Assembly (NCBI GenBank): GCA_944332475.1 | Contig: CALVKA010000002.1 | Location: 71,147-135,146, forward strand | DNA length: 64,000 bases | Source: an uncultured Bacilli bacterium | GTDB taxonomy: Bacteria > Bacillota_I > Bacilli_A > RF39 > UBA660 | Reading direction: 5' to 3' | Shown: positions 1 through 64,000 of the stretch, in pieces | How the letters are laid out: every line of letters begins with the position of its first letter | Numbering within the stretch: position 1 is the stretch's first letter | Translations under genes and position numbers: made by a program | Notes under the pieces: generated by a model | Told to the model about the DNA's origin: nothing | Databases searched by the model: none | Seen by the model: only the letters and a program-made list of their open reading frames with translations

Positions 1-261
1 TAGTCGATGACATTTTCTACAAACGAAATGAACATGTTGACTACAATCCGCATCATAATGATCCACTCCATCATTAGTCAATACTCTACGAACCTTTCCC
101 TCTTCTACCAATTTAGATACATTACGATAAACCGTAGCCTGCCCAACAGAAGAATCTTTATATCGTACAGCCTCACAAAGTTCCAAAATGGTAGGATGTG
201 TATGCATTTCATTTAATGTTTGAAAAATAATTTCTTTTTGTCTTGTATTCCTTGTGTTCAT
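1..261 (-). CDS. Fur-family metal-dependent transcriptional regulator (Fur/PerR/Zur), C-terminus truncated by the window edge
   Basis: The reverse-strand translation from the ATG at 259-261 gives MNTRNTRQKEIIFQTLNEMHTHPTILELCEAVRYKDSSVGQATVYRNVSKLVEEGKVRRVLTNDGVDHYDADCSQHVHFVCRKCHRL. It has a winged-helix 'ATVYRNV..L.E.G.V' segment and a C-terminal H.H..C..C metal site typical of Fur. The AAGGAAGG RBS lies upstream. This frame is not in the supplied ORF track because it runs off the window. Confidence 0.8.
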   Translation of the reverse strand, partial: MNTRNTRQKEIIFQTLNEMHTHPTILELCEAVRYKDSSVGQATVYRNVSKLVEEGKVRRVLTNDGVDHYDADCSQHVHFVCRKCHRL

Positions 262-274
262 AAGCCTTCCTTAA

Positions 275-289
275 TGATAACAATTATCA
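275..289. promoter_or_regulatory. Fur-box-like 7-1-7 inverted repeat TGATAAC-A-ATTATCA in the 5' leader of the Fur-family gene, suggesting autoregulation
   Basis: A perfect palindrome matching the Bacillus-type Fur box TGATAATnATTATCA at 13 of 14 positions. It sits 14 bp upstream of the regulator start codon. Confidence 0.45.
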
Positions 290-374
290 ATAATATTATA
301 GTAAACAAAAACAAAATTGTCAATTGAAAAATAACAAAAAACCCAAAACTTCATAAACTATAATAGGTGATATT

Positions 375-587
375 ATGAAAAACAGACATAATCTTTTCTG
401 CAGATGCAATTATTGCAAACAAAAAAGAAGAAACAGCATTTTCTATCTCTTAGGAATTATCGCAACATTAATCATCATCTTTTACCAAATCATTCTTCTA
501 ATTTTTATTACTACTCGCTTAAATGCTATTATATTACTAATTGAATTTGCTTTGATCTGTTTCCTCATCTTTTTGATTTTGTTCTAA
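375..587 (+). CDS. candidate small Cys-rich two-TM membrane protein, divergent from the Fur-family gene (speculative)
   Basis: ORF-track 70-aa ORF with N-terminal CRCNYCKQK followed by two hydrophobic helices. An AGGTGAT SD lies 4 nt before the ATG. It sits in the 275-bp intergenic region, and its 3' end overlaps the convergent ysxE-like gene by 51 nt. The region is AT-rich, so it could be spurious. Confidence 0.2.
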   Translation: MKNRHNLFCRCNYCKQKRRNSIFYLLGIIATLIIIFYQIILLIFITTRLNAIILLIEFALICFLIFLILF

Positions 588-1415
588 AATAAATTGGGAT
601 ACTTTTTTAGCATAAGAGACATGTCTTTGCACCACAATTGTACTTTCATAATGATTAGAAGAAATGAATTCAACTTTTTCATCCAATAACAACAAACAAA
701 AAAATAAAAGCATTTCATCCTCAGTAAATTTATATTTACTCTGATAAATTTGAAATAATGGATTCATTTCAACTATCATATAATCTTTCTTATAGAAATA
801 CAAAAAATCATAAATTACATATCCCTTATCTGACAAATCCCAATGAGTAAAATATGGGGTTTTTTGATCTACAAAATGTAAAAGACAGGGCTGTTTATGT
901 AAAAATACGACTCTTTCCTCTTTCTGACTTTTTTTCATCTCATACCATAACTCCAAATACTCTCTACTTTTCTGAAAGTTTTGATAAAATAAGCTAACAT
1001 TTTTCATAAATAATGCTTCATCCGGAGCCATATAGATATGATTTTCAATATCGTCTTGCAACTTTTGATAATAATCAATTTTATCCTGTATTTGCCTAGA
1101 CACACTTTCATATACCTCTTTCACATTATCCATAACAACCGTTTGATAAGTTGTAGTCTTTATATGTAATAAGCTTAAAATATGAATCAAATCTAATGCT
1201 TTATCCGCTGGCAAAATATCATCTTCTACATAGGGATATACCTCATAAGAATCTCGAAATAAATTTTTCATAGGCAAAAAGAAAGGAAAATCTTTTTGCT
1301 CCAAATAACGAAACACTTGTTTTTTATCATTACATTTAGGAGTAATAAAAAATTTCCCTTCTTCCGTTTCTACGACTTTATCTCCATCAATATAAGAATA
1401 TTTATAAATATCCAA
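537..1415 (-). CDS. YsxE/CotS-like protein (phosphotransferase-fold spore-coat-associated family), putative
   Basis: 292 aa. It lies immediately downstream of a SpoVID-like gene, as in the B. subtilis spoVID-ysxE operon. A degenerate HxDLxxxN-like segment (THWDLSDKGYVIYDF) is present. The family assignment rests on synteny and weak motifs. Confidence 0.4.
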   Translation of the reverse strand: MDIYKYSYIDGDKVVETEEGKFFITPKCNDKKQVFRYLEQKDFPFFLPMKNLFRDSYEVYPYVEDDILPADKALDLIHILSLLHIKTTTYQTVVMDNVKEVYESVSRQIQDKIDYYQKLQDDIENHIYMAPDEALFMKNVSLFYQNFQKSREYLELWYEMKKSQKEERVVFLHKQPCLLHFVDQKTPYFTHWDLSDKGYVIYDFLYFYKKDYMIVEMNPLFQIYQSKYKFTEDEMLLFFCLLLLDEKVEFISSNHYESTIVVQRHVSYAKKVSQFILEQNQKDEETDQSKFN

Positions 1416-1416
1416 A

Positions 1417-2181
1417 TCACTCGTGCTTTTGTGTAGGAATAATAATTTTCATTCCAATAGACAAATTACTTAAATCATTATAGTTATCGAGATCCTCTCT
1501 ACTAACTTGATATTTTTCCATAATACTTTCAATCGTATCATTTTGTCTAACAATATAAACAGAATATGTAGCAAAAGTTTCATCACTATCTTTAAAAGAA
1601 GAAAACAAAGAACCTACATCTTGATTAGAAGAACCTATATCATCTTCCACAGATGAAACAGATTGTTTTTCCTCAGTTACTTCTACTACAGAATCAATCA
1701 CAGATTCTTTCTCTTTACGAGATACTTTATCCTCGTGAGAAGTTTCCCTCTCCTGAAATACTCCTTCTTCATAAGATACCCTCTCTGGCACAATGGAATC
1801 TACAAGTAAATCCTCACTCTGACGATTATCTGTTACCTCCTCCTCATCAACCTCAATCTTTTCTACCCCTTCGACTAACAAGTCAATATGGCAAGACAAA
1901 GAATCATCCTCTTGAACTTCATAACGAAAATCATCTATGGTAACGTTTCTAGTTTCCTCATCTAAACTCTCTGTTAATACAATTTCAACCGGTAAATGAA
2001 AAATAAAATCATCCTCCAAACGAGAAGCAGCTGTTAACTTATATTTACCAGAAATCACCAATTCACCAGAAATAGTACTATCATCTGAAAACGCTAATTT
2101 TGGATCCAAAGAAATAGAAGTAACTTCTCCAACCATTGTTTTAAAATCTAATGTCTTATCAAAAGAAATAACTTTTTGCAT
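1417..2181 (-). CDS. spoVID: SpoVID-like spore coat morphogenetic protein (N-terminal SPOCS-like domain plus C-terminal LysM)
   Basis: C-terminal LysM (YSVYIVRQNDTIESIMEKYQVSREDLDNYNDLSNLSIGMKIIIP). N-terminal VTSISLDPKLAFSDDSTISGELVISGKYKL resembles my recollection of the B. subtilis SpoVID N-terminus (SISLDPD...IIGSLELTGEY). A ysxE-like gene follows. Confidence 0.5.
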   Translation of the reverse strand: MQKVISFDKTLDFKTMVGEVTSISLDPKLAFSDDSTISGELVISGKYKLTAASRLEDDFIFHLPVEIVLTESLDEETRNVTIDDFRYEVQEDDSLSCHIDLLVEGVEKIEVDEEEVTDNRQSEDLLVDSIVPERVSYEEGVFQERETSHEDKVSRKEKESVIDSVVEVTEEKQSVSSVEDDIGSSNQDVGSLFSSFKDSDETFATYSVYIVRQNDTIESIMEKYQVSREDLDNYNDLSNLSIGMKIIIPTQKHE

Positions 2182-2236
2182 CTAATCCCTCCTATCAGAT
2201 TATATGAAAAAAGAAAAAGAATATGAAAAAAAAGAA

Positions 2237-2851
2237 CTATCTTAAGTTCTTTTTTACTTTTTGCAAAACACGACGAGTATCTAAAGCCATATGATACTGT
2301 TTTCCAACTCTTCGAAAAATAGGAACATTACAACAAGAGTCCATAAAACTTTGTGTATGTTGCATAAACTCCTCATCTTGAAAAACATCTGGATAAGCAT
2401 AAGCAAAATAACGTAATCCTGACAAAATTTCCATATCTGTTAAATATGGCTCTTCCTCTTGAACACTATGGTATACCCATAAATCTCTTGCATTTACGCG
2501 AATCAAAGCACTAGAAGATAAGTACTGTTGCCCACGACAATCCTCTTGAAAAGCTTGATAATGTAGTATTCTAGACTTCTTTTTAAAATCCGATAAGTAT
2601 CGTAATTCATTGACCTGTGTAATCAAATCATTAGAAAGAGAATAGATTGGCGTACCATGATAATGAAACCGGTGCACACTAGCAACCTTAGACATTTTTT
2701 CTAGAAAAGTATCATCTAATAACAAAAAGGCAGGTTCCTCTTTTAACAATTGTAACGAACTTGTTAAAAAGAAATCATAGTAATCTTCATCCTCACCAAC
2801 ATCACATAATTGATCAGAAGAAACTTCTGCTAAATGATTTTTTAAAGTCAT
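2237..2851 (-). CDS. hypothetical protein, downstream of lon
   Basis: ORF 2237..2932 trimmed to the internal Met (MTLKNHLAEV...) that follows the lon stop. No recognisable motifs. Confidence 0.45.
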   Translation of the reverse strand: MTLKNHLAEVSSDQLCDVGEDEDYYDFFLTSSLQLLKEEPAFLLLDDTFLEKMSKVASVHRFHYHGTPIYSLSNDLITQVNELRYLSDFKKKSRILHYQAFQEDCRGQQYLSSSALIRVNARDLWVYHSVQEEEPYLTDMEILSGLRYFAYAYPDVFQDEEFMQHTQSFMDSCCNVPIFRRVGKQYHMALDTRRVLQKVKKNLR

Positions 2852-2879
2852 CAAATCTACTGGATGAACAAACTCTTCA

Positions 2880-5204
2880 CTACTTCTTATTTCTATTAGA
2901 ACCACCACCAAATAACTTTTTATAAATATCACTATAATTTTCTACAAAGGTAAAATGAATGTCTCTAGTAACTTCATCAGGAATTTCCTCTAAATCATTT
3001 TTGTTCTCAATAGGCAAGAAAATGTTTCGAATACCAGCCCTATGAGATCCAATCACTTTTTCCCGAAGTCCACCAATTGGAAGTACTCTTCCACGCAAAG
3101 TAATTTCTCCCGTCATAGAAATATCGCTAGCAATAGCATGATTTTTAAACAAACTAACAAGAGCAGTAGTAATAGCAATACCTGCAGATGGTCCATCTTT
3201 TGTAACAGCACCTTCCGGAAAATGAATATGAATATCATTCCGAGAAAGCATAGAAAATGGAATAGAAAACTTCTGAGCATTAGCCTTAATGTAACTAAAA
3301 GCAATCTGACAAGATTCCTGCATAACATCGCCTAAAGAACCAGTTAAAATCAACTCACCTTTACCAGAAAACATCGTCACTTCGATAGGTAAAATGTCTC
3401 CACCAAAAACAGTATAAGCCATACCATTAACAACACCAACTTCTGCTTTCTTAGCAGTTTTTTCATAACTATATTTCTTCTTTCCAAGAAACTTTTCTAA
3501 ATCTGTTTCTTGAATATGATAAAAAACTTGTTCTTTTTCCAGCAAAACTTTCTTTACTATCTTTCTAAATAAAGAAGCAATAACACGATCAAGTTCACGA
3601 ACACCAGCCTCTTTTGTATAGTAACGAATCATTGCCATAATAGCATCATCATCTAATTGAATTTGTAAAGAAGTTAAACCATGCTCTTCCAAAGCACGTG
3701 GAACCAAATGGTTTTTAGAAATATCTAATTTTTCATATTCTGTATAACTACTAAGCTCAATAATTTCTAAACGATCTCGTAATTCGTAAGGAATTTGATC
3801 AATGTAATTAGCAGTTGCAATAAACAACACTTTGGACAAATCAAACTCTTCTTCAATATAGTGGTCAGAGAACTTACTATTTTGTTCAGGATCTAACACT
3901 TCAAGTAAACTACTAGCAGGATCTCCCTTAATATCTTTCGTCATCTTATCAATCTCATCAATAATAAACACAGGATTTGCCGTACCTGCTTTACGAATAC
4001 CTTGAATAATACGGCCAGGATTAGCACCAACATAGGTTCTACGATGTCCTACAATCTCAGCTTCATCATTAATACCACCAACACTAATTTTAGCCACTTT
4101 TCTCCCCAGACTATCAGCAATACTCAAAGCAAGAGACGTTTTACCAACACCAGGAGGACCAACCAAACACAAAATCGGACTACGTAAATTATTTGTATTC
4201 TGCTTAACAGCAAGATACTCTAAAATACGAGATTTAACCTCGGTTAATGCATGATGACTAGCATTTAAAATAGATTCTACCTTAGATAAATCCGTCGTAT
4301 CCTTTGTATAGACATTCCAAGGTAAATGAAGCATCCAATCCAAATAATCACGAACCATCCCCACTTCTGGAGAATGACTACTAATAGCCTCATAACGCGA
4401 AATTTCACTACTAATTTTTTCTTTAATCTTATGACTACACTTCAATTTTGAAAGTCTCTTTTTTAATTTTTCTACTTCATCTTCTTTACTATCGATATCC
4501 CCTAACTCACGTTTAATAGCTTTAAGTTTTTCACGTAAAAAATATTCCTTCTGACTTTCTTCAATCTCTTGTTCTACTTCACTTTCAATCTTACGCTCCA
4601 ACTCCAAAAACTTTAACTCTTCATGAATATCCTCAATAATCATACGAGCCCTTTCCACTGGAGAAACAGTAAGCACATACTGTTTTTTCTTAGCATAATC
4701 AACCGGTAAAAAAGACCCTATTAAATCACAAAGCTCATCTAATGTTTCTACAGTATCCAACTGACTAATAATAGCATTACTCATATAAGGAGCTTTTTCA
4801 ATATATTTATCTAAAGATTTCATCAAAAGAGTAAAATAATTTTTATCTTCTCCTGTAGAAACAACAGTAACCTCTTTCACATCTGCTTGATAAAATTCAC
4901 CTTGATAAAAATAATTGGAAACTTCAACTCTACGGATTCCTTGAATAACCACCCTAGTCTTTCCATTGGGAACGGTTAATTTTAATTTTAGCTGTCCTAA
5001 AATACCATAACTAGGTAAAGAGGTCACATCTTCCACATAATTCAAATCTAATGGATTGACAATAACTAAATATTTATCACTAGTAGAATCAGTATAATCA
5101 ATACTAGCCTTTTCAAATGAATCGTCATATTCAATTCTTACCTCGTTATTCGGAAAGACTACCACATCATTTAAAACTAAAACAGCAAGTTTCTGTTTAT
5201 CCAT
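2880..5204 (-). CDS. lon: ATP-dependent Lon protease (LonA)
   Basis: 774 aa. N-terminal LON domain, Walker A GPPGVGKTSLALS, AAA+ module, and the C-terminal proteolytic site PKDGPSAGIAITTALVSL. Confidence 0.95.
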   Translation of the reverse strand: MDKQKLAVLVLNDVVVFPNNEVRIEYDDSFEKASIDYTDSTSDKYLVIVNPLDLNYVEDVTSLPSYGILGQLKLKLTVPNGKTRVVIQGIRRVEVSNYFYQGEFYQADVKEVTVVSTGEDKNYFTLLMKSLDKYIEKAPYMSNAIISQLDTVETLDELCDLIGSFLPVDYAKKKQYVLTVSPVERARMIIEDIHEELKFLELERKIESEVEQEIEESQKEYFLREKLKAIKRELGDIDSKEDEVEKLKKRLSKLKCSHKIKEKISSEISRYEAISSHSPEVGMVRDYLDWMLHLPWNVYTKDTTDLSKVESILNASHHALTEVKSRILEYLAVKQNTNNLRSPILCLVGPPGVGKTSLALSIADSLGRKVAKISVGGINDEAEIVGHRRTYVGANPGRIIQGIRKAGTANPVFIIDEIDKMTKDIKGDPASSLLEVLDPEQNSKFSDHYIEEEFDLSKVLFIATANYIDQIPYELRDRLEIIELSSYTEYEKLDISKNHLVPRALEEHGLTSLQIQLDDDAIMAMIRYYTKEAGVRELDRVIASLFRKIVKKVLLEKEQVFYHIQETDLEKFLGKKKYSYEKTAKKAEVGVVNGMAYTVFGGDILPIEVTMFSGKGELILTGSLGDVMQESCQIAFSYIKANAQKFSIPFSMLSRNDIHIHFPEGAVTKDGPSAGIAITTALVSLFKNHAIASDISMTGEITLRGRVLPIGGLREKVIGSHRAGIRNIFLPIENKNDLEEIPDEVTRDIHFTFVENYSDIYKKLFGGGSNRNKK

Positions 5205-5299
5205 AGATAGTCCACCTCCAAATTTTAAATACTGCTTACTATTATATAATAAAAGGTTTTCTACATCAAGAAATTAACAACATTTTTCAAATTTTTCCA

Positions 5300-5326
5300 A
5301 TAAAAAAGTAGTACCCTGTACTACTT
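5300..5326 (-). terminator. rho-independent terminator downstream of tig
   Basis: Inverted repeat agtagtac-cct-gtactact (5307..5325) followed on the minus strand by a T-run, just after the tig stop at 5332. Confidence 0.5.
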
Positions 5327-5331
5327 CTATA

Positions 5332-6639
5332 TTACTTATTAGCATCTTTTAATAATTCAATTGTCTTTCTCATTTCTAAATCATATTGAACCATATCGAT
5401 ACCACCAAATTGTTGTAAGAATTCTTCTTTTTCCATTTGGTATTTCTTAGCTAAATCTTCAGCTTCTTTCTCAGCTTCTTCTACAGATACTTCAATCTTT
5501 TCTAAGTTCATAATCTCTTCTAACATCAAACGATATAAAACATTAGAATAAGCTTCTTTCTCTAATTGATTTCTCAAATCTTTTTCACTAGATTGTGTAA
5601 ATTGATAATATAAATCTAATGAAATTCCTTGCATCTTCATTTGTTGTTCAAAGCGATTCATCAAACGAGTAACTTCTTCTTCAACCATTTCTTCAGGAAT
5701 ATCTACTTCTACATTTTTAGAAACAGCCTCTAAAATAGCATCGATATATTTATTTTCGGCATCCATCTCTTTTTGTGCAGAAATACTCTTTTTAATTTCT
5801 TCTTTTAAAGTCTCTTCAGAATTAACGCCTTCCATTCCTAAATCTTCAAAGAATTCTTCGTCTAATTCTCTATTTTGTTTTTCTTTAATTTCATGAACCA
5901 CTACTTTGAAAGTAGCCTTTGCTCCAGCTAAATCTTTAGCACCATAATCTTCTGGGAAAGTGACTTCGATTTCTTTTTCTTCCCCTGCCTTCATACCAAT
6001 TACTTGTTCTTCAAATCCTGGAATAAAAGTATGAGAACCAATCTCTAAAGAATAGTTTTCTCCCTTTCCACCGTCGAAAGCAACACCATCTTTAAATCCT
6101 TCAAAGTCGATAACAGCAACATTACCATCTTCAACTTCTCCATCTTCTTTTGTAACAAGCTCAGTATATCTTTCTAATAAATGTCCAAGTTCATGATTAA
6201 CCTCATCATCTGTAACTTCTACTGTTTCAGGTTGAATATTTAATCCTTTATATTTCTTTACTTTTACTTCTGGTTTCGTAATAATTTTAAAAGTAAATTC
6301 AACACCATCTTCACTTAAACTTTTTAAATCAACAGAAGGTTGAACAACAGGAACTAATTTAGATTCTTCCATAGCCTTGGTATAAGCATCTTGTAATACA
6401 CTATCAGCTGCATCAATAAATAAAGACTCTTTACCAAAATGCTTTTCATAAATATCTCTTGGTACTTTTCCCTTTCTAAAACCATCCACTTTAGCAGTTT
6501 TTTGTTTCTTCTTAAAAACTTGATCAAGAGCTTTGCTCCAAGCTTCACCATCTATTTTAATAACTACTTCATGAACATTTTTCTTAGTATCTTTTTTAAC
6601 TTCTTTTTTTGTTTCATTATTTTCTTCTTTTTTTGCCAT
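5332..6639 (-). CDS. tig: trigger factor (ribosome-associated peptidyl-prolyl isomerase/chaperone) with a Lys-rich N-terminal extension
   Basis: 435 aa. GFRKGKVP ribosome-binding signature, central FKBP-like domain, C-terminal helical arm. GGAGGGATATT RBS. Confidence 0.95.
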   Translation of the reverse strand: MAKKEENNETKKEVKKDTKKNVHEVVIKIDGEAWSKALDQVFKKKQKTAKVDGFRKGKVPRDIYEKHFGKESLFIDAADSVLQDAYTKAMEESKLVPVVQPSVDLKSLSEDGVEFTFKIITKPEVKVKKYKGLNIQPETVEVTDDEVNHELGHLLERYTELVTKEDGEVEDGNVAVIDFEGFKDGVAFDGGKGENYSLEIGSHTFIPGFEEQVIGMKAGEEKEIEVTFPEDYGAKDLAGAKATFKVVVHEIKEKQNRELDEEFFEDLGMEGVNSEETLKEEIKKSISAQKEMDAENKYIDAILEAVSKNVEVDIPEEMVEEEVTRLMNRFEQQMKMQGISLDLYYQFTQSSEKDLRNQLEKEAYSNVLYRLMLEEIMNLEKIEVSVEEAEKEAEDLAKKYQMEKEEFLQQFGGIDMVQYDLEMRKTIELLKDANK

Positions 6640-6660
6640 AATATCCCTCCAACGCCTTAT

Positions 6661-6689
6661 ATTATATCGTACAATTTAATTTTACACAA
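6661..6689 (-). promoter_or_regulatory. candidate sigma-A promoter for tig (TTGTGT-17-TATAAT)
   Basis: On the minus strand: TTGTGT (complement of 6684..6689), a 17-nt spacer, then TATAAT (complement of 6661..6666), about 20 nt upstream of the GGAGGG RBS. Confidence 0.35.
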
Positions 6690-6769
6690 CACTTTAAAAA
6701 GAAATACTTCTTTTTTTCATATAAAAAATATGCTAAAATAAAGAAAAGAAACAGAAAGAATGTGAGAAT

Positions 6770-7774
6770 ATGAAAAAGACAATTTTGACAGGGCTAAGAC
6801 CAACCGGAAACCTTCATTTAGGACATCTATTTGGAGCTGGACAAAACTATATCAAAATGCAAGATGATTATGAATTCTATTTAGAAATTGCAGATGTACA
6901 AGCACTTACAGATAATTTTAATAACCCTGAAAAAGTAAGAAAAAATGTAACAGAAATTACAATAGATTTATTATCTATTGGACTAGATCCTAAAAAAGTA
7001 AACTTCTTTATCCAATCCAAAATATCAGAAATTGCAGAACTTACAGTTTTTTATTCTAACTTAGTCACAGTCGCAAGACTAGAAAGAAATCCAACAGTAA
7101 AAACAGAAATTGCCCAAAAAAAAGAATTATTTGGAAATCAAGGAGAATCCATTACTTATGGTTTCTTAGGATATCCCGTATCACAGGCCGCAGATATTAC
7201 AGCCTTTGGCGGAGAAGTAGTTCCCGTTGGAGAAGATCAACTTCCATTGATAGAGCAATGCCGAGAAATTGTTAGAAAATTTAATTCTATTTACGGAGAA
7301 ACATTAAAAGAACCACAAGCCATTCTAAGTGAAACAAAAAGAGTAAAAGGTCTAGATGGAAATGACAAAATGGGAAAAAGTCTAGGAAACGCTATTTTCT
7401 TAAATGATAACGAAGAAACCATAAAGAAAAAAATCATGGGTGCTATTACAGATTCAGAAAAAATAAAAAAAGATGATCCTGCTAACCCTGATATATGTAT
7501 GGTATATTACTACCATAATTTAGTAAACTCAGAAGAAAACAAAAAGAAAGTTTGCAGAGAATGTAAAAAAGGAGAACGTGGATGTGTTCAATGTAAAAAA
7601 GAATTAATTGAAGCTATGAATGAATTTTTACATCCAATTAAAGAAAAAAGAAAATACTATGAACAACATCCAGAAAAAGTAAAACAAATCCTAGAAGAAG
7701 GAACAAAAAAAGCCAAAGAAAAAGCAGAAAAACAGATGAAGCAAGTAAAACAAGCAATGAAAATAGATTATTAA
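6770..7774 (+). CDS. trpS: tryptophanyl-tRNA synthetase with a C-terminal Cys cluster
   Basis: 334 aa. HIGH-like TGNLHLGH and KMSKS-like KMGKS motifs. Cys motif C-x21-C-x6-C-x2-C near the C-terminus. Confidence 0.95.
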   Translation: MKKTILTGLRPTGNLHLGHLFGAGQNYIKMQDDYEFYLEIADVQALTDNFNNPEKVRKNVTEITIDLLSIGLDPKKVNFFIQSKISEIAELTVFYSNLVTVARLERNPTVKTEIAQKKELFGNQGESITYGFLGYPVSQAADITAFGGEVVPVGEDQLPLIEQCREIVRKFNSIYGETLKEPQAILSETKRVKGLDGNDKMGKSLGNAIFLNDNEETIKKKIMGAITDSEKIKKDDPANPDICMVYYYHNLVNSEENKKKVCRECKKGERGCVQCKKELIEAMNEFLHPIKEKRKYYEQHPEKVKQILEEGTKKAKEKAEKQMKQVKQAMKIDY

Positions 7775-7801
7775 AAGCATCCAACGGATGCTTTTATTTT
7801 T
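7775..7801. terminator. bidirectional rho-independent terminator shared by convergent trpS and the 7794..8438 gene
   Basis: aagcatcc-aacg-ggatgctt hairpin immediately after the trpS TAA, followed by TTTTATTTT. It overlaps the stop of the convergent minus-strand gene. Confidence 0.6.
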
Positions 7802-8438
7802 TAGAATAACTAAGTTGTACAATATCAAACAATTTATGATATCTCTGATCAAAACCAACTTCTAAATCTTGAATGATTCTTTGATACTTATGAGAAAAAT
7901 CTAAGTTATCCACTCCAAATATTTCTTCATATAAATAAGTTAGTTTATCAACATTCTTCTCCTCAAATAAAGAAACAAATTCACGATACAAATAATGCCT
8001 CTCAAATTCCTCTTCCCTCGTAAGAAAAGAACAACCGCCCTCTCGTTTTAATACTTTATAAGAGATAGAACTAACCTCTAAATCCTTAGCACTTTCAATC
8101 ACTTCATCCTCTTCATCCAATAGTAAACAACTTCTAGCAATAATTTCTCCAGAGGAAGAAAACTCCACTGCAACAACACGATTTAAATCACAAAACAAAC
8201 ATCCATAAAATGTTGTTTTTTTTCTTTTATATAATAAAACTTTACCCTTAATTCTATTTAAAAATTCCTTATCCACTTTAACATCAGAAAAACAAAAATG
8301 ATCCATATCAACACTAGGAATACGAAACAAAGAAATTCGCTTCACATGTTCTAACATATCATTATCTTCCCACTCAAAAAATTCTACCAACCGATTTTTG
8401 TCTTGAAAATTAAGTAATACATCATAAATAAAAGTCAT
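7794..8438 (-). CDS. hypothetical protein
   Basis: ORF 7794..8504 trimmed to MTFIYDVLLNF, which has a GGAG RBS. Its ATG overlaps the stop of the upstream small ORF (ATGA). Confidence 0.55.
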   Translation of the reverse strand: MTFIYDVLLNFQDKNRLVEFFEWEDNDMLEHVKRISLFRIPSVDMDHFCFSDVKVDKEFLNRIKGKVLLYKRKKTTFYGCLFCDLNRVVAVEFSSSGEIIARSCLLLDEEDEVIESAKDLEVSSISYKVLKREGGCSFLTREEEFERHYLYREFVSLFEEKNVDKLTYLYEEIFGVDNLDFSHKYQRIIQDLEVGFDQRYHKLFDIVQLSYSKK

Positions 8439-8641
8439 CTTTTTTTCTCCTTTCGAACCATTGCTACAACAATTAAAAAAATACCAATAACAAAAGAATA
8501 ACATTCCCAGCGACCAATCAAAAAGAGAATATATTCTATAAAACTATAACCAAATATAAATAAGTTAAAATATAAAATAAAAAAAGTAAAACCAATCGTC
8601 AAAAATATAAATCCTAAAACATAGAGAATAAAACGATTCAT
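8435..8641 (-). CDS. small hydrophobic membrane protein (about 68 aa), translationally coupled to the downstream hypothetical gene
   Basis: Two predicted TM helices. ATGA stop/start overlap at 8435..8438. Confidence 0.35.
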   Translation of the reverse strand: MNRFILYVLGFIFLTIGFTFFILYFNLFIFGYSFIEYILFLIGRWECYSFVIGIFLIVVAMVRKEKKR

Positions 8642-8704
8642 ATTATACTCTATGACTGAACTATTTTTAGTATACGAAAAAAGAAAAAAAGTATGTAAAA
8701 AAGA

Positions 8705-9787
8705 TTATGACTCATCACTAGAATCATAATCTTCTAATTGCTGTACTTCTACTCGATTAATACTATCAAACTTTTTAGATATTTTTTCTGTTGTAATAGA
8801 AACATTCTCAACATCTTTATTAACTGTCTGAATACTACGTGCAAGCTTATCCCATCTTTCACGATAACGAGCAAATTCTAACCCTAATTTATTTAGCTCT
8901 TCATGAATAATAGAAGTATATTTATCACGTTCCATATTTTTAATAATCATTTCTATAACAGTAAGAGTAGAAATTAACGTCGTAGGGCTAGTAATCCATA
9001 CTCTCTTCTTATAAGCATATTCGATAATATCAGGATGATAAGCATTGACTTCTGCAAAAATAGCCTCCGCTGGTAAGAACAAGATAGCTTGATCAGCCGT
9101 TTCTCCAGGTATAATATATTTGCTACTAATAGCATCAATATGTTTTTTCATATCTTGTTTAAACATCTTTTCATAATTTTCTCTCATATCAGGAGACAAC
9201 TTCTTATCAACCATCATCTGATAATGTTCCAATGGAAATTTAGAATCTATCGCAATCGTACCAAGTGGTTCTGGAGCAAACAACACACTATCCGCAATAA
9301 CCCCCGTACTTAACGTATACTGCATACGATAAATAGAGTCATTTCTTTCTCCAAATACACTAGATAAAATATGTTTTAAATTTACTTCTCCAAAAATACC
9401 CCGAGTTTTCTTATCAGTTAAAATACTTTCTAATCCAACAATATCAGTAGATAAAGTCTCAATCTTTTTTTGAGCCTCATCTATTTTGGATAAACGCTCA
9501 ATCACATTCATAAATGTTTTATTTGTCTTTTCAAAATTTTGATCTAATCGTTCATTTACTTTCTCATTAACCGCTAATAATCTTCTTTCGACCTGCTCAT
9601 TCAACTTAGTAAAATCATCATTTAAACTATGAGATAAATCGTTCTTAAAATCCCCCATCTCTTTCATCATATTAACTTCCAATCGACCAAGTCTTTCTGT
9701 AATATTACTTTCATTAATATTTTTAAATAATGAAATAACAACCAAAATTAAAATAACGATTAATAGACCTAAAATAATATAATCCAC
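8705..9787 (-). CDS. rmuC: DNA recombination protein RmuC
   Basis: 360 aa. N-terminal TM, long coiled coil, and a C-terminal RmuC nuclease-like region (FLPAEAIFAEV...WITSPTTLISTL). Confidence 0.85.
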   Translation of the reverse strand: MDYIILGLLIVILILVVISLFKNINESNITERLGRLEVNMMKEMGDFKNDLSHSLNDDFTKLNEQVERRLLAVNEKVNERLDQNFEKTNKTFMNVIERLSKIDEAQKKIETLSTDIVGLESILTDKKTRGIFGEVNLKHILSSVFGERNDSIYRMQYTLSTGVIADSVLFAPEPLGTIAIDSKFPLEHYQMMVDKKLSPDMRENYEKMFKQDMKKHIDAISSKYIIPGETADQAILFLPAEAIFAEVNAYHPDIIEYAYKKRVWITSPTTLISTLTVIEMIIKNMERDKYTSIIHEELNKLGLEFARYRERWDKLARSIQTVNKDVENVSITTEKISKKFDSINRVEVQQLEDYDSSDES

Positions 9788-9798
9788 ACTACAACCTC

Positions 9799-10377
9799 CT
9801 AATCCAAATTAGCCTTTTTACTGACAATTTTAGATACAACATAAGCAATTACCAATAGTAAAGCAACTATTATAATTGCATTGATATCCGTCATACTTTC
9901 TATAAAACTTTTACCAACATATCCCCAAAAAATCAACATAAATATTTTACCAATAAAGATAGAAAATAAAAATTTTCGGCGACTAACACCTACGATTCCA
10001 CAAATAATATTTACCAAAAAAGCGGGTGTAAAAGGTAATGCTATAACCAAAACCAAATTAGAAAAAGAAATATTTTGAAAAGTTTTAGTAGCTTTTTCTA
10101 TTTGTGTGACAGATTTTTTTGGTAAAAGTTTATGTAAAACAGTTTCAGATAAAAAAGAAAAAAAAGTATAAGAAACAAAACAGCCTAAACAAGTCGCTAT
10201 CCAAGACAAACTAAGACCAACAACACCACCAAAAGCATTGACATTTAACGCAACAAATACTCCTAAAGGTAAAACTGGTAAAAAGGATTCTAAAAATACA
10301 AGTAAAAAGCCAAAGAATAGTCCTCCTTGACTAATAAAATTTGTACAAAAATCCACGAATGACTGAATTGCTTCCAT
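9799..10377 (-). CDS. DedA/TVP38 family membrane protein
   Basis: 192 aa, polytopic. Characteristic DedA segment ...FLESFLPVLPLGVFVAL... Confidence 0.8.
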   Translation of the reverse strand: MEAIQSFVDFCTNFISQGGLFFGFLLVFLESFLPVLPLGVFVALNVNAFGGVVGLSLSWIATCLGCFVSYTFFSFLSETVLHKLLPKKSVTQIEKATKTFQNISFSNLVLVIALPFTPAFLVNIICGIVGVSRRKFLFSIFIGKIFMLIFWGYVGKSFIESMTDINAIIIVALLLVIAYVVSKIVSKKANLD

Positions 10378-10409
10378 TGTGCATCACCTATTGTTATTAT
10401 AGTACAAAA

Positions 10410-10700
10410 TTATCTGCTTAACAAGTAATTCCGATAACCACCAAGAAGAGAAAAAACCTGATAACCTTGGACCCTCAAACGACGACAAACATCCTCACTA
10501 ATATAACCAACATCACAATATAGACAATACTTTACATTTCGTTGCAAATAAAGAGAAGGACGATAAATTAATTCAGAACTAACAACATGTTTCGCACCTG
10601 GAATATGACTTTTTTGATAACTTTCTAAATCTCGAATATCAATCACAGTAATAGAGCCAAAAGAAAGTAATTCTTGCACTGTCATTTTCATTTTTATCAC
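10410..10700 (-). CDS. single-domain rhodanese-like sulfurtransferase
   Basis: About 95 aa. Active-site Cys loop ...KYCLYCDVGYISEDVCRRL.... The start is probably one of the internal Met codons (MKMTVQ). Confidence 0.75.
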   Translation of the reverse strand: MIKMKMTVQELLSFGSITVIDIRDLESYQKSHIPGAKHVVSSELIYRPSLYLQRNVKYCLYCDVGYISEDVCRRLRVQGYQVFSLLGGYRNYLLSR

Positions 10701-10746
10701 CTAATATAAAATATGAAAAAAAAGAATCTACTATCATAATAGATTC

Positions 10747-11943
10747 CTATTTAATATGATATGGTTTATTTTCAGTTCCCTTACCCTCACTAAATAAAAC
10801 ATTGCTATCTAACATCACTACTGGCCTAGGATACATATAACTAGCTGTAGTTGTATTTTCTACAACTCCACTAGAACTAACACCGTATGCCTCATCCGTT
10901 ACACCATTAACAGCAGTTACTAACCACCATTTATATGGAGCTGCTAAATAATTATAATTTTGACAAGAAAAATCAACAACAGTAGTACAATTAGGATCAA
11001 TACTTCCCATCATATAATCTGTAGCGGTAAGCAAACCAATCATTTGATCTTCTAATACTTCAGTACATTCTACAGAATTATCTTTAGTAGTATCATTCGT
11101 ATTTCTCTTACCAGTACATAAATCAAAAGAAACTAATTTACTACGATCATCATCACTCAAAATTATTCTATCTTCATCATCTGTATCATAAAGATCTTCT
11201 AAGGTGTCACGAATGCGACTTGCAGAAAATGTATTAATTCCCATATTATAACCAATATCAGAATTATATCGATTATCCCATGGAACAGATTCATACATAT
11301 CCCCATTTAAAATTAACATAAAATTTCCATCTTCTGTAATCTTAACGATTCTCCATAAAGAAGTTTCTAACTGTACATAGTTATTTACCTCTTCACCACG
11401 ATAAACATAAGTATCTCCAACTTGGTATAATCCATAACCTTCTGTAACAATATCACTAGTAACAACCTCAGATAAAGACTGAGTTACATAATCATCACCA
11501 CAATCAAGCCTTGGAACATACATATATCCATCCCCATTCGTTTGAACCGTAACTTGACCATCACAAGAAGTATCTTCACCCATATATTCCGTCATTGGAT
11601 CCATATATTCAGAAGCAGCCAAAGTTGCAACATCAATTTCAACTCTTTGACTTTCTGATTGTGGTAAACGTTTAGGATTATCTTCAAAATAAGCCTCAGC
11701 AGCATTTACCATAATATTCTCAATATCATCATACGTATAAGTTGGCGTCATAAAAACAGAAAGAAGAAATAAAACTAACGCTATTACAACGACAATTCCC
11801 AGTATAATTCCACCAAACAAAATTAATTTTTTTCTCAACTCATTATTGGAACCTCCAGATTTACTAGACTTACTAGATTTACTTTTTTTAGTTTCACTAG
11901 TATCAATTGCATTAAAACTACCAACATTAAAACTTGCAGCCAT
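10747..11943 (-). CDS. membrane-anchored extracellular protein, last gene of the T4SS/Tad supercluster
   Basis: 398 aa. Ser/Lys-rich cytoplasmic head, one TM, Asp/Tyr-rich ectodomain. It ends with ...RPVVMLDSNVLFSEGKGTENKPYHIK, which is shared with the 610-aa protein at 34051..35883. Confidence 0.6.
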   Translation of the reverse strand: MAASFNVGSFNAIDTSETKKSKSSKSSKSGGSNNELRKKLILFGGIILGIVVVIALVLFLLSVFMTPTYTYDDIENIMVNAAEAYFEDNPKRLPQSESQRVEIDVATLAASEYMDPMTEYMGEDTSCDGQVTVQTNGDGYMYVPRLDCGDDYVTQSLSEVVTSDIVTEGYGLYQVGDTYVYRGEEVNNYVQLETSLWRIVKITEDGNFMLILNGDMYESVPWDNRYNSDIGYNMGINTFSASRIRDTLEDLYDTDDEDRIILSDDDRSKLVSFDLCTGKRNTNDTTKDNSVECTEVLEDQMIGLLTATDYMMGSIDPNCTTVVDFSCQNYNYLAAPYKWWLVTAVNGVTDEAYGVSSSGVVENTTTASYMYPRPVVMLDSNVLFSEGKGTENKPYHIK

Positions 11944-11953
11944 ACTTTACCTC

Positions 11954-14380
11954 CTAATTGTCAAAGAAGTCATCGAAGAATTCATCGTCATCTTCTTCAT
12001 CATCTAACACTAAATTATTAGCAACAGATGAAACTTCTTTCTTATCATCCTTTATATCTATATCTTTTTCTTGATTAGAAGCAACTGCTTCATTCACTTC
12101 TAGAACAGAAGACTTCTTCTCAACAGTTGATTTTAGGTTAATATCTTCTTTCTCCTTATCATCTGCTGGCTTAGCCACAGAAGTTGTTGATTTTTCCTTT
12201 AATTCATTTTGTTTCTCTTCCTCTTCTAACTCAGCAATCTTAGCGTCAATTTTACGAACCAACTCATCAACATCAAATCCAAGTCCACTATCATTAGTAG
12301 GTTGATTTATTTGAGGATGAGACTGAGGCATACGAGGAGTACCTGTAGAAATAGGATTTCTAGCATCCGTCATTGGTATTCCCACTTGCCTATCGTTTTT
12401 CTCGACAAAAGAATTATCTTGACTAGGTGCAAATGGATTAACAGGTGCCATAGTATTCATATTTGGCATACCATTCATTCCAGACATTCCCATATCAACT
12501 TGAGTATTAGGACGTGGTCTTGCTCCTCCCATCGTAGAATTAGGCATAAATGGATTTCTAACATTACTATTTCCACTCATTTGAGGAAAAGCACCAAACA
12601 TATCCGGATTAGCACCACCATTATTATCAGTAGAATTCATCATTTCCAATAACTTCTTTTTCTTCTGAGCCTTGACAAATTCTTTAATATCAAAAGTATG
12701 AACAGAGATTTTCTCACGCGTTGGATAAGTAGCCTTTGGATAAGTACGTCCCCAATCTAACTTAAAATATGGAGTAAACTTAGTTTTAAAAGGCTGTTTT
12801 CTCATTCTCAAAATAATAACTTCAAACTGTTTCATACGTTGTAAATCAGAAACAGTAACCAAAGGTGTAGAAGCAGTTTTATCATCTTTTTTAGATTTAA
12901 CCTCTCCACACATCTTAGAAATTTCTTCTAAAGCTTTTAATTCCGTTGTAATCAAATAAATAATATTACCACAGTTACCACGAATAGTTTCTGCATTTTC
13001 TTTACCATATACTTGATCAAGCTGAGCAAAGTTCTGAATAATCATTGTAAAACGAATGTGTCTAGAACGAGCCGCTGTAATCATAGTAGTTACATCCTTT
13101 AAAGGCGGCATATTAGCAAACTCATCAAGTAAAAAGTTCGTACGAACAGGAAGCTTTCCACCATGTTCCTGCGCAACACCAATTAAAGTTTCATAAATCT
13201 GTTTCAACAAAATAGTAACTAAAGAATGATACGTCTTCTTTTCATCCTGAATAACGATAAATACTGCAGTAGGTCTTTGACCAATACTAGATAAATCAAT
13301 ATCACTATGAGAAAGCATCTCACTCAAGTTTTCACGAGAAGCAAATAATTTTACTTTCTGTTTAAATACAGATAAAATAGAACCCTTGGTCTCCGTAGGA
13401 GCCATAATCGTACTAGAAGCATTAATTGCCGCTGGACTTGCTGGATCTTTAGCAGCAAAGTACTCCTTAATATAAGTACTACCACCAAACTTTTCTTCAC
13501 CTACAGTTGTTGCCAAAGAAATACTATTAATATTAATTTCATCTTCCTTCGCGTCTTCAAATAGACCTAACGCAACACCTGAAAAATAATCAGCAGATGT
13601 TTTTTCCCAGAACGGATCTGCATTCTGATTAGATTCATCGTACAAAATATTTAAAGCTAAATCATCTAATAACTCGATTGCTTTATCTTGGTTACCAGAC
13701 TTATACATTTGATAAGGCAATGTCATAGGATTCCATGCATTACCATTTTGAGGATCACGGAAATTCAAAAGTAAAATTTGATAACCACGAGAACGCAACA
13801 TATTACTAGTCTTTTCATAAATCTCACCCTTAGGATCTGTAATAATCATAGACTCACGAGCCTTAGCTAAACTGTGTACAAGAGGCAAAATAACAGTCTG
13901 TGTTTTACCAGAACCAGTAGCACCAATAACTAAAGAATGATATTCACTATTATCTACCCACATCTCATTCTCATTCAAAATAAGAGGAACCCCGGCAGAT
14001 TTTGAATTTGCCTGTTTAATTTCAACTCGATCTAACTCTTCTTTAATCTCTTTTTCTTTGGCCCATCTTGAATAACCCTTATCTTTTTTATCTGTAGTAA
14101 TACCAAAACCTTTTTCACGTTCGAAAAAGTAAGAACTAACGCTAACCATTAAACCACCCAAAGCAAGGAAATAAAATACTAAGGTAGCCATAATGTATTT
14201 AGGTCCAAAAGCTGGGAAAGGATTAAGACCAACCAAATAACCTTCGGTAGCAAAAGAAGATATGTTTAAAACACCTATACAAACAATATATAGTAAAAAC
14301 AAAGAAAAAAGGACAAACATCCATATATCTTCTGGATCTGCTCTAAATTTAAATTTCATACGATTACTTCCTTTCGCCAA
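11954..14380 (-). CDS. VirD4/TraG-family type IV coupling protein (T4CP) with a long low-complexity C-terminal tail
   Basis: 808 aa. Two N-terminal TM helices, Walker A VIGATGSGKTQTV, Walker B ...NFLLDEFAN.... C-terminal Met/Pro/Asn/Gly-rich region (MGMSGMNGMPNMNTMAPVNPF) and acidic terminus DDEEDDDEFFDDFFDN. Confidence 0.85.
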   Translation of the reverse strand: MAKGSNRMKFKFRADPEDIWMFVLFSLFLLYIVCIGVLNISSFATEGYLVGLNPFPAFGPKYIMATLVFYFLALGGLMVSVSSYFFEREKGFGITTDKKDKGYSRWAKEKEIKEELDRVEIKQANSKSAGVPLILNENEMWVDNSEYHSLVIGATGSGKTQTVILPLVHSLAKARESMIITDPKGEIYEKTSNMLRSRGYQILLLNFRDPQNGNAWNPMTLPYQMYKSGNQDKAIELLDDLALNILYDESNQNADPFWEKTSADYFSGVALGLFEDAKEDEININSISLATTVGEEKFGGSTYIKEYFAAKDPASPAAINASSTIMAPTETKGSILSVFKQKVKLFASRENLSEMLSHSDIDLSSIGQRPTAVFIVIQDEKKTYHSLVTILLKQIYETLIGVAQEHGGKLPVRTNFLLDEFANMPPLKDVTTMITAARSRHIRFTMIIQNFAQLDQVYGKENAETIRGNCGNIIYLITTELKALEEISKMCGEVKSKKDDKTASTPLVTVSDLQRMKQFEVIILRMRKQPFKTKFTPYFKLDWGRTYPKATYPTREKISVHTFDIKEFVKAQKKKKLLEMMNSTDNNGGANPDMFGAFPQMSGNSNVRNPFMPNSTMGGARPRPNTQVDMGMSGMNGMPNMNTMAPVNPFAPSQDNSFVEKNDRQVGIPMTDARNPISTGTPRMPQSHPQINQPTNDSGLGFDVDELVRKIDAKIAELEEEEKQNELKEKSTTSVAKPADDKEKEDINLKSTVEKKSSVLEVNEAVASNQEKDIDIKDDKKEVSSVANNLVLDDEEDDDEFFDDFFDN

Positions 14381-14414
14381 TTATTATAACATCAAAAAAT
14401 CATATCGTCATTAA

Positions 14415-15197
14415 TTATTGATTAGAAATTTTAATTTCAAACGCATTATCACGAAATTCGTATAACATAGCAACAGGAGTTTGATTACTATATTTTGCAC
14501 AAGTAAGAATAAGTTCATTATCTTGATCATTATCTAAATCTGCAACTGTATACAAATTCGGCATACAACCATTAACACCTTCATTGACATCAACATCTTC
14601 ATAAAGCATATAAATAGTATCATCATCTACCATAAACACAAAAGAGAAATATTTATCGGGGAAAAAGTCCATAGCAAAGACATTACTAATAACATAAAAA
14701 TTTTCGTCTACCCCATCTTTATCAAAATCCAAACTAGAAACAGTTGCTAAAGTATACTGTGAGTCAGGCGATAATCCATGTTCTTCTAAAACTTGCCTAG
14801 CATAAGTATAATCAGTAATATCCGTAGTCTCATAAGAAAGAATATTCATATCAAAATCAGCTTGATAAGCAAATAATTCTCCTTGATAAGAGACAGATTG
14901 ACGATTTTCATCGAATATATACCACTCATCATCATTCCATACAAGATAATCACCTAAATATTCATGATCAATATAAACATGAAAACTTTGCCAATTAAGT
15001 TTAGATAGCAAACTCGGAGTGGTAACATTCATCCAGTTTCTAGAAGAATAATCCCAAACAGCAGCATCACCTACCAAAATAGTAGTACTAGCTTCTCTTT
15101 CTCTAGTCTCAGAAACACCGAATGCTAGATACATACAAACAGCATAAATTACCAAAATCAGAATAATTACAATATATTTAAACTTACCCTTTTTCAT
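14415..15197 (-). CDS. membrane-anchored protein, possibly a VirB8-like (Tn916 Orf13/TcpC-position) component
   Basis: 260 aa with an N-terminal signal-anchor (MKKGKFKYIVIILILVIYAVCMYLAF). It is positioned directly after the cell-wall hydrolase as Orf13 is in Tn916. The assignment rests on position and topology only. Confidence 0.4.
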   Translation of the reverse strand: MKKGKFKYIVIILILVIYAVCMYLAFGVSETREREASTTILVGDAAVWDYSSRNWMNVTTPSLLSKLNWQSFHVYIDHEYLGDYLVWNDDEWYIFDENRQSVSYQGELFAYQADFDMNILSYETTDITDYTYARQVLEEHGLSPDSQYTLATVSSLDFDKDGVDENFYVISNVFAMDFFPDKYFSFVFMVDDDTIYMLYEDVDVNEGVNGCMPNLYTVADLDNDQDNELILTCAKYSNQTPVAMLYEFRDNAFEIKISNQ

Positions 15198-15210
15198 ATC
15201 GCATCTCCTA

Positions 15211-17535
15211 TCACGCTACACGAAAATATGCATACTGACTAGTATTTCGCCAATCATATTGACTCCACATACTAGTTGACTGACTGGCTGGATCCATCAT
15301 AAGAACATTATTACCATTAATACCATCAACGGCAACCCAGTGTTGACCTGTACTACCTTTTACTTCCGCAACAACATAGTATCCTTGATTTAATAAATTC
15401 TGCAAAGAAGATAATTTTTGAGCTTGTGATTGACCAGAAACACTAACCTTACCAACATATTGAAAGTCAGGAGCAACATCACTAACCTTCCACCATCTAA
15501 AATTAGCGCCTTCAAAACCACCCACACGATTTAATGCCTGAACAAAAGTTCCTGGATTAAAATCACCATCCACATTAACTGCTACACCACTCTTAGCAAT
15601 CAACATAGAAACCGAAGTAACCAAGCAACCAACCTCTGCTATCGTACGTCTAGTATTACCGATTGTAATACTACCCCAGGCAGAATCTGCTTGTTTCCAA
15701 CCAGCATAAGGACCCGTACTTCCTGTACTATTACATCCACTTCCAGATCCTGTATTACAATTCATTTCATCAATATCAGTAGCAGCACCATATACTTGCA
15801 TTAAGATTTGCTTATAATTTAACCCCTGATTAGCCAAAGAAATAAATCGATTTTGGGTACCAGAAGCATAATTAGCGGAAACGATATTTCCCTGTTCATT
15901 TACCAATACTTCCCCCATCGTATCATTAGCAAGAGTACGCATTTTATGATCAGCTGCAAGAGGTTGCTTTAAAACGACAGCTTGATCCGTACCACTACGA
16001 ACGGTACCATATTGTTCTCCATCATTCATAGCAGAACACCCTAAATCAGGATTACAATAAACTTGATCAGCAACACAAGAAGAAAGCTGTAAAATCCATT
16101 GTCCATTCTCTTCTTCTAACTTTTTACCATTACCATTGTTCATAGCGGTAGGTCTAGCCAAAGAAAAGCTTCTAGCAGCAACCATCTGTGCTTTAATAGC
16201 TTCATCAGGTGCACTAGGACCAATTTCCTGATAAGCAACTCCAAGAATATAAGTTTCAAAAGGAACTAACTCTTCCCCTTCTAAAGGCTCATTCCAACTT
16301 CCACTACCATAAGGACTAGCACATTGCATCAAACGAACCTTTAAATCCGTAATCGTCATAGAAGCACTAACATTACCCAAACTAGAAATATAAAATCCTT
16401 TAATTTCATAAACACAAGAACCTAAACTTGCACAATCTGAACTAGTTTCACCAATTAAACTATAATAAGAATCATAATATTCCATAACTTCATCCGCCAT
16501 AGCCTCATAAGTACTTTGACTTCGATCAGGAAGATAAGTTGGAAATATATTATTAATTAAATTTTGTTTAAATGTATCCTCACTAAAACTATTACCAGAA
16601 AACATAGCATTGGCTATATTAGTAATAACATCAGTAGTCATATCATTATAGGAAAGTGTTGCACCATGTTGTTTCAAAATACTATATACAGCAGAAATAT
16701 ATACAACATCTACAGATTTTCCTTGAGATTGTAATGTCCCTTTAACAGCAGCAACACGCTCAAAAAATTCGCTAGCTTCTGGATCTGAACTCGAATAATC
16801 AATACCACCTGTAGCTCCACCTGATGCCTCACTAACACCAAAAGCATCGTCATAACTGGAAATAACACCACTACCTTGAGCAATAACAAGAAAAAGTATA
16901 ATAAGGAAAAAACCACCCGCAACAAAAGCTCCAATAGCAAGTTTTGCCGGAGTGATAGTCCCAATCCCTTCAAACATAGTGTCCAAAGGACTCTTCTCTT
17001 GTTTTTGGTTATCATCATCTAAAAAATTAGGTTTAGATGGTCTTCTTCTCCCTACACTCTCTTCTCCATCAGAAACAGATTGAGTACCAGATGGAAGAGT
17101 ATTCCCCGCTCTATTAGGAATAGAAAGTTCAGAACCACCCATATTCTTAGGATCTTGTGTCGCAAGATCAGTTGCTTTATTCGCAGCATCTAAAGCACCA
17201 CTATCATTTGCTTTAGATAAAGCCTTACGAGCAAAAGGATTTTTGGCAAGATTTTTTCCAAGTTGTTGACCAATCTTAGATTTACCAATCGCATCTCCAA
17301 CTTTAGCCCCTACTTTAGCTCCAGCCGATCCACCAAAATAAGCACCAACGACTGCTCCAGCTGTTTTTCCAGCTTTTTGAACCCCTTCTTGAGCAGATTG
17401 TTTTTCATGCTCTTTTTTTTGTTCTCGTGCAGCTTGATATGTTTGAGGTTGCTCCGTGCCAGCAGCCTGGTTTGCACTATCATCGCTACGTACTACACGA
17501 TTACCATTTAAATCATTACCTTTCATCACTGGCAC
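15211..17535 (-). CDS. bimodular peptidoglycan hydrolase: N-terminal Gly/Ala/Lys-rich region and TM, SpoIID/LytB-like domain, and C-terminal papain-like (peptidase C39-like) domain
   Basis: 774 aa. ...EAIKAQMVAARSFSLARP... is SpoIID-like. The C-terminus ...GCLVTSVSMLIAKSG... and ...GQHWVAVDG...MMDP fits a Cys/His peptidase C39-like fold. T4SS loci of Firmicutes encode such hydrolases (CwlT, TcpG, Orf14). Confidence 0.65.
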   Translation of the reverse strand: MPVMKGNDLNGNRVVRSDDSANQAAGTEQPQTYQAAREQKKEHEKQSAQEGVQKAGKTAGAVVGAYFGGSAGAKVGAKVGDAIGKSKIGQQLGKNLAKNPFARKALSKANDSGALDAANKATDLATQDPKNMGGSELSIPNRAGNTLPSGTQSVSDGEESVGRRRPSKPNFLDDDNQKQEKSPLDTMFEGIGTITPAKLAIGAFVAGGFFLIILFLVIAQGSGVISSYDDAFGVSEASGGATGGIDYSSSDPEASEFFERVAAVKGTLQSQGKSVDVVYISAVYSILKQHGATLSYNDMTTDVITNIANAMFSGNSFSEDTFKQNLINNIFPTYLPDRSQSTYEAMADEVMEYYDSYYSLIGETSSDCASLGSCVYEIKGFYISSLGNVSASMTITDLKVRLMQCASPYGSGSWNEPLEGEELVPFETYILGVAYQEIGPSAPDEAIKAQMVAARSFSLARPTAMNNGNGKKLEEENGQWILQLSSCVADQVYCNPDLGCSAMNDGEQYGTVRSGTDQAVVLKQPLAADHKMRTLANDTMGEVLVNEQGNIVSANYASGTQNRFISLANQGLNYKQILMQVYGAATDIDEMNCNTGSGSGCNSTGSTGPYAGWKQADSAWGSITIGNTRRTIAEVGCLVTSVSMLIAKSGVAVNVDGDFNPGTFVQALNRVGGFEGANFRWWKVSDVAPDFQYVGKVSVSGQSQAQKLSSLQNLLNQGYYVVAEVKGSTGQHWVAVDGINGNNVLMMDPASQSTSMWSQYDWRNTSQYAYFRVA

Positions 17536-17557
17536 AAAACATCACCACCTCAATTAA

Positions 17558-19348
17558 CTAAAAACCACCACCAGAGCCAAATGAGTCTAGCTCATCTCTT
17601 GTAACGGCTACATTAATACGCATACGTCTATTTCCACAGACAAATAACGCTTCACCTTGAGAATATCTCTTAATACTTTCTTTTTCATTATCATTTAAAT
17701 CAATTAATTTACTCAAATCTTCAACAGCCTGTTTTCTAAGACCCATGACCAAATAATAAGAAGCATTATCAAAAATTGCCTTACCATGCACAATAACAGC
17801 TGGATCAGCAAAATCACTTGGTTGTTGTGTAATAATAATAGTTCCAGTATTATATTTACGAGCACGTCTTTGAACTTGAGCCAAGAACTCTGCACCAAGT
17901 CTATTATTAGAGCCTAATAAAACATGCGCTTCATCAACCATTAAAATCGTATCAACATTAAAGTCCAAACAAAGTCCCCATGCATACTTCAAAACATTAA
18001 AGAACAAAGCATCACGAATATTAGAATCCGTATTCATTAACTCTTTAATATTAAATACCATAAAATCACTATCACGACGAATTGTAGTATGTCCATCAAA
18101 ATAGAAACGCAACTCTTTCGTAATAGGACGAATTTTTAACTCCAAACGCTCCATAACATCACGTTCTTTTGTTTGCTCTGTCATGGACATCAAACGACCC
18201 TTAATCGTCGCATAAACATCTGAAAACGTTGGATAATCCTTAGAACTAAAGCCAGAAAAATCTGTATTAAAATCAATACCAAAACGTTTATACGTATCCT
18301 GAGCAACATCACTAAACATAGTCAAAACGTCTTCTTCAATCGTAGGATCATAATAAGTTAAAAACGCTTTTAAAAATTGCAAAGTACGAGTTAAAACTGT
18401 ATAACCCAAACCTTGCTTAATCTCCTCTTCATCCGCATCAATAACAATTTCAAGTGGATTTATCATACCAAATTCTCCACCCTTACCAATATCAATTGTA
18501 TCTCCGCCATAAGTTTGAGTAATTTCTCTCAACTCATCTTCAGGGTCAATCGCAACAATTTGACAACCGTTACGAATATGAGTACGAAGTAATACTTTCG
18601 CAGCAGTAGATTTACCAGATCCAGAGGTACCAAGAATAATCATATTAGCATTATTACGGTTATTTTCTTTACGAATCTTATACAAGAACTGATTAAACAA
18701 AATAACACCACCAGAGAAATCTACACCAAGTAAAGTAGAAAGTCCCGGATCTTTAATACTATCAAAAATAAATGGATACATAGCAGCAATTGTAACAGAC
18801 GGAATTGGTGTACCAATTCTTTGTTCTACATCTTGAGGAGGAAAGATTGGTAAAATACTTTTTAATACTTTTTCCTGTTCAAAACGTAAAGAAATCGCCT
18901 TTAATTCCATTGCATCCAAATAGTTTTTAACATTAACTTTCTTCATTTCTAATTCTTCTTTAGTATCAGCCGTAATCATAATGTGCATTTGAAAATCAAA
19001 AATACGAGCCTGACTACCAGCCAACATAGAAGTAAAATATTCCAAACTCTCAGCATCCTGACGATATCTTTCACGCATCGTCTGATCACGTTCATGTTGA
19101 TACTTTTCTTTTAAATCTGCAACTTGTCTATTTAACATTTTAGACATAGTTTGAAAAGGAACCGGAATGTGTTTAACAACAACCTTAATACCAGGCATAT
19201 TGGTTAACGATGATAAATACCCAGGTGTAATATATTTAGGATAAGAAACAACTGTCATAATAGTTGCATACTTATCACTAATAAAGAAATCACTAGGATT
19301 AAAACTAAGCCCTTTAGGAGCCAACTGACTTCTTAAGCTTGTACTCAT
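17558..19348 (-). CDS. VirB4/TraE-family conjugative ATPase, C-terminal ATPase portion (split gene)
   Basis: 596 aa. Walker A GTSGSGKSTAAK, Walker B ILMVDEAHVLL, RA-box region. Its ATG overlaps the stop of the upstream ORF (ATGA). A GGTGA SD lies 8 nt upstream. Confidence 0.85.
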   Translation of the reverse strand: MSTSLRSQLAPKGLSFNPSDFFISDKYATIMTVVSYPKYITPGYLSSLTNMPGIKVVVKHIPVPFQTMSKMLNRQVADLKEKYQHERDQTMRERYRQDAESLEYFTSMLAGSQARIFDFQMHIMITADTKEELEMKKVNVKNYLDAMELKAISLRFEQEKVLKSILPIFPPQDVEQRIGTPIPSVTIAAMYPFIFDSIKDPGLSTLLGVDFSGGVILFNQFLYKIRKENNRNNANMIILGTSGSGKSTAAKVLLRTHIRNGCQIVAIDPEDELREITQTYGGDTIDIGKGGEFGMINPLEIVIDADEEEIKQGLGYTVLTRTLQFLKAFLTYYDPTIEEDVLTMFSDVAQDTYKRFGIDFNTDFSGFSSKDYPTFSDVYATIKGRLMSMTEQTKERDVMERLELKIRPITKELRFYFDGHTTIRRDSDFMVFNIKELMNTDSNIRDALFFNVLKYAWGLCLDFNVDTILMVDEAHVLLGSNNRLGAEFLAQVQRRARKYNTGTIIITQQPSDFADPAVIVHGKAIFDNASYYLVMGLRKQAVEDLSKLIDLNDNEKESIKRYSQGEALFVCGNRRMRINVAVTRDELDSFGSGGGF

Positions 19349-19893
19349 ACTGGCATCACCGTCCCAAATTCCGTTGTTTTACCCCCGTTTAAGAAATTAT
19401 CAAGAATAACTCTCAAATCATCATTTGTAGTCTGTGATGCATTCAAACCACAACTAGCAAGTCCCTGAATTAACATACGAACTTTCTTCTGAACCACATC
19501 AGAATCTTTTTCTTTAAATAAGAAATAATACTCAGTATCAACAATATTATTATTAATAAACGTATTACCTTTATCAATATCTTGCATAATCAACTTACGA
19601 ATTGCTGGAGATTGTGTTTCATTATATAAAAGTTGCAACTGAGACATATAAACAGAAATATCAACAGGTCTATCCGCAACTACTAACCAAAACTCAAAAT
19701 CAATCATATTATAAAAATTCTTCAAACTAATTAAAACATTATCCTGAGCTTGAGGATCTAAAATAAAGATATTACGAGGTGCAATTTTTACTCCAGACAC
19801 TTTCAAATTATTATAAGTAACAATCATACCGTTCTGAATAGATTTTACAGGCAACCAATTTTCAGTATAATTATTTCCTGCTATTTTCTTTGC
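19345..19893 (-). CDS. VirB4-family N-terminal domain protein (separate ORF)
   Basis: About 183 aa from MAKKIAGNNYTENWLPVKSIQNGMIVTYNNLKVSGVKIAPRNIFILD.... It resembles the NWLPIK...G.I......KI..V.PINF N-terminus of Tn916 Orf16/ConE-type VirB4 proteins. It is in a different frame from the ATPase ORF. Confidence 0.65.
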   Translation of the reverse strand, partial: AKKIAGNNYTENWLPVKSIQNGMIVTYNNLKVSGVKIAPRNIFILDPQAQDNVLISLKNFYNMIDFEFWLVVADRPVDISVYMSQLQLLYNETQSPAIRKLIMQDIDKGNTFINNNIVDTEYYFLFKEKDSDVVQKKVRMLIQGLASCGLNASQTTNDDLRVILDNFLNGGKTTEFGTVMPV

Positions 19894-20188
19894 CATCCAT
19901 GAAACACCAACCTTTCCAATGATACGTTTGTGGAGCCGTAAAATACTCATACATCTCCACAATAATATTCAAAATATTATGATAATAAGGTACAGGCATA
20001 ACTAAGAACCCACAAATAACAGCTGGACTAATAATAGCAATAGTAACCCAGGTATTCGTAAGCGGCATAAATGCCAACAATATTACCGTAACCAAAACAC
20101 CCGATAAAAATAATACTAGATCGAAAGGACGAAATAATCCTAAAATTAATTGTCCCCTCTTCGTATTAGCAGGTATCAAATAATTCAC
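19871..20188 (-). CDS. VirB3-like small membrane protein (Tn916 Orf17/PrgI/TcpE-like)
   Basis: 105 aa with two TM helices. It lies immediately upstream of VirB4, as in Firmicute MPF-FA systems. Confidence 0.5.
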   Translation of the reverse strand: MNYLIPANTKRGQLILGLFRPFDLVLFLSGVLVTVILLAFMPLTNTWVTIAIISPAVICGFLVMPVPYYHNILNIIVEMYEYFTAPQTYHWKGWCFMDGKENSRK

Positions 20189-20211
20189 TATCTATCACAC
20201 TCTCTTTCATT

Positions 20212-22365
20212 CTAATGAGGAGGTGGGCCTCCAGGACCATGGCCTCCACCAGCACCAGCCCCATCAGGGAAATCATCATCAACTCTACCAACACCAGAAG
20301 CACCCTTCATTGGATCAAATGGTTTGGCAGAAGAAGTAAATGATACACCATCGCTCGTTTCTAATTCGGAACGATAAGTAGATGTCGTTGTATCATATGC
20401 TCTAGGTGCAACACCATAAACATCAGCCCTATATTTTTCAATCTTAGAAGCACCACTGCTTGCTTTAGCAAATGCAACTTTCTTACTAGCTTCATCTCTA
20501 ATAGCGTTATTGTATCTATCATTTGCTGCAGAAAATTCTTCCTCCCAAGACTTTTGAGCATTATAACGACGACTTATATCCTCATCCAATACTTTCTTCT
20601 TAATTGGTTTACCATCAGCGCCTAAAATACTAGAATCCTCTTCACGATACATATTATTTTTAAGCCATTCCAAATTTTCTCCAGGATTTGCTGCTTTCAA
20701 ACGATCCAAATTAGCCTGTGCAAGCTTTGTCTCTAGTTCAGCATCATTTAATGCAGCCTGTGCATTATCTTTATTCCAATCAGCAAGTGCCTTGTTACGT
20801 TTTCCATAACCAGCCGCTCCAGCAACCCGCTCACGTGTTGCATAATTTAACCGATCCAAAGCACTTCCCCAAAGACCACCGTGTGCGTCTTTATCTCCAG
20901 TACGAATCTTAGCCATCAAATCTCTATTTTGACTCCATGCAGCACCTAATGGCATAGGTTTACCCTCAGCTTGTCCTTTAGCGGCAGCTTCACTTCCCTG
21001 CATAGCTCCCATCGCAAATCCAGCAAGGCCTCCGCCACCAACAGCCATCGCAGCTCCACCTAAAATTCCACTAAGTCCAATATTAGACATACCAGCACCT
21101 TTAAGACCTAATGCATCTTTAATAAACTTAGGAGCCATCTTAGCAAAGAAGAATAGTCCTAACATAATGAAGATAAAGGAAATAATACCTACCATTCCAC
21201 CAGCTTCATTAATAACAAATCCATTTACTATCATATCTTGAATTAAGAAAATAACGAAATAAACAATCGCAAGTCTTAAGAACAAATCCAAATACGTAGA
21301 AGTTAAAGCTTTTACCCAGGAAGAAAACATTCCTCCATCCTTCGACGACTTCGGTTCAATATAACTAATAACAGGAATTGGAGCAATTAACCTCAAAATT
21401 GCAAGTTTAATAGAACGAATCGCAATATCTACTGTAAACCCTACTAAAATAACTAAGAATACAATTCCAACGATTAAAGCAAAAAAACCATCAAACCAAA
21501 ATACATACCTTGAATTACCACCAAAATTTTCAAATAATGCTCCAATAATAGGAATATTACTAGCACCATTAGCCAAAGAAGTTAAAATATTATCATTAAT
21601 TTCACAATCAGCATGTAAAACTTCATCACTAAGTAATGTACTAGGATCAATATCTAACTGCATATAAGCTTGTAGTGCCTCACTGGCTGTTCCGCTTAAA
21701 TTTGCTCCACAATACCAATTTTGACTATCAGTTTCCGAATCACTTTCTCTTATTTCTACCGGCAACAGGTTAATTCTCAAAAATCCTTTCAAAATAGTAG
21801 AAGCAAAAATTCTTGAGGATCGCTCTAACATCGCTGTTTGCCGATCAGCTTCAGACATACCACTATCATCCGCAGAGCTAGTAGAGGTTGCTTCATCCGT
21901 CGTTCCCAGAATCAACCGTCCTAACGTATTATTAGATAAAATACGTTCTTGCAAAGAATACAAAGTACCAAATAGCAAACCATTATTATTAATATACTTT
22001 TCAAAAGAGTTTGCATTTTCTACATCAGGCACATTGATAGGAACCAAAACAGTAAGTAAAGCAAGCGCAACCACTACTCTCGTAATAAAATTACCAAAAC
22101 CTTCTTTAGGATTTGAAAACTGATCAGGGCTCATAATTCCTTGCAAAATAGAAACTGCAAGTTTAAATACCATGAAGACTCCAATAATAAGTTGAATACG
22201 ACCATAAAAATTCTTAATAGTCTCTGACTCAAATAGCTGAGCACTCGCAACATTAAAGAAAATTTGATACATAATCCCTAATAAAAAATAAATCCCTCTA
22301 TTTAGAAAACCAAACAAACTTCTGATTAAATCTCCTATAGTATCAGCATTACCATTATCCGTCAT
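20212..22365 (-). CDS. VirB6-like polytopic channel protein (TcpH/ConG/Orf15-like) with a C-terminal soluble extension
   Basis: 717 aa. Multiple TM helices in the first 450 aa. C-terminal coiled-coil/charged domain ending in a Gly/Pro-rich tail (GGHGPGGPPPH). Confidence 0.6.
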   Translation of the reverse strand: MTDNGNADTIGDLIRSLFGFLNRGIYFLLGIMYQIFFNVASAQLFESETIKNFYGRIQLIIGVFMVFKLAVSILQGIMSPDQFSNPKEGFGNFITRVVVALALLTVLVPINVPDVENANSFEKYINNNGLLFGTLYSLQERILSNNTLGRLILGTTDEATSTSSADDSGMSEADRQTAMLERSSRIFASTILKGFLRINLLPVEIRESDSETDSQNWYCGANLSGTASEALQAYMQLDIDPSTLLSDEVLHADCEINDNILTSLANGASNIPIIGALFENFGGNSRYVFWFDGFFALIVGIVFLVILVGFTVDIAIRSIKLAILRLIAPIPVISYIEPKSSKDGGMFSSWVKALTSTYLDLFLRLAIVYFVIFLIQDMIVNGFVINEAGGMVGIISFIFIMLGLFFFAKMAPKFIKDALGLKGAGMSNIGLSGILGGAAMAVGGGGLAGFAMGAMQGSEAAAKGQAEGKPMPLGAAWSQNRDLMAKIRTGDKDAHGGLWGSALDRLNYATRERVAGAAGYGKRNKALADWNKDNAQAALNDAELETKLAQANLDRLKAANPGENLEWLKNNMYREEDSSILGADGKPIKKKVLDEDISRRYNAQKSWEEEFSAANDRYNNAIRDEASKKVAFAKASSGASKIEKYRADVYGVAPRAYDTTTSTYRSELETSDGVSFTSSAKPFDPMKGASGVGRVDDDFPDGAGAGGGHGPGGPPPH

Positions 22366-22381
22366 AAAGTATCACCTACCT

Positions 22382-23605
22382 TTATTGTAAACCACAAATC
22401 TCATCTGTCGTTATACCAAAAATATTTAACAATACACTAACAAGTGTAGGAATTAAAAATAAAGCAACCGCCAAAACTAAGCGAATTACAAGCTTTTTTT
22501 CGGCTTTTTTCATACTATCATCATCACTAGTAATAATAGCTTTTGCAAAATCTAAACTACTAAGTATAACAACCAATATAGGTCCTAAAATTTTAACATA
22601 ATTTAATATCTGTTGTAATAACCAAGCAACCGATTCTTCATCTTCCGTACTCCCCAAAAGAGAATTACAGTCACTATTTTGATTATAAGACTCCAAGTCC
22701 TCTCTTAATGTATCTATCGTAACAGATCCCGGTTTACTATAACTATCACTACTATGATCATTTTCTTCACTGCTTTCATCACCAGGTTCTCCAAAAGCGC
22801 CACCAAAATAACCAGAACCAAACTGTTGACCATCGCTAGTACTTAATTCATCATTTTTACAATAATTTGCCCCTGCCGACAACTCATAAGAATAACCATC
22901 ATCAGTTTGTGTAACACAACGATAAATTTGAGATGGACAAGTTGTCTTAGAAGAAGAATAAATAGAATCAATTAAAGAATCATTAACAGTAATAGTAAAT
23001 TTTTCTCCTGAGACAGTACCAGTAATAGCATTAGTAACTGGAACATAAGTCTCACCATCTACACTCCACTCTTTTGTACCATCCGAATATAATCTAAAAA
23101 AAGACATTAAATAACTTTGGCGATTATAAAAACCAACACTTGGTCCAGCACAAGTAGATAAAACTTTTTTAGATTGAATACCATTTCTTTTAGCCCAATC
23201 TGTTAATTTTGGAGTAGCTGCTGTAATATTATAACAACGTCCTGTACAACTATCACTATAATTAGGTCCTGGATAAACCGTAACCCCTAAATTGTTTTCC
23301 TGCACATAAATAGAAGGACATGTAATAGTAGAATTATCTATCTTCGCAACATTATAATAAATAGAAGAAAATCGATCACTATGATACCAAGAAACACCAT
23401 CTCTCGCATACAAAGTACCATTACTAAAAGGTAGTTCTACACTACCATCAGAATATATATCATAAGTTAATTCTACTTCCTCACCGTTTTGATTTGTAAA
23501 TTGATAATTACAACTAACAACTTGATTACCAGCGGCATTTGTATTATATGGAATACAAAATAATAAGCCAAATACTAAAAGAAAGAAAGAAAACTTTAAT
23601 TGTTT
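22382..23605 (-). CDS. secreted Thr/Ser/Tyr/Cys-rich protein with a C-terminal two-TM hairpin domain
   Basis: Signal peptide MKQLKFSFFLLVFGLLFCIPYNTNA/AG (start trimmed from the 23671 ORF). C-terminal ...ILGPILVVILSSLDFAKAIITSDDDSMKKAEKKLVIRLVLAVALFLIPTLVSVLL is homologous to the 111-aa protein and to the NlpC/P60 N-terminus. Confidence 0.6.
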   Translation of the reverse strand, partial: KQLKFSFFLLVFGLLFCIPYNTNAAGNQVVSCNYQFTNQNGEEVELTYDIYSDGSVELPFSNGTLYARDGVSWYHSDRFSSIYYNVAKIDNSTITCPSIYVQENNLGVTVYPGPNYSDSCTGRCYNITAATPKLTDWAKRNGIQSKKVLSTCAGPSVGFYNRQSYLMSFFRLYSDGTKEWSVDGETYVPVTNAITGTVSGEKFTITVNDSLIDSIYSSSKTTCPSQIYRCVTQTDDGYSYELSAGANYCKNDELSTSDGQQFGSGYFGGAFGEPGDESSEENDHSSDSYSKPGSVTIDTLREDLESYNQNSDCNSLLGSTEDEESVAWLLQQILNYVKILGPILVVILSSLDFAKAIITSDDDSMKKAEKKLVIRLVLAVALFLIPTLVSVLLNIFGITTDEICGLQ

Positions 23606-23697
23606 CATTGCCACCACTCCATATATACAATCATACAGAATAAGTATAACAGAATAAAAAAAAAATAGCAATTACTTTGCTATTTAATTTATAAACT

Positions 23698-24033
23698 TTA
23701 CTGAATACTATTCCAACATTCAGCCCATCCAGCAGTATCACCAGAGTTATTATCAGCACCAGTAGCTACTAAAGACATAACTAGCGTAACCAAAGTAACA
23801 ATGAAGAATATAGCAGCTGCATAAATACATCTCTTAATTAATCGACTTTGAGCTTGTTTAACTTCTTTTTCATCACTAGAAATAACTGCTTTTCCTAAAT
23901 CAATAGTACCAAAAACAATCAATAAAATTGGAATACCAATCTGAACAATAGGAAATACACCTTTTTTAATAATTCTTACAATGGGATCCAATCCACCGCA
24001 TGGCTGATCTAAAACGTTATTCATATAAACCAC
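23698..24033 (-). CDS. small two-TM hairpin protein (candidate VirB2/ConC/TcpD-like T4SS membrane subunit)
   Basis: 111 aa. ...IGIPILLIVFGTIDLGKAVISSDEKEVKQAQSRLIKRCIYAAAIFFIVTLVTLVMSLV. The same PI(L/I)L..V...D..KA.I.SDD..KK....L..R...A..FF.P.LV motif occurs in two other proteins in the window. Confidence 0.5.
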   Translation of the reverse strand: MVYMNNVLDQPCGGLDPIVRIIKKGVFPIVQIGIPILLIVFGTIDLGKAVISSDEKEVKQAQSRLIKRCIYAAAIFFIVTLVTLVMSLVATGADNNSGDTAGWAECWNSIQ

Positions 24034-24080
24034 TCCTCCAATATAAATAATCTTATCTTAAAACTAAAAGATTGTCAATA

Positions 24081-25067
24081 TTACCTACGAAATAAACCGA
24101 AAATTTTACCAGATTCTTTCTTCTGTTCTTTTTTCACAGCAAGTAAACCTAATCTAGATAAAAAGTCATCAAAAATAGGGTTTCTTTTTCTTTCATCCAG
24201 TGGTGGCATATTATAAAACACCCTCGTTTTTGCTTCATACTCAAAATCAGCAATGTCTTTATTCGTCAACAAACTTTTATTTAAAATAATCTTTTCGTTC
24301 TGAAGTTTTGAAAAAATATTACGATTTCTTCGCATTAACTTATTAAGTTTTATAATAGACGGTTCTAACAAATACAAAACATCTGTACAAAAAGAATCAT
24401 CAGGAGTATCATTTAAATCAATCAAAATAACAGAAGCTCCAGCATACTTAGTCAAAGCTCCATGTAACTGATCAATAGTCAATGATATCATATTTTTATC
24501 TCCAAAATATTGAAAATCGCCTTTATTTAATTCAATAGCAATAATCGTATCACCAAAATGAGTTTTCAACTCTTTCTTTAACATATAAACAAAAGTAGTA
24601 GCTCCCGCATGTTCTGTAACATTACGAACACCAATAATTCTAGAGCCACTTTCAACCTTCTGCACAACACTGTTCACAACATCATTATTCAACTGTTGAA
24701 TATGAGCAACTTGTTTATAAGTGTTGGGATGTTCTAACAAATATTTTACACCCTCTATATTAGTCGTAAAATTATAAATTCCCATAGAAACTAATTTAGA
24801 CAAAAAACTAGAGGTACATACATCCGTACCCTCAGGTAAAAAGAATACAATTTTTTCAACATCTAGTCCCATCGCAATAGTTTGGAAACTTTTAATATTA
24901 TGAAAATCTTTAATAGCAGTAACATCTAGAATCATTTTATTATAAAAGAAATTCTTAAACATTTCCACTAATTCAGTTGCGTCATACTCTCCAGAAATAC
25001 TCTTGATAACATCAATGTCCAATCCTGACAAAACATTACGTTGCACATTACTAACAATAACATTCAT
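24081..25067 (-). CDS. TadZ/CpaE-like protein (N-terminal receiver-like domain plus a degenerate ParA/MinD-like ATPase domain), putative
   Basis: 328 aa. CheY-like alpha/beta N-terminus. A degenerate P-loop (RIIGVRNVTEHAGATTF) and a hydrophobic-D Walker-B-like ILIDLN, consistent with the non-catalytic TadZ architecture. Confidence 0.4.
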   Translation of the reverse strand: MNVIVSNVQRNVLSGLDIDVIKSISGEYDATELVEMFKNFFYNKMILDVTAIKDFHNIKSFQTIAMGLDVEKIVFFLPEGTDVCTSSFLSKLVSMGIYNFTTNIEGVKYLLEHPNTYKQVAHIQQLNNDVVNSVVQKVESGSRIIGVRNVTEHAGATTFVYMLKKELKTHFGDTIIAIELNKGDFQYFGDKNMISLTIDQLHGALTKYAGASVILIDLNDTPDDSFCTDVLYLLEPSIIKLNKLMRRNRNIFSKLQNEKIILNKSLLTNKDIADFEYEAKTRVFYNMPPLDERKRNPIFDDFLSRLGLLAVKKEQKKESGKIFGLFRR

Positions 25068-25082
25068 AAGAGTTCACCTCTT

Positions 25083-25535
25083 CTATTCAAAACGAGTTAT
25101 CGCTTTCGTATTACCAGATATCTGAAAAATTCTAAGACCAGGCATAATCTTATTTATAATAGGAATATCAATATTAATTTGAGTAACAACACGATAATAA
25201 TACTGTTTATTATGTTCATTATAAGCACCAGAAGAATTTTGTACTTCGAACTCTTTATAACAATAGCCAAATGTTCTATCACATACATAATCCTCATCTG
25301 TCAAATCCAAATTACTAGCATTATATCCAACTTGATTAATATATTGTTGAATTTTGGAACGACAAGGAGTACCTACGTCACAATTTCCCTCATACTGTTC
25401 TATTGTTGTAATTATGTGGTTTTTAACACGGAATGCTTTTGTATAATTAACGTTAAACGCTAAATAGCCACATACCAAAACTAGGAATACAACAATCATA
25501 GATAAGTTGACAACACCACCAAAAGCGTCCCGCAT
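25083..25535 (-). CDS. TadE/TadF-like minor pilin or pseudopilin candidate (membrane-anchored small protein)
   Basis: 150 aa. N-terminal MRDAFGGVVNLSMIVVFLVLVCGYLAF hydrophobic anchor preceded by a short polar leader. Cys-rich ectodomain. Confidence 0.3.
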   Translation of the reverse strand: MRDAFGGVVNLSMIVVFLVLVCGYLAFNVNYTKAFRVKNHIITTIEQYEGNCDVGTPCRSKIQQYINQVGYNASNLDLTDEDYVCDRTFGYCYKEFEVQNSSGAYNEHNKQYYYRVVTQINIDIPIINKIMPGLRIFQISGNTKAITRFE

Positions 25536-25554
25536 CTTCTACACCTACCCTTTT

Positions 25555-25752
25555 TTATCTATCATAATCAACGATAACATAACCAGAAACACCAGTTGTA
25601 CCATCAGCAGAAATATTACCCCACTGTTTATTAATAGCATCTTGAATATTTGGCCACATCAACCAAAAGAAACCAATTACTGCTGCAATAGCAATAAGAG
25701 TAATAACTGTTAAGTTTAATTCACCTGTAGCTGCTTTCACTGAAACATGCAC
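25555..25752 (-). CDS. Flp/Tad-type pilin candidate (about 60 aa, short leader ending in Gly followed by a hydrophobic helix)
   Basis: ...KAATG/ELNLTVITLIAIAAVIGFFWL.... The only in-frame starts are GTG codons with awkward SD spacing (AAAGGA-t-GTG). A strong promoter lies directly upstream. Confidence 0.45.
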   Translation of the reverse strand: MHVSVKAATGELNLTVITLIAIAAVIGFFWLMWPNIQDAINKQWGNISADGTTGVSGYVIVDYDR

Positions 25753-25780
25753 ATCCTTTCTTATCTTATCTTCATTATCT

Positions 25781-25809
25781 ATTATACCAACATAATTTTC
25801 ATTTTACAA
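25781..25809 (-). promoter_or_regulatory. near-consensus sigma-A promoter TTGTAA-17-TATAAT immediately upstream of the pilin candidate, internal to the supercluster
   Basis: On the minus strand: TTGTAA (complement of 25804..25809), a 17-nt spacer, then TATAAT (complement of 25781..25786), about 30 nt upstream of the pilin ORF. It sits in the only intergenic gap longer than 50 bp in the cluster. Confidence 0.45.
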
Positions 25810-25825
25810 TAAATTTTCTATCACT

Positions 25826-26611
25826 TTACATGTTAAACATCATCATCATAGAAATCAAAATAACAACCATAGTACCAGCACCAGTTACTACTAACATAAC
25901 CATAGTTTGACTTTCCATATGATTAAGACGTTCTTTATATTTCGTTTCACGGGCTTTGTTTTGCAAATTAGATACCGTCCTAGAAAACATCATCAAACGT
26001 TCTTGTTTTCTCTCCTGTGAACCAAGACCAAGACGATATAACAAACGCATCATACGCATAGAATCTCTTACAGGATAAGTATTAGCAAACTCCATATAAG
26101 GATCAATACTAGAGTCACCTGAATTAATTCTTTCAATCAAACGACGAAGTCCAGGTTTAAAAATATCAGGAGCATCATCAATAGACTTACCTAAAGCAAC
26201 GGGAACCGTATAATGTTGTATCAAAATTTCCAAACTCTTTAAATAGTATGGCAACATAACATCAATATCATGCAAATGTGCTTTATAAAATGACTTTAAC
26301 TGTGTATATGGCATTTTAAATACTAATACTGCAACCACTACACAAAATACAATATTCAAAAACGACAATTGATTTAAGAAAATAAATAAAAATATAATCG
26401 CTACAAGGATAGCATAAAAAATTCTTTTTCTAAATAATTGATTGGGATCTACATCTTCTCCATAACGAGCATAAACTAAAAAGTTATAATCATCTTCTCT
26501 TAAAATTTCAAAGTACTTTTCATTATCAGCAATAAACTTATTTTTATCGATTGTATTATTATAAATCAAAATAAATATGATTATTGCCCCTACTACAACA
26601 ATCTCTACCAT
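25826..26611 (-). CDS. TadC-like inner-membrane platform protein (GspF/T2SS-F domain family)
   Basis: 261 aa. N-terminal TM, cytoplasmic helical domain, C-terminal TM pair. Its start overlaps the TadB-like stop. Confidence 0.55.
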   Translation of the reverse strand: MVEIVVVGAIIIFILIYNNTIDKNKFIADNEKYFEILREDDYNFLVYARYGEDVDPNQLFRKRIFYAILVAIIFLFIFLNQLSFLNIVFCVVVAVLVFKMPYTQLKSFYKAHLHDIDVMLPYYLKSLEILIQHYTVPVALGKSIDDAPDIFKPGLRRLIERINSGDSSIDPYMEFANTYPVRDSMRMMRLLYRLGLGSQERKQERLMMFSRTVSNLQNKARETKYKERLNHMESQTMVMLVVTGAGTMVVILISMMMMFNM

Positions 26612-27513
26612 TACTCAGCACCTACATTCTCGTTATAATATTTTTCTCCCTTTAATAAGAAGAAAGTATTAATAATTAAGACCCCGTGTAGTAATACCTT
26701 TACATACCAGCGTTCTAACATAACTAAGTAGGTCTCTCGTCCTAACAAATATTGAGTTAACATAACTAATAAGTAAAGCATAATACCAAATTGTAAAAAT
26801 GACTTATGGAAAGTTGCTCTTTCGATACGGTCACGATAAACACTTTCAACCAACATATCGATATCAAGTTGCATATTATCCAAAGAATCCATCGAGTTTC
26901 TAGCACCCTCTTTTGTAATTTGCAAGAACAACTGATGCATGTTTTTAACAATATAATATGGATATAGCTGACTCATATAATTTAAAGCCTCATCAATACT
27001 ACCATCTTGATAAGCAAGTTCAATCATATGATCAACATCACTTTTAACAGGGTCTTCCAAAATACCAGAATTACGAACTCCCTCTAATGCCTTAACAAAA
27101 GATTGAGTAGTTGCAAATTCCATAATGGTATTAGAAGTATATACTTGAATTTGCTCAAAGATAAATTCACTATAGACTCTTTTACAACGTAAATACGACA
27201 AATACGGAATAAACATAATAACTGCAATAATATAAATCAATGATACAAATAAATTATAGAAATACAAATAACTTACTACTCCAGCAAAAGCACCCATCAC
27301 AACAACTTGAATCATATATTGTCTAGGAGTATATTCTTGACCCAACTCTTTAGTTTTCTCACGAACAATTTTAAAAGAATAAGGAGCAAATTTATCATAC
27401 ATGCTACGAACCTGGGTAGTAATAAATTTTCCAACATTTTCTCCTTTATAATTACGATAAAGAGTAATAACTACCACTATTACAATTAGAAAAATCAATT
27501 CTTCTATATACAT
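26611..27513 (-). CDS. TadB-like inner-membrane platform protein (GspF/T2SS-F domain family)
   Basis: 300 aa with the same TM, helical-domain, TM architecture. It lies directly downstream of the secretion ATPase. Confidence 0.55.
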   Translation of the reverse strand: MYIEELIFLIVIVVVITLYRNYKGENVGKFITTQVRSMYDKFAPYSFKIVREKTKELGQEYTPRQYMIQVVVMGAFAGVVSYLYFYNLFVSLIYIIAVIMFIPYLSYLRCKRVYSEFIFEQIQVYTSNTIMEFATTQSFVKALEGVRNSGILEDPVKSDVDHMIELAYQDGSIDEALNYMSQLYPYYIVKNMHQLFLQITKEGARNSMDSLDNMQLDIDMLVESVYRDRIERATFHKSFLQFGIMLYLLVMLTQYLLGRETYLVMLERWYVKVLLHGVLIINTFFLLKGEKYYNENVGAE

Positions 27514-27529
27514 ATAAATTCACTCCCTT

Positions 27530-28975
27530 CTATTCTAAATTACCTAAAGAATTAAAATCGACTGGCGTTGTAACACCACTACCCTCTGATGATGTAGGAA
27601 CAATACCAACCGACGATGATGTTTCAGCTGCAACACTAGGTGTAGGAGCATTATCCACAGACGGTGTAGAAGCTGCTACAACCGAAGCACTAGGTGTAAC
27701 TGTAACCGTTGAAACACCAGCAGTAGACTGAGCACTGACATCATTAGAAGGAACAGTCTGAGCTACAGGTTGTTGCACAGTAGATTGGACAACTGGAGTG
27801 ATATTAGCTACCTGAGGAACAGAAGAATTAGTAGTAACTTGGGAATTCTCATCCGAAGTAGCTGGATGCTCCTCCATATACTCTTCCCTTTCTTCATCAT
27901 CATGAAAAGGCAAATCATCACTTAAATGCTCTGTAATAGCATTAATATCAATATTTTGGTTTTCCAAATATTCAATTAAATGTGGACTTGGTTTTCTCAT
28001 TACAGGCTCTTGATTAAATAGTTTTTGATAAATAATTCTAGTCTGAGGTTTATTATTTTCATCTACATAAAATTCACAAACCTCATCCACTTCACGATGG
28101 AATTTACCTAATTTTTTACTATAATAAGCTTTAATATGAACACCAATCTGAATATAACGATAAATCGTATTCAAAAACTGATTAACATCCAAATCCGTTT
28201 CCATCAAACTATACATACGATAAGGAATAGCAGTTGCTTTATCGGCATGAATAGTAGACAAAATATTATGTCCAGATGAAATAGAGTTACGAACAGCAGA
28301 AACAGCTTCTGCACTACGAACTTCGGATAACAATATCCACTTTGGATTCTGACGCATACAGGTAACTAATACATCCGTATAACTAGCAACATTATTTGTC
28401 TTCATCGCAACAATATCACGTTGAGGAAAGATTTTATCCAAATGAAGCTCCAAAGTATCCTCAATTGTAATAATCTTTTCCTCTGTACGTGTATGACTCG
28501 CTAAATATTTAACAAACTCTGTTTTACCAGAACCAGTTTCACCACAGACAATAATATTACAATGACCTTCAACACATTTAATCAAAATATCATGTATATC
28601 CTGAGTAAAATACTCATCTTTTAACAATTTATCTTTTTCCAATCGAATCTTAGCAGGAGTCTTACGAATAACCATAGCAATTCCATTCGTCGCAATCGAA
28701 GGATGTACAAAGTTTAAACGTAACTCTGCAGATTCAGCATCCAAAAAAGGCTTAGCATTATTAAATGTTGTTCCCATAACATTAGAACATTGAAAAGCCA
28801 ATTTTTCAATAAATTCCGGGGTCAATCCCTGAACCTCTACTCTAAGAGATCCTTGAGTTAGAGAACGTACCCAAGTTTGCCCATTATTATCAAAGGAAAT
28901 ATCTGTAATATCATCATTATCCAATAATGGCCGTAATGGTCCGAAATCTAACTTATCAAAAATATTCTCGTTCAT
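27530..28975 (-). CDS. CpaF/TadA-family secretion ATPase (VirB11/PilT superfamily) with a Ser/Thr/Val/Pro-rich C-terminal tail of about 110 aa
   Basis: 481 aa. Walker A GETGSGKTEF, Walker B ILLSEVR, His box LSTIHADKA. The tail reads ...TSDENSQVTTNSSVPQVANITPVVQSTVQQPVAQTVPSNDVSAQSTAGVSTVTVTPSASVVAASTPSVDNAPTPSVAAETSSSVGIVPTSSEGSGVTTPVDFNSLGNLE. Confidence 0.85.
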   Translation of the reverse strand: MNENIFDKLDFGPLRPLLDNDDITDISFDNNGQTWVRSLTQGSLRVEVQGLTPEFIEKLAFQCSNVMGTTFNNAKPFLDAESAELRLNFVHPSIATNGIAMVIRKTPAKIRLEKDKLLKDEYFTQDIHDILIKCVEGHCNIIVCGETGSGKTEFVKYLASHTRTEEKIITIEDTLELHLDKIFPQRDIVAMKTNNVASYTDVLVTCMRQNPKWILLSEVRSAEAVSAVRNSISSGHNILSTIHADKATAIPYRMYSLMETDLDVNQFLNTIYRYIQIGVHIKAYYSKKLGKFHREVDEVCEFYVDENNKPQTRIIYQKLFNQEPVMRKPSPHLIEYLENQNIDINAITEHLSDDLPFHDDEEREEYMEEHPATSDENSQVTTNSSVPQVANITPVVQSTVQQPVAQTVPSNDVSAQSTAGVSTVTVTPSASVVAASTPSVDNAPTPSVAAETSSSVGIVPTSSEGSGVTTPVDFNSLGNLE

Positions 28976-29005
28976 CTAACCCATCTCCTCTTTATTCTTC
29001 AAAAT

Positions 29006-29824
29006 CTATCCAATACTTTCATCCCAATAAGTATGAGTATTAATCCAATCACGTAGATATTCACTACTCAACTCTAAATCATCAGGTTCATCTTGTAAGC
29101 TCTCATTCGTTGGAACTGGAACAAGTTCAGTATCATATAAATTCAAATAACTAGCCTTCTTAAGCAAGACATAATAATCTTCAGGCAAAGCAAATATAAG
29201 CATAGCTGGAGTTCTCTGTTCATCTAAATTAGAAAATACTGCTTGACCAGAAGAATCTCTAACAGCTAGCACTTGAACGTTAGAGATAAATTTACTATAT
29301 CCTAACAATTCACTTTCATCAGATGATGTTGCTACTTGATTCTCAACACCTTTTAATGTAATTCTTAAGTAAATATCAATATAGTTTCCTGGATAAATAG
29401 AGTTACCATAAGTAGACTCAATATCAACAGGCATATTATATAGAACATAACCTTTTGGATAATCCAAAATAATATTAGCAGGTAATTGTTCCTTCTCAAC
29501 AACTTGTCTACTATAAAATAAACTACCCTCAGGAATCAAAGTATCTGCATTTGAATATTTATCAATAATATCTGCAGAATTTGTTAAAACGTCCCCTTCA
29601 AGCATAGAAGGAGGAACCTCCATTGTCCCTACCATATCTTCAGTAATCTGAGTTCCAGGACTTATTTGCTGTGTAGCATAAGGAACTGCAATCGGATTAA
29701 CTGCTGCTTGAACTCTCATATTATAGGCAATATATAATACCAAAACAGCAACCACTACACCAACAACAGTTACGGTATTTTTATTAGATAAAAACTTTTT
29801 TATTCCGACACTGATATTTCCCAT
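29006..29824 (-). CDS. CpaB/RcpC-like Flp pilus assembly protein (SAF-like domain)
   Basis: 272 aa. N-terminal TM. ...ISPGTQITEDMVGTMEVPPSML.GDVL... is CpaB-like. It lies immediately upstream of the ATPase, as in tad loci. Confidence 0.5.
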   Translation of the reverse strand: MGNISVGIKKFLSNKNTVTVVGVVVAVLVLYIAYNMRVQAAVNPIAVPYATQQISPGTQITEDMVGTMEVPPSMLEGDVLTNSADIIDKYSNADTLIPEGSLFYSRQVVEKEQLPANIILDYPKGYVLYNMPVDIESTYGNSIYPGNYIDIYLRITLKGVENQVATSSDESELLGYSKFISNVQVLAVRDSSGQAVFSNLDEQRTPAMLIFALPEDYYVLLKKASYLNLYDTELVPVPTNESLQDEPDDLELSSEYLRDWINTHTYWDESIG

Positions 29825-29850
29825 TTTATCCTCTCCTTTCTTTATATGCT

Positions 29851-30318
29851 CTATCTAGCATCAATAGATTTACCAAAGTCACTATCTGTATTTTCTAGTT
29901 CGTTGGAAACCAAAGGATCATAATCATATGTATTTTCCAAAATAGCATCGACTTGAGTACTCATTTCCAAATTATCGCCTTCAAAACTTAATACGGTAGA
30001 AGAGTCGACTTTAACACTTACTTTAGGTGGAACTTCATTCAAATCATAAAAAGACAAATGATAATTTCTTGTAGTATCAACAGAATCAGCAAATCTTCTA
30101 ATAAAACTTTCCACAAACTTTTCTTTGTCCATACGAAGCAATCCATTTTCACGATAATATTTAACATCAATTGCATCAACCATAGCTGCTTCACTAGTTT
30201 CCTTCACCAGGTAGTAATCTAACTCACTACCTGATGAATAATTGGAAATAATATTTATCATCAACAAAGTTGCCAAACTTAGAATAATAATACCAACAGT
30301 TAACATCGCTTTATTCAT
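29851..30318 (-). CDS. small membrane-anchored protein (possible minor pilin or assembly factor)
   Basis: 155 aa. N-terminal TM MLTVGIIILSLATLLMINIISNY. Confidence 0.45.
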   Translation of the reverse strand: MNKAMLTVGIIILSLATLLMINIISNYSSGSELDYYLVKETSEAAMVDAIDVKYYRENGLLRMDKEKFVESFIRRFADSVDTTRNYHLSFYDLNEVPPKVSVKVDSSTVLSFEGDNLEMSTQVDAILENTYDYDPLVSNELENTDSDFGKSIDAR

Positions 30319-30324
30319 AAGTTA

Positions 30325-33255
30325 TTATGCCCCCTCTCCTTCATTATTAACACCAGGTGTACCACGTTCTAATACAACACTACTACCAAGATCTGTTAAT
30401 AAATCACTAACATAAGAAGTTACACCATTTTTATTTGTAGTATCCCCACCATAATCTGTATAACCATCCATCTCAGCATTATACTCTCTAATATTCCTTA
30501 AAATCTCTGTACTCAATTCAATTTCATAATCCAAATATTTATCATTGCCATAAATTGAATTACCACGTTCTTGAATCGTATTAATCAAAGCCAATGGATT
30601 AATTATATAACCACTATTTTTATTATCCTTAAGGAAATCACTAAGATTATTAGATTCATCTATAGTAGTTGTACCTAGTGTCCAGTTATAACCAGGTTGA
30701 CGACCAGTAGTTGTACCACCAATTACAATATTACTCTTATTAGAATCAGTAGTCGTAGAACCCTCAGGGAATAAATTATTCAAATCAACAATTCTAAATG
30801 TATAATCCCGAACTGAAGTAGTATCACAATCAGGATCTCCTGGAGTACAAGAATCTCCACCACCATCTGTCGTTGGGCATCCATTTTCATCTAAACTTGT
30901 CGTCTCATTCTTTAAGCCATAGAAACATTTAATATTAAATTCCCATCCGAAATAACCAAAATCAGAAGTAGAAGCATGAATATTATAGTTGATGGAATCT
31001 TCTATCTCGTTTCTCGTATAACAAGTATCATTTACTTCTTTCCATTCCCACCATTTAACATTCGTACTTTGAGCATCTAATGGCATACAGAACTTATCCT
31101 TTTGATAATGCCATGCACCAGAATTTTGTGGTGTACTAAATTGAATTTCACCAGTTTTATTATTGATATATGTTCCTGGAAAACTCCAAGCCGCTTCATA
31201 CCAATTTTGAGCATCACTACTGTTATAACATCCAGAATAACCATCTTCATTATCTGTATCAATAGTCAACTCTGGAATAAAGATTTCAGTACCAGAGGTA
31301 GAACCACTAGAACCATCACCATGACTCTCTAGCGTTGCATTATCAACACCAGAACTTGTCAATGGAAAGTCAACCGTAACTGTATTTCCTTCACCATTGA
31401 TATAATCAACACCAATAGTGAAAGTACCAGTCTTCGTTGTACAACTTACTCCTGCCTCACAAGTTTTTTTAGCTGCATAATATCTATCTAAATTATCAAT
31501 ATAATCTTGAGCTGCCTTAGTATCGTTCATATAACTTTGCCCTTTAGGACATCCTGTCCAATAACAAGGGTCAGCACATAACTGATTACCACGGAAATTC
31601 TGACGTTTAAATCCTTTATAATCTGGTAAATATTTTCCAATACCTCCTACATGATAATAATCATGTTCTCTACTGGTTCTACCAGCTTCATTTTCTTGAT
31701 ACCAACGACCATAAGTAGCATAGCTTCGACTACTTTTCCAATAAATTGAATTACCACTCCAATAATAATAACCATCATAGCCAGGGAAACTAGAGGCCAT
31801 TTCTTCCACTGCAGCATCACCATAACGAATCGCTAATGGGTCATAGCTAGCATCATCATCACCATAAACTTCATCATAACATTTTTGACTACATGCATCA
31901 CTATATTCTCCACCATCACAGTTCATAATACAAGTATCAAAAGTATCATTAGGACCGCCTTGATGCGTCCTACCTGGAATATAGTTACAGAACGGTGTTG
32001 GCGTACAAATAGATTTTTTCTCTGGCATAGGAACATCAAATTTTGATGAACATACAACCCTACTAGTAACTCGAACTTTATATTCGAAACATAGTCCTGC
32101 TTTAGATGCAACCGGAGCACCATACTCAACAACAACAGCCTCTTCACAAATTCTATTACAAGAACCAGCATACTCATTTTCAGGATCTTCAGCACCATCA
32201 TAATTATATGTATAATAAACTTCCTCTTTCACCTCTTCAGATGCATAATAATAGTCTTTATTTACATAGTAATCGCCGTCTTCTTCTGGCTGTAAATCCC
32301 AATCACATGCCAAATCAAAAGAACGATTAACACGACCATCTGTTGCTGTATATACATGGCCAAGAGCCTCAGCTTTAGACTTTGCATCATTAAACGCCGC
32401 ACTAAACTCAGGAGTAACTGGTGTAGATTCAGAAGAAGGGCCGGTCTTAACAATTCGAATTGCAGAAGCAATCAAAGAAACGACTTGCTCATCAGTATAA
32501 TCAAAATCAACCCATTTATTAAGACAATATGACATAATATTATTATAAGTCACTTTCTGAGTCTCACTTACTGCATTATAATTATATTTTTGAATTAATT
32601 CTTCACTAACTTTGTTACCAAAGATATCAGCATAATTAGAATATCCTTGTCCTGTTCTAAAAACAGCACAAATACCATCATAATTTGTATTTTCTACCTG
32701 CTCACGTTGATCTTTAATAGGATTTAGGGTTAACTCAACACTCATCTCATAGGTTCCGACTTTTTCACCATCAGAATTTGTAGTTGCTGCATCATAAGAC
32801 AAACATTTTTCATCAGATTCTGCCAATACAAAATTAATCGTAACAGTACCATCAGCCCCATCAGTAATTGGAATTGTAAAAGAATTATCTGAAGTCAAAT
32901 TACCAAGCTCTGTTGGTTCAACTGTAATCATATTATGATAATCAACACTATTTCCATCATCATCTACAGCACTAACACCAACAACTCTAAAACTACCATG
33001 ATTTGTACTAATAACCTGAGAATTATTAGCATCAGGAGCAACAGAAACACCATAATAAGAAGACATTGCATCAGTATTGGTACATTCTTCTCCGGTTGTC
33101 GTTGGAGCAATGGTTTCTGTTCTATTTACTTCTGCCGTCTCAGAGGAATGAAATGCATTATAAGCACTACGAACACCAATGAAAGCAGCAAAAACAAAAG
33201 CTATAAATAATACCCCTAAAATTATTCTCTTACGCTTTTTCATTGTTTTCTCCAC
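30325..33255 (-). CDS. giant secreted or anchored Cys/Tyr/Gly/Asp-rich surface protein (candidate adhesin or pilus-associated protein)
   Basis: 976 aa. Signal-anchor MKKRKRIILGVLFIAFVFAAFIGV. More than 25 Cys. No LPXTG motif and no C-terminal TM. Confidence 0.7.
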   Translation of the reverse strand: MEKTMKKRKRIILGVLFIAFVFAAFIGVRSAYNAFHSSETAEVNRTETIAPTTTGEECTNTDAMSSYYGVSVAPDANNSQVISTNHGSFRVVGVSAVDDDGNSVDYHNMITVEPTELGNLTSDNSFTIPITDGADGTVTINFVLAESDEKCLSYDAATTNSDGEKVGTYEMSVELTLNPIKDQREQVENTNYDGICAVFRTGQGYSNYADIFGNKVSEELIQKYNYNAVSETQKVTYNNIMSYCLNKWVDFDYTDEQVVSLIASAIRIVKTGPSSESTPVTPEFSAAFNDAKSKAEALGHVYTATDGRVNRSFDLACDWDLQPEEDGDYYVNKDYYYASEEVKEEVYYTYNYDGAEDPENEYAGSCNRICEEAVVVEYGAPVASKAGLCFEYKVRVTSRVVCSSKFDVPMPEKKSICTPTPFCNYIPGRTHQGGPNDTFDTCIMNCDGGEYSDACSQKCYDEVYGDDDASYDPLAIRYGDAAVEEMASSFPGYDGYYYWSGNSIYWKSSRSYATYGRWYQENEAGRTSREHDYYHVGGIGKYLPDYKGFKRQNFRGNQLCADPCYWTGCPKGQSYMNDTKAAQDYIDNLDRYYAAKKTCEAGVSCTTKTGTFTIGVDYINGEGNTVTVDFPLTSSGVDNATLESHGDGSSGSTSGTEIFIPELTIDTDNEDGYSGCYNSSDAQNWYEAAWSFPGTYINNKTGEIQFSTPQNSGAWHYQKDKFCMPLDAQSTNVKWWEWKEVNDTCYTRNEIEDSINYNIHASTSDFGYFGWEFNIKCFYGLKNETTSLDENGCPTTDGGGDSCTPGDPDCDTTSVRDYTFRIVDLNNLFPEGSTTTDSNKSNIVIGGTTTGRQPGYNWTLGTTTIDESNNLSDFLKDNKNSGYIINPLALINTIQERGNSIYGNDKYLDYEIELSTEILRNIREYNAEMDGYTDYGGDTTNKNGVTSYVSDLLTDLGSSVVLERGTPGVNNEGEGA

Positions 33256-34039
33256 CTTTCATAAGTTTATCAATTTCATCATAATTACTTGTCTTCTCTA
33301 CTCCATAATTTACTTTTGTCTCACCTTCACGAACCATTCTAGCATCAACCCGAATCTCCCGAGTCGAAAAAGCACCAAATAATCTTGTACAAGTAATTAA
33401 TGAAATCAACTTATCATTTTCATTTACATCTATATTAAACTTAAAGATACTATCTTCAAGGGATTGCTCAATATACTCTTTCATTTCTTCTTTAGTAAAA
33501 TTCTCTTCTACAAACACATCTGTATCACCATACTCTGGAAAACTAACTGCATATACTTCATATACATAATCTTTACCATTGTAAGTATATTGAATAAATT
33601 TATTATCTTTGACAAAATCCAAATATATAAAACTCATCAACGATTCAAAGCGAACAGAATCATCACTTGCCATTTTAGGATTAGCAGACAAATTGGTAAT
33701 ATTATGACCAGTAATATTAACTTTATTTAGAACCTCATCTGTTTTTACTTCATTCCAAGCAAAATTATTAGTCATACCATCGAAATCATATCCAGGTGCA
33801 TAAATAACTGGATAATCAATATTCGTACCCTGTACTCGAACCCATCCAATAGTTTCATAATTTTTTGTATCATTTTTCGCTTCCTCTTCTACTTGTTCCG
33901 CCCTTGGTTCTACAGGATAATAATCATAAAAGACAACAAATAGAATAGCACTTAATAAACATAAAAAAGATAGAATTCCTATAATGAGGAAAACTTCCTT
34001 TTTTTTCATTATTAGCTTCTCACTTCTTATTCTTCTCAT
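33230..34039 (-). CDS. sortase-family transpeptidase (class B-like), putative
   Basis: N-terminal TM. Candidate His (VNITGHNI), TLxTC-like Cys motif (LISLITCTRL) and a downstream Arg (IRVDARMV). The track start is a GTG at 34051, so the ATG at 34037 or 34009 is more likely. Confidence 0.45.
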   Translation of the reverse strand: MRRIRSEKLIMKKKEVFLIIGILSFLCLLSAILFVVFYDYYPVEPRAEQVEEEAKNDTKNYETIGWVRVQGTNIDYPVIYAPGYDFDGMTNNFAWNEVKTDEVLNKVNITGHNITNLSANPKMASDDSVRFESLMSFIYLDFVKDNKFIQYTYNGKDYVYEVYAVSFPEYGDTDVFVEENFTKEEMKEYIEQSLEDSIFKFNIDVNENDKLISLITCTRLFGAFSTREIRVDARMVREGETKVNYGVEKTSNYDEIDKLMKGGENNEKA

Positions 34040-34050
34040 GTCATCACCCA

Positions 34051-35883
34051 CTACTTCTCTATAATATATGGATCTTCAATAGTTCCTTTACCACGAACAA
34101 TAACACATTGCTTGTTAAAGAACGCTACTGGTCGAATACCAAAAGCATCATAATCATAAATTTCTCCATATAGTACTGTTCCTATATCTGACATAATTGC
34201 TTTCGTATATGCTCTTCTAGAAGAATTGATATACCAATAAGAAAGCATTGTAGAAGAATTAAAATCATGTGCACTAAACATCTCATACATATCAGGAGCA
34301 GCAAAACGAACTTTATAAGTCTTAGTTGTTGCCTCTTCTCCATATTTAATATTTCTCTTATAAATAGGAACTTCTATCTCTTTATTCACAAAATAATCAG
34401 AATCGATATATTCGGGAACTGTATTGTTAATAAAGTATCCTACATTACCTCTTTGTTCAGGATTATAAACTTTTGATTCATTATCTGTCTCATAGTAAGT
34501 TTCAACCGGATTATTTTCACTATCATAAAGCGTCGTATCTGCAATAACTTTTGTTGTTCCATCATCTTGCGAATCAACGACTCTCCATAACATACCAGAA
34601 TAAGAAACATATTCACCACTTTGTCTAGTATTCAATTTATCTCCAGCTTTACCAGTTTCGAAATCTCCAATAGAATAAGGATTATCTTCACTACCATCAC
34701 CATCAACTACTAAGGCATCACCATTAATTGTCAACGCTGGTCGAACTCCAAAGTTATAATTTCTATCAAATCCCATAAAATATGTAGTTGCAACATAATA
34801 GAAGAACGATCTAGTACCATAAGCATTCGTATCATCTTTTCCATTACTTACCCAAGAAATACTTTCAGGATATAAATAATTATAACCATCAGCATCTGTT
34901 GCTTTATTATAATCTTGAGCAGATAAGATAGATACCGGAACTTTATCCGTATAAGAACTACAATCCATAGCAGTAGAAATATTTTGATCTGTTAATGTAT
35001 CATTACAATACTTACTATATACAACATAATCTTTTGATTCATCTGCTATATGATCATAATAATATTCCAACCACTCATCAATTGCATCATAATTAACATT
35101 ACTAACATCTTGTTCAGCAACAATTCTTACATTATCACCATCAAGGCCAACAATTCTAAATACCATACCAGAAAAATACATATAGTTATTTGAAACATTT
35201 CCCTGATAAACTTTTGCGTCTCCAGTATCCTCTTTTACAACACTAGATAAAGTAGATACTACATTAACTTTTCTAACAACTTCTGTTTTATTTCTTAAGC
35301 TATCATAAGCCGTATAAGTAACATCATAAGTACCAGTAACATTCGTATTAACATCACTAGAATCAATTTCTACATCTTCAACATCCATTCTACCATCAGA
35401 GTTATCAACAACGCTTTTAACACCTAATTCTTCATACTTAGATCCACGATCAATGGTAATCTCATCATCACCATTCAAAGTAATTTCAGGGCCCTTATGA
35501 TCAACAATAGAAGAAATAATACCGCATTTTAAATAAACATAATATTTATATTCCCCATCTTCTCTTCTTACTTTTACCCAACTTTCCGTAATAGAACAAG
35601 GACTATCAGTAAGTGGAACATAAAAATCTTCTTTCAAATAAGCCTGATCAAATAACTCCTGAACACTTAAAGTTTTTACCCTAGTTCCAGTAGGCAATTG
35701 CCTTTCATTTAATTCATAATATCTCTTTGCCGCATTCTCAACTTCCCTTTCATACCCCTTAAATGTTATCAAAGGATGAATCACTAAAAACCATAAAAAC
35801 AAAGCTACAATAATGACAACACAAGCAATTTTTAAATATTTTACCAATTTCTTGTGATCAGAAACAAACTTTTTCAAATCCAT
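34051..35883 (-). CDS. membrane-anchored surface protein with an Ig-like (DUF5011-type) domain and two copies of an RPx...GxG(T/S)xExPYxI motif
   Basis: 610 aa. N-terminal TM. ...HKGPEITLNGDDEITIDRGSKYEELGVKSVVDNSDGRMDV... is Ig-like. Internal RPALTINGDALVVDGDGSEDNPYSI and C-terminal RPVAFFNKQCVIVRGKGTIEDPYIIEK. Confidence 0.65.
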   Translation of the reverse strand: MDLKKFVSDHKKLVKYLKIACVVIIVALFLWFLVIHPLITFKGYEREVENAAKRYYELNERQLPTGTRVKTLSVQELFDQAYLKEDFYVPLTDSPCSITESWVKVRREDGEYKYYVYLKCGIISSIVDHKGPEITLNGDDEITIDRGSKYEELGVKSVVDNSDGRMDVEDVEIDSSDVNTNVTGTYDVTYTAYDSLRNKTEVVRKVNVVSTLSSVVKEDTGDAKVYQGNVSNNYMYFSGMVFRIVGLDGDNVRIVAEQDVSNVNYDAIDEWLEYYYDHIADESKDYVVYSKYCNDTLTDQNISTAMDCSSYTDKVPVSILSAQDYNKATDADGYNYLYPESISWVSNGKDDTNAYGTRSFFYYVATTYFMGFDRNYNFGVRPALTINGDALVVDGDGSEDNPYSIGDFETGKAGDKLNTRQSGEYVSYSGMLWRVVDSQDDGTTKVIADTTLYDSENNPVETYYETDNESKVYNPEQRGNVGYFINNTVPEYIDSDYFVNKEIEVPIYKRNIKYGEEATTKTYKVRFAAPDMYEMFSAHDFNSSTMLSYWYINSSRRAYTKAIMSDIGTVLYGEIYDYDAFGIRPVAFFNKQCVIVRGKGTIEDPYIIEK

Positions 35884-35894
35884 AATTTCTCTCC

Positions 35895-37451
35895 TTATTT
35901 AACCCTATAAACATACTTTCGATTTCTCACCGTATACACCAACCGAATCTCATTAGCATTTTGTAAGGCATCAGGAACCTCAATATACATATAATTTCCA
36001 TTATAGCTATGATTAACAGCATCTATTATTTCTACATCCTGACTTTTACCTTTACTATCTATATAAACAATTTTACCATATTCCGTCGAAAAGTCAACGA
36101 AATCTTCACCAGTAAATGTATCAGAAGTAAAGAACAATTGTAAGATTAATTTACCACTCTTAGCATCCAAATCATTAGAAACAGCCGCACAATTATTAAA
36201 TGCAATACAAGACCTTGTAGTATAAGTCGTATGCTCTAACAAATTAGCTTCCTCAATAGAAAAATTAATCTCATCATCACCAACTTGCATCGTTTCATTT
36301 TCTAATAGAACTTTAGTTTTTTGTTTTTCAATCTCAGAAAGATCTTCTACATTTAATTTAATTTTTCTTAAATATGGTTGATTATTTTCAATTTCTTGAT
36401 AATAAAGAACAAATCGATTCGGATCCAAATCTTTATCTACTTTAAAAATCATAATAAACCTTTGAGACTGACCGTTACTTAATGTAAGTTTTTCTAAAGA
36501 CCTTCCCATATCTTGAAAAGCAGTAGCATAAGTTCGATAAGTCTGAGTATAATTCCCTCTTCCGTTCATAATATGGAAGCGATTAAAATTAACATCCCTT
36601 TGTGTAGCATTATTCGTAATAGTTAAATCTAAAACAACAAAATCACTATCTTTAGAAATAATTTCTCCGCGATAATCTTTATCCGTGAAATAAGAACGAT
36701 TAATTTGAATCGTATAACCATTAGTAGAAATACTATCTCCCTGATTATAAGAACGATGTACGATAAACACCAATCGATAAATAGATACAACACAAACAAT
36801 CAACAACAAAGAAACAACCGTATTGACCAATAATCGATGTTCCTGATAAAAATAACCGAGATTACGTTTCAAACGTTTGAATGTTCTACGAAAACTCTCT
36901 TTATCAATATTGACACTAATCTCAATTTCTTCTCTATCTTCATTACTTAACTCTAAAAATTCTTTATCAGACTTAAAATCAAACTTATTTAAATCCAGAC
37001 CAAAAATACGCATCAACAAAATGATAATAATAACATATTGAGGAAGTGTACCTATAAATAGTAAATCCCCAATGGCTCGAATCCCAGTCGTACCAGATGT
37101 ATCATTATATCCAGAAAAAAGAGAAATCGTTAATACAAAAGCAATAAATAAAAAGGCATAAGAAACAAGTGGAATAACATATAACTTCCATGGCTTCTTT
37201 TTATGTCGCAATAATACCACCAACGTAAAAGACAATACCACAAGACCAATTAATACCAATAATGACAATACGCTAGCATAACGAGTAATAGGTTCATAAT
37301 AAGGATCATAAGACCGTAACTCCAAAAACTCAGAAACAAAAGAACGTGTCTGCATACATTTATAATATATATAGACACTTAAAACAAGCATAAAAATATG
37401 AATTCGTCTAAAATGCTTAATTAAAAATGCATACGGTTTTCTAATAATCAT
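35895..37451 (-). CDS. polytopic membrane protein with a large C-terminal soluble domain, first gene of the supercluster
   Basis: About 518 aa from MIIRKPYAF (ATG at 37449..37451 with a GAGGGTG SD; the track starts at an upstream GTG). Four to six N-terminal TM helices. Confidence 0.6.
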   Translation of the reverse strand: MIIRKPYAFLIKHFRRIHIFMLVLSVYIYYKCMQTRSFVSEFLELRSYDPYYEPITRYASVLSLLVLIGLVVLSFTLVVLLRHKKKPWKLYVIPLVSYAFLFIAFVLTISLFSGYNDTSGTTGIRAIGDLLFIGTLPQYVIIIILLMRIFGLDLNKFDFKSDKEFLELSNEDREEIEISVNIDKESFRRTFKRLKRNLGYFYQEHRLLVNTVVSLLLIVCVVSIYRLVFIVHRSYNQGDSISTNGYTIQINRSYFTDKDYRGEIISKDSDFVVLDLTITNNATQRDVNFNRFHIMNGRGNYTQTYRTYATAFQDMGRSLEKLTLSNGQSQRFIMIFKVDKDLDPNRFVLYYQEIENNQPYLRKIKLNVEDLSEIEKQKTKVLLENETMQVGDDEINFSIEEANLLEHTTYTTRSCIAFNNCAAVSNDLDAKSGKLILQLFFTSDTFTGEDFVDFSTEYGKIVYIDSKGKSQDVEIIDAVNHSYNGNYMYIEVPDALQNANEIRLVYTVRNRKYVYRVK

Positions 37452-37480
37452 AATAGGCACCCTCTATCTTATTCTTTATC

Positions 37481-37509
37481 AGTATAACGTATTTTTTTTT
37501 ATTTTGAAA
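37481..37509 (-). promoter_or_regulatory. candidate promoter of the supercluster (TTTCAA-17-TATACT)
   Basis: On the minus strand: TTTCAA (complement of 37504..37509), a 17-nt spacer, then TATACT (complement of 37481..37486), about 25 nt upstream of the GAGGG RBS. Confidence 0.3.
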
Positions 37510-37514
37510 TACTT

Positions 37515-37556
37515 TTTCACAAAAAAAATAAATGAAGAGTAAAATCTTCATTTATT
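37515..37556 (-). terminator. rho-independent terminator of greA
   Basis: 12-bp stem aataaatgaaga / tcttcatttatt with loop gtaaaa overlapping the greA stop, followed on the minus strand by a T8 run. Confidence 0.6.
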
Positions 37557-38022
37557 GTATTGCTGTAATCTCTACTTGATATGCCCCATTAGGACTATCT
37601 ACTGTCACAATATCTCCAACTTTATGATTAAATAAAGCTTGAGCAATTGGACTTTCATTAGAAATTCTACTTTCAAATGGATCAGCTTCCTGACTACCAA
37701 CGATTTTATATTCATCTTCTTCGTCATCATCTACGTACTTAATAGTAACAGTATTTCCAATACTAACAGAATCTGTAGAAACATCGGAAATAATAGAAAC
37801 ATTCTCAAGCATCTTTTCTAATTGTTTAATTCTTGCTTCAATAACAGCTTGTTCATTACGTGCTGCATCATATTCAGCGTTTTCTGATAAATCTCCTAAC
37901 GCACGAGCCTCTTTGATAGCTTGAACATTTTCAGGACGACGAACATTGATTAAATCATCCAACTCTTTCTTTAAATTATCCAAACCCTCTTGTGTCAAAT
38001 AAACTGTTTCTTTATTTTTCAT
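37552..38022 (-). CDS. greA: transcription elongation factor GreA
   Basis: 156 aa. GreA N-terminal coiled coil (...ALGDLSENAEYDAARNEQA...) and C-terminal FKBP-like domain. Confidence 0.95.
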   Translation of the reverse strand: MKNKETVYLTQEGLDNLKKELDDLINVRRPENVQAIKEARALGDLSENAEYDAARNEQAVIEARIKQLEKMLENVSIISDVSTDSVSIGNTVTIKYVDDDEEDEYKIVGSQEADPFESRISNESPIAQALFNHKVGDIVTVDSPNGAYQVEITAIQ

Positions 38023-38109
38023 AACAATATCACCTCATTATGTTTATTTTATTTTTAAACTCAACTTGCGATAGTATATCACATTTAAAAAATATATGCA
38101 AGAGCTTAA

Positions 38110-38796
38110 TTACTTAGAATTAGTCTTTACATAAGTAAGTCCCAATTTTCTTTCACGTTCCATTCCATAACTCAAATTTTCGATTTCTTCACCAGTAATA
38201 CCACCATTTTCGATTTCAATAAGACCAAACGGATTTCTTCCTTCTTCCTTCATACCTTGAACATAATCCATACGATCTGTCTTGTCATCTAAAGTACCAC
38301 CATCTAAATAACGATAAGCATTTGGTGAAGAATCTAAATATTCATCCATTTCAGTATGTTTTGAAAGACGTTGTTCAAAATTTTCTATCTCTTTTATCTT
38401 AGCATCCACCACTTGTTTATGTCGGAAAATCCAAGCACCACCACCTAAAACAATAACTCCAGAAGCAGCTGCTACAATAACAGGGTCTCCCGTATACACA
38501 AAAGTAGCCAAACCTGCAGTAGCACCAGTAACAACAGTAAAAAAAGTTCTAGCAATAGTACCTATTTTTTGATCATGAACTAATTTCATCTTCTGACCAA
38601 TTGCACCATTTGCCTGCGCTATTAAACGATCTTCAATTTTTTGCGTATTATCTTCTGTAACAGGAACATTATCATAAACTTCACCATCTGCAAAAGTTAT
38701 AACATAATTTTCCCCATCTTCATCTCGTACAACAGAAGTAATATAAGTATCTAAATCTTCTTTAGAATAAACCTTCATAAAATCCCCCTCTTTCAT
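38110..38796 (-). CDS. hypothetical membrane protein (two central TM helices)
   Basis: 228 aa. Hydrophobic GTIARTFFTVVTGATAGLATFVY...IVAAASGVIVLGGGAWIF. Confidence 0.55.
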   Translation of the reverse strand: MKEGDFMKVYSKEDLDTYITSVVRDEDGENYVITFADGEVYDNVPVTEDNTQKIEDRLIAQANGAIGQKMKLVHDQKIGTIARTFFTVVTGATAGLATFVYTGDPVIVAAASGVIVLGGGAWIFRHKQVVDAKIKEIENFEQRLSKHTEMDEYLDSSPNAYRYLDGGTLDDKTDRMDYVQGMKEEGRNPFGLIEIENGGITGEEIENLSYGMERERKLGLTYVKTNSK

Positions 38797-38840
38797 AAAG
38801 TAGCCAAATTATAACACAAATCATAAAAAAAAGCAAGTAC

Positions 38841-39965
38841 TTATTGTACTCGCTTAACCTCACGAACAAACAGATCATCTGTCATGCCAGCAATAAAATC
38901 TATTACTTTTCTTTCATCACTAGTAGTATCTATATAACGAGAGCATTGAGAATTCAAAAAGATAGTATAAATAATACTAGATGTGTTTTTTTCTCGGATA
39001 TCTTGTAAATAGATATGATATAACTGATTCATTCCCAGGCGATAATATTCCTTATCCTCTCGACTCATACTTTTATTATAAATATGTTCTCCGTTAAATT
39101 TCTTTAATTGAAACAAAGCATGATAAACATCTTCACTCATCGCAATATATGGTTGATCTAAACTATTTTCAATAATATCCATAATAACCGTATTCATAAT
39201 ATCACTGTTTGTATTTCCTAATACATCTGTAATTTCCTTAGGCAATTCTTCCCTTTTAAAAAGTCCCAATTGAATAGCATCTTCAATATCACGGCCAATA
39301 TAACCAATAATATCACTAATACGTACCACACACCCCTCTAAAGTCATAGGATGATTATGATTAGAAGTTTTTAAATCATGATAAGCATCTTGATATTCAC
39401 GTAAAAACTCTTCCTTCGTCTTTTTAACTGGAATATAAATATTAGATAACATCTCTCCATTATGGCACATAATACCATCTAAAACCTGAATCGTAAGATT
39501 TAGACCTTCACCACCATTTTCAACTTCCATATAATAACGAACTCCTTGAATATTATGTGCAAAATATTTCCCTATCTCTCGCAAAGAAATCTCATTTAAC
39601 AAAGCTTCTCCCGTATGACCTAAAGGAGTATGACCAACATCATGACCTAAAGCAATAGCCTCTATCAAATCACAATTTAAATTAAGAGCTCTCCCTATTG
39701 TTCTAGCAACCTTACTAACTAACTGAACATGCAACATTCTTTCACTAATATGATCATTTTCTTTAAAAGAATACACCTGCGTCTTATCCGCATATCTAGT
39801 ATAACTAAGTGCATGAATAATTCGATCAACATCTCTAAAAAAAGGAGCTCGTATGTCATCATCAATCGAATGAAAACGAACTGCCTCACTACTTTTAGTA
39901 GCATACTTAGAATAAGTGTCTTCTATTTTCAAAAAGTTTTTCTTTATGACCATCAACTGATTCAT
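38841..39965 (-). CDS. HD-domain phosphohydrolase (dGTPase-like family)
   Basis: 374 aa. ...ALGHDVGHTPLGHTGE... HD motif. Confidence 0.8.
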   Translation of the reverse strand: MNQLMVIKKNFLKIEDTYSKYATKSSEAVRFHSIDDDIRAPFFRDVDRIIHALSYTRYADKTQVYSFKENDHISERMLHVQLVSKVARTIGRALNLNCDLIEAIALGHDVGHTPLGHTGEALLNEISLREIGKYFAHNIQGVRYYMEVENGGEGLNLTIQVLDGIMCHNGEMLSNIYIPVKKTKEEFLREYQDAYHDLKTSNHNHPMTLEGCVVRISDIIGYIGRDIEDAIQLGLFKREELPKEITDVLGNTNSDIMNTVIMDIIENSLDQPYIAMSEDVYHALFQLKKFNGEHIYNKSMSREDKEYYRLGMNQLYHIYLQDIREKNTSSIIYTIFLNSQCSRYIDTTSDERKVIDFIAGMTDDLFVREVKRVQ

Positions 39966-39969
39966 ATTA

Positions 39970-40614
39970 TCAACTCTCCATATAATCTATAATCTTTTCT
40001 ACAACCTCTTCTATATCCTTCTTAAACTTTTCCTCATCATCTGTCCGATGAATAACAAAATCAAACCAACTGTCATCTAATGTAATTTCTTTTCTCTTTT
40101 TCAACTGCCAATAATCCTCTTCACTAAAATTACCAACATAAAAACTATTATCACCAATTACAGATTTATCTTTACGATCAAAATCCATCGTTCTATTACG
40201 AATGGCTTTTATATTATAATTATCATCAGAATGAATACGAATTTTAAACTTCTTAAAAGAATTATTATGAAGTTTTTTCTGAATTTTTTCATAACACTCC
40301 ATACCATGAATATTATGATCATAGACAAATGAAATTCTATGAGAAATCAAAAAATCTAGACGTTCACTATTTACTTCGTCAACTTTATCATGGACTTTAT
40401 GCATATCCTCTTCACCAGCATCTTTAGCTAATTGATAAAAATAATTACGAACATAATCTTTACTAAGTAAATAAATAGATAACCCCTTAGACAATTTACG
40501 AGCAAGTTCAAACTTTCCAGCTCCTGCATCCGCCGTAATTAAAACAGCAATTGGCGGAATATACTCTTTTACTCTACCTACTTCCCTTTCCATTTCTTCT
40601 ACGAAATTCTTCAT
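39970..40614 (-). CDS. P-loop NTPase/kinase-like protein with a degenerate Walker A (occupies the udk position of the yrrN-yrrO-udk-greA syntenic block)
   Basis: 214 aa. ...LITADAGAGKFELARKL.... The Walker A is not canonical, so function is uncertain. Confidence 0.4.
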   Translation of the reverse strand: MKNFVEEMEREVGRVKEYIPPIAVLITADAGAGKFELARKLSKGLSIYLLSKDYVRNYFYQLAKDAGEEDMHKVHDKVDEVNSERLDFLISHRISFVYDHNIHGMECYEKIQKKLHNNSFKKFKIRIHSDDNYNIKAIRNRTMDFDRKDKSVIGDNSFYVGNFSEEDYWQLKKRKEITLDDSWFDFVIHRTDDEEKFKKDIEEVVEKIIDYMES

Positions 40615-40627
40615 ATTATCCCTCCTA

Positions 40628-41812
40628 TCAATGATGAAGCAATCGTATCATAGAATATGCAACAATCTCGATGTCAGTATCTAAATATATATAATAGATA
40701 TTATCTGGATGTCTTGCAACATCTAACAGATTCATATCTTCATCATACAACTTACTAACAACAAAAGAAACTCTTTCTCCCTTAGGAGTAAATAACTCTA
40801 CAGTATCTCCTACTTCAAAATAATTTCTTTCATAAAACTTAACCAGCTTTTTCTCTTTATCATAAGAGATAACTTGTCCCAGATAATCTTGATTACTAGC
40901 CTCGTTTCGACCTGTATAATACTGATCTTTCTCATCTGCTTCCTTTAATAAATAATGAGTAGAAACAGCTCTATTCGCAACGCGAGAAAGTCGCTCTTCC
41001 AAAGTCTCTAAAATATCCTCTGTCAAACTACCATCATAATATCTATCAATAATCTCACGATAAGTACCAATCACCGTTGCTAGATAATATAACGATCGCA
41101 TCCTTCCTTCTACTTTTAAACTAGTAACACCAATATCAATCAAACTACCAATATACCGAGCTAAATTATTATCTTTAGTTGCCAGAGTAAAATCCTTTTT
41201 TCCATCAACACCAAAAGAAAATCTACAAACTTGAGCACAACCTCCACGATTGGCATCACGATTCGTAACATAATTAGATAATGCACATCTTCCACTATAA
41301 CAAGTACACATAGCACCATGAATAAATACTTCTATATCAATTCCAGTTTTTTCAATAATATCAGCTATTTCACTCAATGATAGTTCGCGTGCTAAGACAA
41401 CTCGATCAACACCTTGTTTTTGAAAAAACTCAACACTCTTATAATTCGTAGTAGAATTCTGAGTAGATAGATGGACTTCTACATCTGAAAAATTCTTCTT
41501 TATATAAGAAATGATAAAAGGATCACTAACAATAAAAGCATCAATTCCAGCATCAACAACAGAAGCAATATACTCTTCAACACCATCCATATCTTCATTA
41601 TGAAAAACAATATTCAAAGTTAAATAAACTTTTTTCCCCAATTTATGTGCAAAACTACAGCCTTCTTTAATCTGTTCAATCGTAAAATTAGTAGCATTCG
41701 CTCTAAGTCCATATTGTTCTCCACCAATATAAACAGCATCAGCTCCATATAATAAAGTAACTTTTAAACGCTCAATATCCCCCGCAGGAGAAAGTAATTC
41801 TATTCTTTTCAT
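40628..41812 (-). CDS. peptidase U32 family protein (YrrO/RlhA/TrhP-like)
   Basis: 394 aa. MKRIELLSPAGDIERLKVTLLYGADAVYIGGEQYGLRA... is the U32 signature. Confidence 0.85.
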   Translation of the reverse strand: MKRIELLSPAGDIERLKVTLLYGADAVYIGGEQYGLRANATNFTIEQIKEGCSFAHKLGKKVYLTLNIVFHNEDMDGVEEYIASVVDAGIDAFIVSDPFIISYIKKNFSDVEVHLSTQNSTTNYKSVEFFQKQGVDRVVLARELSLSEIADIIEKTGIDIEVFIHGAMCTCYSGRCALSNYVTNRDANRGGCAQVCRFSFGVDGKKDFTLATKDNNLARYIGSLIDIGVTSLKVEGRMRSLYYLATVIGTYREIIDRYYDGSLTEDILETLEERLSRVANRAVSTHYLLKEADEKDQYYTGRNEASNQDYLGQVISYDKEKKLVKFYERNYFEVGDTVELFTPKGERVSFVVSKLYDEDMNLLDVARHPDNIYYIYLDTDIEIVAYSMIRLLHH

Positions 41813-42663
41813 TTCTTCACCCTATAGATAGTTTTCTTAAAAAAGAATCCAGTACTATCCCCTAACTTTTTATATTTAGAAACATAATCAGTATCGACAC
41901 ATCCACCATCAATATAGTTTTTGGTATCATTAATTAACTCCATAAAAGAAGAAATTCCTTCTTCACGAAATAAAATATAAGAAACACCTGCTTCATATAA
42001 AGGTTTAATAACAGAAGTCCCATTTAAAACTTCATCCAAAAAAATACCAGTACCCTCATCTTCTTCTTTTACCAAATACTTTTTATCTGTAATTTTTTCT
42101 AATATTGATAATGTAGAGTGACTATCTTCCTCTAAATCTTTATAATAGTTAGATAGTAATTTCCTGCGGCTATATCCAACACTAGGTAAACTAACAACTT
42201 CTACAATAGATAAAATAGAAGACTTTTTGACAATCGCTAATATTTCATCTAACGTAATTTCTTTAGAAAGTAAAGCATAATGAACACCCTGTTGATAATA
42301 ATAATCACAAGTACGATAATTAGTAACCATATGGGTCTGACTCCAAACCAAATCCAATGATAAAGATAACTCTTGTTTTAATTCTAAAATAGCCAAATCA
42401 TAAAAGAAAACACCACGAATAGACATCTGTTCTAATTCTTGTAACACATGTCTAACATCATTAATCTCATCATTAAATAAATTCTTATCCATCTTAACAA
42501 AAACATCTATATCAGGATAATCCTTTGTTATCTTGCGAATCTCATCAACAGAGAAAGTAACAGAGTTCAAAACAGAAAAATTCTCTAATCCTAATAATAA
42601 AGCATCACAACAATCCACATAATTAGAAATTTTTTTGTTAGCGACTTCTACTAATACTTTCAT
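41809..42663 (-). CDS. peptidase U32 family protein, paralogous partner (YrrN-like)
   Basis: 284 aa. A U32-like N-terminal barrel. Its start overlaps the downstream U32 gene. Confidence 0.7.
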   Translation of the reverse strand: MKVLVEVANKKISNYVDCCDALLLGLENFSVLNSVTFSVDEIRKITKDYPDIDVFVKMDKNLFNDEINDVRHVLQELEQMSIRGVFFYDLAILELKQELSLSLDLVWSQTHMVTNYRTCDYYYQQGVHYALLSKEITLDEILAIVKKSSILSIVEVVSLPSVGYSRRKLLSNYYKDLEEDSHSTLSILEKITDKKYLVKEEDEGTGIFLDEVLNGTSVIKPLYEAGVSYILFREEGISSFMELINDTKNYIDGGCVDTDYVSKYKKLGDSTGFFFKKTIYRVKK

Positions 42664-42735
42664 ATGTCACCTCTGCCTTTATTATATAGCAAGATAAAAA
42701 AAAAGAAAAGAAAAAAAGTTGAGAAACCTCAACCT

Positions 42736-43377
42736 TTAACTATAATCTGCTGTTAATATAACATAATATTGTACAACATAGATATTTCTATCTTTGACAT
42801 ATTGTATATTGATTCGTTCCGTATAATCCCCGATTTGATATTCTTCTGCCGCAACAGGTGTCTCATCAGACATTACAGCATTTAGGCCATTCATAACCTC
42901 TGTAACATTACCAGAATCAACTGGCGTACCAAAGAAATTATTTAAAATGGAATTACTAATAGAAACAATTTTATCAGCTGTAAAATCAGACTCAGTAAAA
43001 TAGAATGTTCCACTAAAAGTATCTAACAAATTATTCTCATATGTTATAGCAATAATATCTTGTAAATCCAAATTCGTATATCCATTATGGAAAGCACTAC
43101 AATATTGTTGTGTTTCATTTCCTTCCACCGCTTCACATCTTGGACTTTCAAGTCCGATTGCTGTAGCAGTAGTAGCAAAGTTTTCTGGTGTACTAACCGA
43201 ATTCATCGTATCAGCAGCCACTTCCTCTACTACCGTATAATTTCTATTTTCTTTCATATTTTTTGTCTTATCATTTGAAACAGTATCATCATCAGAAGAG
43301 TTAAGAAAAATATATCCAACCCCTCCAACAATTAACAAAAAAGCAAATACAACTAGAACTATTCCAATTTTTTTCAT
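42736..43377 (-). CDS. membrane-anchored hypothetical protein (mini-island)
   Basis: About 213 aa from MKKIGIVLVVFAFLLIVGGVGYIF. Extracellular Thr/Asn-rich domain. Confidence 0.5.
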   Translation of the reverse strand: MKKIGIVLVVFAFLLIVGGVGYIFLNSSDDDTVSNDKTKNMKENRNYTVVEEVAADTMNSVSTPENFATTATAIGLESPRCEAVEGNETQQYCSAFHNGYTNLDLQDIIAITYENNLLDTFSGTFYFTESDFTADKIVSISNSILNNFFGTPVDSGNVTEVMNGLNAVMSDETPVAAEEYQIGDYTERINIQYVKDRNIYVVQYYVILTADYS

Positions 43378-43388
43378 ATATTTCCTCC

Positions 43389-45527
43389 TTAACAACGCTT
43401 AAAGTAGAAGTAGGTTCCGCCCAGCAATCCACAAGCATAATTAGTAGCCGCTACACATCCAGTATCATATCCTCTACATACCCAAGTATTAGCACAACCG
43501 TTTCCATAACAATGAGCACCAAAATAATTATAGCAATATCTTCCACCATACCATTCTATAGTACAACACGAACCAGCCCAACATGATTGAGTACTCCATT
43601 CTGTAGAACAATACTGATTTGTATAATTAGAATAACGATATCGATAAATAGATTGAGATCCATTACCACAACTTACATTACAACCCCCAGAAGTAGCCCA
43701 AGTACCAGCCCAAGTAGAACTACAACAATCAAAGGTTTTACATGATCGAGATTTACCAGTAGTAATCAACGCACATGTATTTGTACGTGTTTGAGTTCCC
43801 CCACCACATTTTTTACTACAAGTTCCCCAATCACTATATTTGTTAGCACCATCTTTAGTATTTCCTAATGACTTAACATTAGAACGATTTCCTACTTTAT
43901 CAACAGCAACAACCCAAGCGTAATAACTTCTTCCACAAGCTCTAGTAAAATTACGAGAGGTAGTAAATCCAGAATCTGTTTTACTTGGAGCGGAATTAGT
44001 ATTAGTTACTTTATATAAATAATGACTAAATCCAGAATGAGCATCTGTAGAGCCACCTGCGGCTGTTTTAATAGTACCAGTTGTACTACTTCCAGAAACA
44101 GCGCCAATAGCACCAGATGTTGGCGTAGTTGGAGGTGTTTTATCTACATAAGCATTAACAGTACAATTTGTCTTATTTCCAACATTATCTTCAATTGTAA
44201 TTGTTGTTGTTTTAGCAGTGGAAGAAACAGTCTTAGAAAATGTAGTTTTTTTACAACCGCTACCACTATCCTTACATCCAACACTAACAGTACGGTTACT
44301 ACTAGTCCAAGTAGTAGAAGAGTATCCTACACTATAATCACAAGTTGGTGCTTTATTGTCAACATACACGTCAACATCACACTGTCTGGAATTACCAGCA
44401 ACATCTTTAATCGTAATAGTAGACGTTTTTACTTCTTTATTACTTTCTTTAAACGTAGTTGTAAATTTATTTTTTGTACATCCACTAGTAGCATCATTAC
44501 ATTCAACAGAAACTTCTCTTCCTCCACTAGTCCATACGGTACTATCATCAGTATCTCCGCAATTAGGCTTTGTCTTATCAATCATAACTGGAACAGCACA
44601 ATCACGTTCTTTACCAGTAGTACTAGAAACCGTAATAATACCCTCAGCCATATCAGTTGTAAAAGTCTTAGAGAAATTTCTTCTCAAACAAGTAGATGAT
44701 CCATCAGAACAACGTACTGTAATTTTACGACTAGCATTAGAATCATTTGTCCAATCACTATCATCATCTAAATCATAAAGTGGACTAATCTTACCACATT
44801 CTGGATATTCATTATTATAAATACTATCTGTAGCACTTTCTGTCTTAACATTACCATAAATATCATATGCCGTAACAACTACTCGGATAAGTCCTGGAAC
44901 ATATTGTTTTAATTTTATACTTTCATCCACCTTATCAGCACCAACAGCAATACTATCTGAAGTATATACAACTTGATTACTCTTGAAAATAGTATATTGA
45001 TAACTACTGATTCTACTAATAGAAGAATCTACAGTAATATCAATATCAGCAGTAGCAGCACTAACATTTTTACTCTCCCAATTAAGTTTAACCTTAACAT
45101 CCAAACTATTCTCAGCACTCTTTTCATGATCAATAGTAGTAGCCGGACATTCCAAATATAAAGTATACAAATAATCATCTTGAGAATATTTAATAACACT
45201 TACATAACTATCTGTAACATTACACTCAGTCTTACCATAATCAACAACATCACCACGTTTAAGGTAATTATACTCAATCAAAGTTTCTATGGTAACTCTT
45301 CTTTTTTGACCAACATCTCTAGGCAAAGAGCCCCTATGATCTCCATAATAATTTTGAGCAGCCAAAATAATTGTCTTTTCAATCGTATCATAATAATCTT
45401 CTTTGGCAGTCTGCAACATGCTAGATACAGAAACAACAGCAAGTCCTGATAATATTCCTAATATTAAAATAGCAACTAAAATTTCCACCAAAGAAAAACC
45501 CTTTTTATTAAGCTTCAAAGTAATCAC
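43389..45527 (-). CDS. large type IV pilin-like protein: prepilin N-terminus, three tandem Cys-containing Ig-like repeats, and two C-terminal thrombospondin type-1-like repeats
   Basis: 712 aa. MITLKLNKKGFSLVEILVAILILGILSGLAV is a class III signal with G/FSLVE. Three repeats of about 70 aa (C..W.S..R.V.V.C.D..SGC....F..T...T.TI.D..GN...C.V..YVD...P.C). Then WGTCSKKCGGGTQTRTNTC and WATSGGCNVSCGNGSQSIYRY, which fit the TSP1 consensus W..(W)..CS..CG.G.Q.R. Confidence 0.75.
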   Translation of the reverse strand: MITLKLNKKGFSLVEILVAILILGILSGLAVVSVSSMLQTAKEDYYDTIEKTIILAAQNYYGDHRGSLPRDVGQKRRVTIETLIEYNYLKRGDVVDYGKTECNVTDSYVSVIKYSQDDYLYTLYLECPATTIDHEKSAENSLDVKVKLNWESKNVSAATADIDITVDSSISRISSYQYTIFKSNQVVYTSDSIAVGADKVDESIKLKQYVPGLIRVVVTAYDIYGNVKTESATDSIYNNEYPECGKISPLYDLDDDSDWTNDSNASRKITVRCSDGSSTCLRRNFSKTFTTDMAEGIITVSSTTGKERDCAVPVMIDKTKPNCGDTDDSTVWTSGGREVSVECNDATSGCTKNKFTTTFKESNKEVKTSTITIKDVAGNSRQCDVDVYVDNKAPTCDYSVGYSSTTWTSSNRTVSVGCKDSGSGCKKTTFSKTVSSTAKTTTITIEDNVGNKTNCTVNAYVDKTPPTTPTSGAIGAVSGSSTTGTIKTAAGGSTDAHSGFSHYLYKVTNTNSAPSKTDSGFTTSRNFTRACGRSYYAWVVAVDKVGNRSNVKSLGNTKDGANKYSDWGTCSKKCGGGTQTRTNTCALITTGKSRSCKTFDCCSSTWAGTWATSGGCNVSCGNGSQSIYRYRYSNYTNQYCSTEWSTQSCWAGSCCTIEWYGGRYCYNYFGAHCYGNGCANTWVCRGYDTGCVAATNYACGLLGGTYFYFKRC
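44117..44792 (-). repeat. three tandem in-frame domain repeats of about 210 bp inside the pilin-like gene
   Basis: Repeated protein segments ...KTKPNCGDTDDSTVWTSGGREVSVECNDATSGC..., ...NKAPTCDYSVGYSSTTWTSSNRTVSVGCKDSGSGC..., and the preceding PECGKIS... unit. The matching DNA repeats are visible. Confidence 0.5.
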
Positions 45528-45610
45528 ATCCTACTATATTATACAATAATATCTTATAGTAAATCGAAAAGAAAAACAAGATAAAAAAGAAAAAAACAAG
45601 TAAAACTTGT

Positions 45611-46396
45611 CTATCCTGCAATATAAAAAGCATAATCCTCTTCTGTAAAAAATTCTTCTTCTCCATAAACAGAGTAAATTGTAAAAGGTCGATAGGCCAT
45701 TAATTTACCATTTTCAATATAATAATAAACAGAATCCATGTAATCTTCAACACCACGCCACTCTAAAAAGCACTCATAATCACACTCTTCTTCTACAAGA
45801 TAACCTTTATACACTTCTTCCTCATAAAAATCACGAAATTGTATTTCAATTTTTTCTGCAACATCATCCTCTGTTACATCAAACAAAGATAAAACCAGCT
45901 CATCACTCATCAAAGATTGTGTATTTAAATTAAAATTATAAGTATGAAAAGTAACATCAGGAAAAGAATAACCGGAACTATAATCAGACATACGAAGCAA
46001 TAAAGATAAGACTTCTCCATTAACCTGAGAATCATATACCATCAAATTATTACGATTCTCCAAAAAAGAATCTGCATAATTTTGAATTGTTTGATTCACT
46101 GTATTAGCATCTTCACTATCAATATTAACGAAAGGAATTTCGCTATGCATATTCTGACCATTAACAGAAGTATCTATCGTATAAACCAAATATTGAGAAG
46201 TATCCTGCTTAATATAATTATAATTACTATAATAATTTTTATACAAATAATAACCAATCAATAATACAATAAAAACAACAACAACTATCCAAACAAGAAC
46301 TTTTTTCCGACTAAAAGAAGGAAAAGAATGCATTGTCTTTTTCGGTTTAGGTTTTTTTTGAACATTTACATTTCTTTCTTGTACAACACCAAACAT
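45611..46396 (-). CDS. membrane-anchored hypothetical protein (mini-island)
   Basis: 261 aa. Basic cytoplasmic N-terminus, one TM (VLVWIVVVVFIVLLIGYYLY), acidic ectodomain. Confidence 0.5.
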   Translation of the reverse strand: MFGVVQERNVNVQKKPKPKKTMHSFPSFSRKKVLVWIVVVVFIVLLIGYYLYKNYYSNYNYIKQDTSQYLVYTIDTSVNGQNMHSEIPFVNIDSEDANTVNQTIQNYADSFLENRNNLMVYDSQVNGEVLSLLLRMSDYSSGYSFPDVTFHTYNFNLNTQSLMSDELVLSLFDVTEDDVAEKIEIQFRDFYEEEVYKGYLVEEECDYECFLEWRGVEDYMDSVYYYIENGKLMAYRPFTIYSVYGEEEFFTEEDYAFYIAG

Positions 46397-46404
46397 AATA
46401 CCTC

Positions 46405-47253
46405 CTAATTAACTCCGTTAATACGCATAATACCTAAAACACTTCGATATTTATATGACGATGTAAGTTTAATTCCATCTGTTGGATTAGATGCGTGAAT
46501 AATTTCTTCTCCGTTTCCTGTCAATATAGCCACATGCCCATTATACATAACAAGATCTCCTGCCTTAATATTACCATCACTAACCAATGTATAACTACTG
46601 GTATCTGCCCATTGAGAAGAAGTTGAACGTGTTAACTGAATACCGAAATGAGAAAATACACCTTGAACAAACCCACTACAATCTGTAGCAGTATAGGGAA
46701 CCTCTCCATTCCAAGATCCCCCATAAAGATAGGGCTGACCTAAAAATTGTCTAGCATAAGCAACAATAGCTTTCCCAGTAGCACTCCCTTCTCCTACACT
46801 GCCACCATCATCTGTAACTTCTGGAGAATCATACTCTTCAGGGTTAATAACAAAACTCTGCGGAGTACGATTTGTCGTAGAAACATAAGTACTATTTTCT
46901 TGTTTCAAAACTTCTCTAGAAATACTCGCGGTATCCCAACAAGCACCAAGTTGAAAAGTTTCAATATCATCTGGAACCAAACCAATCGCTAAATTAACTA
47001 AAAATGGAACAAAGAAACATAACAAGGCAGCAACAAATTTATTCAACAAACTTTTTTTCTTCTTATCATCATCCGGATTAACCAATAATTGTGTAAACTG
47101 AATCGCTAAAGCAACCATCAAAATAATGGGGACAACTAACTGTATCAAATCTAAAATTTGCTTTAAAACATCAAGAATAGTCAATAACCCATAATCAGTA
47201 CAACAAGTACCTAGTGCTTGACTACAAGATAAAATTTGAAAATATTGATTCAT
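46405..47253 (-). CDS. NlpC/P60 (C40) cell-wall peptidase fused to an N-terminal two-TM hairpin domain shared with T4SS-cluster proteins
   Basis: 282 aa. C-terminal ...YLYGGSWNGEVPYTATDCSGFVQGVFSHFG...GDLVMYNGHVAIL carries the NlpC/P60 Cys/His. N-terminal ...VVPIILMVALAIQFTQLLVNPDDDKKKKSLLNKFVAALLCFFVPFLVNLAIGLV matches the hairpin motif of the 111-aa and 429-aa proteins. Confidence 0.8.
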   Translation of the reverse strand: MNQYFQILSCSQALGTCCTDYGLLTILDVLKQILDLIQLVVPIILMVALAIQFTQLLVNPDDDKKKKSLLNKFVAALLCFFVPFLVNLAIGLVPDDIETFQLGACWDTASISREVLKQENSTYVSTTNRTPQSFVINPEEYDSPEVTDDGGSVGEGSATGKAIVAYARQFLGQPYLYGGSWNGEVPYTATDCSGFVQGVFSHFGIQLTRSTSSQWADTSSYTLVSDGNIKAGDLVMYNGHVAILTGNGEEIIHASNPTDGIKLTSSYKYRSVLGIMRINGVN

Positions 47254-47265
47254 AATCCCACCCCA

Positions 47266-47865
47266 CTATTTTTTTGTGCTAACGGAAATCCCATCTCCAA
47301 TATCGTAAAATTCTGTATCATAATCATGATTGTTTTTCAAAAATTGAATATAATCTTTAATCTTACGAACTAGTCCCTTTAAATTCTTACTTTTAATATC
47401 CTCTTCCTTTTTATCCACCAAACCATGAAACTTTAAATTATCTGTAATAATAAATCCACCTGACATTAAATTACGACTAAACAATTCAAAAAAATGAATA
47501 TTTTGTGCCTTTGCAGCATCAATAAAAATCAAATCAAACGTTTCTTCTAACTTAACATTCAAAGCATCCTGATAAATCAAAGTAATTCTATCTTCTAAAC
47601 CAAAAACTTTAATATTTTTTACCGCTTCCAAATAACGATCTTTATCTCGCTCAATCGTAGTTACTTTTACATTAGGGTCAACTAATGCCATCCTAATAGC
47701 AGAATACCCAATCGCTGTCCCAATTTCTAATATATTAGTGACATGATGTTTTAAAATAAAGGTGGTCAAAAAATCAATACCATCATCCATCATAATTGGT
47801 ACATTATTCTTCTCTGCATATTCCTTCATTTGTCTAATGAAAGCATGTTGATCTACCATATCCAA
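47266..47865 (-). CDS. class I SAM-dependent O-methyltransferase (YrrM-like)
   Basis: 199 aa. ...ILEIGTAIGYSAIRMA... SAM-binding motif. Conserved position next to mltG. Confidence 0.8.
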   Translation of the reverse strand: MDMVDQHAFIRQMKEYAEKNNVPIMMDDGIDFLTTFILKHHVTNILEIGTAIGYSAIRMALVDPNVKVTTIERDKDRYLEAVKNIKVFGLEDRITLIYQDALNVKLEETFDLIFIDAAKAQNIHFFELFSRNLMSGGFIITDNLKFHGLVDKKEEDIKSKNLKGLVRKIKDYIQFLKNNHDYDTEFYDIGDGISVSTKK

Positions 47866-48923
47866 TCACCTGCATCTTTAATTTCTTGTACTCTAGCTTC
47901 GTGTTCTGCCAACGTATTCGAATAATATATATTACCATTCTTATCAGCTACAAAATATAAATAGGTACTATCCGTCGGCTCAATACTAGCTTCCAAACTT
48001 GATAACGTTGGATTACAAATTGGTCCTATTGGCATTTGCCCAGCCATATTTGATGCTCTAGTATTATAAGGATTAACCGTGGCAAATTGATCAGTCGTTA
48101 AATCACTAGTCATCGGATATTGTAAAGCATAATAAGTTGTTACATCACTACCCAAATTCATATTAGTAGCAAGTCGATTCTCAAAAATACCAGCAATCAT
48201 TTTTCTATTTTCTGTATTTGTTCCTTCTAATTCTAACATAGATGCCATTGTCATATAGTAATGAACATTATCTTGAATCTTGCTTCGATAAGGTTCCAAT
48301 TCTTTCTCCATCTCATCTAACATAGCCTCTACAATAGTAGAAATACTAACATCTTTATTTTCAAATTGATAAGTATCTGGTGCTAAATATCCCTCTAACG
48401 GATAATAAATTCCATCTTGCAATATAGAATCTGTTAAAAACCAATACTTATCCATTAAGTTACTCAAAAAAGTAGCATCATTAATTGCATTTAAAAACTC
48501 TGTTTCGGAATGATTCGTTGCCGCAGCAACATCTTCTGCAAAATCCGTAATTCTTTCTCCCTCTTTAAAAGTAATAGAAATAGCATCAGGATTATAATTA
48601 CTACCAGAAGATAAAGCTTCAATAATATCTTCCATAGACATATCTCTACTAAATTGATAAGTAGAAGCCTGTAAATATAAATTCCCTTTACTCTTAACAG
48701 TAATCATAAATACAAACTCATTTCGAATCAAGTCATTATCTTTTAATATTTTCGCAATTCCAGAAACACCAGTACCACTTGGAACATCAACTTCTATTTT
48801 TTCATGGTCATCCTTATTTACAGGACTCGCTAAAAATAGATAAACTGCCGATAATAATATCAAAAGAGAACCAGTCACAACTAAAAAAATTAGTAATGGT
48901 TTTGGTCTTCTTCGTACTACCAT
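47853..48923 (-). CDS. mltG: endolytic murein transglycosylase MltG (YceG-like)
   Basis: 356 aa. N-terminal TM followed by a YceG-like domain. Conserved ruvX-DUF1292-mltG synteny. Confidence 0.85.
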   Translation of the reverse strand: MVVRRRPKPLLIFLVVTGSLLILLSAVYLFLASPVNKDDHEKIEVDVPSGTGVSGIAKILKDNDLIRNEFVFMITVKSKGNLYLQASTYQFSRDMSMEDIIEALSSGSNYNPDAISITFKEGERITDFAEDVAAATNHSETEFLNAINDATFLSNLMDKYWFLTDSILQDGIYYPLEGYLAPDTYQFENKDVSISTIVEAMLDEMEKELEPYRSKIQDNVHYYMTMASMLELEGTNTENRKMIAGIFENRLATNMNLGSDVTTYYALQYPMTSDLTTDQFATVNPYNTRASNMAGQMPIGPICNPTLSSLEASIEPTDSTYLYFVADKNGNIYYSNTLAEHEARVQEIKDAGDWIW

Positions 48924-48949
48924 AAATACCCCTCCAGAAAAATAAAGAG

Positions 48950-49246
48950 CTATTGCTCATTATCATGATTATTATTTTGTTGTTTTTTAACTTCCTCTTG
49001 TAAAGTTTCAAGGATAGTTTCAATAACTTTCCACTCTTTCTCTGTCTCAATAGCTTCTAATTTACTATGAGGATCATTTGGATTATAAATAGAAGCATAA
49101 ACCTCTACATTTCCAGCCTCGTCCTTTGTATTATCTGTATAAACAATATAGTTTTTATGAGTTTCTTCACTTTCAAATGTAAACAAAACATCGTAAACAA
49201 TTTCGTTACCATTCTCATCAATCATCGTAAAACTATTTTTCTTCAT
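48950..49246 (-). CDS. DUF1292 (UPF0473/YrzB-like) protein
   Basis: 98 aa. Acidic. The ...IVYDVLFTFESEETHKNYIVYTD... core is conserved. It sits between ruvX and mltG. Confidence 0.7.
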   Translation of the reverse strand: MKKNSFTMIDENGNEIVYDVLFTFESEETHKNYIVYTDNTKDEAGNVEVYASIYNPNDPHSKLEAIETEKEWKVIETILETLQEEVKKQQNNNHDNEQ

Positions 49247-49662
49247 CTATTCTTCTCCTTATCTAAAAATGTCTGTAATATTATAGTTGCTGCTACACTA
49301 TCGACAACTTTCTTTCTACCTTTTCTAGACACATCAGCAGAAATCAGCATATCAGTAGCACTCTTAGTAGATAATCTTTCATCTTGTAAATAAACAGGAA
49401 TTGATAACACTTTTTCTAATTCTTTTTGAAATTTTAAACTAAGTTCTCCCTTAGGACCAATCGAATTATTCATATTCTTAGGAAATCCCAACACAATAGC
49501 ATCAATTTTTAATTCATTTACTAAATCCGAAACTTCCTTTACCAACCTAGCATATTCTTCACGATGACGAATAACACCATAATTTGATGCAATCAATCCC
49601 ATAGAATCACTAGTTGCAATTCCTAAAGTACGGCTTCCTAAATCTAACCCTAAATATTTCAT
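49243..49662 (-). CDS. ruvX: Holliday-junction resolvase-like pre-16S rRNA nuclease RuvX/YqgF
   Basis: 139 aa. MKYLGLDLGSRTLGIATSD... is the YqgF N-terminus. Confidence 0.85.
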   Translation of the reverse strand: MKYLGLDLGSRTLGIATSDSMGLIASNYGVIRHREEYARLVKEVSDLVNELKIDAIVLGFPKNMNNSIGPKGELSLKFQKELEKVLSIPVYLQDERLSTKSATDMLISADVSRKGRKKVVDSVAATIILQTFLDKEKNR

Positions 49663-49916
49663 TTACGAATACGATAAAAGTCTTGTAATAAAACCTCAAT
49701 AATCTTCGCACGATCAATTTGCTGAATCTTATTTCGTGCATCTTGATAACTAGAAATATAACCAGGATCACCACTAATCAAATATCCAACAATTTGATTA
49801 CTAGGATTATATCCTCTCTCCTCTAAAGAATCCCATACTTCACTAAGAATATTCCGCACTAAATTACTATCAATATCCTTAACATTAAATAGACTAGTTT
49901 TATCCTGTGACATCAA
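49659..49916 (-). CDS. ireB: IreB/UPF0297 family protein (DUF965)
   Basis: 85 aa. Conserved partner gene immediately upstream of ruvX in Firmicutes. Confidence 0.7.
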   Translation of the reverse strand: MMSQDKTSLFNVKDIDSNLVRNILSEVWDSLEERGYNPSNQIVGYLISGDPGYISSYQDARNKIQQIDRAKIIEVLLQDFYRIRK

Positions 49917-50000
49917 ATCACCTCACTATAATATAATTCTATTCTAACATTGATTCCCATCAATTACAACCAAAAAAGGAATATTACACACGTAATATTC

Positions 50001-51152
50001 CTAAACAACATAGACAAAAGCCATATAAATAGCAAAGGCTAAAAAGATAGCTGTAATAATCCATCCATTAACTTGTTCAAACCAACTGCTCTTATCTTTA
50101 ACCCCTAAAGCAATAGACATTAAAGTACCACCAATAAGTCCACCAATATGAGCAAAATTATCAACACCAGATAAGCAGAATCCTAATATTAAGTTCAAAA
50201 CGATAAGTGGAATAATTTGACTTTTTACAACATTTCCTAAATAAACTCGATAATGATATCCAAAATATACCAAGGCACCCATTAAACCAAAGATAGCACC
50301 GCTGGCACCAATAGAAGCATAATTACCACCAAAAATCATAGAGAAAAGTGCTCCACTAATACCAGCAACTAGATAAATAATCAAAAATTTCACTCTACCC
50401 AAATAATTTTCTACTTGTGCTCCTATGACATACAAAGCATAACAATTAAATAATAAGTGGAAAATACCACCATGTAAGAAAATACCTGTTAGTAAACGAT
50501 AATACTGTCCTTCACGAATAGCAGGTCCCCAAATAGAATATCCATTAATCAAATCATTATATTGTCCAAACAAAATAGGAACTACATACAAAATAACATT
50601 AACAGCAATCAACCAATAAGTAATCATTGGAAAACGATTCTTAAAAACTGCATTAATCTTTTTAGCATCCTTCTTATTATGCTCATTAATATCACTCGTA
50701 ATCTTAGCAAATAATGCTATTCCCTTTTCATTAAACTTAAGTTTTTTAGTTAAATCAGGAAAGAACTTTTTAATAACTGGACTCTTCTTAAAATCAGCTT
50801 CCGTATTAATTTTAATACACTCAACATGAGGAATAGCATGAATATCTTGACTAACATTATCACCCATATCCAAAAAAATACTTAATGTATTCATCTTAAA
50901 AGACAACGTCTTCTTCTTTATCTTTTTTACAATTCTCTTCGTTTTAAACATATCAAAATTAAACTGTTCATCATTATGAATATATCCAGAAACAATTCGA
51001 ACGACTTCATAATCTTCATCCAAATTTTCTAACCAAATTTCATTTTCAACCCCTTGTAAAATAATAGGATTATAATTTTTATCTATAATAAAATAATGAA
51101 GTAACTTCATGACAAGAACATTCTTATCATCCATTAAAATTTCATTTTCCAT
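50001..51152 (-). CDS. rhomboid-family intramembrane serine protease with a roughly 170-aa cytoplasmic N-domain
   Basis: 383 aa. GASGAIFGLMGALVYFGYH (GxSG) and AHIGGLIGG (catalytic His) in a six-TM core. Confidence 0.8.
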   Translation of the reverse strand: MENEILMDDKNVLVMKLLHYFIIDKNYNPIILQGVENEIWLENLDEDYEVVRIVSGYIHNDEQFNFDMFKTKRIVKKIKKKTLSFKMNTLSIFLDMGDNVSQDIHAIPHVECIKINTEADFKKSPVIKKFFPDLTKKLKFNEKGIALFAKITSDINEHNKKDAKKINAVFKNRFPMITYWLIAVNVILYVVPILFGQYNDLINGYSIWGPAIREGQYYRLLTGIFLHGGIFHLLFNCYALYVIGAQVENYLGRVKFLIIYLVAGISGALFSMIFGGNYASIGASGAIFGLMGALVYFGYHYRVYLGNVVKSQIIPLIVLNLILGFCLSGVDNFAHIGGLIGGTLMSIALGVKDKSSWFEQVNGWIITAIFLAFAIYMAFVYVV

Positions 51153-51280
51153 CTAATCCCTCCAAAATACTAATAATATTATATACTAAAACATCGATTA
51201 AGTAAATCCGTTTTTATTTTAACCAATGGAAATCAACATAAAAAAAATAAAATAACATAAAATAAAAAAAGAGGTGTTTT

Positions 51281-51739
51281 ATGAAATCTATTTTTAAATT
51301 TATTATAATTTTACTTCCTTGGTTTCTCTCTTCCCTAACTCCAATCAATAAAACATATTATGATTCTCTAAATCTACCATTCTTCGCTCCACCACAAATA
51401 GTATATGGTATTATTTGGACCATTATTTACATCCTAATAGCTATCAGTATATATCAACTAATCAAGTTTCACAATAAAAAGGATATACCTAATTCTTATA
51501 AGTATACCCTACTAATAAATTATATTGCTAATCAATCTTTTCAACCCATCTTTTTCTTATTAAAAAGTAACTTCCTAGCCTTCCTATCTTGTATTACAAC
51601 CTTCATCTCATCATTATTCCTATATAAAGAAACAAAAGACTTACAAGAAAGAAGTGCCAAATTTCTGATTCCATATATCCTATTTAGTCTCTTTGCAACT
51701 ATTCTTTCTCTAACTATTTACTTATTAAATCTTACTTAG
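51281..51739 (+). CDS. TspO/MBR-family membrane protein
   Basis: 152 aa. [31 protein letters not shown] fits the TspO Y..L.KP.F.PP..VFG.VWT.LY.L.G.S signature. Confidence 0.6.
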
Positions 51740-54008
51740 CAATATGCTTACTATATTCACGAGCTACAGACAAATATTTTTGTAGCTCTTTTTCTAATTC
51801 AGAAAAGTGTTCCTCACAAAAGGAAAGATTATTCTCTTTACTCTTAAGTTCATGTTGATAAGCAATATCTGCAAATGACATAAATCCTAAATATTTAGCA
51901 TCGCTTTTCATAGAATGAACTAAAATCGCATAATTAGCCATATCCTTATCCGCCAAATATTTCTTTAAATCCGAAAGCTTACCATCAATCTCTTCCAAAT
52001 AATCATGAAGAGTCATATGGTACATTTCCATATCACCCAAAAGGTCTAATGCATGATCAATATCAACACCATGATCTCTTAAATAAGACTCATCATAAGT
52101 ATTACTTTTAGAAGAAGTATCTTCTACTTCCAACAATTCAGGAAATTCCAACTGTTGTGTAACACTATCCTCTAAATGTAATAAAGTTGCAAAAACACGT
52201 ATCAACTCGTCTTTTTCAATAGGTTTTGCTAAATATTCATCAAAACCATCATTTAAATATTTTTCTCTCATACCAGTAATAGCATTAGCTGTTAAAGCAA
52301 CAACAGGAGTAGAAAAATTAGGTAACTTCTTTAACTCATGTAAGGTTTGAACACCACTCATTTTAGGCATCATATCATCTAGCAAAATAATATCATAAAC
52401 TTCCCCAGACATAACTTTTTCTAAACAATGATATCCACTATCAACACACTCTACTGTAGCATGATATCTACTTAACAATTGATTCGAAACCTTTAAATTC
52501 AAAGTATTATCATCAACAACCAACACACGATAACCATCCAAGTTCAAATTGGTAATAGTCGTCTTTTTAGTATGTTGTAGTGCACTTTCCTTTTCAATTG
52601 GTTGATCCAAAATAATCGTAAATTTAGACCCTTCTCCATAAACAGTATGAACAATAACTTTACCACCCATTAACTCAACCAACTGTTTCGTAATTGCAAG
52701 ACCCAAACCAGTACCTTCTATTGTCGTATTACGATCCTCTTCCAATCTTTGAAACTTAGTAAACAACTTATCAATATTTTCCTTCTTAATACCACGACCA
52801 GAATCCTCAACAGAAATAATCAAACGACAGCGATTCTGATTATTAACACAATTTACTTCATAACGAACAAACCCATGATCCGTATATTTAGAAGCATTAC
52901 TTAAAATATTAGTAACAACCTTTTTGACATTTGTATGATCTCCATATAAAACCTTAGGTAAATCAGGAGCAATATACACCTGAAAATCAAGCCCTTTCTC
53001 ATCCATCCTAGGTTTAATTAACTTAGCAAGATTACTAAATAATTCTCTCGCATCATAAGGAGAATTTATAATCTCTAACTTGCCAGCTTCTATCTTAGAA
53101 ATATCCAAAATACCATTAACAATCTCTAACAAAGTATTAGAAGCACTAACAATATCTTTTGCATTATCCTTAGCTTCTTCCAACGTATTAGCATGACAAA
53201 CAGAATCACTAAAACCAACAATAGCATTTAATGGAGTACGAATCTCATGTGACATACTAGACAAAAAATCAGTCTTAGCTTGATTAGCCTTATCAGCTTG
53301 CTCTTTCGCAAGTTCCAATTGATTAATCATCTTGATATCAGGATTTTCTATTGTATTATACATTAAAAATATTAAAAATGTTTCCATTGAAGTAGCAATC
53401 GTAAGCGCTGGATTAAGTTTTTGAACTATCGTTGTAAAAATTATTCCAACTACAAAAACAAATAATGGCAAATACTTCTTTTTCTTAATATTACGTATAT
53501 TGCAAACCATTGAAACAATACAAATAAGCCCACAAACACCAGAAACTAAATACACCAAATTAGCAGCCAAACCATACGAATAAGTAAAACCATTGCCAGA
53601 ATATAATTCAATCGGTAAACAAAATAATAAAACTGCACAAAAAGCAAAAATACCAAAAATAATTTTTCTTAATTTTAAATATTTGCCGGGAGTAGTACTT
53701 TCATCAATTTTAATAAATGTGACAAAAATAACATACATACTGAATAAGAAAGCAAAACTCATTAAATAAAGTAAAAATAATTTATTAATAATAGTAGTCC
53801 AAATTGTAATTGGAAAATATAACAAAGAATATGTACATATAAATTCTAATAATAATCCAACTAAATTACTAGCTACCAAAACACTAAAAATACGATTTTC
53901 ATAAGTATTAATATGTTTTTTTGTAAAATACATTAAATTTAATGTTAAAGAATAAAATAAACTTACACAAATCAATACTAGACTAACATTAATTTCCATC
54001 AACAACAC
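51732..54008 (-). CDS. hybrid sensor histidine kinase: multi-TM sensor, HisKA, HATPase, receiver and HPt domains
   Basis: 758 aa. H-box [15 protein letters not shown]-boxes, receiver ([10 protein letters not shown]...[14 protein letters not shown]) and C-terminal HPt-like [12 protein letters not shown]. Confidence 0.85.
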
Positions 54009-54072
54009 CTTCTCTAGTATAAATTATAGTAAAAATAAAAAAATAAGTAAAGAAAAAGGACGAAATCTCGCC

Positions 54073-56037
54073 CTATTTACTTAATTTTTTATGTGCATCA
54101 GTTGAAGAATATTGACTTGGTGTCGTAATGACAAATTCACCATCACGATAAACTGGTTTAATACACTTTTCTGTAATACCTTCATCTTCTAATGCAGTAA
54201 AATCTCTTTTACCACTACTGGTTAAAGGAAATGATTCTTGATTACTATGAACTCTAAAGAAAACTTTATCTGCTATTTCTTCACCCAACATTTCTGTACA
54301 ACGAATATCAGCTGAAACAATTGTATCTAAAATAGAAGATATTGTTTTTGCTTTTCCTGGTTGCATTTCAACATGGGCAATAAATAACGGTTCATCACTA
54401 CCTTCACACTCTGCTTTTACTACTTCACAAGATAAAATGTTTTTAGTATCACGTAAAATGCTATCAGCCACAACAAAGTTAGGTATTTCTTCTTCACCTT
54501 TTTCAGGAATTCTACCTTTCATATAAATAGCTCCATTTTTATCTAGATATCCGTAAACATTACAATCTCCCCAGACTTTTCCATCTGCATCTTTAATAAA
54601 GAATTCTTCTGTTGCTTCAGGATTATTTTTATATTTTTTCATATTACATGGAGAATTTGCCACAAGTCTACCCAATTCATTAGGTAAACAATGATTACCA
54701 TCACTATCTAAAACTGCAACTTCTACCATCTGAAATGGATTTAATCCACGTGGTTCATCTTTAAAGGCATAACCAGGAGTCTTACTTTGTAAAGAACGGA
54801 AAAGCAACCAAAAGATACCACCATGTTCACAATCTCCACCTGCAACAGACATTGTAACTGGTGAAACAGGTAACGGTATCATATTCTTACCAGCTTTAGC
54901 TTTACGTAATGCCTTATTAAGAAACTTTTCTTCATTTTTTTCTAACGGTTCACCAACCGCAAAAGCTAACAACAAATTAGGCAACTTTACATTTCTTCCA
55001 CCCAAAATTTCTTTTGCAGCTTGAATCCAAAAACTACGTGTTGCTACTACATAAGTTGGTTGATTAATAATTAAGGAATTTAAAAAGAAATCTTTATCAT
55101 AAATAGGTTCTAAAGCTAATTTAGAGCCTTGCATTAAAGCATCTGAAATACTTGAAATAATATCCGTATTAGAATGTGTTGGAATATGAGCTTGAATTGT
55201 AAAATCTTTCATTGATGTTGTTTTTTGCACCTCAGGATCATGACATCTTCCAATTGTAATTAAACTTCTAATCGCATGAACAATTGCTTTTGGACGACTA
55301 GAATGCGTAGAACCGCTTGTATAAGTAATTAAAAACTCATCATCAAGTCCACAATCAGAAAAAATCTCTCCTTTATAATTTTTACCTAAATCATAAAAAT
55401 CCGTAATTGACATACATTTAGAATTGTCTCTACACACTTCATCTATTGTATCAACCATACGACCATGAATATCATCAAAACCTTGATATGGATCAATATC
55501 ATTTAAAAGCGAACTTCTAAGAGAAGAAACAACAATATTTTCTACTTTTGAATTACGAATTGCCTCTGCAATTTTTGGATACTTTCCATCTTCCACAAAC
55601 ATAACATTTGTATCACAATCATTTATTATTTCTGTTATATATTGTGGATCAAAATCATTAGCAAAAATATTAGCTTTCGCACCAATAATACTTATTGCAC
55701 CTAATAAATAAACTAATTCTGGTGTATTAGACATACAAATAGGAATTTCCATACCCTTTTCTATACCTAATTTTTTCAATGACTTAGCATAATCTCTCAT
55801 AGTAGAAAACATTTCATCATAAGTAATTTCCCTACCACGATACTTTAACGCAATATCACTCAAATTATCTTTATTTCTTGTATAAAGCTCTTGATACCAA
55901 GAATGATTATGATTTTTTTCTAAATCATCAAGCACTCTTGCAATAAACTCTTCATTACTTTCTTCTAATATTCCTGATTTACCTAAAAGTTTAACCTTTT
56001 TTCCAACTAATTCTTGTATTTTTTCTAAGTTAATCAT
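54073..56037 (-). CDS. AMP-dependent synthetase/ligase (adenylate-forming enzyme family)
   Basis: 654 aa. AMP-binding motif I variant LITYTSGSTHSSRPKAIVH. Confidence 0.65.
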   Translation of the reverse strand: MINLEKIQELVGKKVKLLGKSGILEESNEEFIARVLDDLEKNHNHSWYQELYTRNKDNLSDIALKYRGREITYDEMFSTMRDYAKSLKKLGIEKGMEIPICMSNTPELVYLLGAISIIGAKANIFANDFDPQYITEIINDCDTNVMFVEDGKYPKIAEAIRNSKVENIVVSSLRSSLLNDIDPYQGFDDIHGRMVDTIDEVCRDNSKCMSITDFYDLGKNYKGEIFSDCGLDDEFLITYTSGSTHSSRPKAIVHAIRSLITIGRCHDPEVQKTTSMKDFTIQAHIPTHSNTDIISSISDALMQGSKLALEPIYDKDFFLNSLIINQPTYVVATRSFWIQAAKEILGGRNVKLPNLLLAFAVGEPLEKNEEKFLNKALRKAKAGKNMIPLPVSPVTMSVAGGDCEHGGIFWLLFRSLQSKTPGYAFKDEPRGLNPFQMVEVAVLDSDGNHCLPNELGRLVANSPCNMKKYKNNPEATEEFFIKDADGKVWGDCNVYGYLDKNGAIYMKGRIPEKGEEEIPNFVVADSILRDTKNILSCEVVKAECEGSDEPLFIAHVEMQPGKAKTISSILDTIVSADIRCTEMLGEEIADKVFFRVHSNQESFPLTSSGKRDFTALEDEGITEKCIKPVYRDGEFVITTPSQYSSTDAHKKLSK

Positions 56038-56197
56038 ATTATGCCCCCTCTTAACAAAAAAGCAGCATCAAAAAGAGTTTAAAACTCTAAAGATACTGCT
56101 TAATAGTTAAATTAAATTTGTCTGTTAGTACATTATACATAGTACCACATCCCCCAAACACCATTATTTTACTAAAAAACTTCAACTTTTGCAAGTA

Positions 56198-57118
56198 TTA
56201 TTCACTTTTTAACAAATCCAAAGTATCTAAGAACTCTTTAGGAGGTTCAACTTCAAAATACATCTCTTTACCAGTTTTAGGATGAACAAAACGAATACTT
56301 TTAGAATGTAACATCTGTCCAAACTCTGTACTTTTACCTCTTCCATACATAGGGTCATTACTAACAGGATGTCCAATATATGCCATATGAACACGAATCT
56401 GATGTGTTCTACCAGTCTCTAAAATACATTCAACTAAAGAATGATTAGAAAAGGTCTCCAACACTCGAAAATGAGTAATTGCTTCTTTTCCATGTACATC
56501 AGTAACAGCCATTTTTTGACGATTATTAGCATCTCTTCCGATTGGAGCATCAATCGTACCAGTATCATGCTTAATCACACCATCAACAATAGCTAAATAA
56601 TGACGTTCTACTTCTTTATTGGCAATCATCCGAGACAAAGCATCATGCACCTCATCGTTTTTCGCAACCAACATCAACCCACTCGTATCTTTATCCAAAC
56701 GATGAACAATACCTGGCCTCATTTTATCTTTTTGAGATAATTGAAAACGATATAATAAAGCATTGACCAAAGTACCAGTATAATGTCCAGGAGCAGGATG
56801 TACCACCATACCACTAGCCTTATTAATAACCAATAAATAGTCGTCTTCATAAACAACATCAATAGGAATATCTTCAGCCTCAACTGAAATATCATAATTT
56901 AAATCATCATTTACTACAATAGAATCTCCTAATTTCACAACATAATTATTAGATACAACCTTTTCATTAACCAAAATAAGTCCTTGTTTGACTAACTTTT
57001 GTATTTTACTACGAGAAACATTTAACTCTTCTGCCAAATAAGAATCAATTCTCTTCTCGTTTTCTGTTTCCACCTTTATCCAAAAATTCATTACTATCCC
57101 TCCTAAGAATATTAACAA
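56198..57118 (-). CDS. rluD: RluA/RluD-family 23S rRNA pseudouridine synthase
   Basis: 306 aa. S4 domain and catalytic HRLDKDTSGLMLVAK. The annotated start overlaps lspA by about 70 nt, so the true start is probably internal. Confidence 0.85.
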   Translation of the reverse strand: MLIFLGGIVMNFWIKVETENEKRIDSYLAEELNVSRSKIQKLVKQGLILVNEKVVSNNYVVKLGDSIVVNDDLNYDISVEAEDIPIDVVYEDDYLLVINKASGMVVHPAPGHYTGTLVNALLYRFQLSQKDKMRPGIVHRLDKDTSGLMLVAKNDEVHDALSRMIANKEVERHYLAIVDGVIKHDTGTIDAPIGRDANNRQKMAVTDVHGKEAITHFRVLETFSNHSLVECILETGRTHQIRVHMAYIGHPVSNDPMYGRGKSTEFGQMLHSKSIRFVHPKTGKEMYFEVEPPKEFLDTLDLLKSE

Positions 57119-57578
57119 CTAAAATAAGAAATCCTATAGTAATACCAATATCCGCTAAATTAAAGACTGGAAAACCATATCCAAAGAAATCAAAAGACAA
57201 ATAATCAATCACCACTCCATATAAAATACGATCAATTAAATTTCCAACAATTCCACCAATCACAATACCAAGACCAAAAGTTCTCCACTTAGTCATCTTC
57301 TCATCTGTTACAACATAATAATGAATAAAAGCAAGCACTAATACACTAAGTAAAATCAAAACAATTGTTGCTCCACTAAACAAACTAAATGCTCCCCCAC
57401 TATTTTCAATATAATAAATAGAGAAAAAATTGGGAATCACTTCTATTTCTTCCATCAATGACATACGAGAGCGAACAAGTAACTTAATCAGTTGATCAAA
57501 CATTAATAATACACACGCAACACTATACACTTGTTCCCTATTTTTCAACAACATCTTATTCTTTTTCGTCTTTCTCAT
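57045..57578 (-). CDS. lspA: lipoprotein signal peptidase II
   Basis: 177 aa. IENSGGAFSLFSG and FNLADIGITIG motifs. Four TM helices. Confidence 0.85.
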   Translation of the reverse strand: MRKTKKNKMLLKNREQVYSVACVLLMFDQLIKLLVRSRMSLMEEIEVIPNFFSIYYIENSGGAFSLFSGATIVLILLSVLVLAFIHYYVVTDEKMTKWRTFGLGIVIGGIVGNLIDRILYGVVIDYLSFDFFGYGFPVFNLADIGITIGFLILVVNILRRDSNEFLDKGGNRKREEN

Positions 57579-60525
57579 CTAGCTCCTCCTTCTCTTTTAA
57601 ATACTTAATTCTCTGAACAATGACTTGATATTGATCAAGTCTTTTTTCAACCGTACCACGAATTTTTAATAAATCCCCTTTTTCAATACCTTCATACAAC
57701 CGATACACCTTAGGAAACAAAGTAAAATCCATCGTACCAGTTTCATCACTACCAGTAATAAAAGCCATCTTATCTCCCTTTTTTGTAGTAATTACTTTTA
57801 TTTTATCAACTAAAATTAAAGTATCAACCCTTTTAGAGAAAAAATTTGGAATTTCTAACAAGGAAACAACATAAGGATTATCCTTTTTATACATATTAGT
57901 AGGATGACTAGATAAATAAAAACCAAAGACATTCTTTTCCATCTCTAATAAATAACTATCCTCATATTCACTTCGTTCCTCAATATCAGGTTGCATGACC
58001 AAACTAGGATCAATATCTTTCGTAAGCTCTGCATAATTAAATAAACTATCTAAATTATAAATTAAGGTTGCTCGATTATAAGAAAACTCTTTAAAAACAT
58101 CAGCATAAATTAAAGTTTCTAAGTTTTTCTTTCCAACACCAGCAATATACAATCTACTAAAAGCATCATAAATACTGACAAACTCTCCCTCTTCACGAGC
58201 TTTCATAATACTCTTCGCAACAACAATACCAATAGACTTAATATTAGAAAAAGGATATATAATTTTATCATCTTTTACAATATAACGAATATCACTTAGA
58301 TTAATAGAAGGTTTTACAATTTCCAAACCATTTGCCCTAGCTTCCATAATATATTCATGCGTCTTAGACTCACTTCCAATAACATTAGTTAAAAGGTTGG
58401 CAAAGAAAATCGTCTGATAATGACTCTTTAAATAAGCCATCTTATAAGCAATGATAGAATACGCAACAGAATGAGATCGATTAAATCCATAACCAGCAAA
58501 GTTTAAAATCAAATCAAATAATTTTTTAGACACTTCATAACTATGACCCTTCTCTAAACTTTTACGAATGAATTTCTCTTCCTCATTTTTTAATAAATCA
58601 ACTTTTTTCTTACTCATTGCCCTACGTAAAATATCAGCTTCACCCAAACTATATCCAGCAAACACATTCGCAACTTGCATAATCTGTTCCTGATAAATAA
58701 TAATTCCATAGGTATTTTTTAAAATAGGTTCCAAACAAGGATCTAAATAAGTAATTTCTTCTTCCCCATGTTTTCTTCTAACATAAGAATCAATATTAAC
58801 AGCAGGACCAGGTCTAAATAACGCAATCGCTGCAAAAATATCTTCAAAACAATTAGGTTTTAAATTACGTAAAAAGTTTCTCATACCAGTACTCTCAAAT
58901 TGAAAAATACCAGTCGTATTTGCAACTTCAAAAATATGTATGGCATCTTTATCATCCAAAGGAATCTGATTAAAATGAACTTTTTCTCCTAACGTAGACT
59001 CAATATCCGTCAAAATATTATGAATAATAGTCAAATTCTTAAGACCAAGAAAATCCATCTTTAAAAGACCTAACTCTTCTAAGTATTCCATAGAATAACT
59101 AGTCAAATACAGTCCTTCACTAACAGTCAATGGAACAACTTCATCTAAGTCTACCTGACACATAACAATACCAGCAGCATGAGAAGAAGTATGCCTTGGA
59201 AATCCTTCTAGGCGACAAGCAATTTTAAACATCTTACGAAGTAACAAATCACTATCAACACGAGCTTTAAAAGTAGAATTATCCCTATATATATCTTTTA
59301 ACTTATCTTTCGTAAAAGCAGGAATAAATTTATTTAAGCCATCTACTTTATAAGTAGGAACATTTAATACTCTACTGACATCACGTATCACTTGTTTTGC
59401 TCCAAGTGTACCAAACGTAACAATACCAGCAACTCTCTTCTTACCATATTTAGAAACAACATATTGAATGACTTCATCACGTTTATCGTCAGGAAAATCC
59501 GTATCAATATCAGGCATTGTCTTACGTTCAGGATTTAAAAAACGTTCAAACAACAAATCATATTTTAAAGGATCAATTTCCGTAATACCCAAACAATAAG
59601 ATACCAAAGAACCAGCGGCACTACCTCTTCCAGGACCAACTAAAATATCATGTTGTTTTGCATATTTAATAAAATCATAAACAACTAAAAAATAATTAGA
59701 AAAACCCATCTCATCAATAATCTTTAATTCATAACTAAGTCGATTACGATACTCCGCTGTAACTTTACCTCCTAATCTACGATTTAACCCTGCTTTACTA
59801 AGTTCAAATAAATATTGACTAGGATTATCACACTCATAAATAGGTAATAATAATTTAGCTTTAGGAAACTCTAAATGACACATATCACTAATCTTCATTG
59901 TATTAAGTAGCCCAATATTATCACTATAATCTAAAACATTAGAAATTTCTAATTCATGACCAACTAAATCATATTCTACTTCATCACTAACCGTCTTACC
60001 ATCACGAATACGATATAAATAACCTAAAAATTCATGATCATCAAAAGACAAATATAAAGAATGAGGAAAAAAGACTACATTACGATTCTCTAACAACACT
60101 TCCCTCTCTTCACTCTTATTACGATATCCCAAATATAAATCAGAATAAATATCAACAAAACTAGAATAATAACTTCTACTTTCATAAGGAACAACACAAA
60201 TAACATCAGAAGAATATAATGTTAAATCATCTAAAACAACACCACGTTCATTCTGAATCGTAGATAACTTCATTAAATTCTGATAACCAGAATAATTCTT
60301 ACAATATAAAACAATATCATAATCTAAATGAACAATAAGTCCAATAATAGGTTTGATATTTTCTTTTTCACACTTATGAATAAACTCCATAACTCCATAC
60401 ATAGTATCATCACTAAGTGCCATACTAGAGATTTTATGATGTACTGCAAAAGATACTAAATCATCAATAGATAACATACTAGAAAGCAAAGAGTAATAAC
60501 TCTGATTATACAACGGTATATACAT
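57556..60525 (-). CDS. dnaE: DNA polymerase III alpha subunit, DnaE-type (short form)
   Basis: 989 aa. N-terminal PHP domain, polymerase core GPGRGSAAGSLVSYCLGITEIDP, C-terminal OB fold. Confidence 0.9.
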   Translation of the reverse strand: MYIPLYNQSYYSLLSSMLSIDDLVSFAVHHKISSMALSDDTMYGVMEFIHKCEKENIKPIIGLIVHLDYDIVLYCKNYSGYQNLMKLSTIQNERGVVLDDLTLYSSDVICVVPYESRSYYSSFVDIYSDLYLGYRNKSEEREVLLENRNVVFFPHSLYLSFDDHEFLGYLYRIRDGKTVSDEVEYDLVGHELEISNVLDYSDNIGLLNTMKISDMCHLEFPKAKLLLPIYECDNPSQYLFELSKAGLNRRLGGKVTAEYRNRLSYELKIIDEMGFSNYFLVVYDFIKYAKQHDILVGPGRGSAAGSLVSYCLGITEIDPLKYDLLFERFLNPERKTMPDIDTDFPDDKRDEVIQYVVSKYGKKRVAGIVTFGTLGAKQVIRDVSRVLNVPTYKVDGLNKFIPAFTKDKLKDIYRDNSTFKARVDSDLLLRKMFKIACRLEGFPRHTSSHAAGIVMCQVDLDEVVPLTVSEGLYLTSYSMEYLEELGLLKMDFLGLKNLTIIHNILTDIESTLGEKVHFNQIPLDDKDAIHIFEVANTTGIFQFESTGMRNFLRNLKPNCFEDIFAAIALFRPGPAVNIDSYVRRKHGEEEITYLDPCLEPILKNTYGIIIYQEQIMQVANVFAGYSLGEADILRRAMSKKKVDLLKNEEEKFIRKSLEKGHSYEVSKKLFDLILNFAGYGFNRSHSVAYSIIAYKMAYLKSHYQTIFFANLLTNVIGSESKTHEYIMEARANGLEIVKPSINLSDIRYIVKDDKIIYPFSNIKSIGIVVAKSIMKAREEGEFVSIYDAFSRLYIAGVGKKNLETLIYADVFKEFSYNRATLIYNLDSLFNYAELTKDIDPSLVMQPDIEERSEYEDSYLLEMEKNVFGFYLSSHPTNMYKKDNPYVVSLLEIPNFFSKRVDTLILVDKIKVITTKKGDKMAFITGSDETGTMDFTLFPKVYRLYEGIEKGDLLKIRGTVEKRLDQYQVIVQRIKYLKEKEELDEKDEKE

Positions 60526-60550
60526 ATAAAACCTCCTCTCTTATATTCTA

Positions 60551-63500
60551 TCATAAATAAAAAAATATAAAAGAAAAAGAGTCCCTAAATTCAGGAACCC
60601 TATCAAATCGATAACTAGTCTGTGTACCAGAGCTAGCTATCGTAACAGTTGCATTAGTCCTATTAGCTTCATCAAGTCTAGCACGTACAAAACTCTGAGC
60701 CACACTATCTTTAACAATAACATTAATAGTACTATTAACAGAACTAAACATATAATTATATGAAGTAACAGAACTAAAATCAGCATTTCGCATATCTAAA
60801 CTGATCAACTTGCTACAATTATAAAACATATAACTCATATTTGTTACTTTTGAGGTATCAAAATTACTTACATCTAAACTCACACTTTTTACATTCCAAA
60901 ACATATTACTCATATCCATTACATTTGATGTATCAAATTTACTTACATCTAAATTAGACATTCTATTTTGACTGAAACCTACATAATTATTAGCCGCAAA
61001 CATATAACTCATATCAGTTACTTTAGATGTATTAAAACTAGTTACATCAATTGTATCTAATCGAATTGTCTCATAAAACATACGTCTCATACTAGTAACA
61101 TTTGTTGTATCAAAATTACTTACATCTAAACTGGTTAAACTTCTACAATTATAGAACATATCACTCATATTAGTAACATTAGAAGTATCAAAATTACTTA
61201 CATCTAAACTGGTTAAACTTTGACAATTTCTAAACATATAACTCATATTCGTTACCTTAGATGTATCAAAATTACTTACATTTAAACTGGTTAAACTACC
61301 ACAACTGCCAAACATATAACTCATATTCGTTACCTTAGATGTATCAAAATTACTAACATCTAAACTAGTTAAATTACTACAACCAAACATATAACTCATA
61401 TCCGTTACATTTGACGTATCAAAATTACTTACATCTAAACTGGTTAAACTATTACAACCCCAAAACATATCACTCATACTTGTGACATTTGTTGTATCAA
61501 AATTACCAATATCCAAACTAGTTAAATTACTACAATTATAAAACATATAACTCATATTTGTTACTTTTGAGGTATCAAAATTACTTACATCTAAACTGGT
61601 TAAATTACTACAACTATAAAACATAGAACTCATATTTGTTACTTTTGAGGTATCAAAATTACTTACATCTAAACTGGTTAAACTTCTACATCCATCAAAC
61701 ATAGAACCCATACTTGTTACCTTAGATGTATCAAAATGACTAACGTCTAAACTAGTTAAACTGCTACAACCATCAAACATATAGCTCATATCTATAACAT
61801 TAGATGTATCAAAATTACTAACAGCTAAACTGGTTAAACCTCTACAACCATCAAACATATAGCTCATATCTATAACATTAGATGTATCAAAATTACTAAC
61901 ATCTAAACTGGTTAAACTGGTACAACCATAAAACATATCACGCATGTTTATCACTTTAGAGGTGTCAAAATGGCTAACATCTAAACTCACACTTTTTACA
62001 TTCCAAAACATATTACTCATATTTGTTACATTCGACGTGTCAAAATGACTCACATCTAAATTAGACATTCTATTTTGACTGGAGCTTCCATAGTTATTAG
62101 CTGCAAACATATAACTCATATTAGTGACTTTAGAAGTATTAAAGCTAGTTACATCAATTATATCTAATCGAATTGTATCATCAAACATATAACTCATATT
62201 CGTTACATTAGAGGTATCAAAATTACTTAAATCCAAACTGGTTAAACTTCGACAATTGCTAAACATATAACTCATGTTAGTTACCCGACTCGTATCTAAA
62301 TAAGTTAAGTCTATAGTCTCCAAAGAAGAAAATCCATTGCTAGAAGAACTTCCACCAAACAAGTAACTTGAATTAGGATTGGCTATAATCCCACCTTGTC
62401 CTCCTATTGTGACTTTATAAGTTCCATTACCACTTCCGTCATCTTCAACATAAGCAATTACACTTCCATCTCCTTCTGCAGATACATCCCAATATTCTAT
62501 GGCTGATGTCGGAATATCTAAGTTATCTTTTGTCACAACGGATGTAATCTTACTCTTATAAGTACTACTATGATAATCAGTAGAGGTACCGGAAGTATAT
62601 CGTTTCATAATAGGATCGCCCATCGTGTTGACAGTTCCATCCATAGACTTGGCTATCGTTACCTTGGACCATTCTGCACGGATAGTGACATTCTCTTCTG
62701 GCATGATAAAGTAGTCTTCTCCTACTCTGGTAATATCTTTATTCACGATTTCCCATCCTTTAAATTGATATCCTGCACAACTAGGTTGTTCTTCTGTAAT
62801 CGATACCGTATCAAACACAGAATAATTTAAACTATCTGGTACATTATTCACAGTACAACCATCCGGTGCATTTCCATCATAAATGACTTGATAGCTATCA
62901 GAAAGCACTGGAGTTAATGTACTAGTAACATCTTCCTCTTGTCCTTGAATAGAAGATAATATCTCTTCACTTTCGTTCGTCGGATAAATACCACCTTGAC
63001 CGATTAAGTCTTCGTGTAAATTTAAATCCATCGTTAGTTTGGCATCTCTTCCACTATTAAAATTAGATATCGTCCAAGTTATTTTTTGTTTTCCATTTTC
63101 TTCTTCTAACTTGACTTTCCCTTGTGATACTGTAATATCATCTTCACTTTCTAAGGTAAAATACCGATTATCAATATAATCCACTATCTGAAACTCTTCA
63201 TAGGGTATCGGTGCGACACTTGCATCAAACAACACATTATTCAACGTTTCCATATCGGCAAAAAATTGATTATCACTAATCTCTTTAATAGGGTTTAATA
63301 TCGTATCTCCCATTTCATATTGAATACCATTGACAGTTATATAAGGATATTGATCTTTTAAATAGTTGTATTGGGCAATCTGATTGGGTGTATCCACATT
63401 TGGATAGCCATCCGTTAAGAATAAGACAATAACTTCTTTATCATTCGTTTTCTGATAATCCTGTAATATAGTATCTACATTTACTAAGGCTTGATAATAA

Positions 63501-63997
63501 TTTGTACTTCCTGTATCTTGTAACTCATTAATTTGATTTATTAATGCGACTTTATCATTCGTAAAATCTGATACAATGGTAGATGCTGTATCAAACGTAA
63601 TTAAGGCAACACTATTGTTTCTATTAGAAAGTAAACTTTCGATTAGTTCTATAGAATCACTTTTTACTCTATCTAGTTTATCTCCTGACATAGAACCTGA
63701 AATATCTAATACCATAATGATATCTGTATCTTTATCTTCTGTCATTAATGAAGTATCTACATCAAAGGTAACTCTAGCTTTCCCTTGTGATACCCATTTG
63801 CCACTCTTTTCTACTTGCCAGGATCCTGGTTCGTTATCTTCAAAGCTCGTGTTTCTTGATGTAATAATCACACTTTTGGTAGGTGTTAAAGCCGCGAAAG
63901 CATTTCCAACAAAAAAGATAGATAATGCTACTACAAAGATACTAAAGACTACGACTTCTTTTGTATGTTCTTGTATAAACATCTTTATCTTATTCAT
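60551..63997 (-). CDS. large secreted surface protein: signal peptide, von Willebrand A domain, Listeria-Bacteroides repeat, and about 25 BspA-type leucine-rich repeats
   Basis: 1148 aa. vWA MIDAS VLDISGSMSG. CTVNNVPDSL...GYQFKGWEI is a Listeria-Bacteroides repeat. It is followed by 23-aa units SLDVSNFDTSKVTNMSYMFxxCxxLT repeated about 25 times. Confidence 0.8.
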   Translation of the reverse strand: MNKIKMFIQEHTKEVVVFSIFVVALSIFFVGNAFAALTPTKSVIITSRNTSFEDNEPGSWQVEKSGKWVSQGKARVTFDVDTSLMTEDKDTDIIMVLDISGSMSGDKLDRVKSDSIELIESLLSNRNNSVALITFDTASTIVSDFTNDKVALINQINELQDTGSTNYYQALVNVDTILQDYQKTNDKEVIVLFLTDGYPNVDTPNQIAQYNYLKDQYPYITVNGIQYEMGDTILNPIKEISDNQFFADMETLNNVLFDASVAPIPYEEFQIVDYIDNRYFTLESEDDITVSQGKVKLEEENGKQKITWTISNFNSGRDAKLTMDLNLHEDLIGQGGIYPTNESEEILSSIQGQEEDVTSTLTPVLSDSYQVIYDGNAPDGCTVNNVPDSLNYSVFDTVSITEEQPSCAGYQFKGWEIVNKDITRVGEDYFIMPEENVTIRAEWSKVTIAKSMDGTVNTMGDPIMKRYTSGTSTDYHSSTYKSKITSVVTKDNLDIPTSAIEYWDVSAEGDGSVIAYVEDDGSGNGTYKVTIGGQGGIIANPNSSYLFGGSSSSNGFSSLETIDLTYLDTSRVTNMSYMFSNCRSLTSLDLSNFDTSNVTNMSYMFDDTIRLDIIDVTSFNTSKVTNMSYMFAANNYGSSSQNRMSNLDVSHFDTSNVTNMSNMFWNVKSVSLDVSHFDTSKVINMRDMFYGCTSLTSLDVSNFDTSNVIDMSYMFDGCRGLTSLAVSNFDTSNVIDMSYMFDGCSSLTSLDVSHFDTSKVTSMGSMFDGCRSLTSLDVSNFDTSKVTNMSSMFYSCSNLTSLDVSNFDTSKVTNMSYMFYNCSNLTSLDIGNFDTTNVTSMSDMFWGCNSLTSLDVSNFDTSNVTDMSYMFGCSNLTSLDVSNFDTSKVTNMSYMFGSCGSLTSLNVSNFDTSKVTNMSYMFRNCQSLTSLDVSNFDTSNVTNMSDMFYNCRSLTSLDVSNFDTTNVTSMRRMFYETIRLDTIDVTSFNTSKVTDMSYMFAANNYVGFSQNRMSNLDVSKFDTSNVMDMSNMFWNVKSVSLDVSNFDTSKVTNMSYMFYNCSKLISLDMRNADFSSVTSYNYMFSSVNSTINVIVKDSVAQSFVRARLDEANRTNATVTIASSGTQTSYRFDRVPEFRDSFSFIFFYL
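60830..62300 (-). repeat. tandem array of near-identical 69-bp coding repeats (BspA-like LRR units)
   Basis: Highly similar DNA units (for example ...catattcgttaccttagatgtatcaaaattacttacat...) recur every 69 bp. They are in-frame with no spacers, so they are not CRISPR. Confidence 0.7.
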
Positions 63998-64000
63998 GTT

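Follow-up and report, generated by a model that had tools for sequence, protein, structure and literature searches.

Genomes of RF39, an uncultured gut order of Bacilli, carry at one chromosomal site an operon-like block of genes that unites a Tad-like pilus module with a Gram-positive conjugation-type T4SS. From its sequence and conservation we regard this block as a vertically inherited, chromosomally fixed RF39 operon that most likely encodes one contact-dependent cell-to-cell translocation apparatus, a reading to which we assign a probability of roughly 0.7. In the window (the whole 64-kb stretch of DNA analyzed here) it comprises 22 co-directional minus-strand genes between positions 10747 and 37460, a span of 26.7 kb (Table 1). 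Pilin-like surface proteins, together with a sortase-like enzyme, form the frame of the block. Its other parts are a Tad-like filament module (a DUF5411 protein, CpaB, a FlaI/CpaF-clade ATPase, two GspF/PilC-fold platform paralogues, a 65-aa pilin and a TadZ-fold protein), an MPF_FATA-like T4SS module (VirB2-like hairpins, VirB6, a TrsD-like protein with VirB4, a SpoIID/C39 hydrolase and VirD4) and several proteins without assignment. No description of such a fused Tad-like/T4SS system was found in the literature, and its closest precedents are the relaxase-less T4SS of Patescibacteria and the stand-alone DUF5411/CpaF operon of gut Clostridia.

Table 1. Genes of the block and of the neighboring possible satellite module, in window coordinates.
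Gene	Position	Strand	Assignment
g01	35895..37460	-	Head gene; 521-aa membrane protein, ~4 TM segments, DUF4352-like extracellular domain
g02	34051..35883	-	610-aa membrane-anchored surface protein, pilin-like N-domain and Ig-like domain; paralogue of g22
g03	33230..34051	-	Sortase-like enzyme, class-B-like, divergent
g04	30325..33255	-	976-aa Cys-rich extracellular protein, N-terminal anchor
g05	29851..30318	-	DUF5411 protein, N-terminal TM segment (Pfam DUF5411, E=3e-49)
g06	29006..29824	-	CpaB/RcpC-like (Pfam RcpC 21.7 bits, TIGR03177 cpaB 30 bits, both under cut-off)
g07	27530..28975	-	Hexameric secretion ATPase, FlaI/CpaF(TadA) clade, low-complexity C-terminal tail
g08	26611..27513	-	TadB-like inner-membrane platform protein; predicted GspF/PilC fold
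g09	25826..26611	-	TadC-like second platform protein, distant g08 paralogue
g10	25555..25752	-	65-aa Flp-sized pilin candidate
g11	25083..25535	-	150-aa pseudopilin-like protein (by position and topology only)
g12	24081..25067	-	TadZ/CpaE-like; receiver-like N-domain, MinD/ParA-like domain with degenerate Walker A
g13	23698..24033	-	111-aa two-TM hairpin, VirB2/T4SS_pilin-like (Pfam T4SS_pilin 17.8 bits, weak)
g14	22382..23671	-	429 aa; secreted Cys-containing N-domain, C-terminal VirB2/T4SS_pilin-like hairpin (hhalign)
g15	20212..22365	-	VirB6/TrbL-like polytopic channel protein, long low-complexity C-terminal tail
g16	19871..20188	-	105-aa two-TM protein in VirB3 position (topology, upstream of VirB4)
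g17	19345..19962	-	TrsD-like ORF, homologous to VirB4 N-terminal part
g18	17558..19348	-	VirB4 ATPase, C-terminal two-thirds
g19	15211..17535	-	Peptidoglycan hydrolase, 774 aa, membrane-anchored; SpoIID lytic transglycosylase and C39_2-like peptidase domains; VirB1 analogue
g20	14415..15197	-	260-aa bitopic protein in VirB8/PrgL position; candidate by position
g21	11954..14380	-	VirD4 type IV coupling protein
g22	10747..11943	-	Last gene; 398-aa membrane-anchored surface protein, g02 paralogue, pilin-like N-domain, DUF6273-like C-domain
u7-u10	42736..47253	-	Possible satellite module, outside block (Pfam N_methyl; NLPC_P60 and T4SS_pilin)

A sequence-only reading of this DNA had described 22 genes on one strand between core genes, and this layout holds: all ORFs are present, running on the minus strand from 37460 (or 37451) down to 10747, with GreA at one end and rhodanese and DedA, joined by RmuC, at the opposite end. 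Position 37451 is the probable true start of g01 since its homologues align from residue 4. Intergenic distances range from -92 to +73 bp, and no intergenic terminator-like site in the block rises above chance. The several ATGA overlaps that had been reported are slightly overstated: overlaps exist, but the single true ATGA is at the g17/g18 junction, two junctions (g02/g03 and g08/g09) overlap by 1 nt, and two longer overlaps hinge on the start codon chosen.

Matches were obtained in 248 species of the order RF39, and in the 80 species-level genomes among them whose loci were fetched the whole block is syntenic, gene for gene and in one order, with all 22 ORFs intact. The downstream flank (rhodanese-DedA-RmuC-TrpRS-TF-Lon) is identical where g22 is only 44-69% identical, and the upstream flank (U32-U32-HD-GreA) is kept in most of 35 loci in which g01 is 40-71% identical. 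Note that greA is missing upstream in one RF39 sublineage, so that invariance of the locus is not absolute. Conservation of VirB4 is comparable to that of GreA (80-97% and 81-99% identity across RF39, respectively, with 66-96% for the platform proteins), and the entire block is under strong purifying selection at the same locus across species. One could suppose that an ancient integrated conjugative element is decaying here and that the block, its remnant, no longer has a function, given that mobility genes are absent and VirB4 looks 'split'. However, the intact ORFs and the high VirB4 identity speak against decay, and the apparent split is an ATGA-coupled two-gene layout that recurs in 62/62 loci and corresponds to the TrsD+VirB4 arrangement known from elsewhere. 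The conservation data effectively refute this extremely unlikely explanation.

Profile searches found no gene for a relaxase, an integrase or replication either in the block, as the sequence-only reading had claimed, or elsewhere in the 64-kb window, and the window also holds no tRNA gene, no oriT-like repeat or DNA-processing gene, and no direct or att-like repeats bracketing the block. Rather than sporadic presence with att repeats, the other outcome that had been envisaged, we observe the same housekeeping flanks at both ends in the 80 species. The system-specific TadZ-like protein g12 has no match in 72,556 plasmids, and the best plasmid identity for VirB4 is only 29%. The profile calls, absence of mobility genes, synteny and lack of a g12 plasmid match support the earlier proposal of a fixed, repurposed apparatus, and they support vertical inheritance at one fixed chromosomal site across RF39 as opposed to a conjugative or mobile element. 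Inherited in this way, the block looks like a core machine for contact and transfer between cells.

The Tad-like module (g05-g12) belongs to the DUF5411/CpaF/PilC operon family of gut Clostridia (PMC9523054), a parentage on which the sequence-only reading implied nothing, having left g05 unnamed. The DUF5411 match of g05 is strong and marks a family of Tad-like operons in gut Firmicutes. The published representative is an 8-9-gene 'secretion-related' operon (Miller et al. 2022, PMC9523054) that shares with RF39 the DUF5411 protein, a CpaF-type ATPase, a PilC/GspF-type platform and a gut Firmicutes host; it stands alone, whereas in RF39 a TadZ-like gene and a complete T4SS are attached to the unit. 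The earlier CpaB, CpaF/TadA, TadB, TadC and TadZ-like calls were all upheld, on evidence of differing kinds. CpaB is weak, with a 31% identical homologue in the distant lineage L127 for which PF16976 is on record. The ATPase g07 matches Pfam T2SSE (E=1e-27) and ranks among PDB profiles as FlaI (2.8e-20), CpaF (2e-19) and then VirB11 (8e-15), and its top NCBIfam matches, VirB11 and TadA, are all under cut-off. TadB (g08) is recognized by fold, and g09, for which there was no direct family match even in a family-wide scan, is linked to the g08 family by hhalign (prob 94.6, E=6.6e-8, 172 columns). The AF2 model of g12 (pLDDT 83.6) retrieves HypB/MinD-type ATPases in Foldseek, including 3fkq, a two-domain E. 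rectale protein (E=5e-5), and g12 has 5,539 homologue clusters. The labels 'Flp-like' and 'pseudopilin-like' fit g10 and g11 in size, topology and position, but neither gained a family match when the whole family was scanned. Across about 40 species g10 has an invariant N-terminus, MK(A/E)ATGELN(L/M)TV, and then a hydrophobic helix, and g11 likewise has a conserved MRDAxGG leader before such a helix.

Like the Tad/Flp (type IVc) pili of Caulobacter (Cpa) and Aggregatibacter (Tad), the module has a CpaF-clade ATPase, two single-domain platform paralogues, CpaB-like and TadZ-fold proteins, and a pseudopilin-like gene after that of a very short pilin. Unlike them, it contains a DUF5411 gene and shows no sequence-level match to the T2SSF, TadE or Flp families. 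There is no Pfam match for g10. The absence from g10 of the Flp G/XXXXEY motif, the lack of a prepilin peptidase in the 64-kb window and the purely positional assignment of the pseudopilin count against our preferred reading.

The VirB4, VirD4 and VirB6 calls were retained under the profile searches by which the sequence-only reading had proposed to check them. VirB4 (g18) scores 345.6 bits with NCBIfam VirB4_plasma and 171 bits with CD1110, and matches VirB4 structure 4ag5 at E=1e-54. VirD4 (g21) matches Pfam T4SS-DNA_transf (E=1e-55), TraG-D_C and TrwB_AAD_bind, exceeds the 250 cut-off of NCBIfam conju_CD1115 with 302.9 bits, and ends in an acidic-aromatic tail, ...DDDD(E)FFDDFFDN, that is invariant in 5 species. 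VirB6 (g15) reaches Pfam TrbL_4 at cut-off (27.5 bits), and its L127 homologue matches TrbL_4 too. The supposedly split VirB4 does consist of two ORFs, but this is a conserved TrsD+VirB4 layout that pGO1-type and Patescibacteria T4SS are known to have as well (PMC12102498): g17 covers VirB4_plasma model positions 100-276, its homologues have PF26593 (TraC-like) on record, and it is an ORF of its own in every locus inspected, with a conserved junction, ATGCCxGTATGAGTA. The two-TM hairpin call for g13 and the SpoIID/C39 hydrolase call for g19 (Pfam SpoIID E=4e-10, Peptidase_C39_2 E=2e-5) also stand. The hairpin g13 aligns with the g14 C-terminus (hhalign prob 99); T4SS_pilin was found in 12 members of a mixed-family scan without per-member breakdown, so that its placement in the g14 family is an attribution. 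The 'VirB3-like' and 'VirB8-position' descriptions of g16 and g20 agree with size, topology and position but gained no family match in the family-wide scan, nor did g20 (28-72% identical between species) match any Pfam, NCBIfam or PDB profile; that both are assigned by position only also counts against our preferred reading. Since the nearest curated VirB4 family is that of mycoplasma ICEs and a TrsD-like ORF is present, the T4SS looks MPF_FATA-like and not, as had been suggested, MPF_FA.

As a correction to the earlier account, a chromosomal, relaxase-less T4SS of MPF_FATA ancestry has been described in Patescibacteria/CPR (Quinonero-Coronel et al. 2025, PMC12102498). It and the RF39 system are alike in being widespread and vertically conserved in a reduced-genome lineage with no relaxase nearby, in having a TrsD-like ORF by VirB4 and several VirB2-like PF18895 pilin paralogues, and in their VirB3/VirB6/VirB8-type membrane parts and wall hydrolase. 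They differ in that RF39 is a walled Bacillota order, that VirD4 lies within the RF39 operon but is mostly distant in Patescibacteria, and that the RF39 block adds a complete Tad-like module, pilin-like adhesins and a sortase-like gene, parts that PMC12102498 does not report. Conjugative MPF_FATA systems from plasmids and ICEs of Gram-positive bacteria and from mycoplasma ICEs (pGO1 Trs, pCF10 Prg, CTn-type CD1110/CD1115 and the Mbov_0397 family) share VirB4, TrsD, VirB6 (PrgH/TrbL_4), the wall hydrolase and a CD1115-family VirD4, and are accompanied by surface adhesins and in some cases by sortases. In contrast to these systems, the RF39 block is fixed in the chromosome without relaxase, oriT, integrase or replicon, its VirB4 is at best 29% identical to plasmid VirB4, and it has extra VirB2-like hairpins and the Tad-like module.

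Because the Tad-like module occurs alone elsewhere, the two modules could work independently, with a Tad-like adhesion pilus using adhesins and sortase for gut colonization beside a separate T4SS. Specifically, L137, a distant relative, has a DUF5411-CpaB-ATPase-TadB-TadC-pilin-pseudopilin unit in the same order with no T4SS gene, and the stand-alone operon is known from Roseburia, Ruminococcus and Eubacterium (PMC9523054). We consider such independence distinctly unlikely. Every RF39 locus of sufficient length keeps the adjacency and the order, gaps are at most 73 bp without terminators above chance throughout, the paralogues g02 and g22 bracket the entire block, and in L127 a CpaB-TadB-TadC-TadZ series leads directly into VirB6, with TadZ abutting it and neither pilin nor ATPase between.

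The bracketing paralogues are related with an hhalign probability of 100. The Ig-domain call for g02 is supported by Pfam Bact_surface_Ig-like (E=1e-13), and PF19789 is recorded for many homologues of g22, which is always followed by rhodanese-dedA-rmuC. At the other end, g01 (Pfam DUF4352 21.7 bits, under cut-off; TM segments by prediction) is always at the block head and adjoins greA in most species. The protein g04 has no Pfam, NCBIfam or PDB-profile match, retains about 20 invariant Cys across 19 species and evolves fast (25-57% identity between species). We keep g03 as sortase-like, as first called: it has H, TC and R motifs, with scores below the family cut-offs (Pfam Sortase 24.8 bits against 26.6; TIGR03064 srtB, E=3e-14, well under). 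No protein of the 64-kb window has a canonical C-terminal sorting signal, and a below-cut-off sortase with no recognizable substrate nearby is a further point against our preferred reading.

If the block does encode one translocation apparatus, the Tad-like filament and the fast-evolving g02, g04 and g22 would bind a partner cell and draw it close, the SpoIID/C39 hydrolase would open the wall, VirB3/4/6 and the VirB2-like proteins would form the channel, and VirD4 would recruit a cytoplasmic substrate for export through its invariant FFDDFFDN tail. IncI (R64/TP114) plasmids offer a functional precedent in which a type IV filament works with a T4SS in cell-cell transfer: an accessory type IVb thin pilus stabilizes mating pairs and variable tip adhesins set partner specificity, although those systems are diderm, plasmid-borne and relaxase-dependent and use other filament and T4SS classes. 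The logic is of the export type, given a VirD4 above a curated conjugative T4CP cut-off, its TrwB DNA-binding-domain family match and the invariant C-terminal motif. Our tentative first choice of substrate would be DNA or nucleoprotein passed between RF39 cells, by analogy with relaxase-poor mycoplasma chromosomal transfer; protein effectors or resource acquisition would be a weaker candidate, and adhesion only or DNA uptake is equally doubtful.

A special case of the preferred reading, with DNA as substrate, is a true conjugation system that transfers chromosomal DNA between RF39 cells with a relaxase and an oriT that are located elsewhere or escape recognition. The VirD4 matches, the nearest curated VirB4 family and the 2,238 Firmicutes plasmids, mostly conjugative, that carry homologues all favor it. 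Mycoplasma ICEs drive chromosomal transfer and are not known to have a canonical relaxase. We nevertheless hold it doubtful, as the 64 kb contain neither a relaxase nor an oriT-like repeat or DNA-processing gene, and the analogous Patescibacteria T4SS is regarded as having been recruited to non-conjugative functions (PMC12102498). Unless a relaxase is encoded outside the 64 kb, DNA export would have no known initiating enzyme, which also counts against the preferred reading. By the Patescibacteria analogy the block could deliver effectors to, or acquire resources from, other cells (bacteria or host), as with the epibiotic Patescibacteria T4SS that is essential for growth on hosts. The shared Patescibacteria traits (chromosomal, relaxase-less, TrsD+VirB4, several PF18895 paralogues), the small RF39 genomes (~1.4-1.5 Mb; contigs of 1.42 and 1.52 Mb) and surface proteins evolving fast, as is typical of partner recognition, are in keeping with this. 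It is still unlikely, as the block has no candidate effector or immunity genes, RF39 are predicted walled fermenters (PMC7301438, PMC10868615), and the S. epibionticum T4CP is dispensable (PMC12102498) while VirD4 here is operonic and conserved. Very unlikely is a competence T4SS for DNA uptake like H. pylori ComB or archaeal Ced/Ted, to which the chromosomal location of the T4SS, its missing relaxase and VirB2-like pilins, weak NCBIfam CedD and CedB matches and the nearby RmuC might point; the Ced matches are far under cut-off, neither ComEC nor DprA occurs in the 64-kb window, and ComB systems are not known to have a VirD4 coupling protein, which in this block is conserved and operonic.

Finally, four genes upstream (u7-u10) form a possible satellite module of the block. 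These encode a 219-aa protein (u7), a 712-aa canonical type IV prepilin with KG|FSLVE and a Cys-rich C-terminus (u8), a 261-aa protein (u9) and an NlpC/P60 hydrolase with a fused T4SS_pilin-like N-domain (u10). By hhalign, u10 is linked with g13 and g14 (prob 98 between g13 and the u10 N-terminus) and u8 with g02 and g22 (prob 96.7 between g02 and the u8 N-domain), and the module is kept upstream of greA in related species.

The 22 ORFs of the block follow one another with a spacing that ranges from -92 to +73 bp (see the table). The sequence-only reading had described several ATGA overlaps; overlaps are present, but only the one between the TrsD-like gene g17 and the VirB4 gene g18 is of the ATGA type, with two others being of 1 nt and two longer ones depending on the choice of start codon. 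The start of g01, the first transcribed gene, probably lies at 37451 because its homologues align from residue 4, which agrees with the block end given by that reading. Terminator-like and promoter-like sites are no commoner than in shuffled sequence and none is conspicuous in any intergenic gap of the block, so both scans, being at chance level, yielded no operon boundaries. The GC content of the block (30-38%) is mildly shifted from that of its flanks (29-31%) without a sharp edge. The largest direct-repeat family (D1) has copies in the VirD4, VirB4 and g07 genes, those of VirD4 and g07 being 86% identical across 35 nt; judging by their coordinates, these repeats probably lie at the Walker A region of each of these ATPase genes.

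Features of the block, of the satellite cluster and of the remaining window, with amino acid identity across species where determined
Feature	Window position	Strand	Description	Identity
Block (g01-g22)	10747-37460	minus	22 ORFs, all on this strand	
g01		minus	4-TM protein with weak DUF4352 domain	
g02		minus	membrane-anchored Ig-like surface protein	32-73%
g03		minus	divergent class-B-like sortase; just under Pfam cut-off, far under TIGR03064 cut-off	
g04	30325-33255	minus	976 aa; ~20 invariant cysteines; no Pfam family or PDB-profile match	25-57%
g05		minus	DUF5411, strong Pfam match (E=3e-49)	
g06		minus	CpaB/RcpC-like, weak; family scores under cut-off	
g07		minus	T2SSE-superfamily ATPase (T2SSE E=1e-27); no equivalog cut-off reached	66-95%
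g08, g09		minus	TadB-like and TadC-like platform proteins	66-96%
g10		minus	65 aa, Flp-sized; invariant N-terminus MK(A/E)ATGELN(L/M)TV, then hydrophobic helix	
g11		minus	leader MRDAxGG, then hydrophobic helix; pseudopilin label from position	
g12		minus	TadZ-like; receiver-like N-domain and MinD/ParA-like domain; AF2 pLDDT 83.6	57-86%
g13		minus	two-TM hairpin; weak T4SS_pilin (PF18895) match	
g15		minus	VirB6/TrbL_4, 27.5 bits	
g16		minus	two-TM protein at VirB3 position; no family match	
g17		minus	TrsD-like; mycoplasma-ICE VirB4 model positions 100-276	65-94%
g17/g18 junction	19340-19355	minus	ATGCCxGTATGAGTA with ATGA overlap	
g18		minus	VirB4; same model positions 294-891, 345.6 bits (NCBIfam VirB4_plasma)	80-97%
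g19		minus	membrane-anchored SpoIID and Peptidase_C39_2 hydrolase	
g20		minus	bitopic, VirB8 position; no relatives in Pfam or PDB	
g21		minus	VirD4; conju_CD1115 302.9 bits (cut-off 250); T4SS-DNA_transf E=1e-55; TraG-D_C, TrwB_AAD_bind	
g21 C-terminus	11954-12000	minus	acidic, Phe-rich tail	
g22		minus	paralogue of g02 (hhalign prob 100)	
D1 copy	13891-13925		in VirD4 gene	
D1 copy	18598-18632		in VirB4 gene	
D1 copy	28510-28544		in g07 gene	
Zeta-toxin/AAA_18-like	39970-40614		214-aa P-loop kinase	
Cluster u7-u10	42736-47253	minus	four genes outside the block	
u7		minus	219 aa, secreted	
u8	43389-45527	minus	canonical type IV prepilin, 712 aa, KG|FSLVE, N_methyl; Cys-rich, thrombospondin-like C-terminus	
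u9		minus	261 aa, bitopic	
u10		minus	282 aa; T4SS_pilin-like hairpin (homologous to g13/g14) fused to NlpC/P60 hydrolase	
SPOCS_spoVID-N + LysM protein	1417-2181			
YceG/MltG homologue	47853-48923			
DUF285/VWA surface protein	60551-63997	minus	1,148 aa; runs to window end	

Homologues of the TadZ-like protein g12 form 5,539 clusters at 90% identity and occur in 248 species of a one-genome-per-species collection. The 80 loci that we retrieved are uncultured 'Bacilli/Tenericutes/Mycoplasmatota' gut MAGs that include Candidatus Onthousia and Candidatus Faecimonas, the latter being GTDB genus CAG-877, family CAG-611, order RF39 (PMC8035907); statements made here for RF39 as a whole are based on the 248 species matched and the 80 loci inspected. 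Identical copies of g12 are found on 1.42-Mb contigs and a 58%-identical one on a circular 1.52-Mb MAG. When all 22 proteins were compared with the 80 loci by tblastn, gene set and order were constant wherever the contig was long enough. GreA is 81-99% identical in the same genomes, so the motor and channel parts show roughly the same degree of conservation as this housekeeping protein. The identity ranges of g04 and g02 indicate that the exposed surface proteins are fast-evolving.

The comparison across species that the sequence-only reading had proposed revealed a block that is syntenic with the same flanks, and not one that is sporadically present with att repeats. Specifically, the order (rhodanese)-DedA-RmuC-214aa-TrpRS/trigger factor/Lon follows g22 in four species (g22 44-69% identical), and U32-U32-HD-GreA lies immediately upstream of g01 in the majority of 35 metagenomic loci, whose g01 is 40-71% identical, both as in the window, with one sublineage (L108, L110-113, L117, L118) having a different neighborhood upstream of g01. 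Outside the block, a Pfam search of essentially all ORFs of at least 80 aa in the 64-kb window gave nothing but housekeeping or surface proteins, among them Lon, trigger factor, TrpRS, RmuC, GreA, U32 peptidases, MltG/YceG, RuvX, rhomboid, a hybrid kinase, an RluD-like protein, LspA, DnaE and a DUF285/VWA/LRR protein. No relaxase (MOB), integrase, transposase or replication initiator is present among these ORFs, there are no tRNA genes in the window, and a search for att sites found no direct repeats bracketing the block. These results uphold the earlier claim that the block is without mobility or replication genes and support the view that it is a chromosomally fixed locus and not a conjugative element. 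Note that g12 has no match among 72,556 plasmids and that VirB4, which matches 2,238 mostly conjugative Firmicutes plasmids, does so at no more than 29% identity. This argues that the block is related to conjugation machinery while being itself no known plasmid or ICE, and that its behavior is that of a chromosomal locus passed on vertically. The possibility that it is the remnant of an ICE was rejected on the evidence of its conservation and its flanks.

Several parts of an MPF_FATA T4SS are supported by profiles. The VirB4 is g18, which matches the solved VirB4 4ag5 in the PDB at E=1e-54 and CD1110 at 171 bits, with its VirB4_plasma and CD1110 scores both being under the equivalog cut-offs; the type IV coupling protein is g21; and g15 supplies the channel protein of the VirB6/PrgH type, while g19 is the wall hydrolase. 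The sequence-only reading had seen a split VirB4. Its two ORFs and the VirB4 identity are confirmed, and what looked like a split corresponds to the layout of TrsD, a homologue of the VirB4 N-terminus, followed by VirB4 that has been described in pGO1-type MPF_FATA systems and in Patescibacteria (PMC12102498). Specifically, g17 and g18 jointly span the mycoplasma-ICE VirB4 model, and g17 homologues have a precomputed PF26593 'TraC-like' match that is in line with a TrsD identity. The junction between the two genes is kept in 62/62 loci of different species, and its nucleotide sequence hardly varies among the RF39 loci. This rules out a frameshift or pseudogene and indicates a genuine two-gene arrangement, and it also implies translational coupling of the TrsD-like gene and VirB4.

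The earlier VirB4, VirD4 and VirB6 calls are therefore upheld by profiles, whereas the VirB3-like and VirB8-position labels of g16 and g20 remain positional only. The size, topology and position of these two proteins fit VirB3/PrgI and VirB8/PrgL with no family or PDB match, even family-wide. When 134 family members were scanned one by one against Pfam there was no match to T2SSF, PrgI or VirB8-like families, and sequence-profile searches against PDB sequences gave nothing significant for the 260-aa g20 family, the 976-aa g04 family or the TadB-like, TadC-like and TadZ-like families. The g13 hairpin recurs at the C-terminus of g14 and, 20 kb away, at the N-terminus of u10 (hhalign prob 97-99), with PF18895 matches in block and satellite cluster that are weak (17.8-21.4 bits). 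Finally, in regards to VirD4, its last ~12 residues read DDDD(E)FFDDFFDN in each of five species compared (including L087-L090), while the 200-residue low-complexity linker ahead of them is unconserved in the same species. An invariant tail behind a variable linker suggests a docking motif for a conserved partner. This tail recalls that of F-plasmid TraD, where an acidic, Phe-terminated tail binds TraM.

The filament module (g05-g12) resembles a Tad/Flp type IVc pilus in several of its parts. The ATPase g07 belongs to the TadA/CpaF clade, its closest solved structures in a PDB search being FlaI and CpaF with VirB11 behind. Two single-domain T2SSF platform proteins, as expected of TadB and TadC, are represented by g08 and g09. 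Of these, g08 has a GspF/PilC-type platform fold; hhalign linked it to g09 once the g08 profile was broadened, RF39-only profiles having given a probability of 7, and a Pfam search of ten distant g08 relatives gave no match. The CpaB/RcpC assignment of g06, whose own matches are under cut-off, is backed transitively by a homologue from another lineage (L127). A Foldseek search with the g12 model retrieved MinD-type HypB and, at E=5e-5, the two-domain E. rectale protein 3fkq, which we take to be the published E. rectale TadZ structure; as modeled, g12 is the predicted TadZ/CpaE localization protein. In regards to the pilins, g10 and g11 are both pilin-like in shape with neither having the Flp processing motif G/XXXXEY; g10 lacks its EY and has no Flp Pfam match. 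The candidates for TadE/TadF pseudopilins, g11 and g05, have pilin-like topology only. No A24-family match and no GxGD motif protein that could represent a prepilin peptidase (TadV/CpaA) is found within the 64-kb window.

Among described systems, the one nearest to the filament half is the Clostridia DUF5411 operon, and the DUF5411-CpaF ATPase-PilC/GspF platform combination that defines this operon in gut Firmicutes (PMC9523054) is present as g05, g07 and g08. Stand-alone versions of the module exist, both as the DUF5411/CpaF/PilC operon in Roseburia, Ruminococcus and Eubacterium (Miller et al., PMC9523054) and, as a distant version, at locus L137 (GC 26%), where a gene for a 1,305-aa protein comes after DUF5411-CpaB-ATPase-TadB-TadC-52aa-135aa and the visible sequence has no T4SS genes. 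This indicates that the Tad-like module evolves as a unit of its own, to which the RF39 lineage has coupled a T4SS; every RF39 locus that was inspected shows the join. In another distant lineage (L127-L136; GC 29%; g08 31% and g12 43% identical) CpaB-TadB-TadC-TadZ runs directly into a TrbL_4/VirB6 gene, with ATPase and pilin absent between TadZ and VirB6. This arrangement adjoins a ribosomal-protein/ECF-transporter cluster. The assembly stops inside the VirB6 gene in every contig that reaches it (7/10 shown), which suggests a repeat or hypervariable tract in the VirB6 gene of this lineage. Functional integration of the two modules, while unproven, is favored over their chance adjacency since the join is tight and old, since VirB6 comes right after TadZ in the L127 lineage, and since the paralogues g02 and g22 stand at both ends of the block.

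The membrane-proximal domain of g02 and g22 is also found by hhalign in u8, the prepilin of the satellite cluster. Related species also have this cluster upstream of greA, and it may belong to the system of the block as an accessory part. An extracellular disulfide-rich protein of the size of g04 is unusual for a strict-anaerobe Gram-positive.

The block departs from Tad sensu stricto in the Flp motif and in a locus-encoded prepilin peptidase, and from a conjugative MPF_FATA element in relaxase and mobility genes (64-kb window). We therefore file it as a domesticated composite of two known kinds, which is a member of neither family and not categorically new. For the T4SS half the closest described system is that of Patescibacteria, which is MPF_FATA-derived, has TrsD, VirB4 and several PF18895 pilins and is required by Southlakia to grow as an epibiont (PMC12102498). 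Both are chromosomal, lineage-wide and relaxase-less (for the block, within the 64-kb window) and share TrsD with VirB4 as well as PF18895 VirB2-like paralogues, the matches to the latter being weak here. Type IV pili figure in that study as separate collaborators only, and Tad, sortase and RF39 are unmentioned in it (PMC12102498). No description of the locus was found in open-access papers and bioRxiv that link RF39 to T4SS, pili, competence or epibiosis, so the earlier remark that no described system of this composition was known stands for the fused locus within these sources.

Taking the observed parts list, homologies, conservation and fixed chromosomal position as a starting point, a short-pilin filament would be built by g07, g08 and g09, positioned by TadZ and led across the wall with CpaB. 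This filament, together with the fast-evolving pilin-like surface proteins g02, g22 and g04, which are possibly handled by the sortase-like g03, would touch a partner cell. Peptidoglycan, which RF39 are mostly predicted to have (PMC10868615), would be opened locally by g19. A conduit would then be formed by TrsD/VirB4, the VirB3-like protein, VirB6 and the VirB2-like hairpins of g13 and g14, with VirD4 recruiting a cytoplasmic substrate. The block differs from the DNA-import T4SSs of the ComB/Ced kind, of which the ComB type to our knowledge lacks a coupling protein, in that VirD4 is conserved, and matches to CedB and CedD are far under cut-off. A coupling protein that is both conserved and operonic speaks for a machine that exports a cytoplasmic substrate and against simple DNA uptake.

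Chromosomal DNA transfer that is poor in relaxases has a precedent in Mollicutes. Given this precedent, the conjugative-type T4CP and the mycoplasma-ICE-like VirB4, exchange of DNA or nucleoprotein between RF39 cells is the single most likely function, to which we assign a probability of about 40%. Effector delivery or resource acquisition is somewhat less probable than DNA exchange, and equally so is a role in adhesion only or in uptake, the latter being what the conserved coupling protein points away from. Quite improbable, as a more far-reaching proposal, is that RF39, which are abundant but uncultured bacteria with small genomes in human and animal guts, live by obligate physical contact with other cells and that the block is their core organelle for doing so, the equivalent in Bacillota of the apparatus of Patescibacteria epibionts. 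A retractile filament with hypervariable adhesins would then dock onto a partner and a VirB2-lined T4SS would move nucleic acids or proteins between cells, the two filament and secretion superfamilies having merged into one composite nanomachine that has no parallel in other organisms.

The block is very likely central to RF39 biology, because it is intact, in place and conserved at a housekeeping level across hundreds of species; in genomes of ~1.4-1.5 Mb this 26.7-kb machine takes up ~2%. It offers a testable handle on chromosomal DNA exchange, on attachment to or feeding on other cells and on resistance to cultivation. For secretion biology RF39 would be a second, independent reduced-genome lineage, after Patescibacteria, that has domesticated a Gram-positive conjugation machine, and the block would be, as far as found, the first case of such a T4SS sharing a single operon with a type IV filament module to which it is firmly tied.

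Other genes of the window also deserve mention. The Zeta-toxin/AAA_18-like gene lies between HD phosphohydrolase and U32 peptidase genes. Only the closest relatives have it (68-70% identity), and more distant species lack it at that position. The surface protein at the window end combines a VWA domain with seven DUF285 ('Mycoplasma protein') leucine-rich-type repeats, which fits a Mollicutes-related ancestry of the organism. Finally, the SPOCS_spoVID-N and LysM protein and the YceG/MltG homologue both agree with published work predicting that peptidoglycan and some of the sporulation functions have been retained in RF39.

Follow-up and report, generated by a model that had tools for sequence, protein, structure and literature searches.

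A T4SS operon adjoining a Tad-like pilus module

The window, that is the whole 64,000-nucleotide stretch of DNA that was analysed, comes from an uncultured bacterium of the Bacillota (Bacilli incertae sedis) and contains a chromosomal T4SS locus. The locus and its immediate surroundings comprise the following features:

11954..14380, minus strand: VirD4-type coupling protein, 808 aa (PF02534, E=1.3e-55)
15211..17535, minus strand: T4SS-operon cell-wall hydrolase, 774 aa, with SpoIID and Peptidase_C39_2 domains
17558..20188, minus strand: VirB3/VirB4 as three consecutive ORFs of 105, ~183-205 and 596 aa (NF045975)
20212..22365, minus strand: VirB6/TrbL-like polytopic membrane protein, 717 aa (PF19597 TrbL_4, E=2.6e-6), directly downstream of the two pilin-like genes
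22382..23671, minus strand: pilin-like paralog B with an inserted ectodomain; ORF of 429 aa, likely gene of 408 aa from ATG 23608
22385..22684, minus strand: pilin-like hairpin of the 429/408-aa protein, residues ~330-429 of the ORF (HMM E=1.3e-21)
23698..24033, minus strand: standalone pilin-like protein, paralog A; ORF of 111 aa from GTG
24081..30318, minus strand: Tad-like pilus module, directly upstream of the pilin-like genes

The 717-aa VirB6/TrbL-like protein is presumed to be the assembly platform of the system, and its gene is syntenic in 55 loci wherever the contig reaches it. The three VirB3/VirB4 ORFs match positions 2-96, 100-276 and 294-891 of NF045975, the Mbov_0397-family VirB4. 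That this VirB4 is a pseudogene, being split into three ORFs, was rejected because, among the 55 loci, all that reach this far show the identical split. The Tad-like module encodes an unknown 328-aa protein, a 150-aa TadE-like candidate, a 65-aa Flp-like candidate (25555-25752), polytopic proteins of 261 and 300 aa, a TadA/CpaF ATPase, RcpC/CpaB and a DUF5411 protein. Both modules are syntenic in 55 species of gut Bacilli and also in locus L086. The pilin-like gene pair lies upstream of the VirB6, VirB3/4, hydrolase and VirD4 genes in these 55 species, with the 429-type gene between the standalone gene and VirB6 in most of them, and in related lineages (L046, L086) 3-4 paralogs are arrayed at the equivalent site. 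Searches with Pfam found neither a relaxase nor an integrase in the window, and NCBIfam was uninformative on the unknown neighbours.

A two-helix hairpin is shared by three proteins

Two further features and their domains, located at a distance from the operon, are needed for the comparison:

45611..46396, minus strand: 261-aa membrane protein, conserved downstream partner of the NlpC/P60 fusion
46405..47253, minus strand: 282-aa fusion of an N-terminal pilin-like hairpin and a C-terminal NlpC/P60 endopeptidase
46456..46740, minus strand: NlpC/P60 catalytic domain, residues 172-266 (PF00877, E=1.1e-15)
46927..47235, minus strand: pilin-like hairpin of the 282-aa protein, residues ~7-109 (HMM E=9e-19)

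The 111-aa protein has a two-helix hairpin of ~100 residues in common with the C-terminal part of the 429-aa protein and the N-terminal part of the 282-aa protein. This had been claimed by a sequence-only reading of the same DNA; all three ORFs are present on the minus strand at the coordinates it gave, and the motif as it was written there agrees with our alignments. In pairwise BLASTP with composition-based statistics, the 111-aa and 429-aa proteins matched with E=8e-15 (35% identity over 69 aa) and the 429-aa and 282-aa proteins with E=1e-9, so that the similarity is significant after compositional correction. The direct comparison of the 111-aa with the 282-aa protein was not significant (E=1.2), and the link between these two is therefore transitive. 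As an independent line of evidence, a profile HMM (A4) made of standalone relatives only, from which the 429-aa and 282-aa copies were both absent, was run against all ORFs of the window, a set that includes many other membrane proteins. It recovered the 429-aa copy with 1.3e-21 and the 282-aa copy with 9e-19, the next-best window ORF scoring 0.18. With such a gap the match is not explained by a transmembrane composition of a generic kind, and the number of copies in the window is exactly three. A fourth one was sought with the same HMM in the T4SS hydrolase and the VirB6 N-terminus, with only a weak signal in VirB6 (domain E=0.013).

A chance or compositional likeness of hydrophobic hairpins with a charged loop would be in line with the absence of a direct match between the 111-aa and 282-aa proteins, and also with the spurious low-level profile matches to GPCR TM5-loop-TM6 hairpins; a search of PDB sequences with the family profile returned this TM5-TM6 noise only, and no pilin. 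The composition-corrected BLASTP values and the independent HMM speak against this explanation, as do conserved positions that are not hydrophobic (Cys, Pro, D-L-G-K, the K/R loop and CW). We give it practically no credence and reject it: the three hairpin copies are homologous. A pair of cysteines, one before helix 1 and one after helix 2, is found in 252 of 265 family members (95%) and in every architecture, and in the fusion copies the family signature is complete, with both cysteines and the loop.

Paralog A and paralog B

The standalone gene is started in the databases at an internal ATG (24024), which gives a protein of 108 aa. It consists of an N-terminal tail with the conserved Cys, helix 1 (PI-L-L...DLGKAV), a charged loop (SSDEKEVKQAQSRLIKR) whose sequence is net positive, helix 2 and a C-terminal tail with W..CW. 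The AF2 model is a helical hairpin (H13-48/H52-90) with a pLDDT of 83 and a core of 90-95. Foldseek found no significant fold match for it in the PDB and none to solved pilins, and tblastn of the 111-aa protein against 72,556 plasmids gave no match. Over the 55 species, paralog A is 45-96% identical, and VirB6 is always downstream.

Paralog B is likewise started at an internal ATG in the databases (23608, MKQLKF...; 408 aa). A Sec-type signal peptide is followed by an ectodomain (~23527-22859), beta-rich and with Cys residues, and then by an acidic, disordered linker and the C-terminal pilin-like hairpin; the AF2 model of the 408-aa protein shows the corresponding signal helix, beta domain, disordered linker and hairpin. 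Neither the model nor the ectodomain gave a significant Foldseek match in the PDB. The orthologs range from 127 aa (leader and pilin domain only) to 448 aa, always with a signal peptide, and the hairpin is more conserved than the ectodomain (76% vs 55% identity). Paralog B is a propilin with a signal peptide and an inserted ectodomain whose length varies from 0 to 300 aa.

The NlpC/P60 fusion is encoded outside the T4SS operon

The NlpC/P60 domain of the 282-aa protein scores 57.9 bits against a PF00877 cutoff of 23, and the DCSG, GHVAI and IHAS motifs are present in the translation. Many assemblies contain this exact protein (~100 index blocks), and 12 metagenome loci carry the fusion in conserved form, with 45-83% identity. 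When its N-terminal 125 aa served as the query, only 13 short or frameshifted proteins were retrieved, from which the fusion might appear rare or decaying; this was rejected, as intact orthologs exist. Those 13 proteins stem from error-rich assemblies, where every neighbouring gene is broken as well (L060). The 261-aa membrane protein encoded downstream is co-conserved with the fusion in 12 of 12 related loci; L065-L067 have the pair in duplicate, and the partner has no match in Pfam or NCBIfam.

In all 12 loci the fusion lies outside the T4SS operon, always between OMT/MltG and U32 peptidase genes, within a conserved housekeeping block of the order RuvX-DUF1292-MltG-OMT-[fusion]-u261-...-U32-U32. 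The sequence-only reading had placed the gene 9 kb from the T4SS and tied it to the same machinery. The distance to the pilin-like gene pair is in fact 22.4 kb, and the link of the gene to the T4SS is a putative one, drawn from domain homology. No match to the N-terminus of the 282-aa protein was found by tblastn in the 72,556 plasmids.

A large family related to the T4SS_pilin profile

Searching with the family profile retrieved 9,769 representative clusters with a threshold of E<=1e-3, and 4,076 when it was tightened to E<=1e-10, in standalone, C-terminal and N-terminal placements; the family size of ~10,000 refers to clusters at 50% identity. The hairpin family is large and specific, and thousands of specific matches argue against a generic signal-anchor composition; the domain that the HMM search delineates is pilin-like. 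As an N-terminal module it is also present on other enzymes, namely Peptidase_C39_2 and a GDSL esterase. The GDSL-esterase fusion (L082) is encoded outside a T4SS cluster, between ribosome-hibernation and UvrB/UvrA genes, and proteins of 759 and 800 aa with the domain at the C-terminus (L084) are encoded beside rplU-rpmA, with no recognised T4SS genes nearby.

Against PF18895 (T4SS_pilin), the 111-aa copy scores 17.8 bits (E=0.0035), the 429-aa copy 15.8 bits (E=0.015, model positions 4-71 of 71) and the 282-aa copy 21.4 bits (E=2.8e-4). The alignments are full-length in all three (3-71 of 71), and none of the scores reaches the gathering score of 26.6 bits. Among 147 family representatives, 35 match PF18895 at E<=1e-3 (best 7.3e-8). 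One ortholog, P0123, which is ~79% identical to the 282-aa N-terminus, exceeds the gathering score with 27.1 bits, and PF18895 is a precomputed annotation of P0121 and P0123. Two of the three window copies stand in a T4SS cluster, next to virB6/virB4, the NlpC/P60 copy being outside. Family members also match the NCBIfam 'pilin-like conjugal transfer' families of Mycoplasma ICEs (Mbov_0395, NF045849; MMCAP2_0566, NF045848), and the 282-aa hairpin matches NF045890 (pLS20_p028, E=3e-6) and NF045849 (Mbov_0395 pilin-like, E=8e-4). Judged by these profile alignments, the hairpin appears to be a divergent branch of PF18895 that is large and mostly unannotated in small-genome gut Bacilli.

Similarity to TrbC/VirB2, which the sequence-only reading had raised for comparison, was not detectable in sequences or profiles. 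In hhalign, family A4 and eight aligned, annotated VirB2/TrbC proteins gave a probability of 0.3%, so that direct homology to Agrobacterium-type VirB2/TrbC was not detected; the PDB sequence and fold searches returned no significant pilin match.

Comparison with known systems

PF18895 serves as the VirB2-like pilin profile for Patescibacteria/CPR in a recent study (Microb Genom 2025, PMC12102498). The likeness of the window family to it consists in the alignment over the full 71 positions, with some relatives above the curated threshold. The Patescibacteria T4SS also has divergent tandem paralog arrays beside virB4/virB6, and it is also chromosomal, lacks a relaxase and occurs alongside a type IV-filament system in a reduced genome. 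By this analogy, the window locus resembles the Patescibacteria T4SS with its pilin array. It differs in its host, a member of the Bacillota, and in scores of 15.8-21.4 bits against the cutoff of 26.6; the accessible part of that study (PMC12102498) mentions neither a conserved Cys pair nor a large inserted ectodomain nor fusions to enzymes.

The second close parallel is PrgF of the Enterococcus faecalis plasmid pCF10, which, as a preprint reports, is a VirB2-like pilin by experiment and essential for conjugation (ter Beek et al., bioRxiv 10.64898/2025.12.18.695078). The preprint describes Gram-positive VirB2-like proteins as small two-TM proteins encoded beside virB6, with 'almost non-existing sequence homology' among them, and states that no pilus has been visualised on any Gram-positive T4SS; PEG-labelling indicated exposure of the PrgF loop, which agrees with the protein being extruded from the membrane (bioRxiv 10.64898/2025.12.18.695078). 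PrgF-type proteins have 50-150 aa, two TM helices, a PrgF-like topology and a virB6-like gene nearby. The 108/111-aa protein shows each of these, the topology by prediction; like PrgF it is a small two-helix protein with a short charged loop, encoded upstream of a VirB6-like gene with one gene between, and the order of the window operon equals that of pCF10 (prgF-prgG-prgH(B6)-prgI(B3)-prgJ(B4)-prgK-prgL..pcfC). On the other hand, PrgF has 75 aa and no Cys pair, lacks meaningful similarity in sequence (only 4.5 bits on the family HMM) and has no PF18895 match, its best Pfam match being Maff2 (E=0.004). PrgG of pCF10 (98 aa) lacks a pilin domain, unlike paralog B, and pCF10 is a plasmid with a relaxase, whereas the window locus is chromosomal and has none.

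The closest model of the window VirB4 is that of the Mycoplasma ICE (Mbov_0397, E=4e-103). Next to this VirB4, these ICEs show the same pairing of a short pilin-like protein with a longer one carrying the same domain. The family scores on NF045849 and NF045848 are below the curated cutoffs, and the Mycoplasma genes serve ICE-borne conjugation, whereas the window holds a fixed chromosomal locus joined to a Tad-like module.

Classical TrbC/VirB2 proteins (PF04956; Agrobacterium VirB2, RP4 TrbC) likewise have two hydrophobic helices and a basic loop, and the leader of paralog B is predicted to be cleavable and N-terminal as in TrbC/VirB2 propilins. In the T-pilin and TrbC, cyclisation ties the tails together; in the window family a putative disulfide might do so. 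The window host is a monoderm, unlike the TrbC/VirB2 hosts, and the searches gave neither a profile match nor a significant fold match.

VirB1-like hydrolases of Gram-positive T4SSs (PrgK, CwlT, Tn916 Orf14) are membrane-anchored NlpC/P60 or CHAP enzymes. The 282-aa fusion is similar in being a predicted membrane-anchored extracellular NlpC/P60 enzyme of a T4SS-bearing organism. It differs in being encoded outside the operon, where a VirB1-like protein would be encoded within it, and in a pilin-type hairpin anchor in place of a single TM helix; the hydrolase slot of the operon is occupied by the SpoIID/C39_2 protein. Finally, the accessible text on archaeal Ced/Ted DNA import describes systems that are, like the window locus, relaxase-less, chromosomal and conjugation-derived with a VirB2-like pilin (Nat Commun 2023, PMC9905601); they belong to a different domain of life, with no demonstrated relation in sequence.

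Possible function of the hairpin

We consider it fairly probable that the domain recurring in these proteins is a hairpin of the VirB2-like 'T4SS pilin' type, serving as major pilin, as ectodomain pilin and as enzyme-anchoring module. The proposal of the sequence-only reading that the domain is a pilin-like module of this T4SS, possibly a VirB2 analog, thus stands in so far as PF18895, the NCBIfam families and the PrgF-like position point to it, and falls short in the lack of similarity to classical TrbC/VirB2; 'VirB2 analog' is the best current reading of these sequence data. The hairpin is predicted to have two long helices, a short net-positive loop and both tails directed outward. We infer this N-out/C-out topology from the positive-inside rule, the signal peptide of paralog B and the need for the NlpC/P60 domain to be outside. 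In the VirB2-like reading, the 108/111-aa protein would be the major pilin, whose subunits leave the membrane and stack up on VirB6 as the platform, forming a conduit through the wall, as has been proposed for PrgF/PrgH of pCF10. The 408/429-aa protein would join the same assembly via its pilin module and show its variable beta-rich domain outside, as a minor pilin or adhesin. In the 282-aa protein, the hairpin would act as an N-out/C-out anchor that places an active NlpC/P60 endopeptidase outside the membrane, and the protein could join the pool of pilins or the site of the T4SS, opening the peptidoglycan locally. The Cys pair may form an extracellular disulfide stapling both tails, a functional analogue of the head-to-tail cyclisation of TrbC/VirB2.

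An explanation that we regard as possible, if on balance unlikely, is that the hairpins of the fusions are membrane anchors only. The NlpC/P60 protein would then be a housekeeping wall hydrolase associated with the gene surroundings of MltG, and the 429-aa protein a surface protein tethered to the membrane; neither would enter a filament or cooperate with the T4SS, leaving at most the standalone protein as a pilin. The constant position of the NlpC/P60 fusion between OMT/MltG and U32 genes and never in a T4SS operon fits this explanation, as do the genomic settings of the GDSL-esterase fusion and of the 759/800-aa proteins and the presence of a separate SpoIID/C39 hydrolase in the T4SS operon. 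Since the enzyme fusions (NlpC/P60, GDSL) are encoded outside T4SS clusters and the L084 proteins have no recognised T4SS genes around them, the module may often be a simple anchor. The 429-type gene argues against an anchor role throughout, being fixed between the pilin-like gene and VirB6 in most of the 55 species and evidently a pilin precursor with an acquired insertion, and the fusion copies retain the full signature (Cys pair, loop), which a plain anchor would not need.

Integral-membrane channel subunits have long been the assumption for Gram-positive T4SSs. The pilin-like proteins could accordingly be such subunits, stoichiometric partners of VirB6 that form no pilus. The lack of a visualised pilus on any Gram-positive T4SS, according to the preprint cited above, and of detectable similarity of the family to solved pilins is compatible with this, whereas the exposed PrgF loop in the PEG-labelling reported there is consistent with extrusion, and diverging paralogs in tandem arrays and inserted ectodomains are features that surface-exposed filament subunits typically show. 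We deem a pure channel role very improbable.

A farther-reaching extension of the VirB2-like reading is speculative, and we would not expect it to hold. The locus with its Tad module, T4SS and pilin array would then be the Bacillota counterpart of the epibiosis-essential Patescibacteria T4SS/pilin array. Gut Bacilli with genomes of ~1.4 Mb would build a wall-spanning VirB2-like filament with 'armed' versions of the subunit, one displaying a fast-evolving binding domain and others carrying the NlpC/P60, C39-like peptidase or GDSL esterase on the outward C-terminal tail. Such a pilus might recognise and cut the wall of a partner, enabling contact-dependent exchange or parasitism rather than plasmid conjugation.

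Implications

Before late 2025, reviews held that Gram-positive T4SSs have no VirB2 pilins, with Patescibacteria as the sole exception; the December 2025 preprint overturned this view for plasmids (bioRxiv 10.64898/2025.12.18.695078). The locus described here adds a pilin-like family of ~10,000 clusters from chromosomal, relaxase-less T4SSs of uncultured gut Bacilli, most of which is invisible at Pfam thresholds, and the HMM is ready to annotate thousands of 'hypothetical' small membrane proteins. The natural fusions show that the ends of the pilin-like module tolerate cargo, a 300-aa ectodomain at the N-terminus and enzymes at the C-terminus, and the near-universal Cys pair makes a testable prediction on pilin stabilisation. 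The parallel with the T4SS/T4P pair of Patescibacteria hints at how gut bacteria with reduced genomes may interact with other cells.

Homology of the three hairpin domains

The sequence-only reading had described a two-TM hairpin domain recurring in three proteins, and all three open reading frames are present where it had placed them:

23698-24033, minus strand: pilin A, 111-aa ORF (database call of 108 aa from an internal ATG)
22382-23671, minus strand: pilin B, 429-aa ORF (database call of 408 aa from an internal ATG, starting MKQLKF)
46405-47253, minus strand: NlpC/P60 fusion, 282-aa ORF

The minus strand is the coding strand of all genes in the pilin, T4SS and NlpC/P60 part of the window. 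The distance between the NlpC/P60 gene and the pilin pair had been given as 9 kb but is actually 22.4 kb.

In BLASTP comparisons with composition-based statistics, pilin A matched pilin B with E=8e-15 (35% identity over 69 residues) and pilin B matched the NlpC/P60 fusion with E=1e-9. Pilin A and the fusion gave no significant direct BLASTP match, and the homology of this pair is therefore transitive. A profile was built from 64 standalone relatives only (alignment A4), including neither of the two fusion copies, and was run against all window ORFs of at least 40 aa, many membrane proteins among them. It detected pilin B with E=1.3e-21 and the NlpC/P60 fusion with E=9e-19, the next best ORF reaching only 0.18. 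Thus, the window contains exactly three copies, and hydrophobic composition does not explain their similarity. Polar or special positions are conserved as well, namely a Cys before helix 1, the Pro of 'PI.L', 'D-L-G-K-A', a K/R-rich loop and 'W..CW' after helix 2, which likewise argues for a homology that is not compositional. The recurrence proposed from the sequence is thus confirmed, and with high confidence we regard the three domains as homologous pilin modules of the PF18895 type.

Assignment to the PF18895 pilin family

The profile search suggested by the sequence-only reading was carried out with the three window copies and seven relatives against 1.84 billion representative proteins. 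It yielded 9,769 matching representatives at E<=1e-3 (4,076 at E<=1e-10), and this test leaves the proposed recurrence unrefuted. The same three architectures occur among the best 150 of the 9,769: standalone proteins of about 100-140 aa, proteins of 185-759 aa with the domain at the C-terminus and proteins of 270-530 aa with the domain at the N-terminus.

For each of the three window copies, the alignment to PF18895 ('T4SS_pilin') runs over the full length; the scores, 17.8, 15.8 and 21.4 bits, are all below the gathering score of 26.6. At E<=1e-3, 35 of 147 representatives matched PF18895 (best 7e-8); an ortholog of the N-terminus of the 282-aa protein exceeds the gathering score with 27.1 bits, and two orthologs carry a precomputed PF18895 annotation. 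NCBIfam links the family to Mbov_0395 ('pilin-like conjugal transfer protein') and MMCAP2_0566, both from Mycoplasma ICEs, and to pLS20_p028. AlphaFold2, given a 64-sequence alignment, returned a confident hairpin with long helices 13-48 and 52-90, a core pLDDT of 90-95 and a short C-terminal helix. On the basis of the Pfam and NCBIfam matches and the hairpin model, the recurring domain is a divergent branch of PF18895. Together with the T4SS context, these results largely bear out the earlier analogy to VirB2 pilins. With Gram-negative VirB2 the domain shares architecture and context but no demonstrable sequence homology.

A conserved chromosomal Tad and T4SS locus

A human-gut assemblage supplied the 1.42-Mb contig to which this DNA belongs. 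The relatives, Candidatus Faecimonas among them, are MAGs of uncultured gut 'Bacilli/Tenericutes' and are placed in Bacilli incertae sedis. At 11954-34051 (minus strand) a Tad-like pilus module is joined directly to a T4SS module in a single conserved chromosomal block. From high to low coordinates, it encodes a sortase, a 976-aa protein, DUF5411, RcpC/CpaB, the TadA/CpaF ATPase, two polytopic proteins, a 65-aa Flp-like ORF, a 150-aa TadE-like protein and a 328-aa protein, followed by pilin A, pilin B, a VirB6/TrbL-like protein (717 aa), VirB3/VirB4 in three ORFs, a SpoIID + C39_2 hydrolase, a 260-aa protein and VirD4. Housekeeping genes border the block at both ends, with Lon, trigger factor, TrpRS and RmuC at one and GreA among others at the other, and Pfam searches of the window revealed neither a relaxase nor an integrase. 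The entire arrangement is syntenic in 55 species-level genomes (loci L001-L055) wherever the contig reaches far enough. The locus is a fixed chromosomal system and no mobile element.

VirB3/VirB4 occupies the following stretch:

17558-20188, minus strand: consecutive ORFs of about 105, about 183-205 and 596 aa

These cover positions 2-96, 100-276 and 294-891 of the Mbov_0397 VirB4 model. A VirB4 pseudogene was ruled out, since the same three-way split occurs in every locus of L001-L055 that reaches that far, and the split is thus a conserved organisation (VirB3-like, VirB4-N and VirB4-C).

Further proteins of the block deserve mention. The first TM hairpin of the VirB6-like protein (20212-22365, minus strand; residues ~51-108) weakly matches the pilin-domain HMM (domain E=0.013), as it does in seven related loci (1e-4 to 0.02), which may reflect distant relatedness or merely similar hairpin composition. 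The 328-aa protein (24081-25067, minus strand) lies between the Tad and T4SS modules in all loci and has no Pfam or NCBIfam match; its Walker-A-like stretch without lysine (VTEHAGATTF) suggests a degenerate TadZ/ParA-like protein. The 65-aa ORF (25555-25752, minus strand; MHVSVKAATGELNLTVITLIAIAAVIGFF...), flanked by the TadE-like and TadC-like genes, resembles a prepilin of the Flp type, an identity confirmed by no profile.

Pilin B and pilin arrays

Pilin B carries a Sec-type signal peptide at its start and C-x-LLG...SVAWLLQ-hairpin-TCGLK at its end in every species. Leader and pilin alone make up the smallest version, found in locus L021 (127 aa), which thereby resembles a classical propilin. 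Other lineages carry 20-100 extra residues; the insert in the lineage of the window comprises a beta-rich domain of ~220 residues with Cys and, in addition, a disordered acidic linker. A PDB fold search with the ectodomain gave no match. Identity between orthologs is 76% in the pilin part, 55% in the ectodomain and 48% in the linker, as would be expected if a pilin had gained an insert that is exposed at the surface and evolves faster.

Pilin A alone is present in the most distant genomes, and some genomes (L046, L086) have three or four tandem pilin genes. In L086 (4649-7205) a four-gene array (104, 120, 167 and 417 aa) lies at the Tad/T4SS junction. At L084 9001-13758, the module forms the end of two tandem 759/800-aa proteins adjoining rplU-rpmA.

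The NlpC/P60 fusion

The catalytic domain of the fusion is intact (57.9 bits; DCSG, GHVAI and IHAS motifs), and the fusion is kept at 45-83% identity in 12 metagenome loci (L061-L072), in all of them between RuvX-DUF1292-MltG-OMT and two U32 peptidase genes. It is always followed by a 261-aa membrane protein (45611-46396, minus strand) without any family match; this pair is tandemly duplicated in L065-L067. The intact 282-aa entries escaped a search with a partial query, whose hits were all short proteins. The short 'homologs' P0121-P0133 were rejected as frameshift fragments of the error-prone assembly L060 (ENA ERZ21549426 contig, 31 kb), in which RuvX, MltG and OMT are broken too.

Just downstream of the fusion and its partner lie a 712-aa protein (43389-45527, minus strand), with a type IV prepilin N-methylation motif and thrombospondin-type-1-like Cys-rich repeats, and a 219-aa neighbour (42736-43395, minus strand). 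Both are found in L065, L066 and, in a short form, L068, and are absent from other related loci; they thus represent a variable insertion. The surrounding genes, RuvX-DUF1292-MltG-OMT...U32-U32-kinase-like-HD-...-GreA (38841-42663 and 46405-49662, minus strand), resemble the conserved yrrK-yrrO/greA block of Bacillus, and both the NlpC/P60 pair and the prepilin-like pair have been inserted among them.

In other proteins the same module stands N-terminal to Peptidase_C39_2 or a GDSL esterase; in L082 (2182-3228) it heads a GDSL esterase in housekeeping surroundings, between hpf and uvrB. Judged from sequence, it is possible but rather doubtful that the fusion works with the T4SS and does not merely share an anchor with it.

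Topology and proposed mechanism

A single N-out/C-out topology appears to fit all three proteins, since the loop carries a net positive charge, the pilin B ectodomain is placed outside by its signal peptide and NlpC/P60 has to act outside. Of 265 family members, 252, covering all three architectures, have a Cys in each of the two tails that flank the hairpin, one preceding helix 1 and one following helix 2, and both tails are predicted to be extracellular. The simplest reading is a putative disulfide that staples the hairpin ends or links subunits. TrbC/VirB2 pilins are cyclised head to tail, a role that the putative disulfide would play here.

In the proposed mechanism, pilin A, as the major subunit, would leave a membrane pool and build up on the VirB6 platform into a conduit that either spans the wall or lies outside the cell; our confidence that this candidate pilin polymerises is moderate. 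Pilin B would enter the same assembly, present its domain and act as a minor pilin or adhesin; such systems are not known to include a VirB5 homologue. Through the same module, the NlpC/P60 fusion might join the pilin pool or be positioned at the machine, where it would cut peptidoglycan.

Comparison with known systems

The gene order of the window is the same as that of pCF10, prgF-prgG-prgH(VirB6)-prgI(VirB3)-prgJ(VirB4)-prgK(hydrolase)-prgL-...-pcfC(VirD4). According to a December 2025 preprint (ter Beek et al., bioRxiv 10.64898/2025.12.18.695078), PrgF has 75 aa, two TM helices and a charged loop that becomes accessible to labelling, is essential for conjugation and, in models, forms a pilus on top of a PrgH pentamer; a similar small two-TM protein is encoded beside virB6 in about 95% of Gram-positive conjugative plasmids, with 'almost non-existing sequence homology' among these proteins. 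PrgF reached only 4.5 bits on our family HMM and gave no match to PF18895, which is consistent with that statement. A review of December 2025 still has VirB2 absent from Gram-positive T4SSs except those of Patescibacteria. Patescibacteria are described as having chromosomal, relaxase-less T4SSs with arrays of 2-11 divergent PF18895/VirB2-like genes, which in one species are, together with type IV pili, essential for epibiotic growth.

From these comparisons, pilin A therefore belongs, as a new member, to the recently recognised Gram-positive VirB2-like small two-TM proteins. The whole locus is a Bacillota parallel to the Patescibacteria T4SS system, with a Tad-like and T4SS block here and a T4P and T4SS pair there, both without a relaxase. 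The finding is of moderate to good interest for the size of the family, the natural cargo fusions, the putative Cys staple and the parallel to Patescibacteria.
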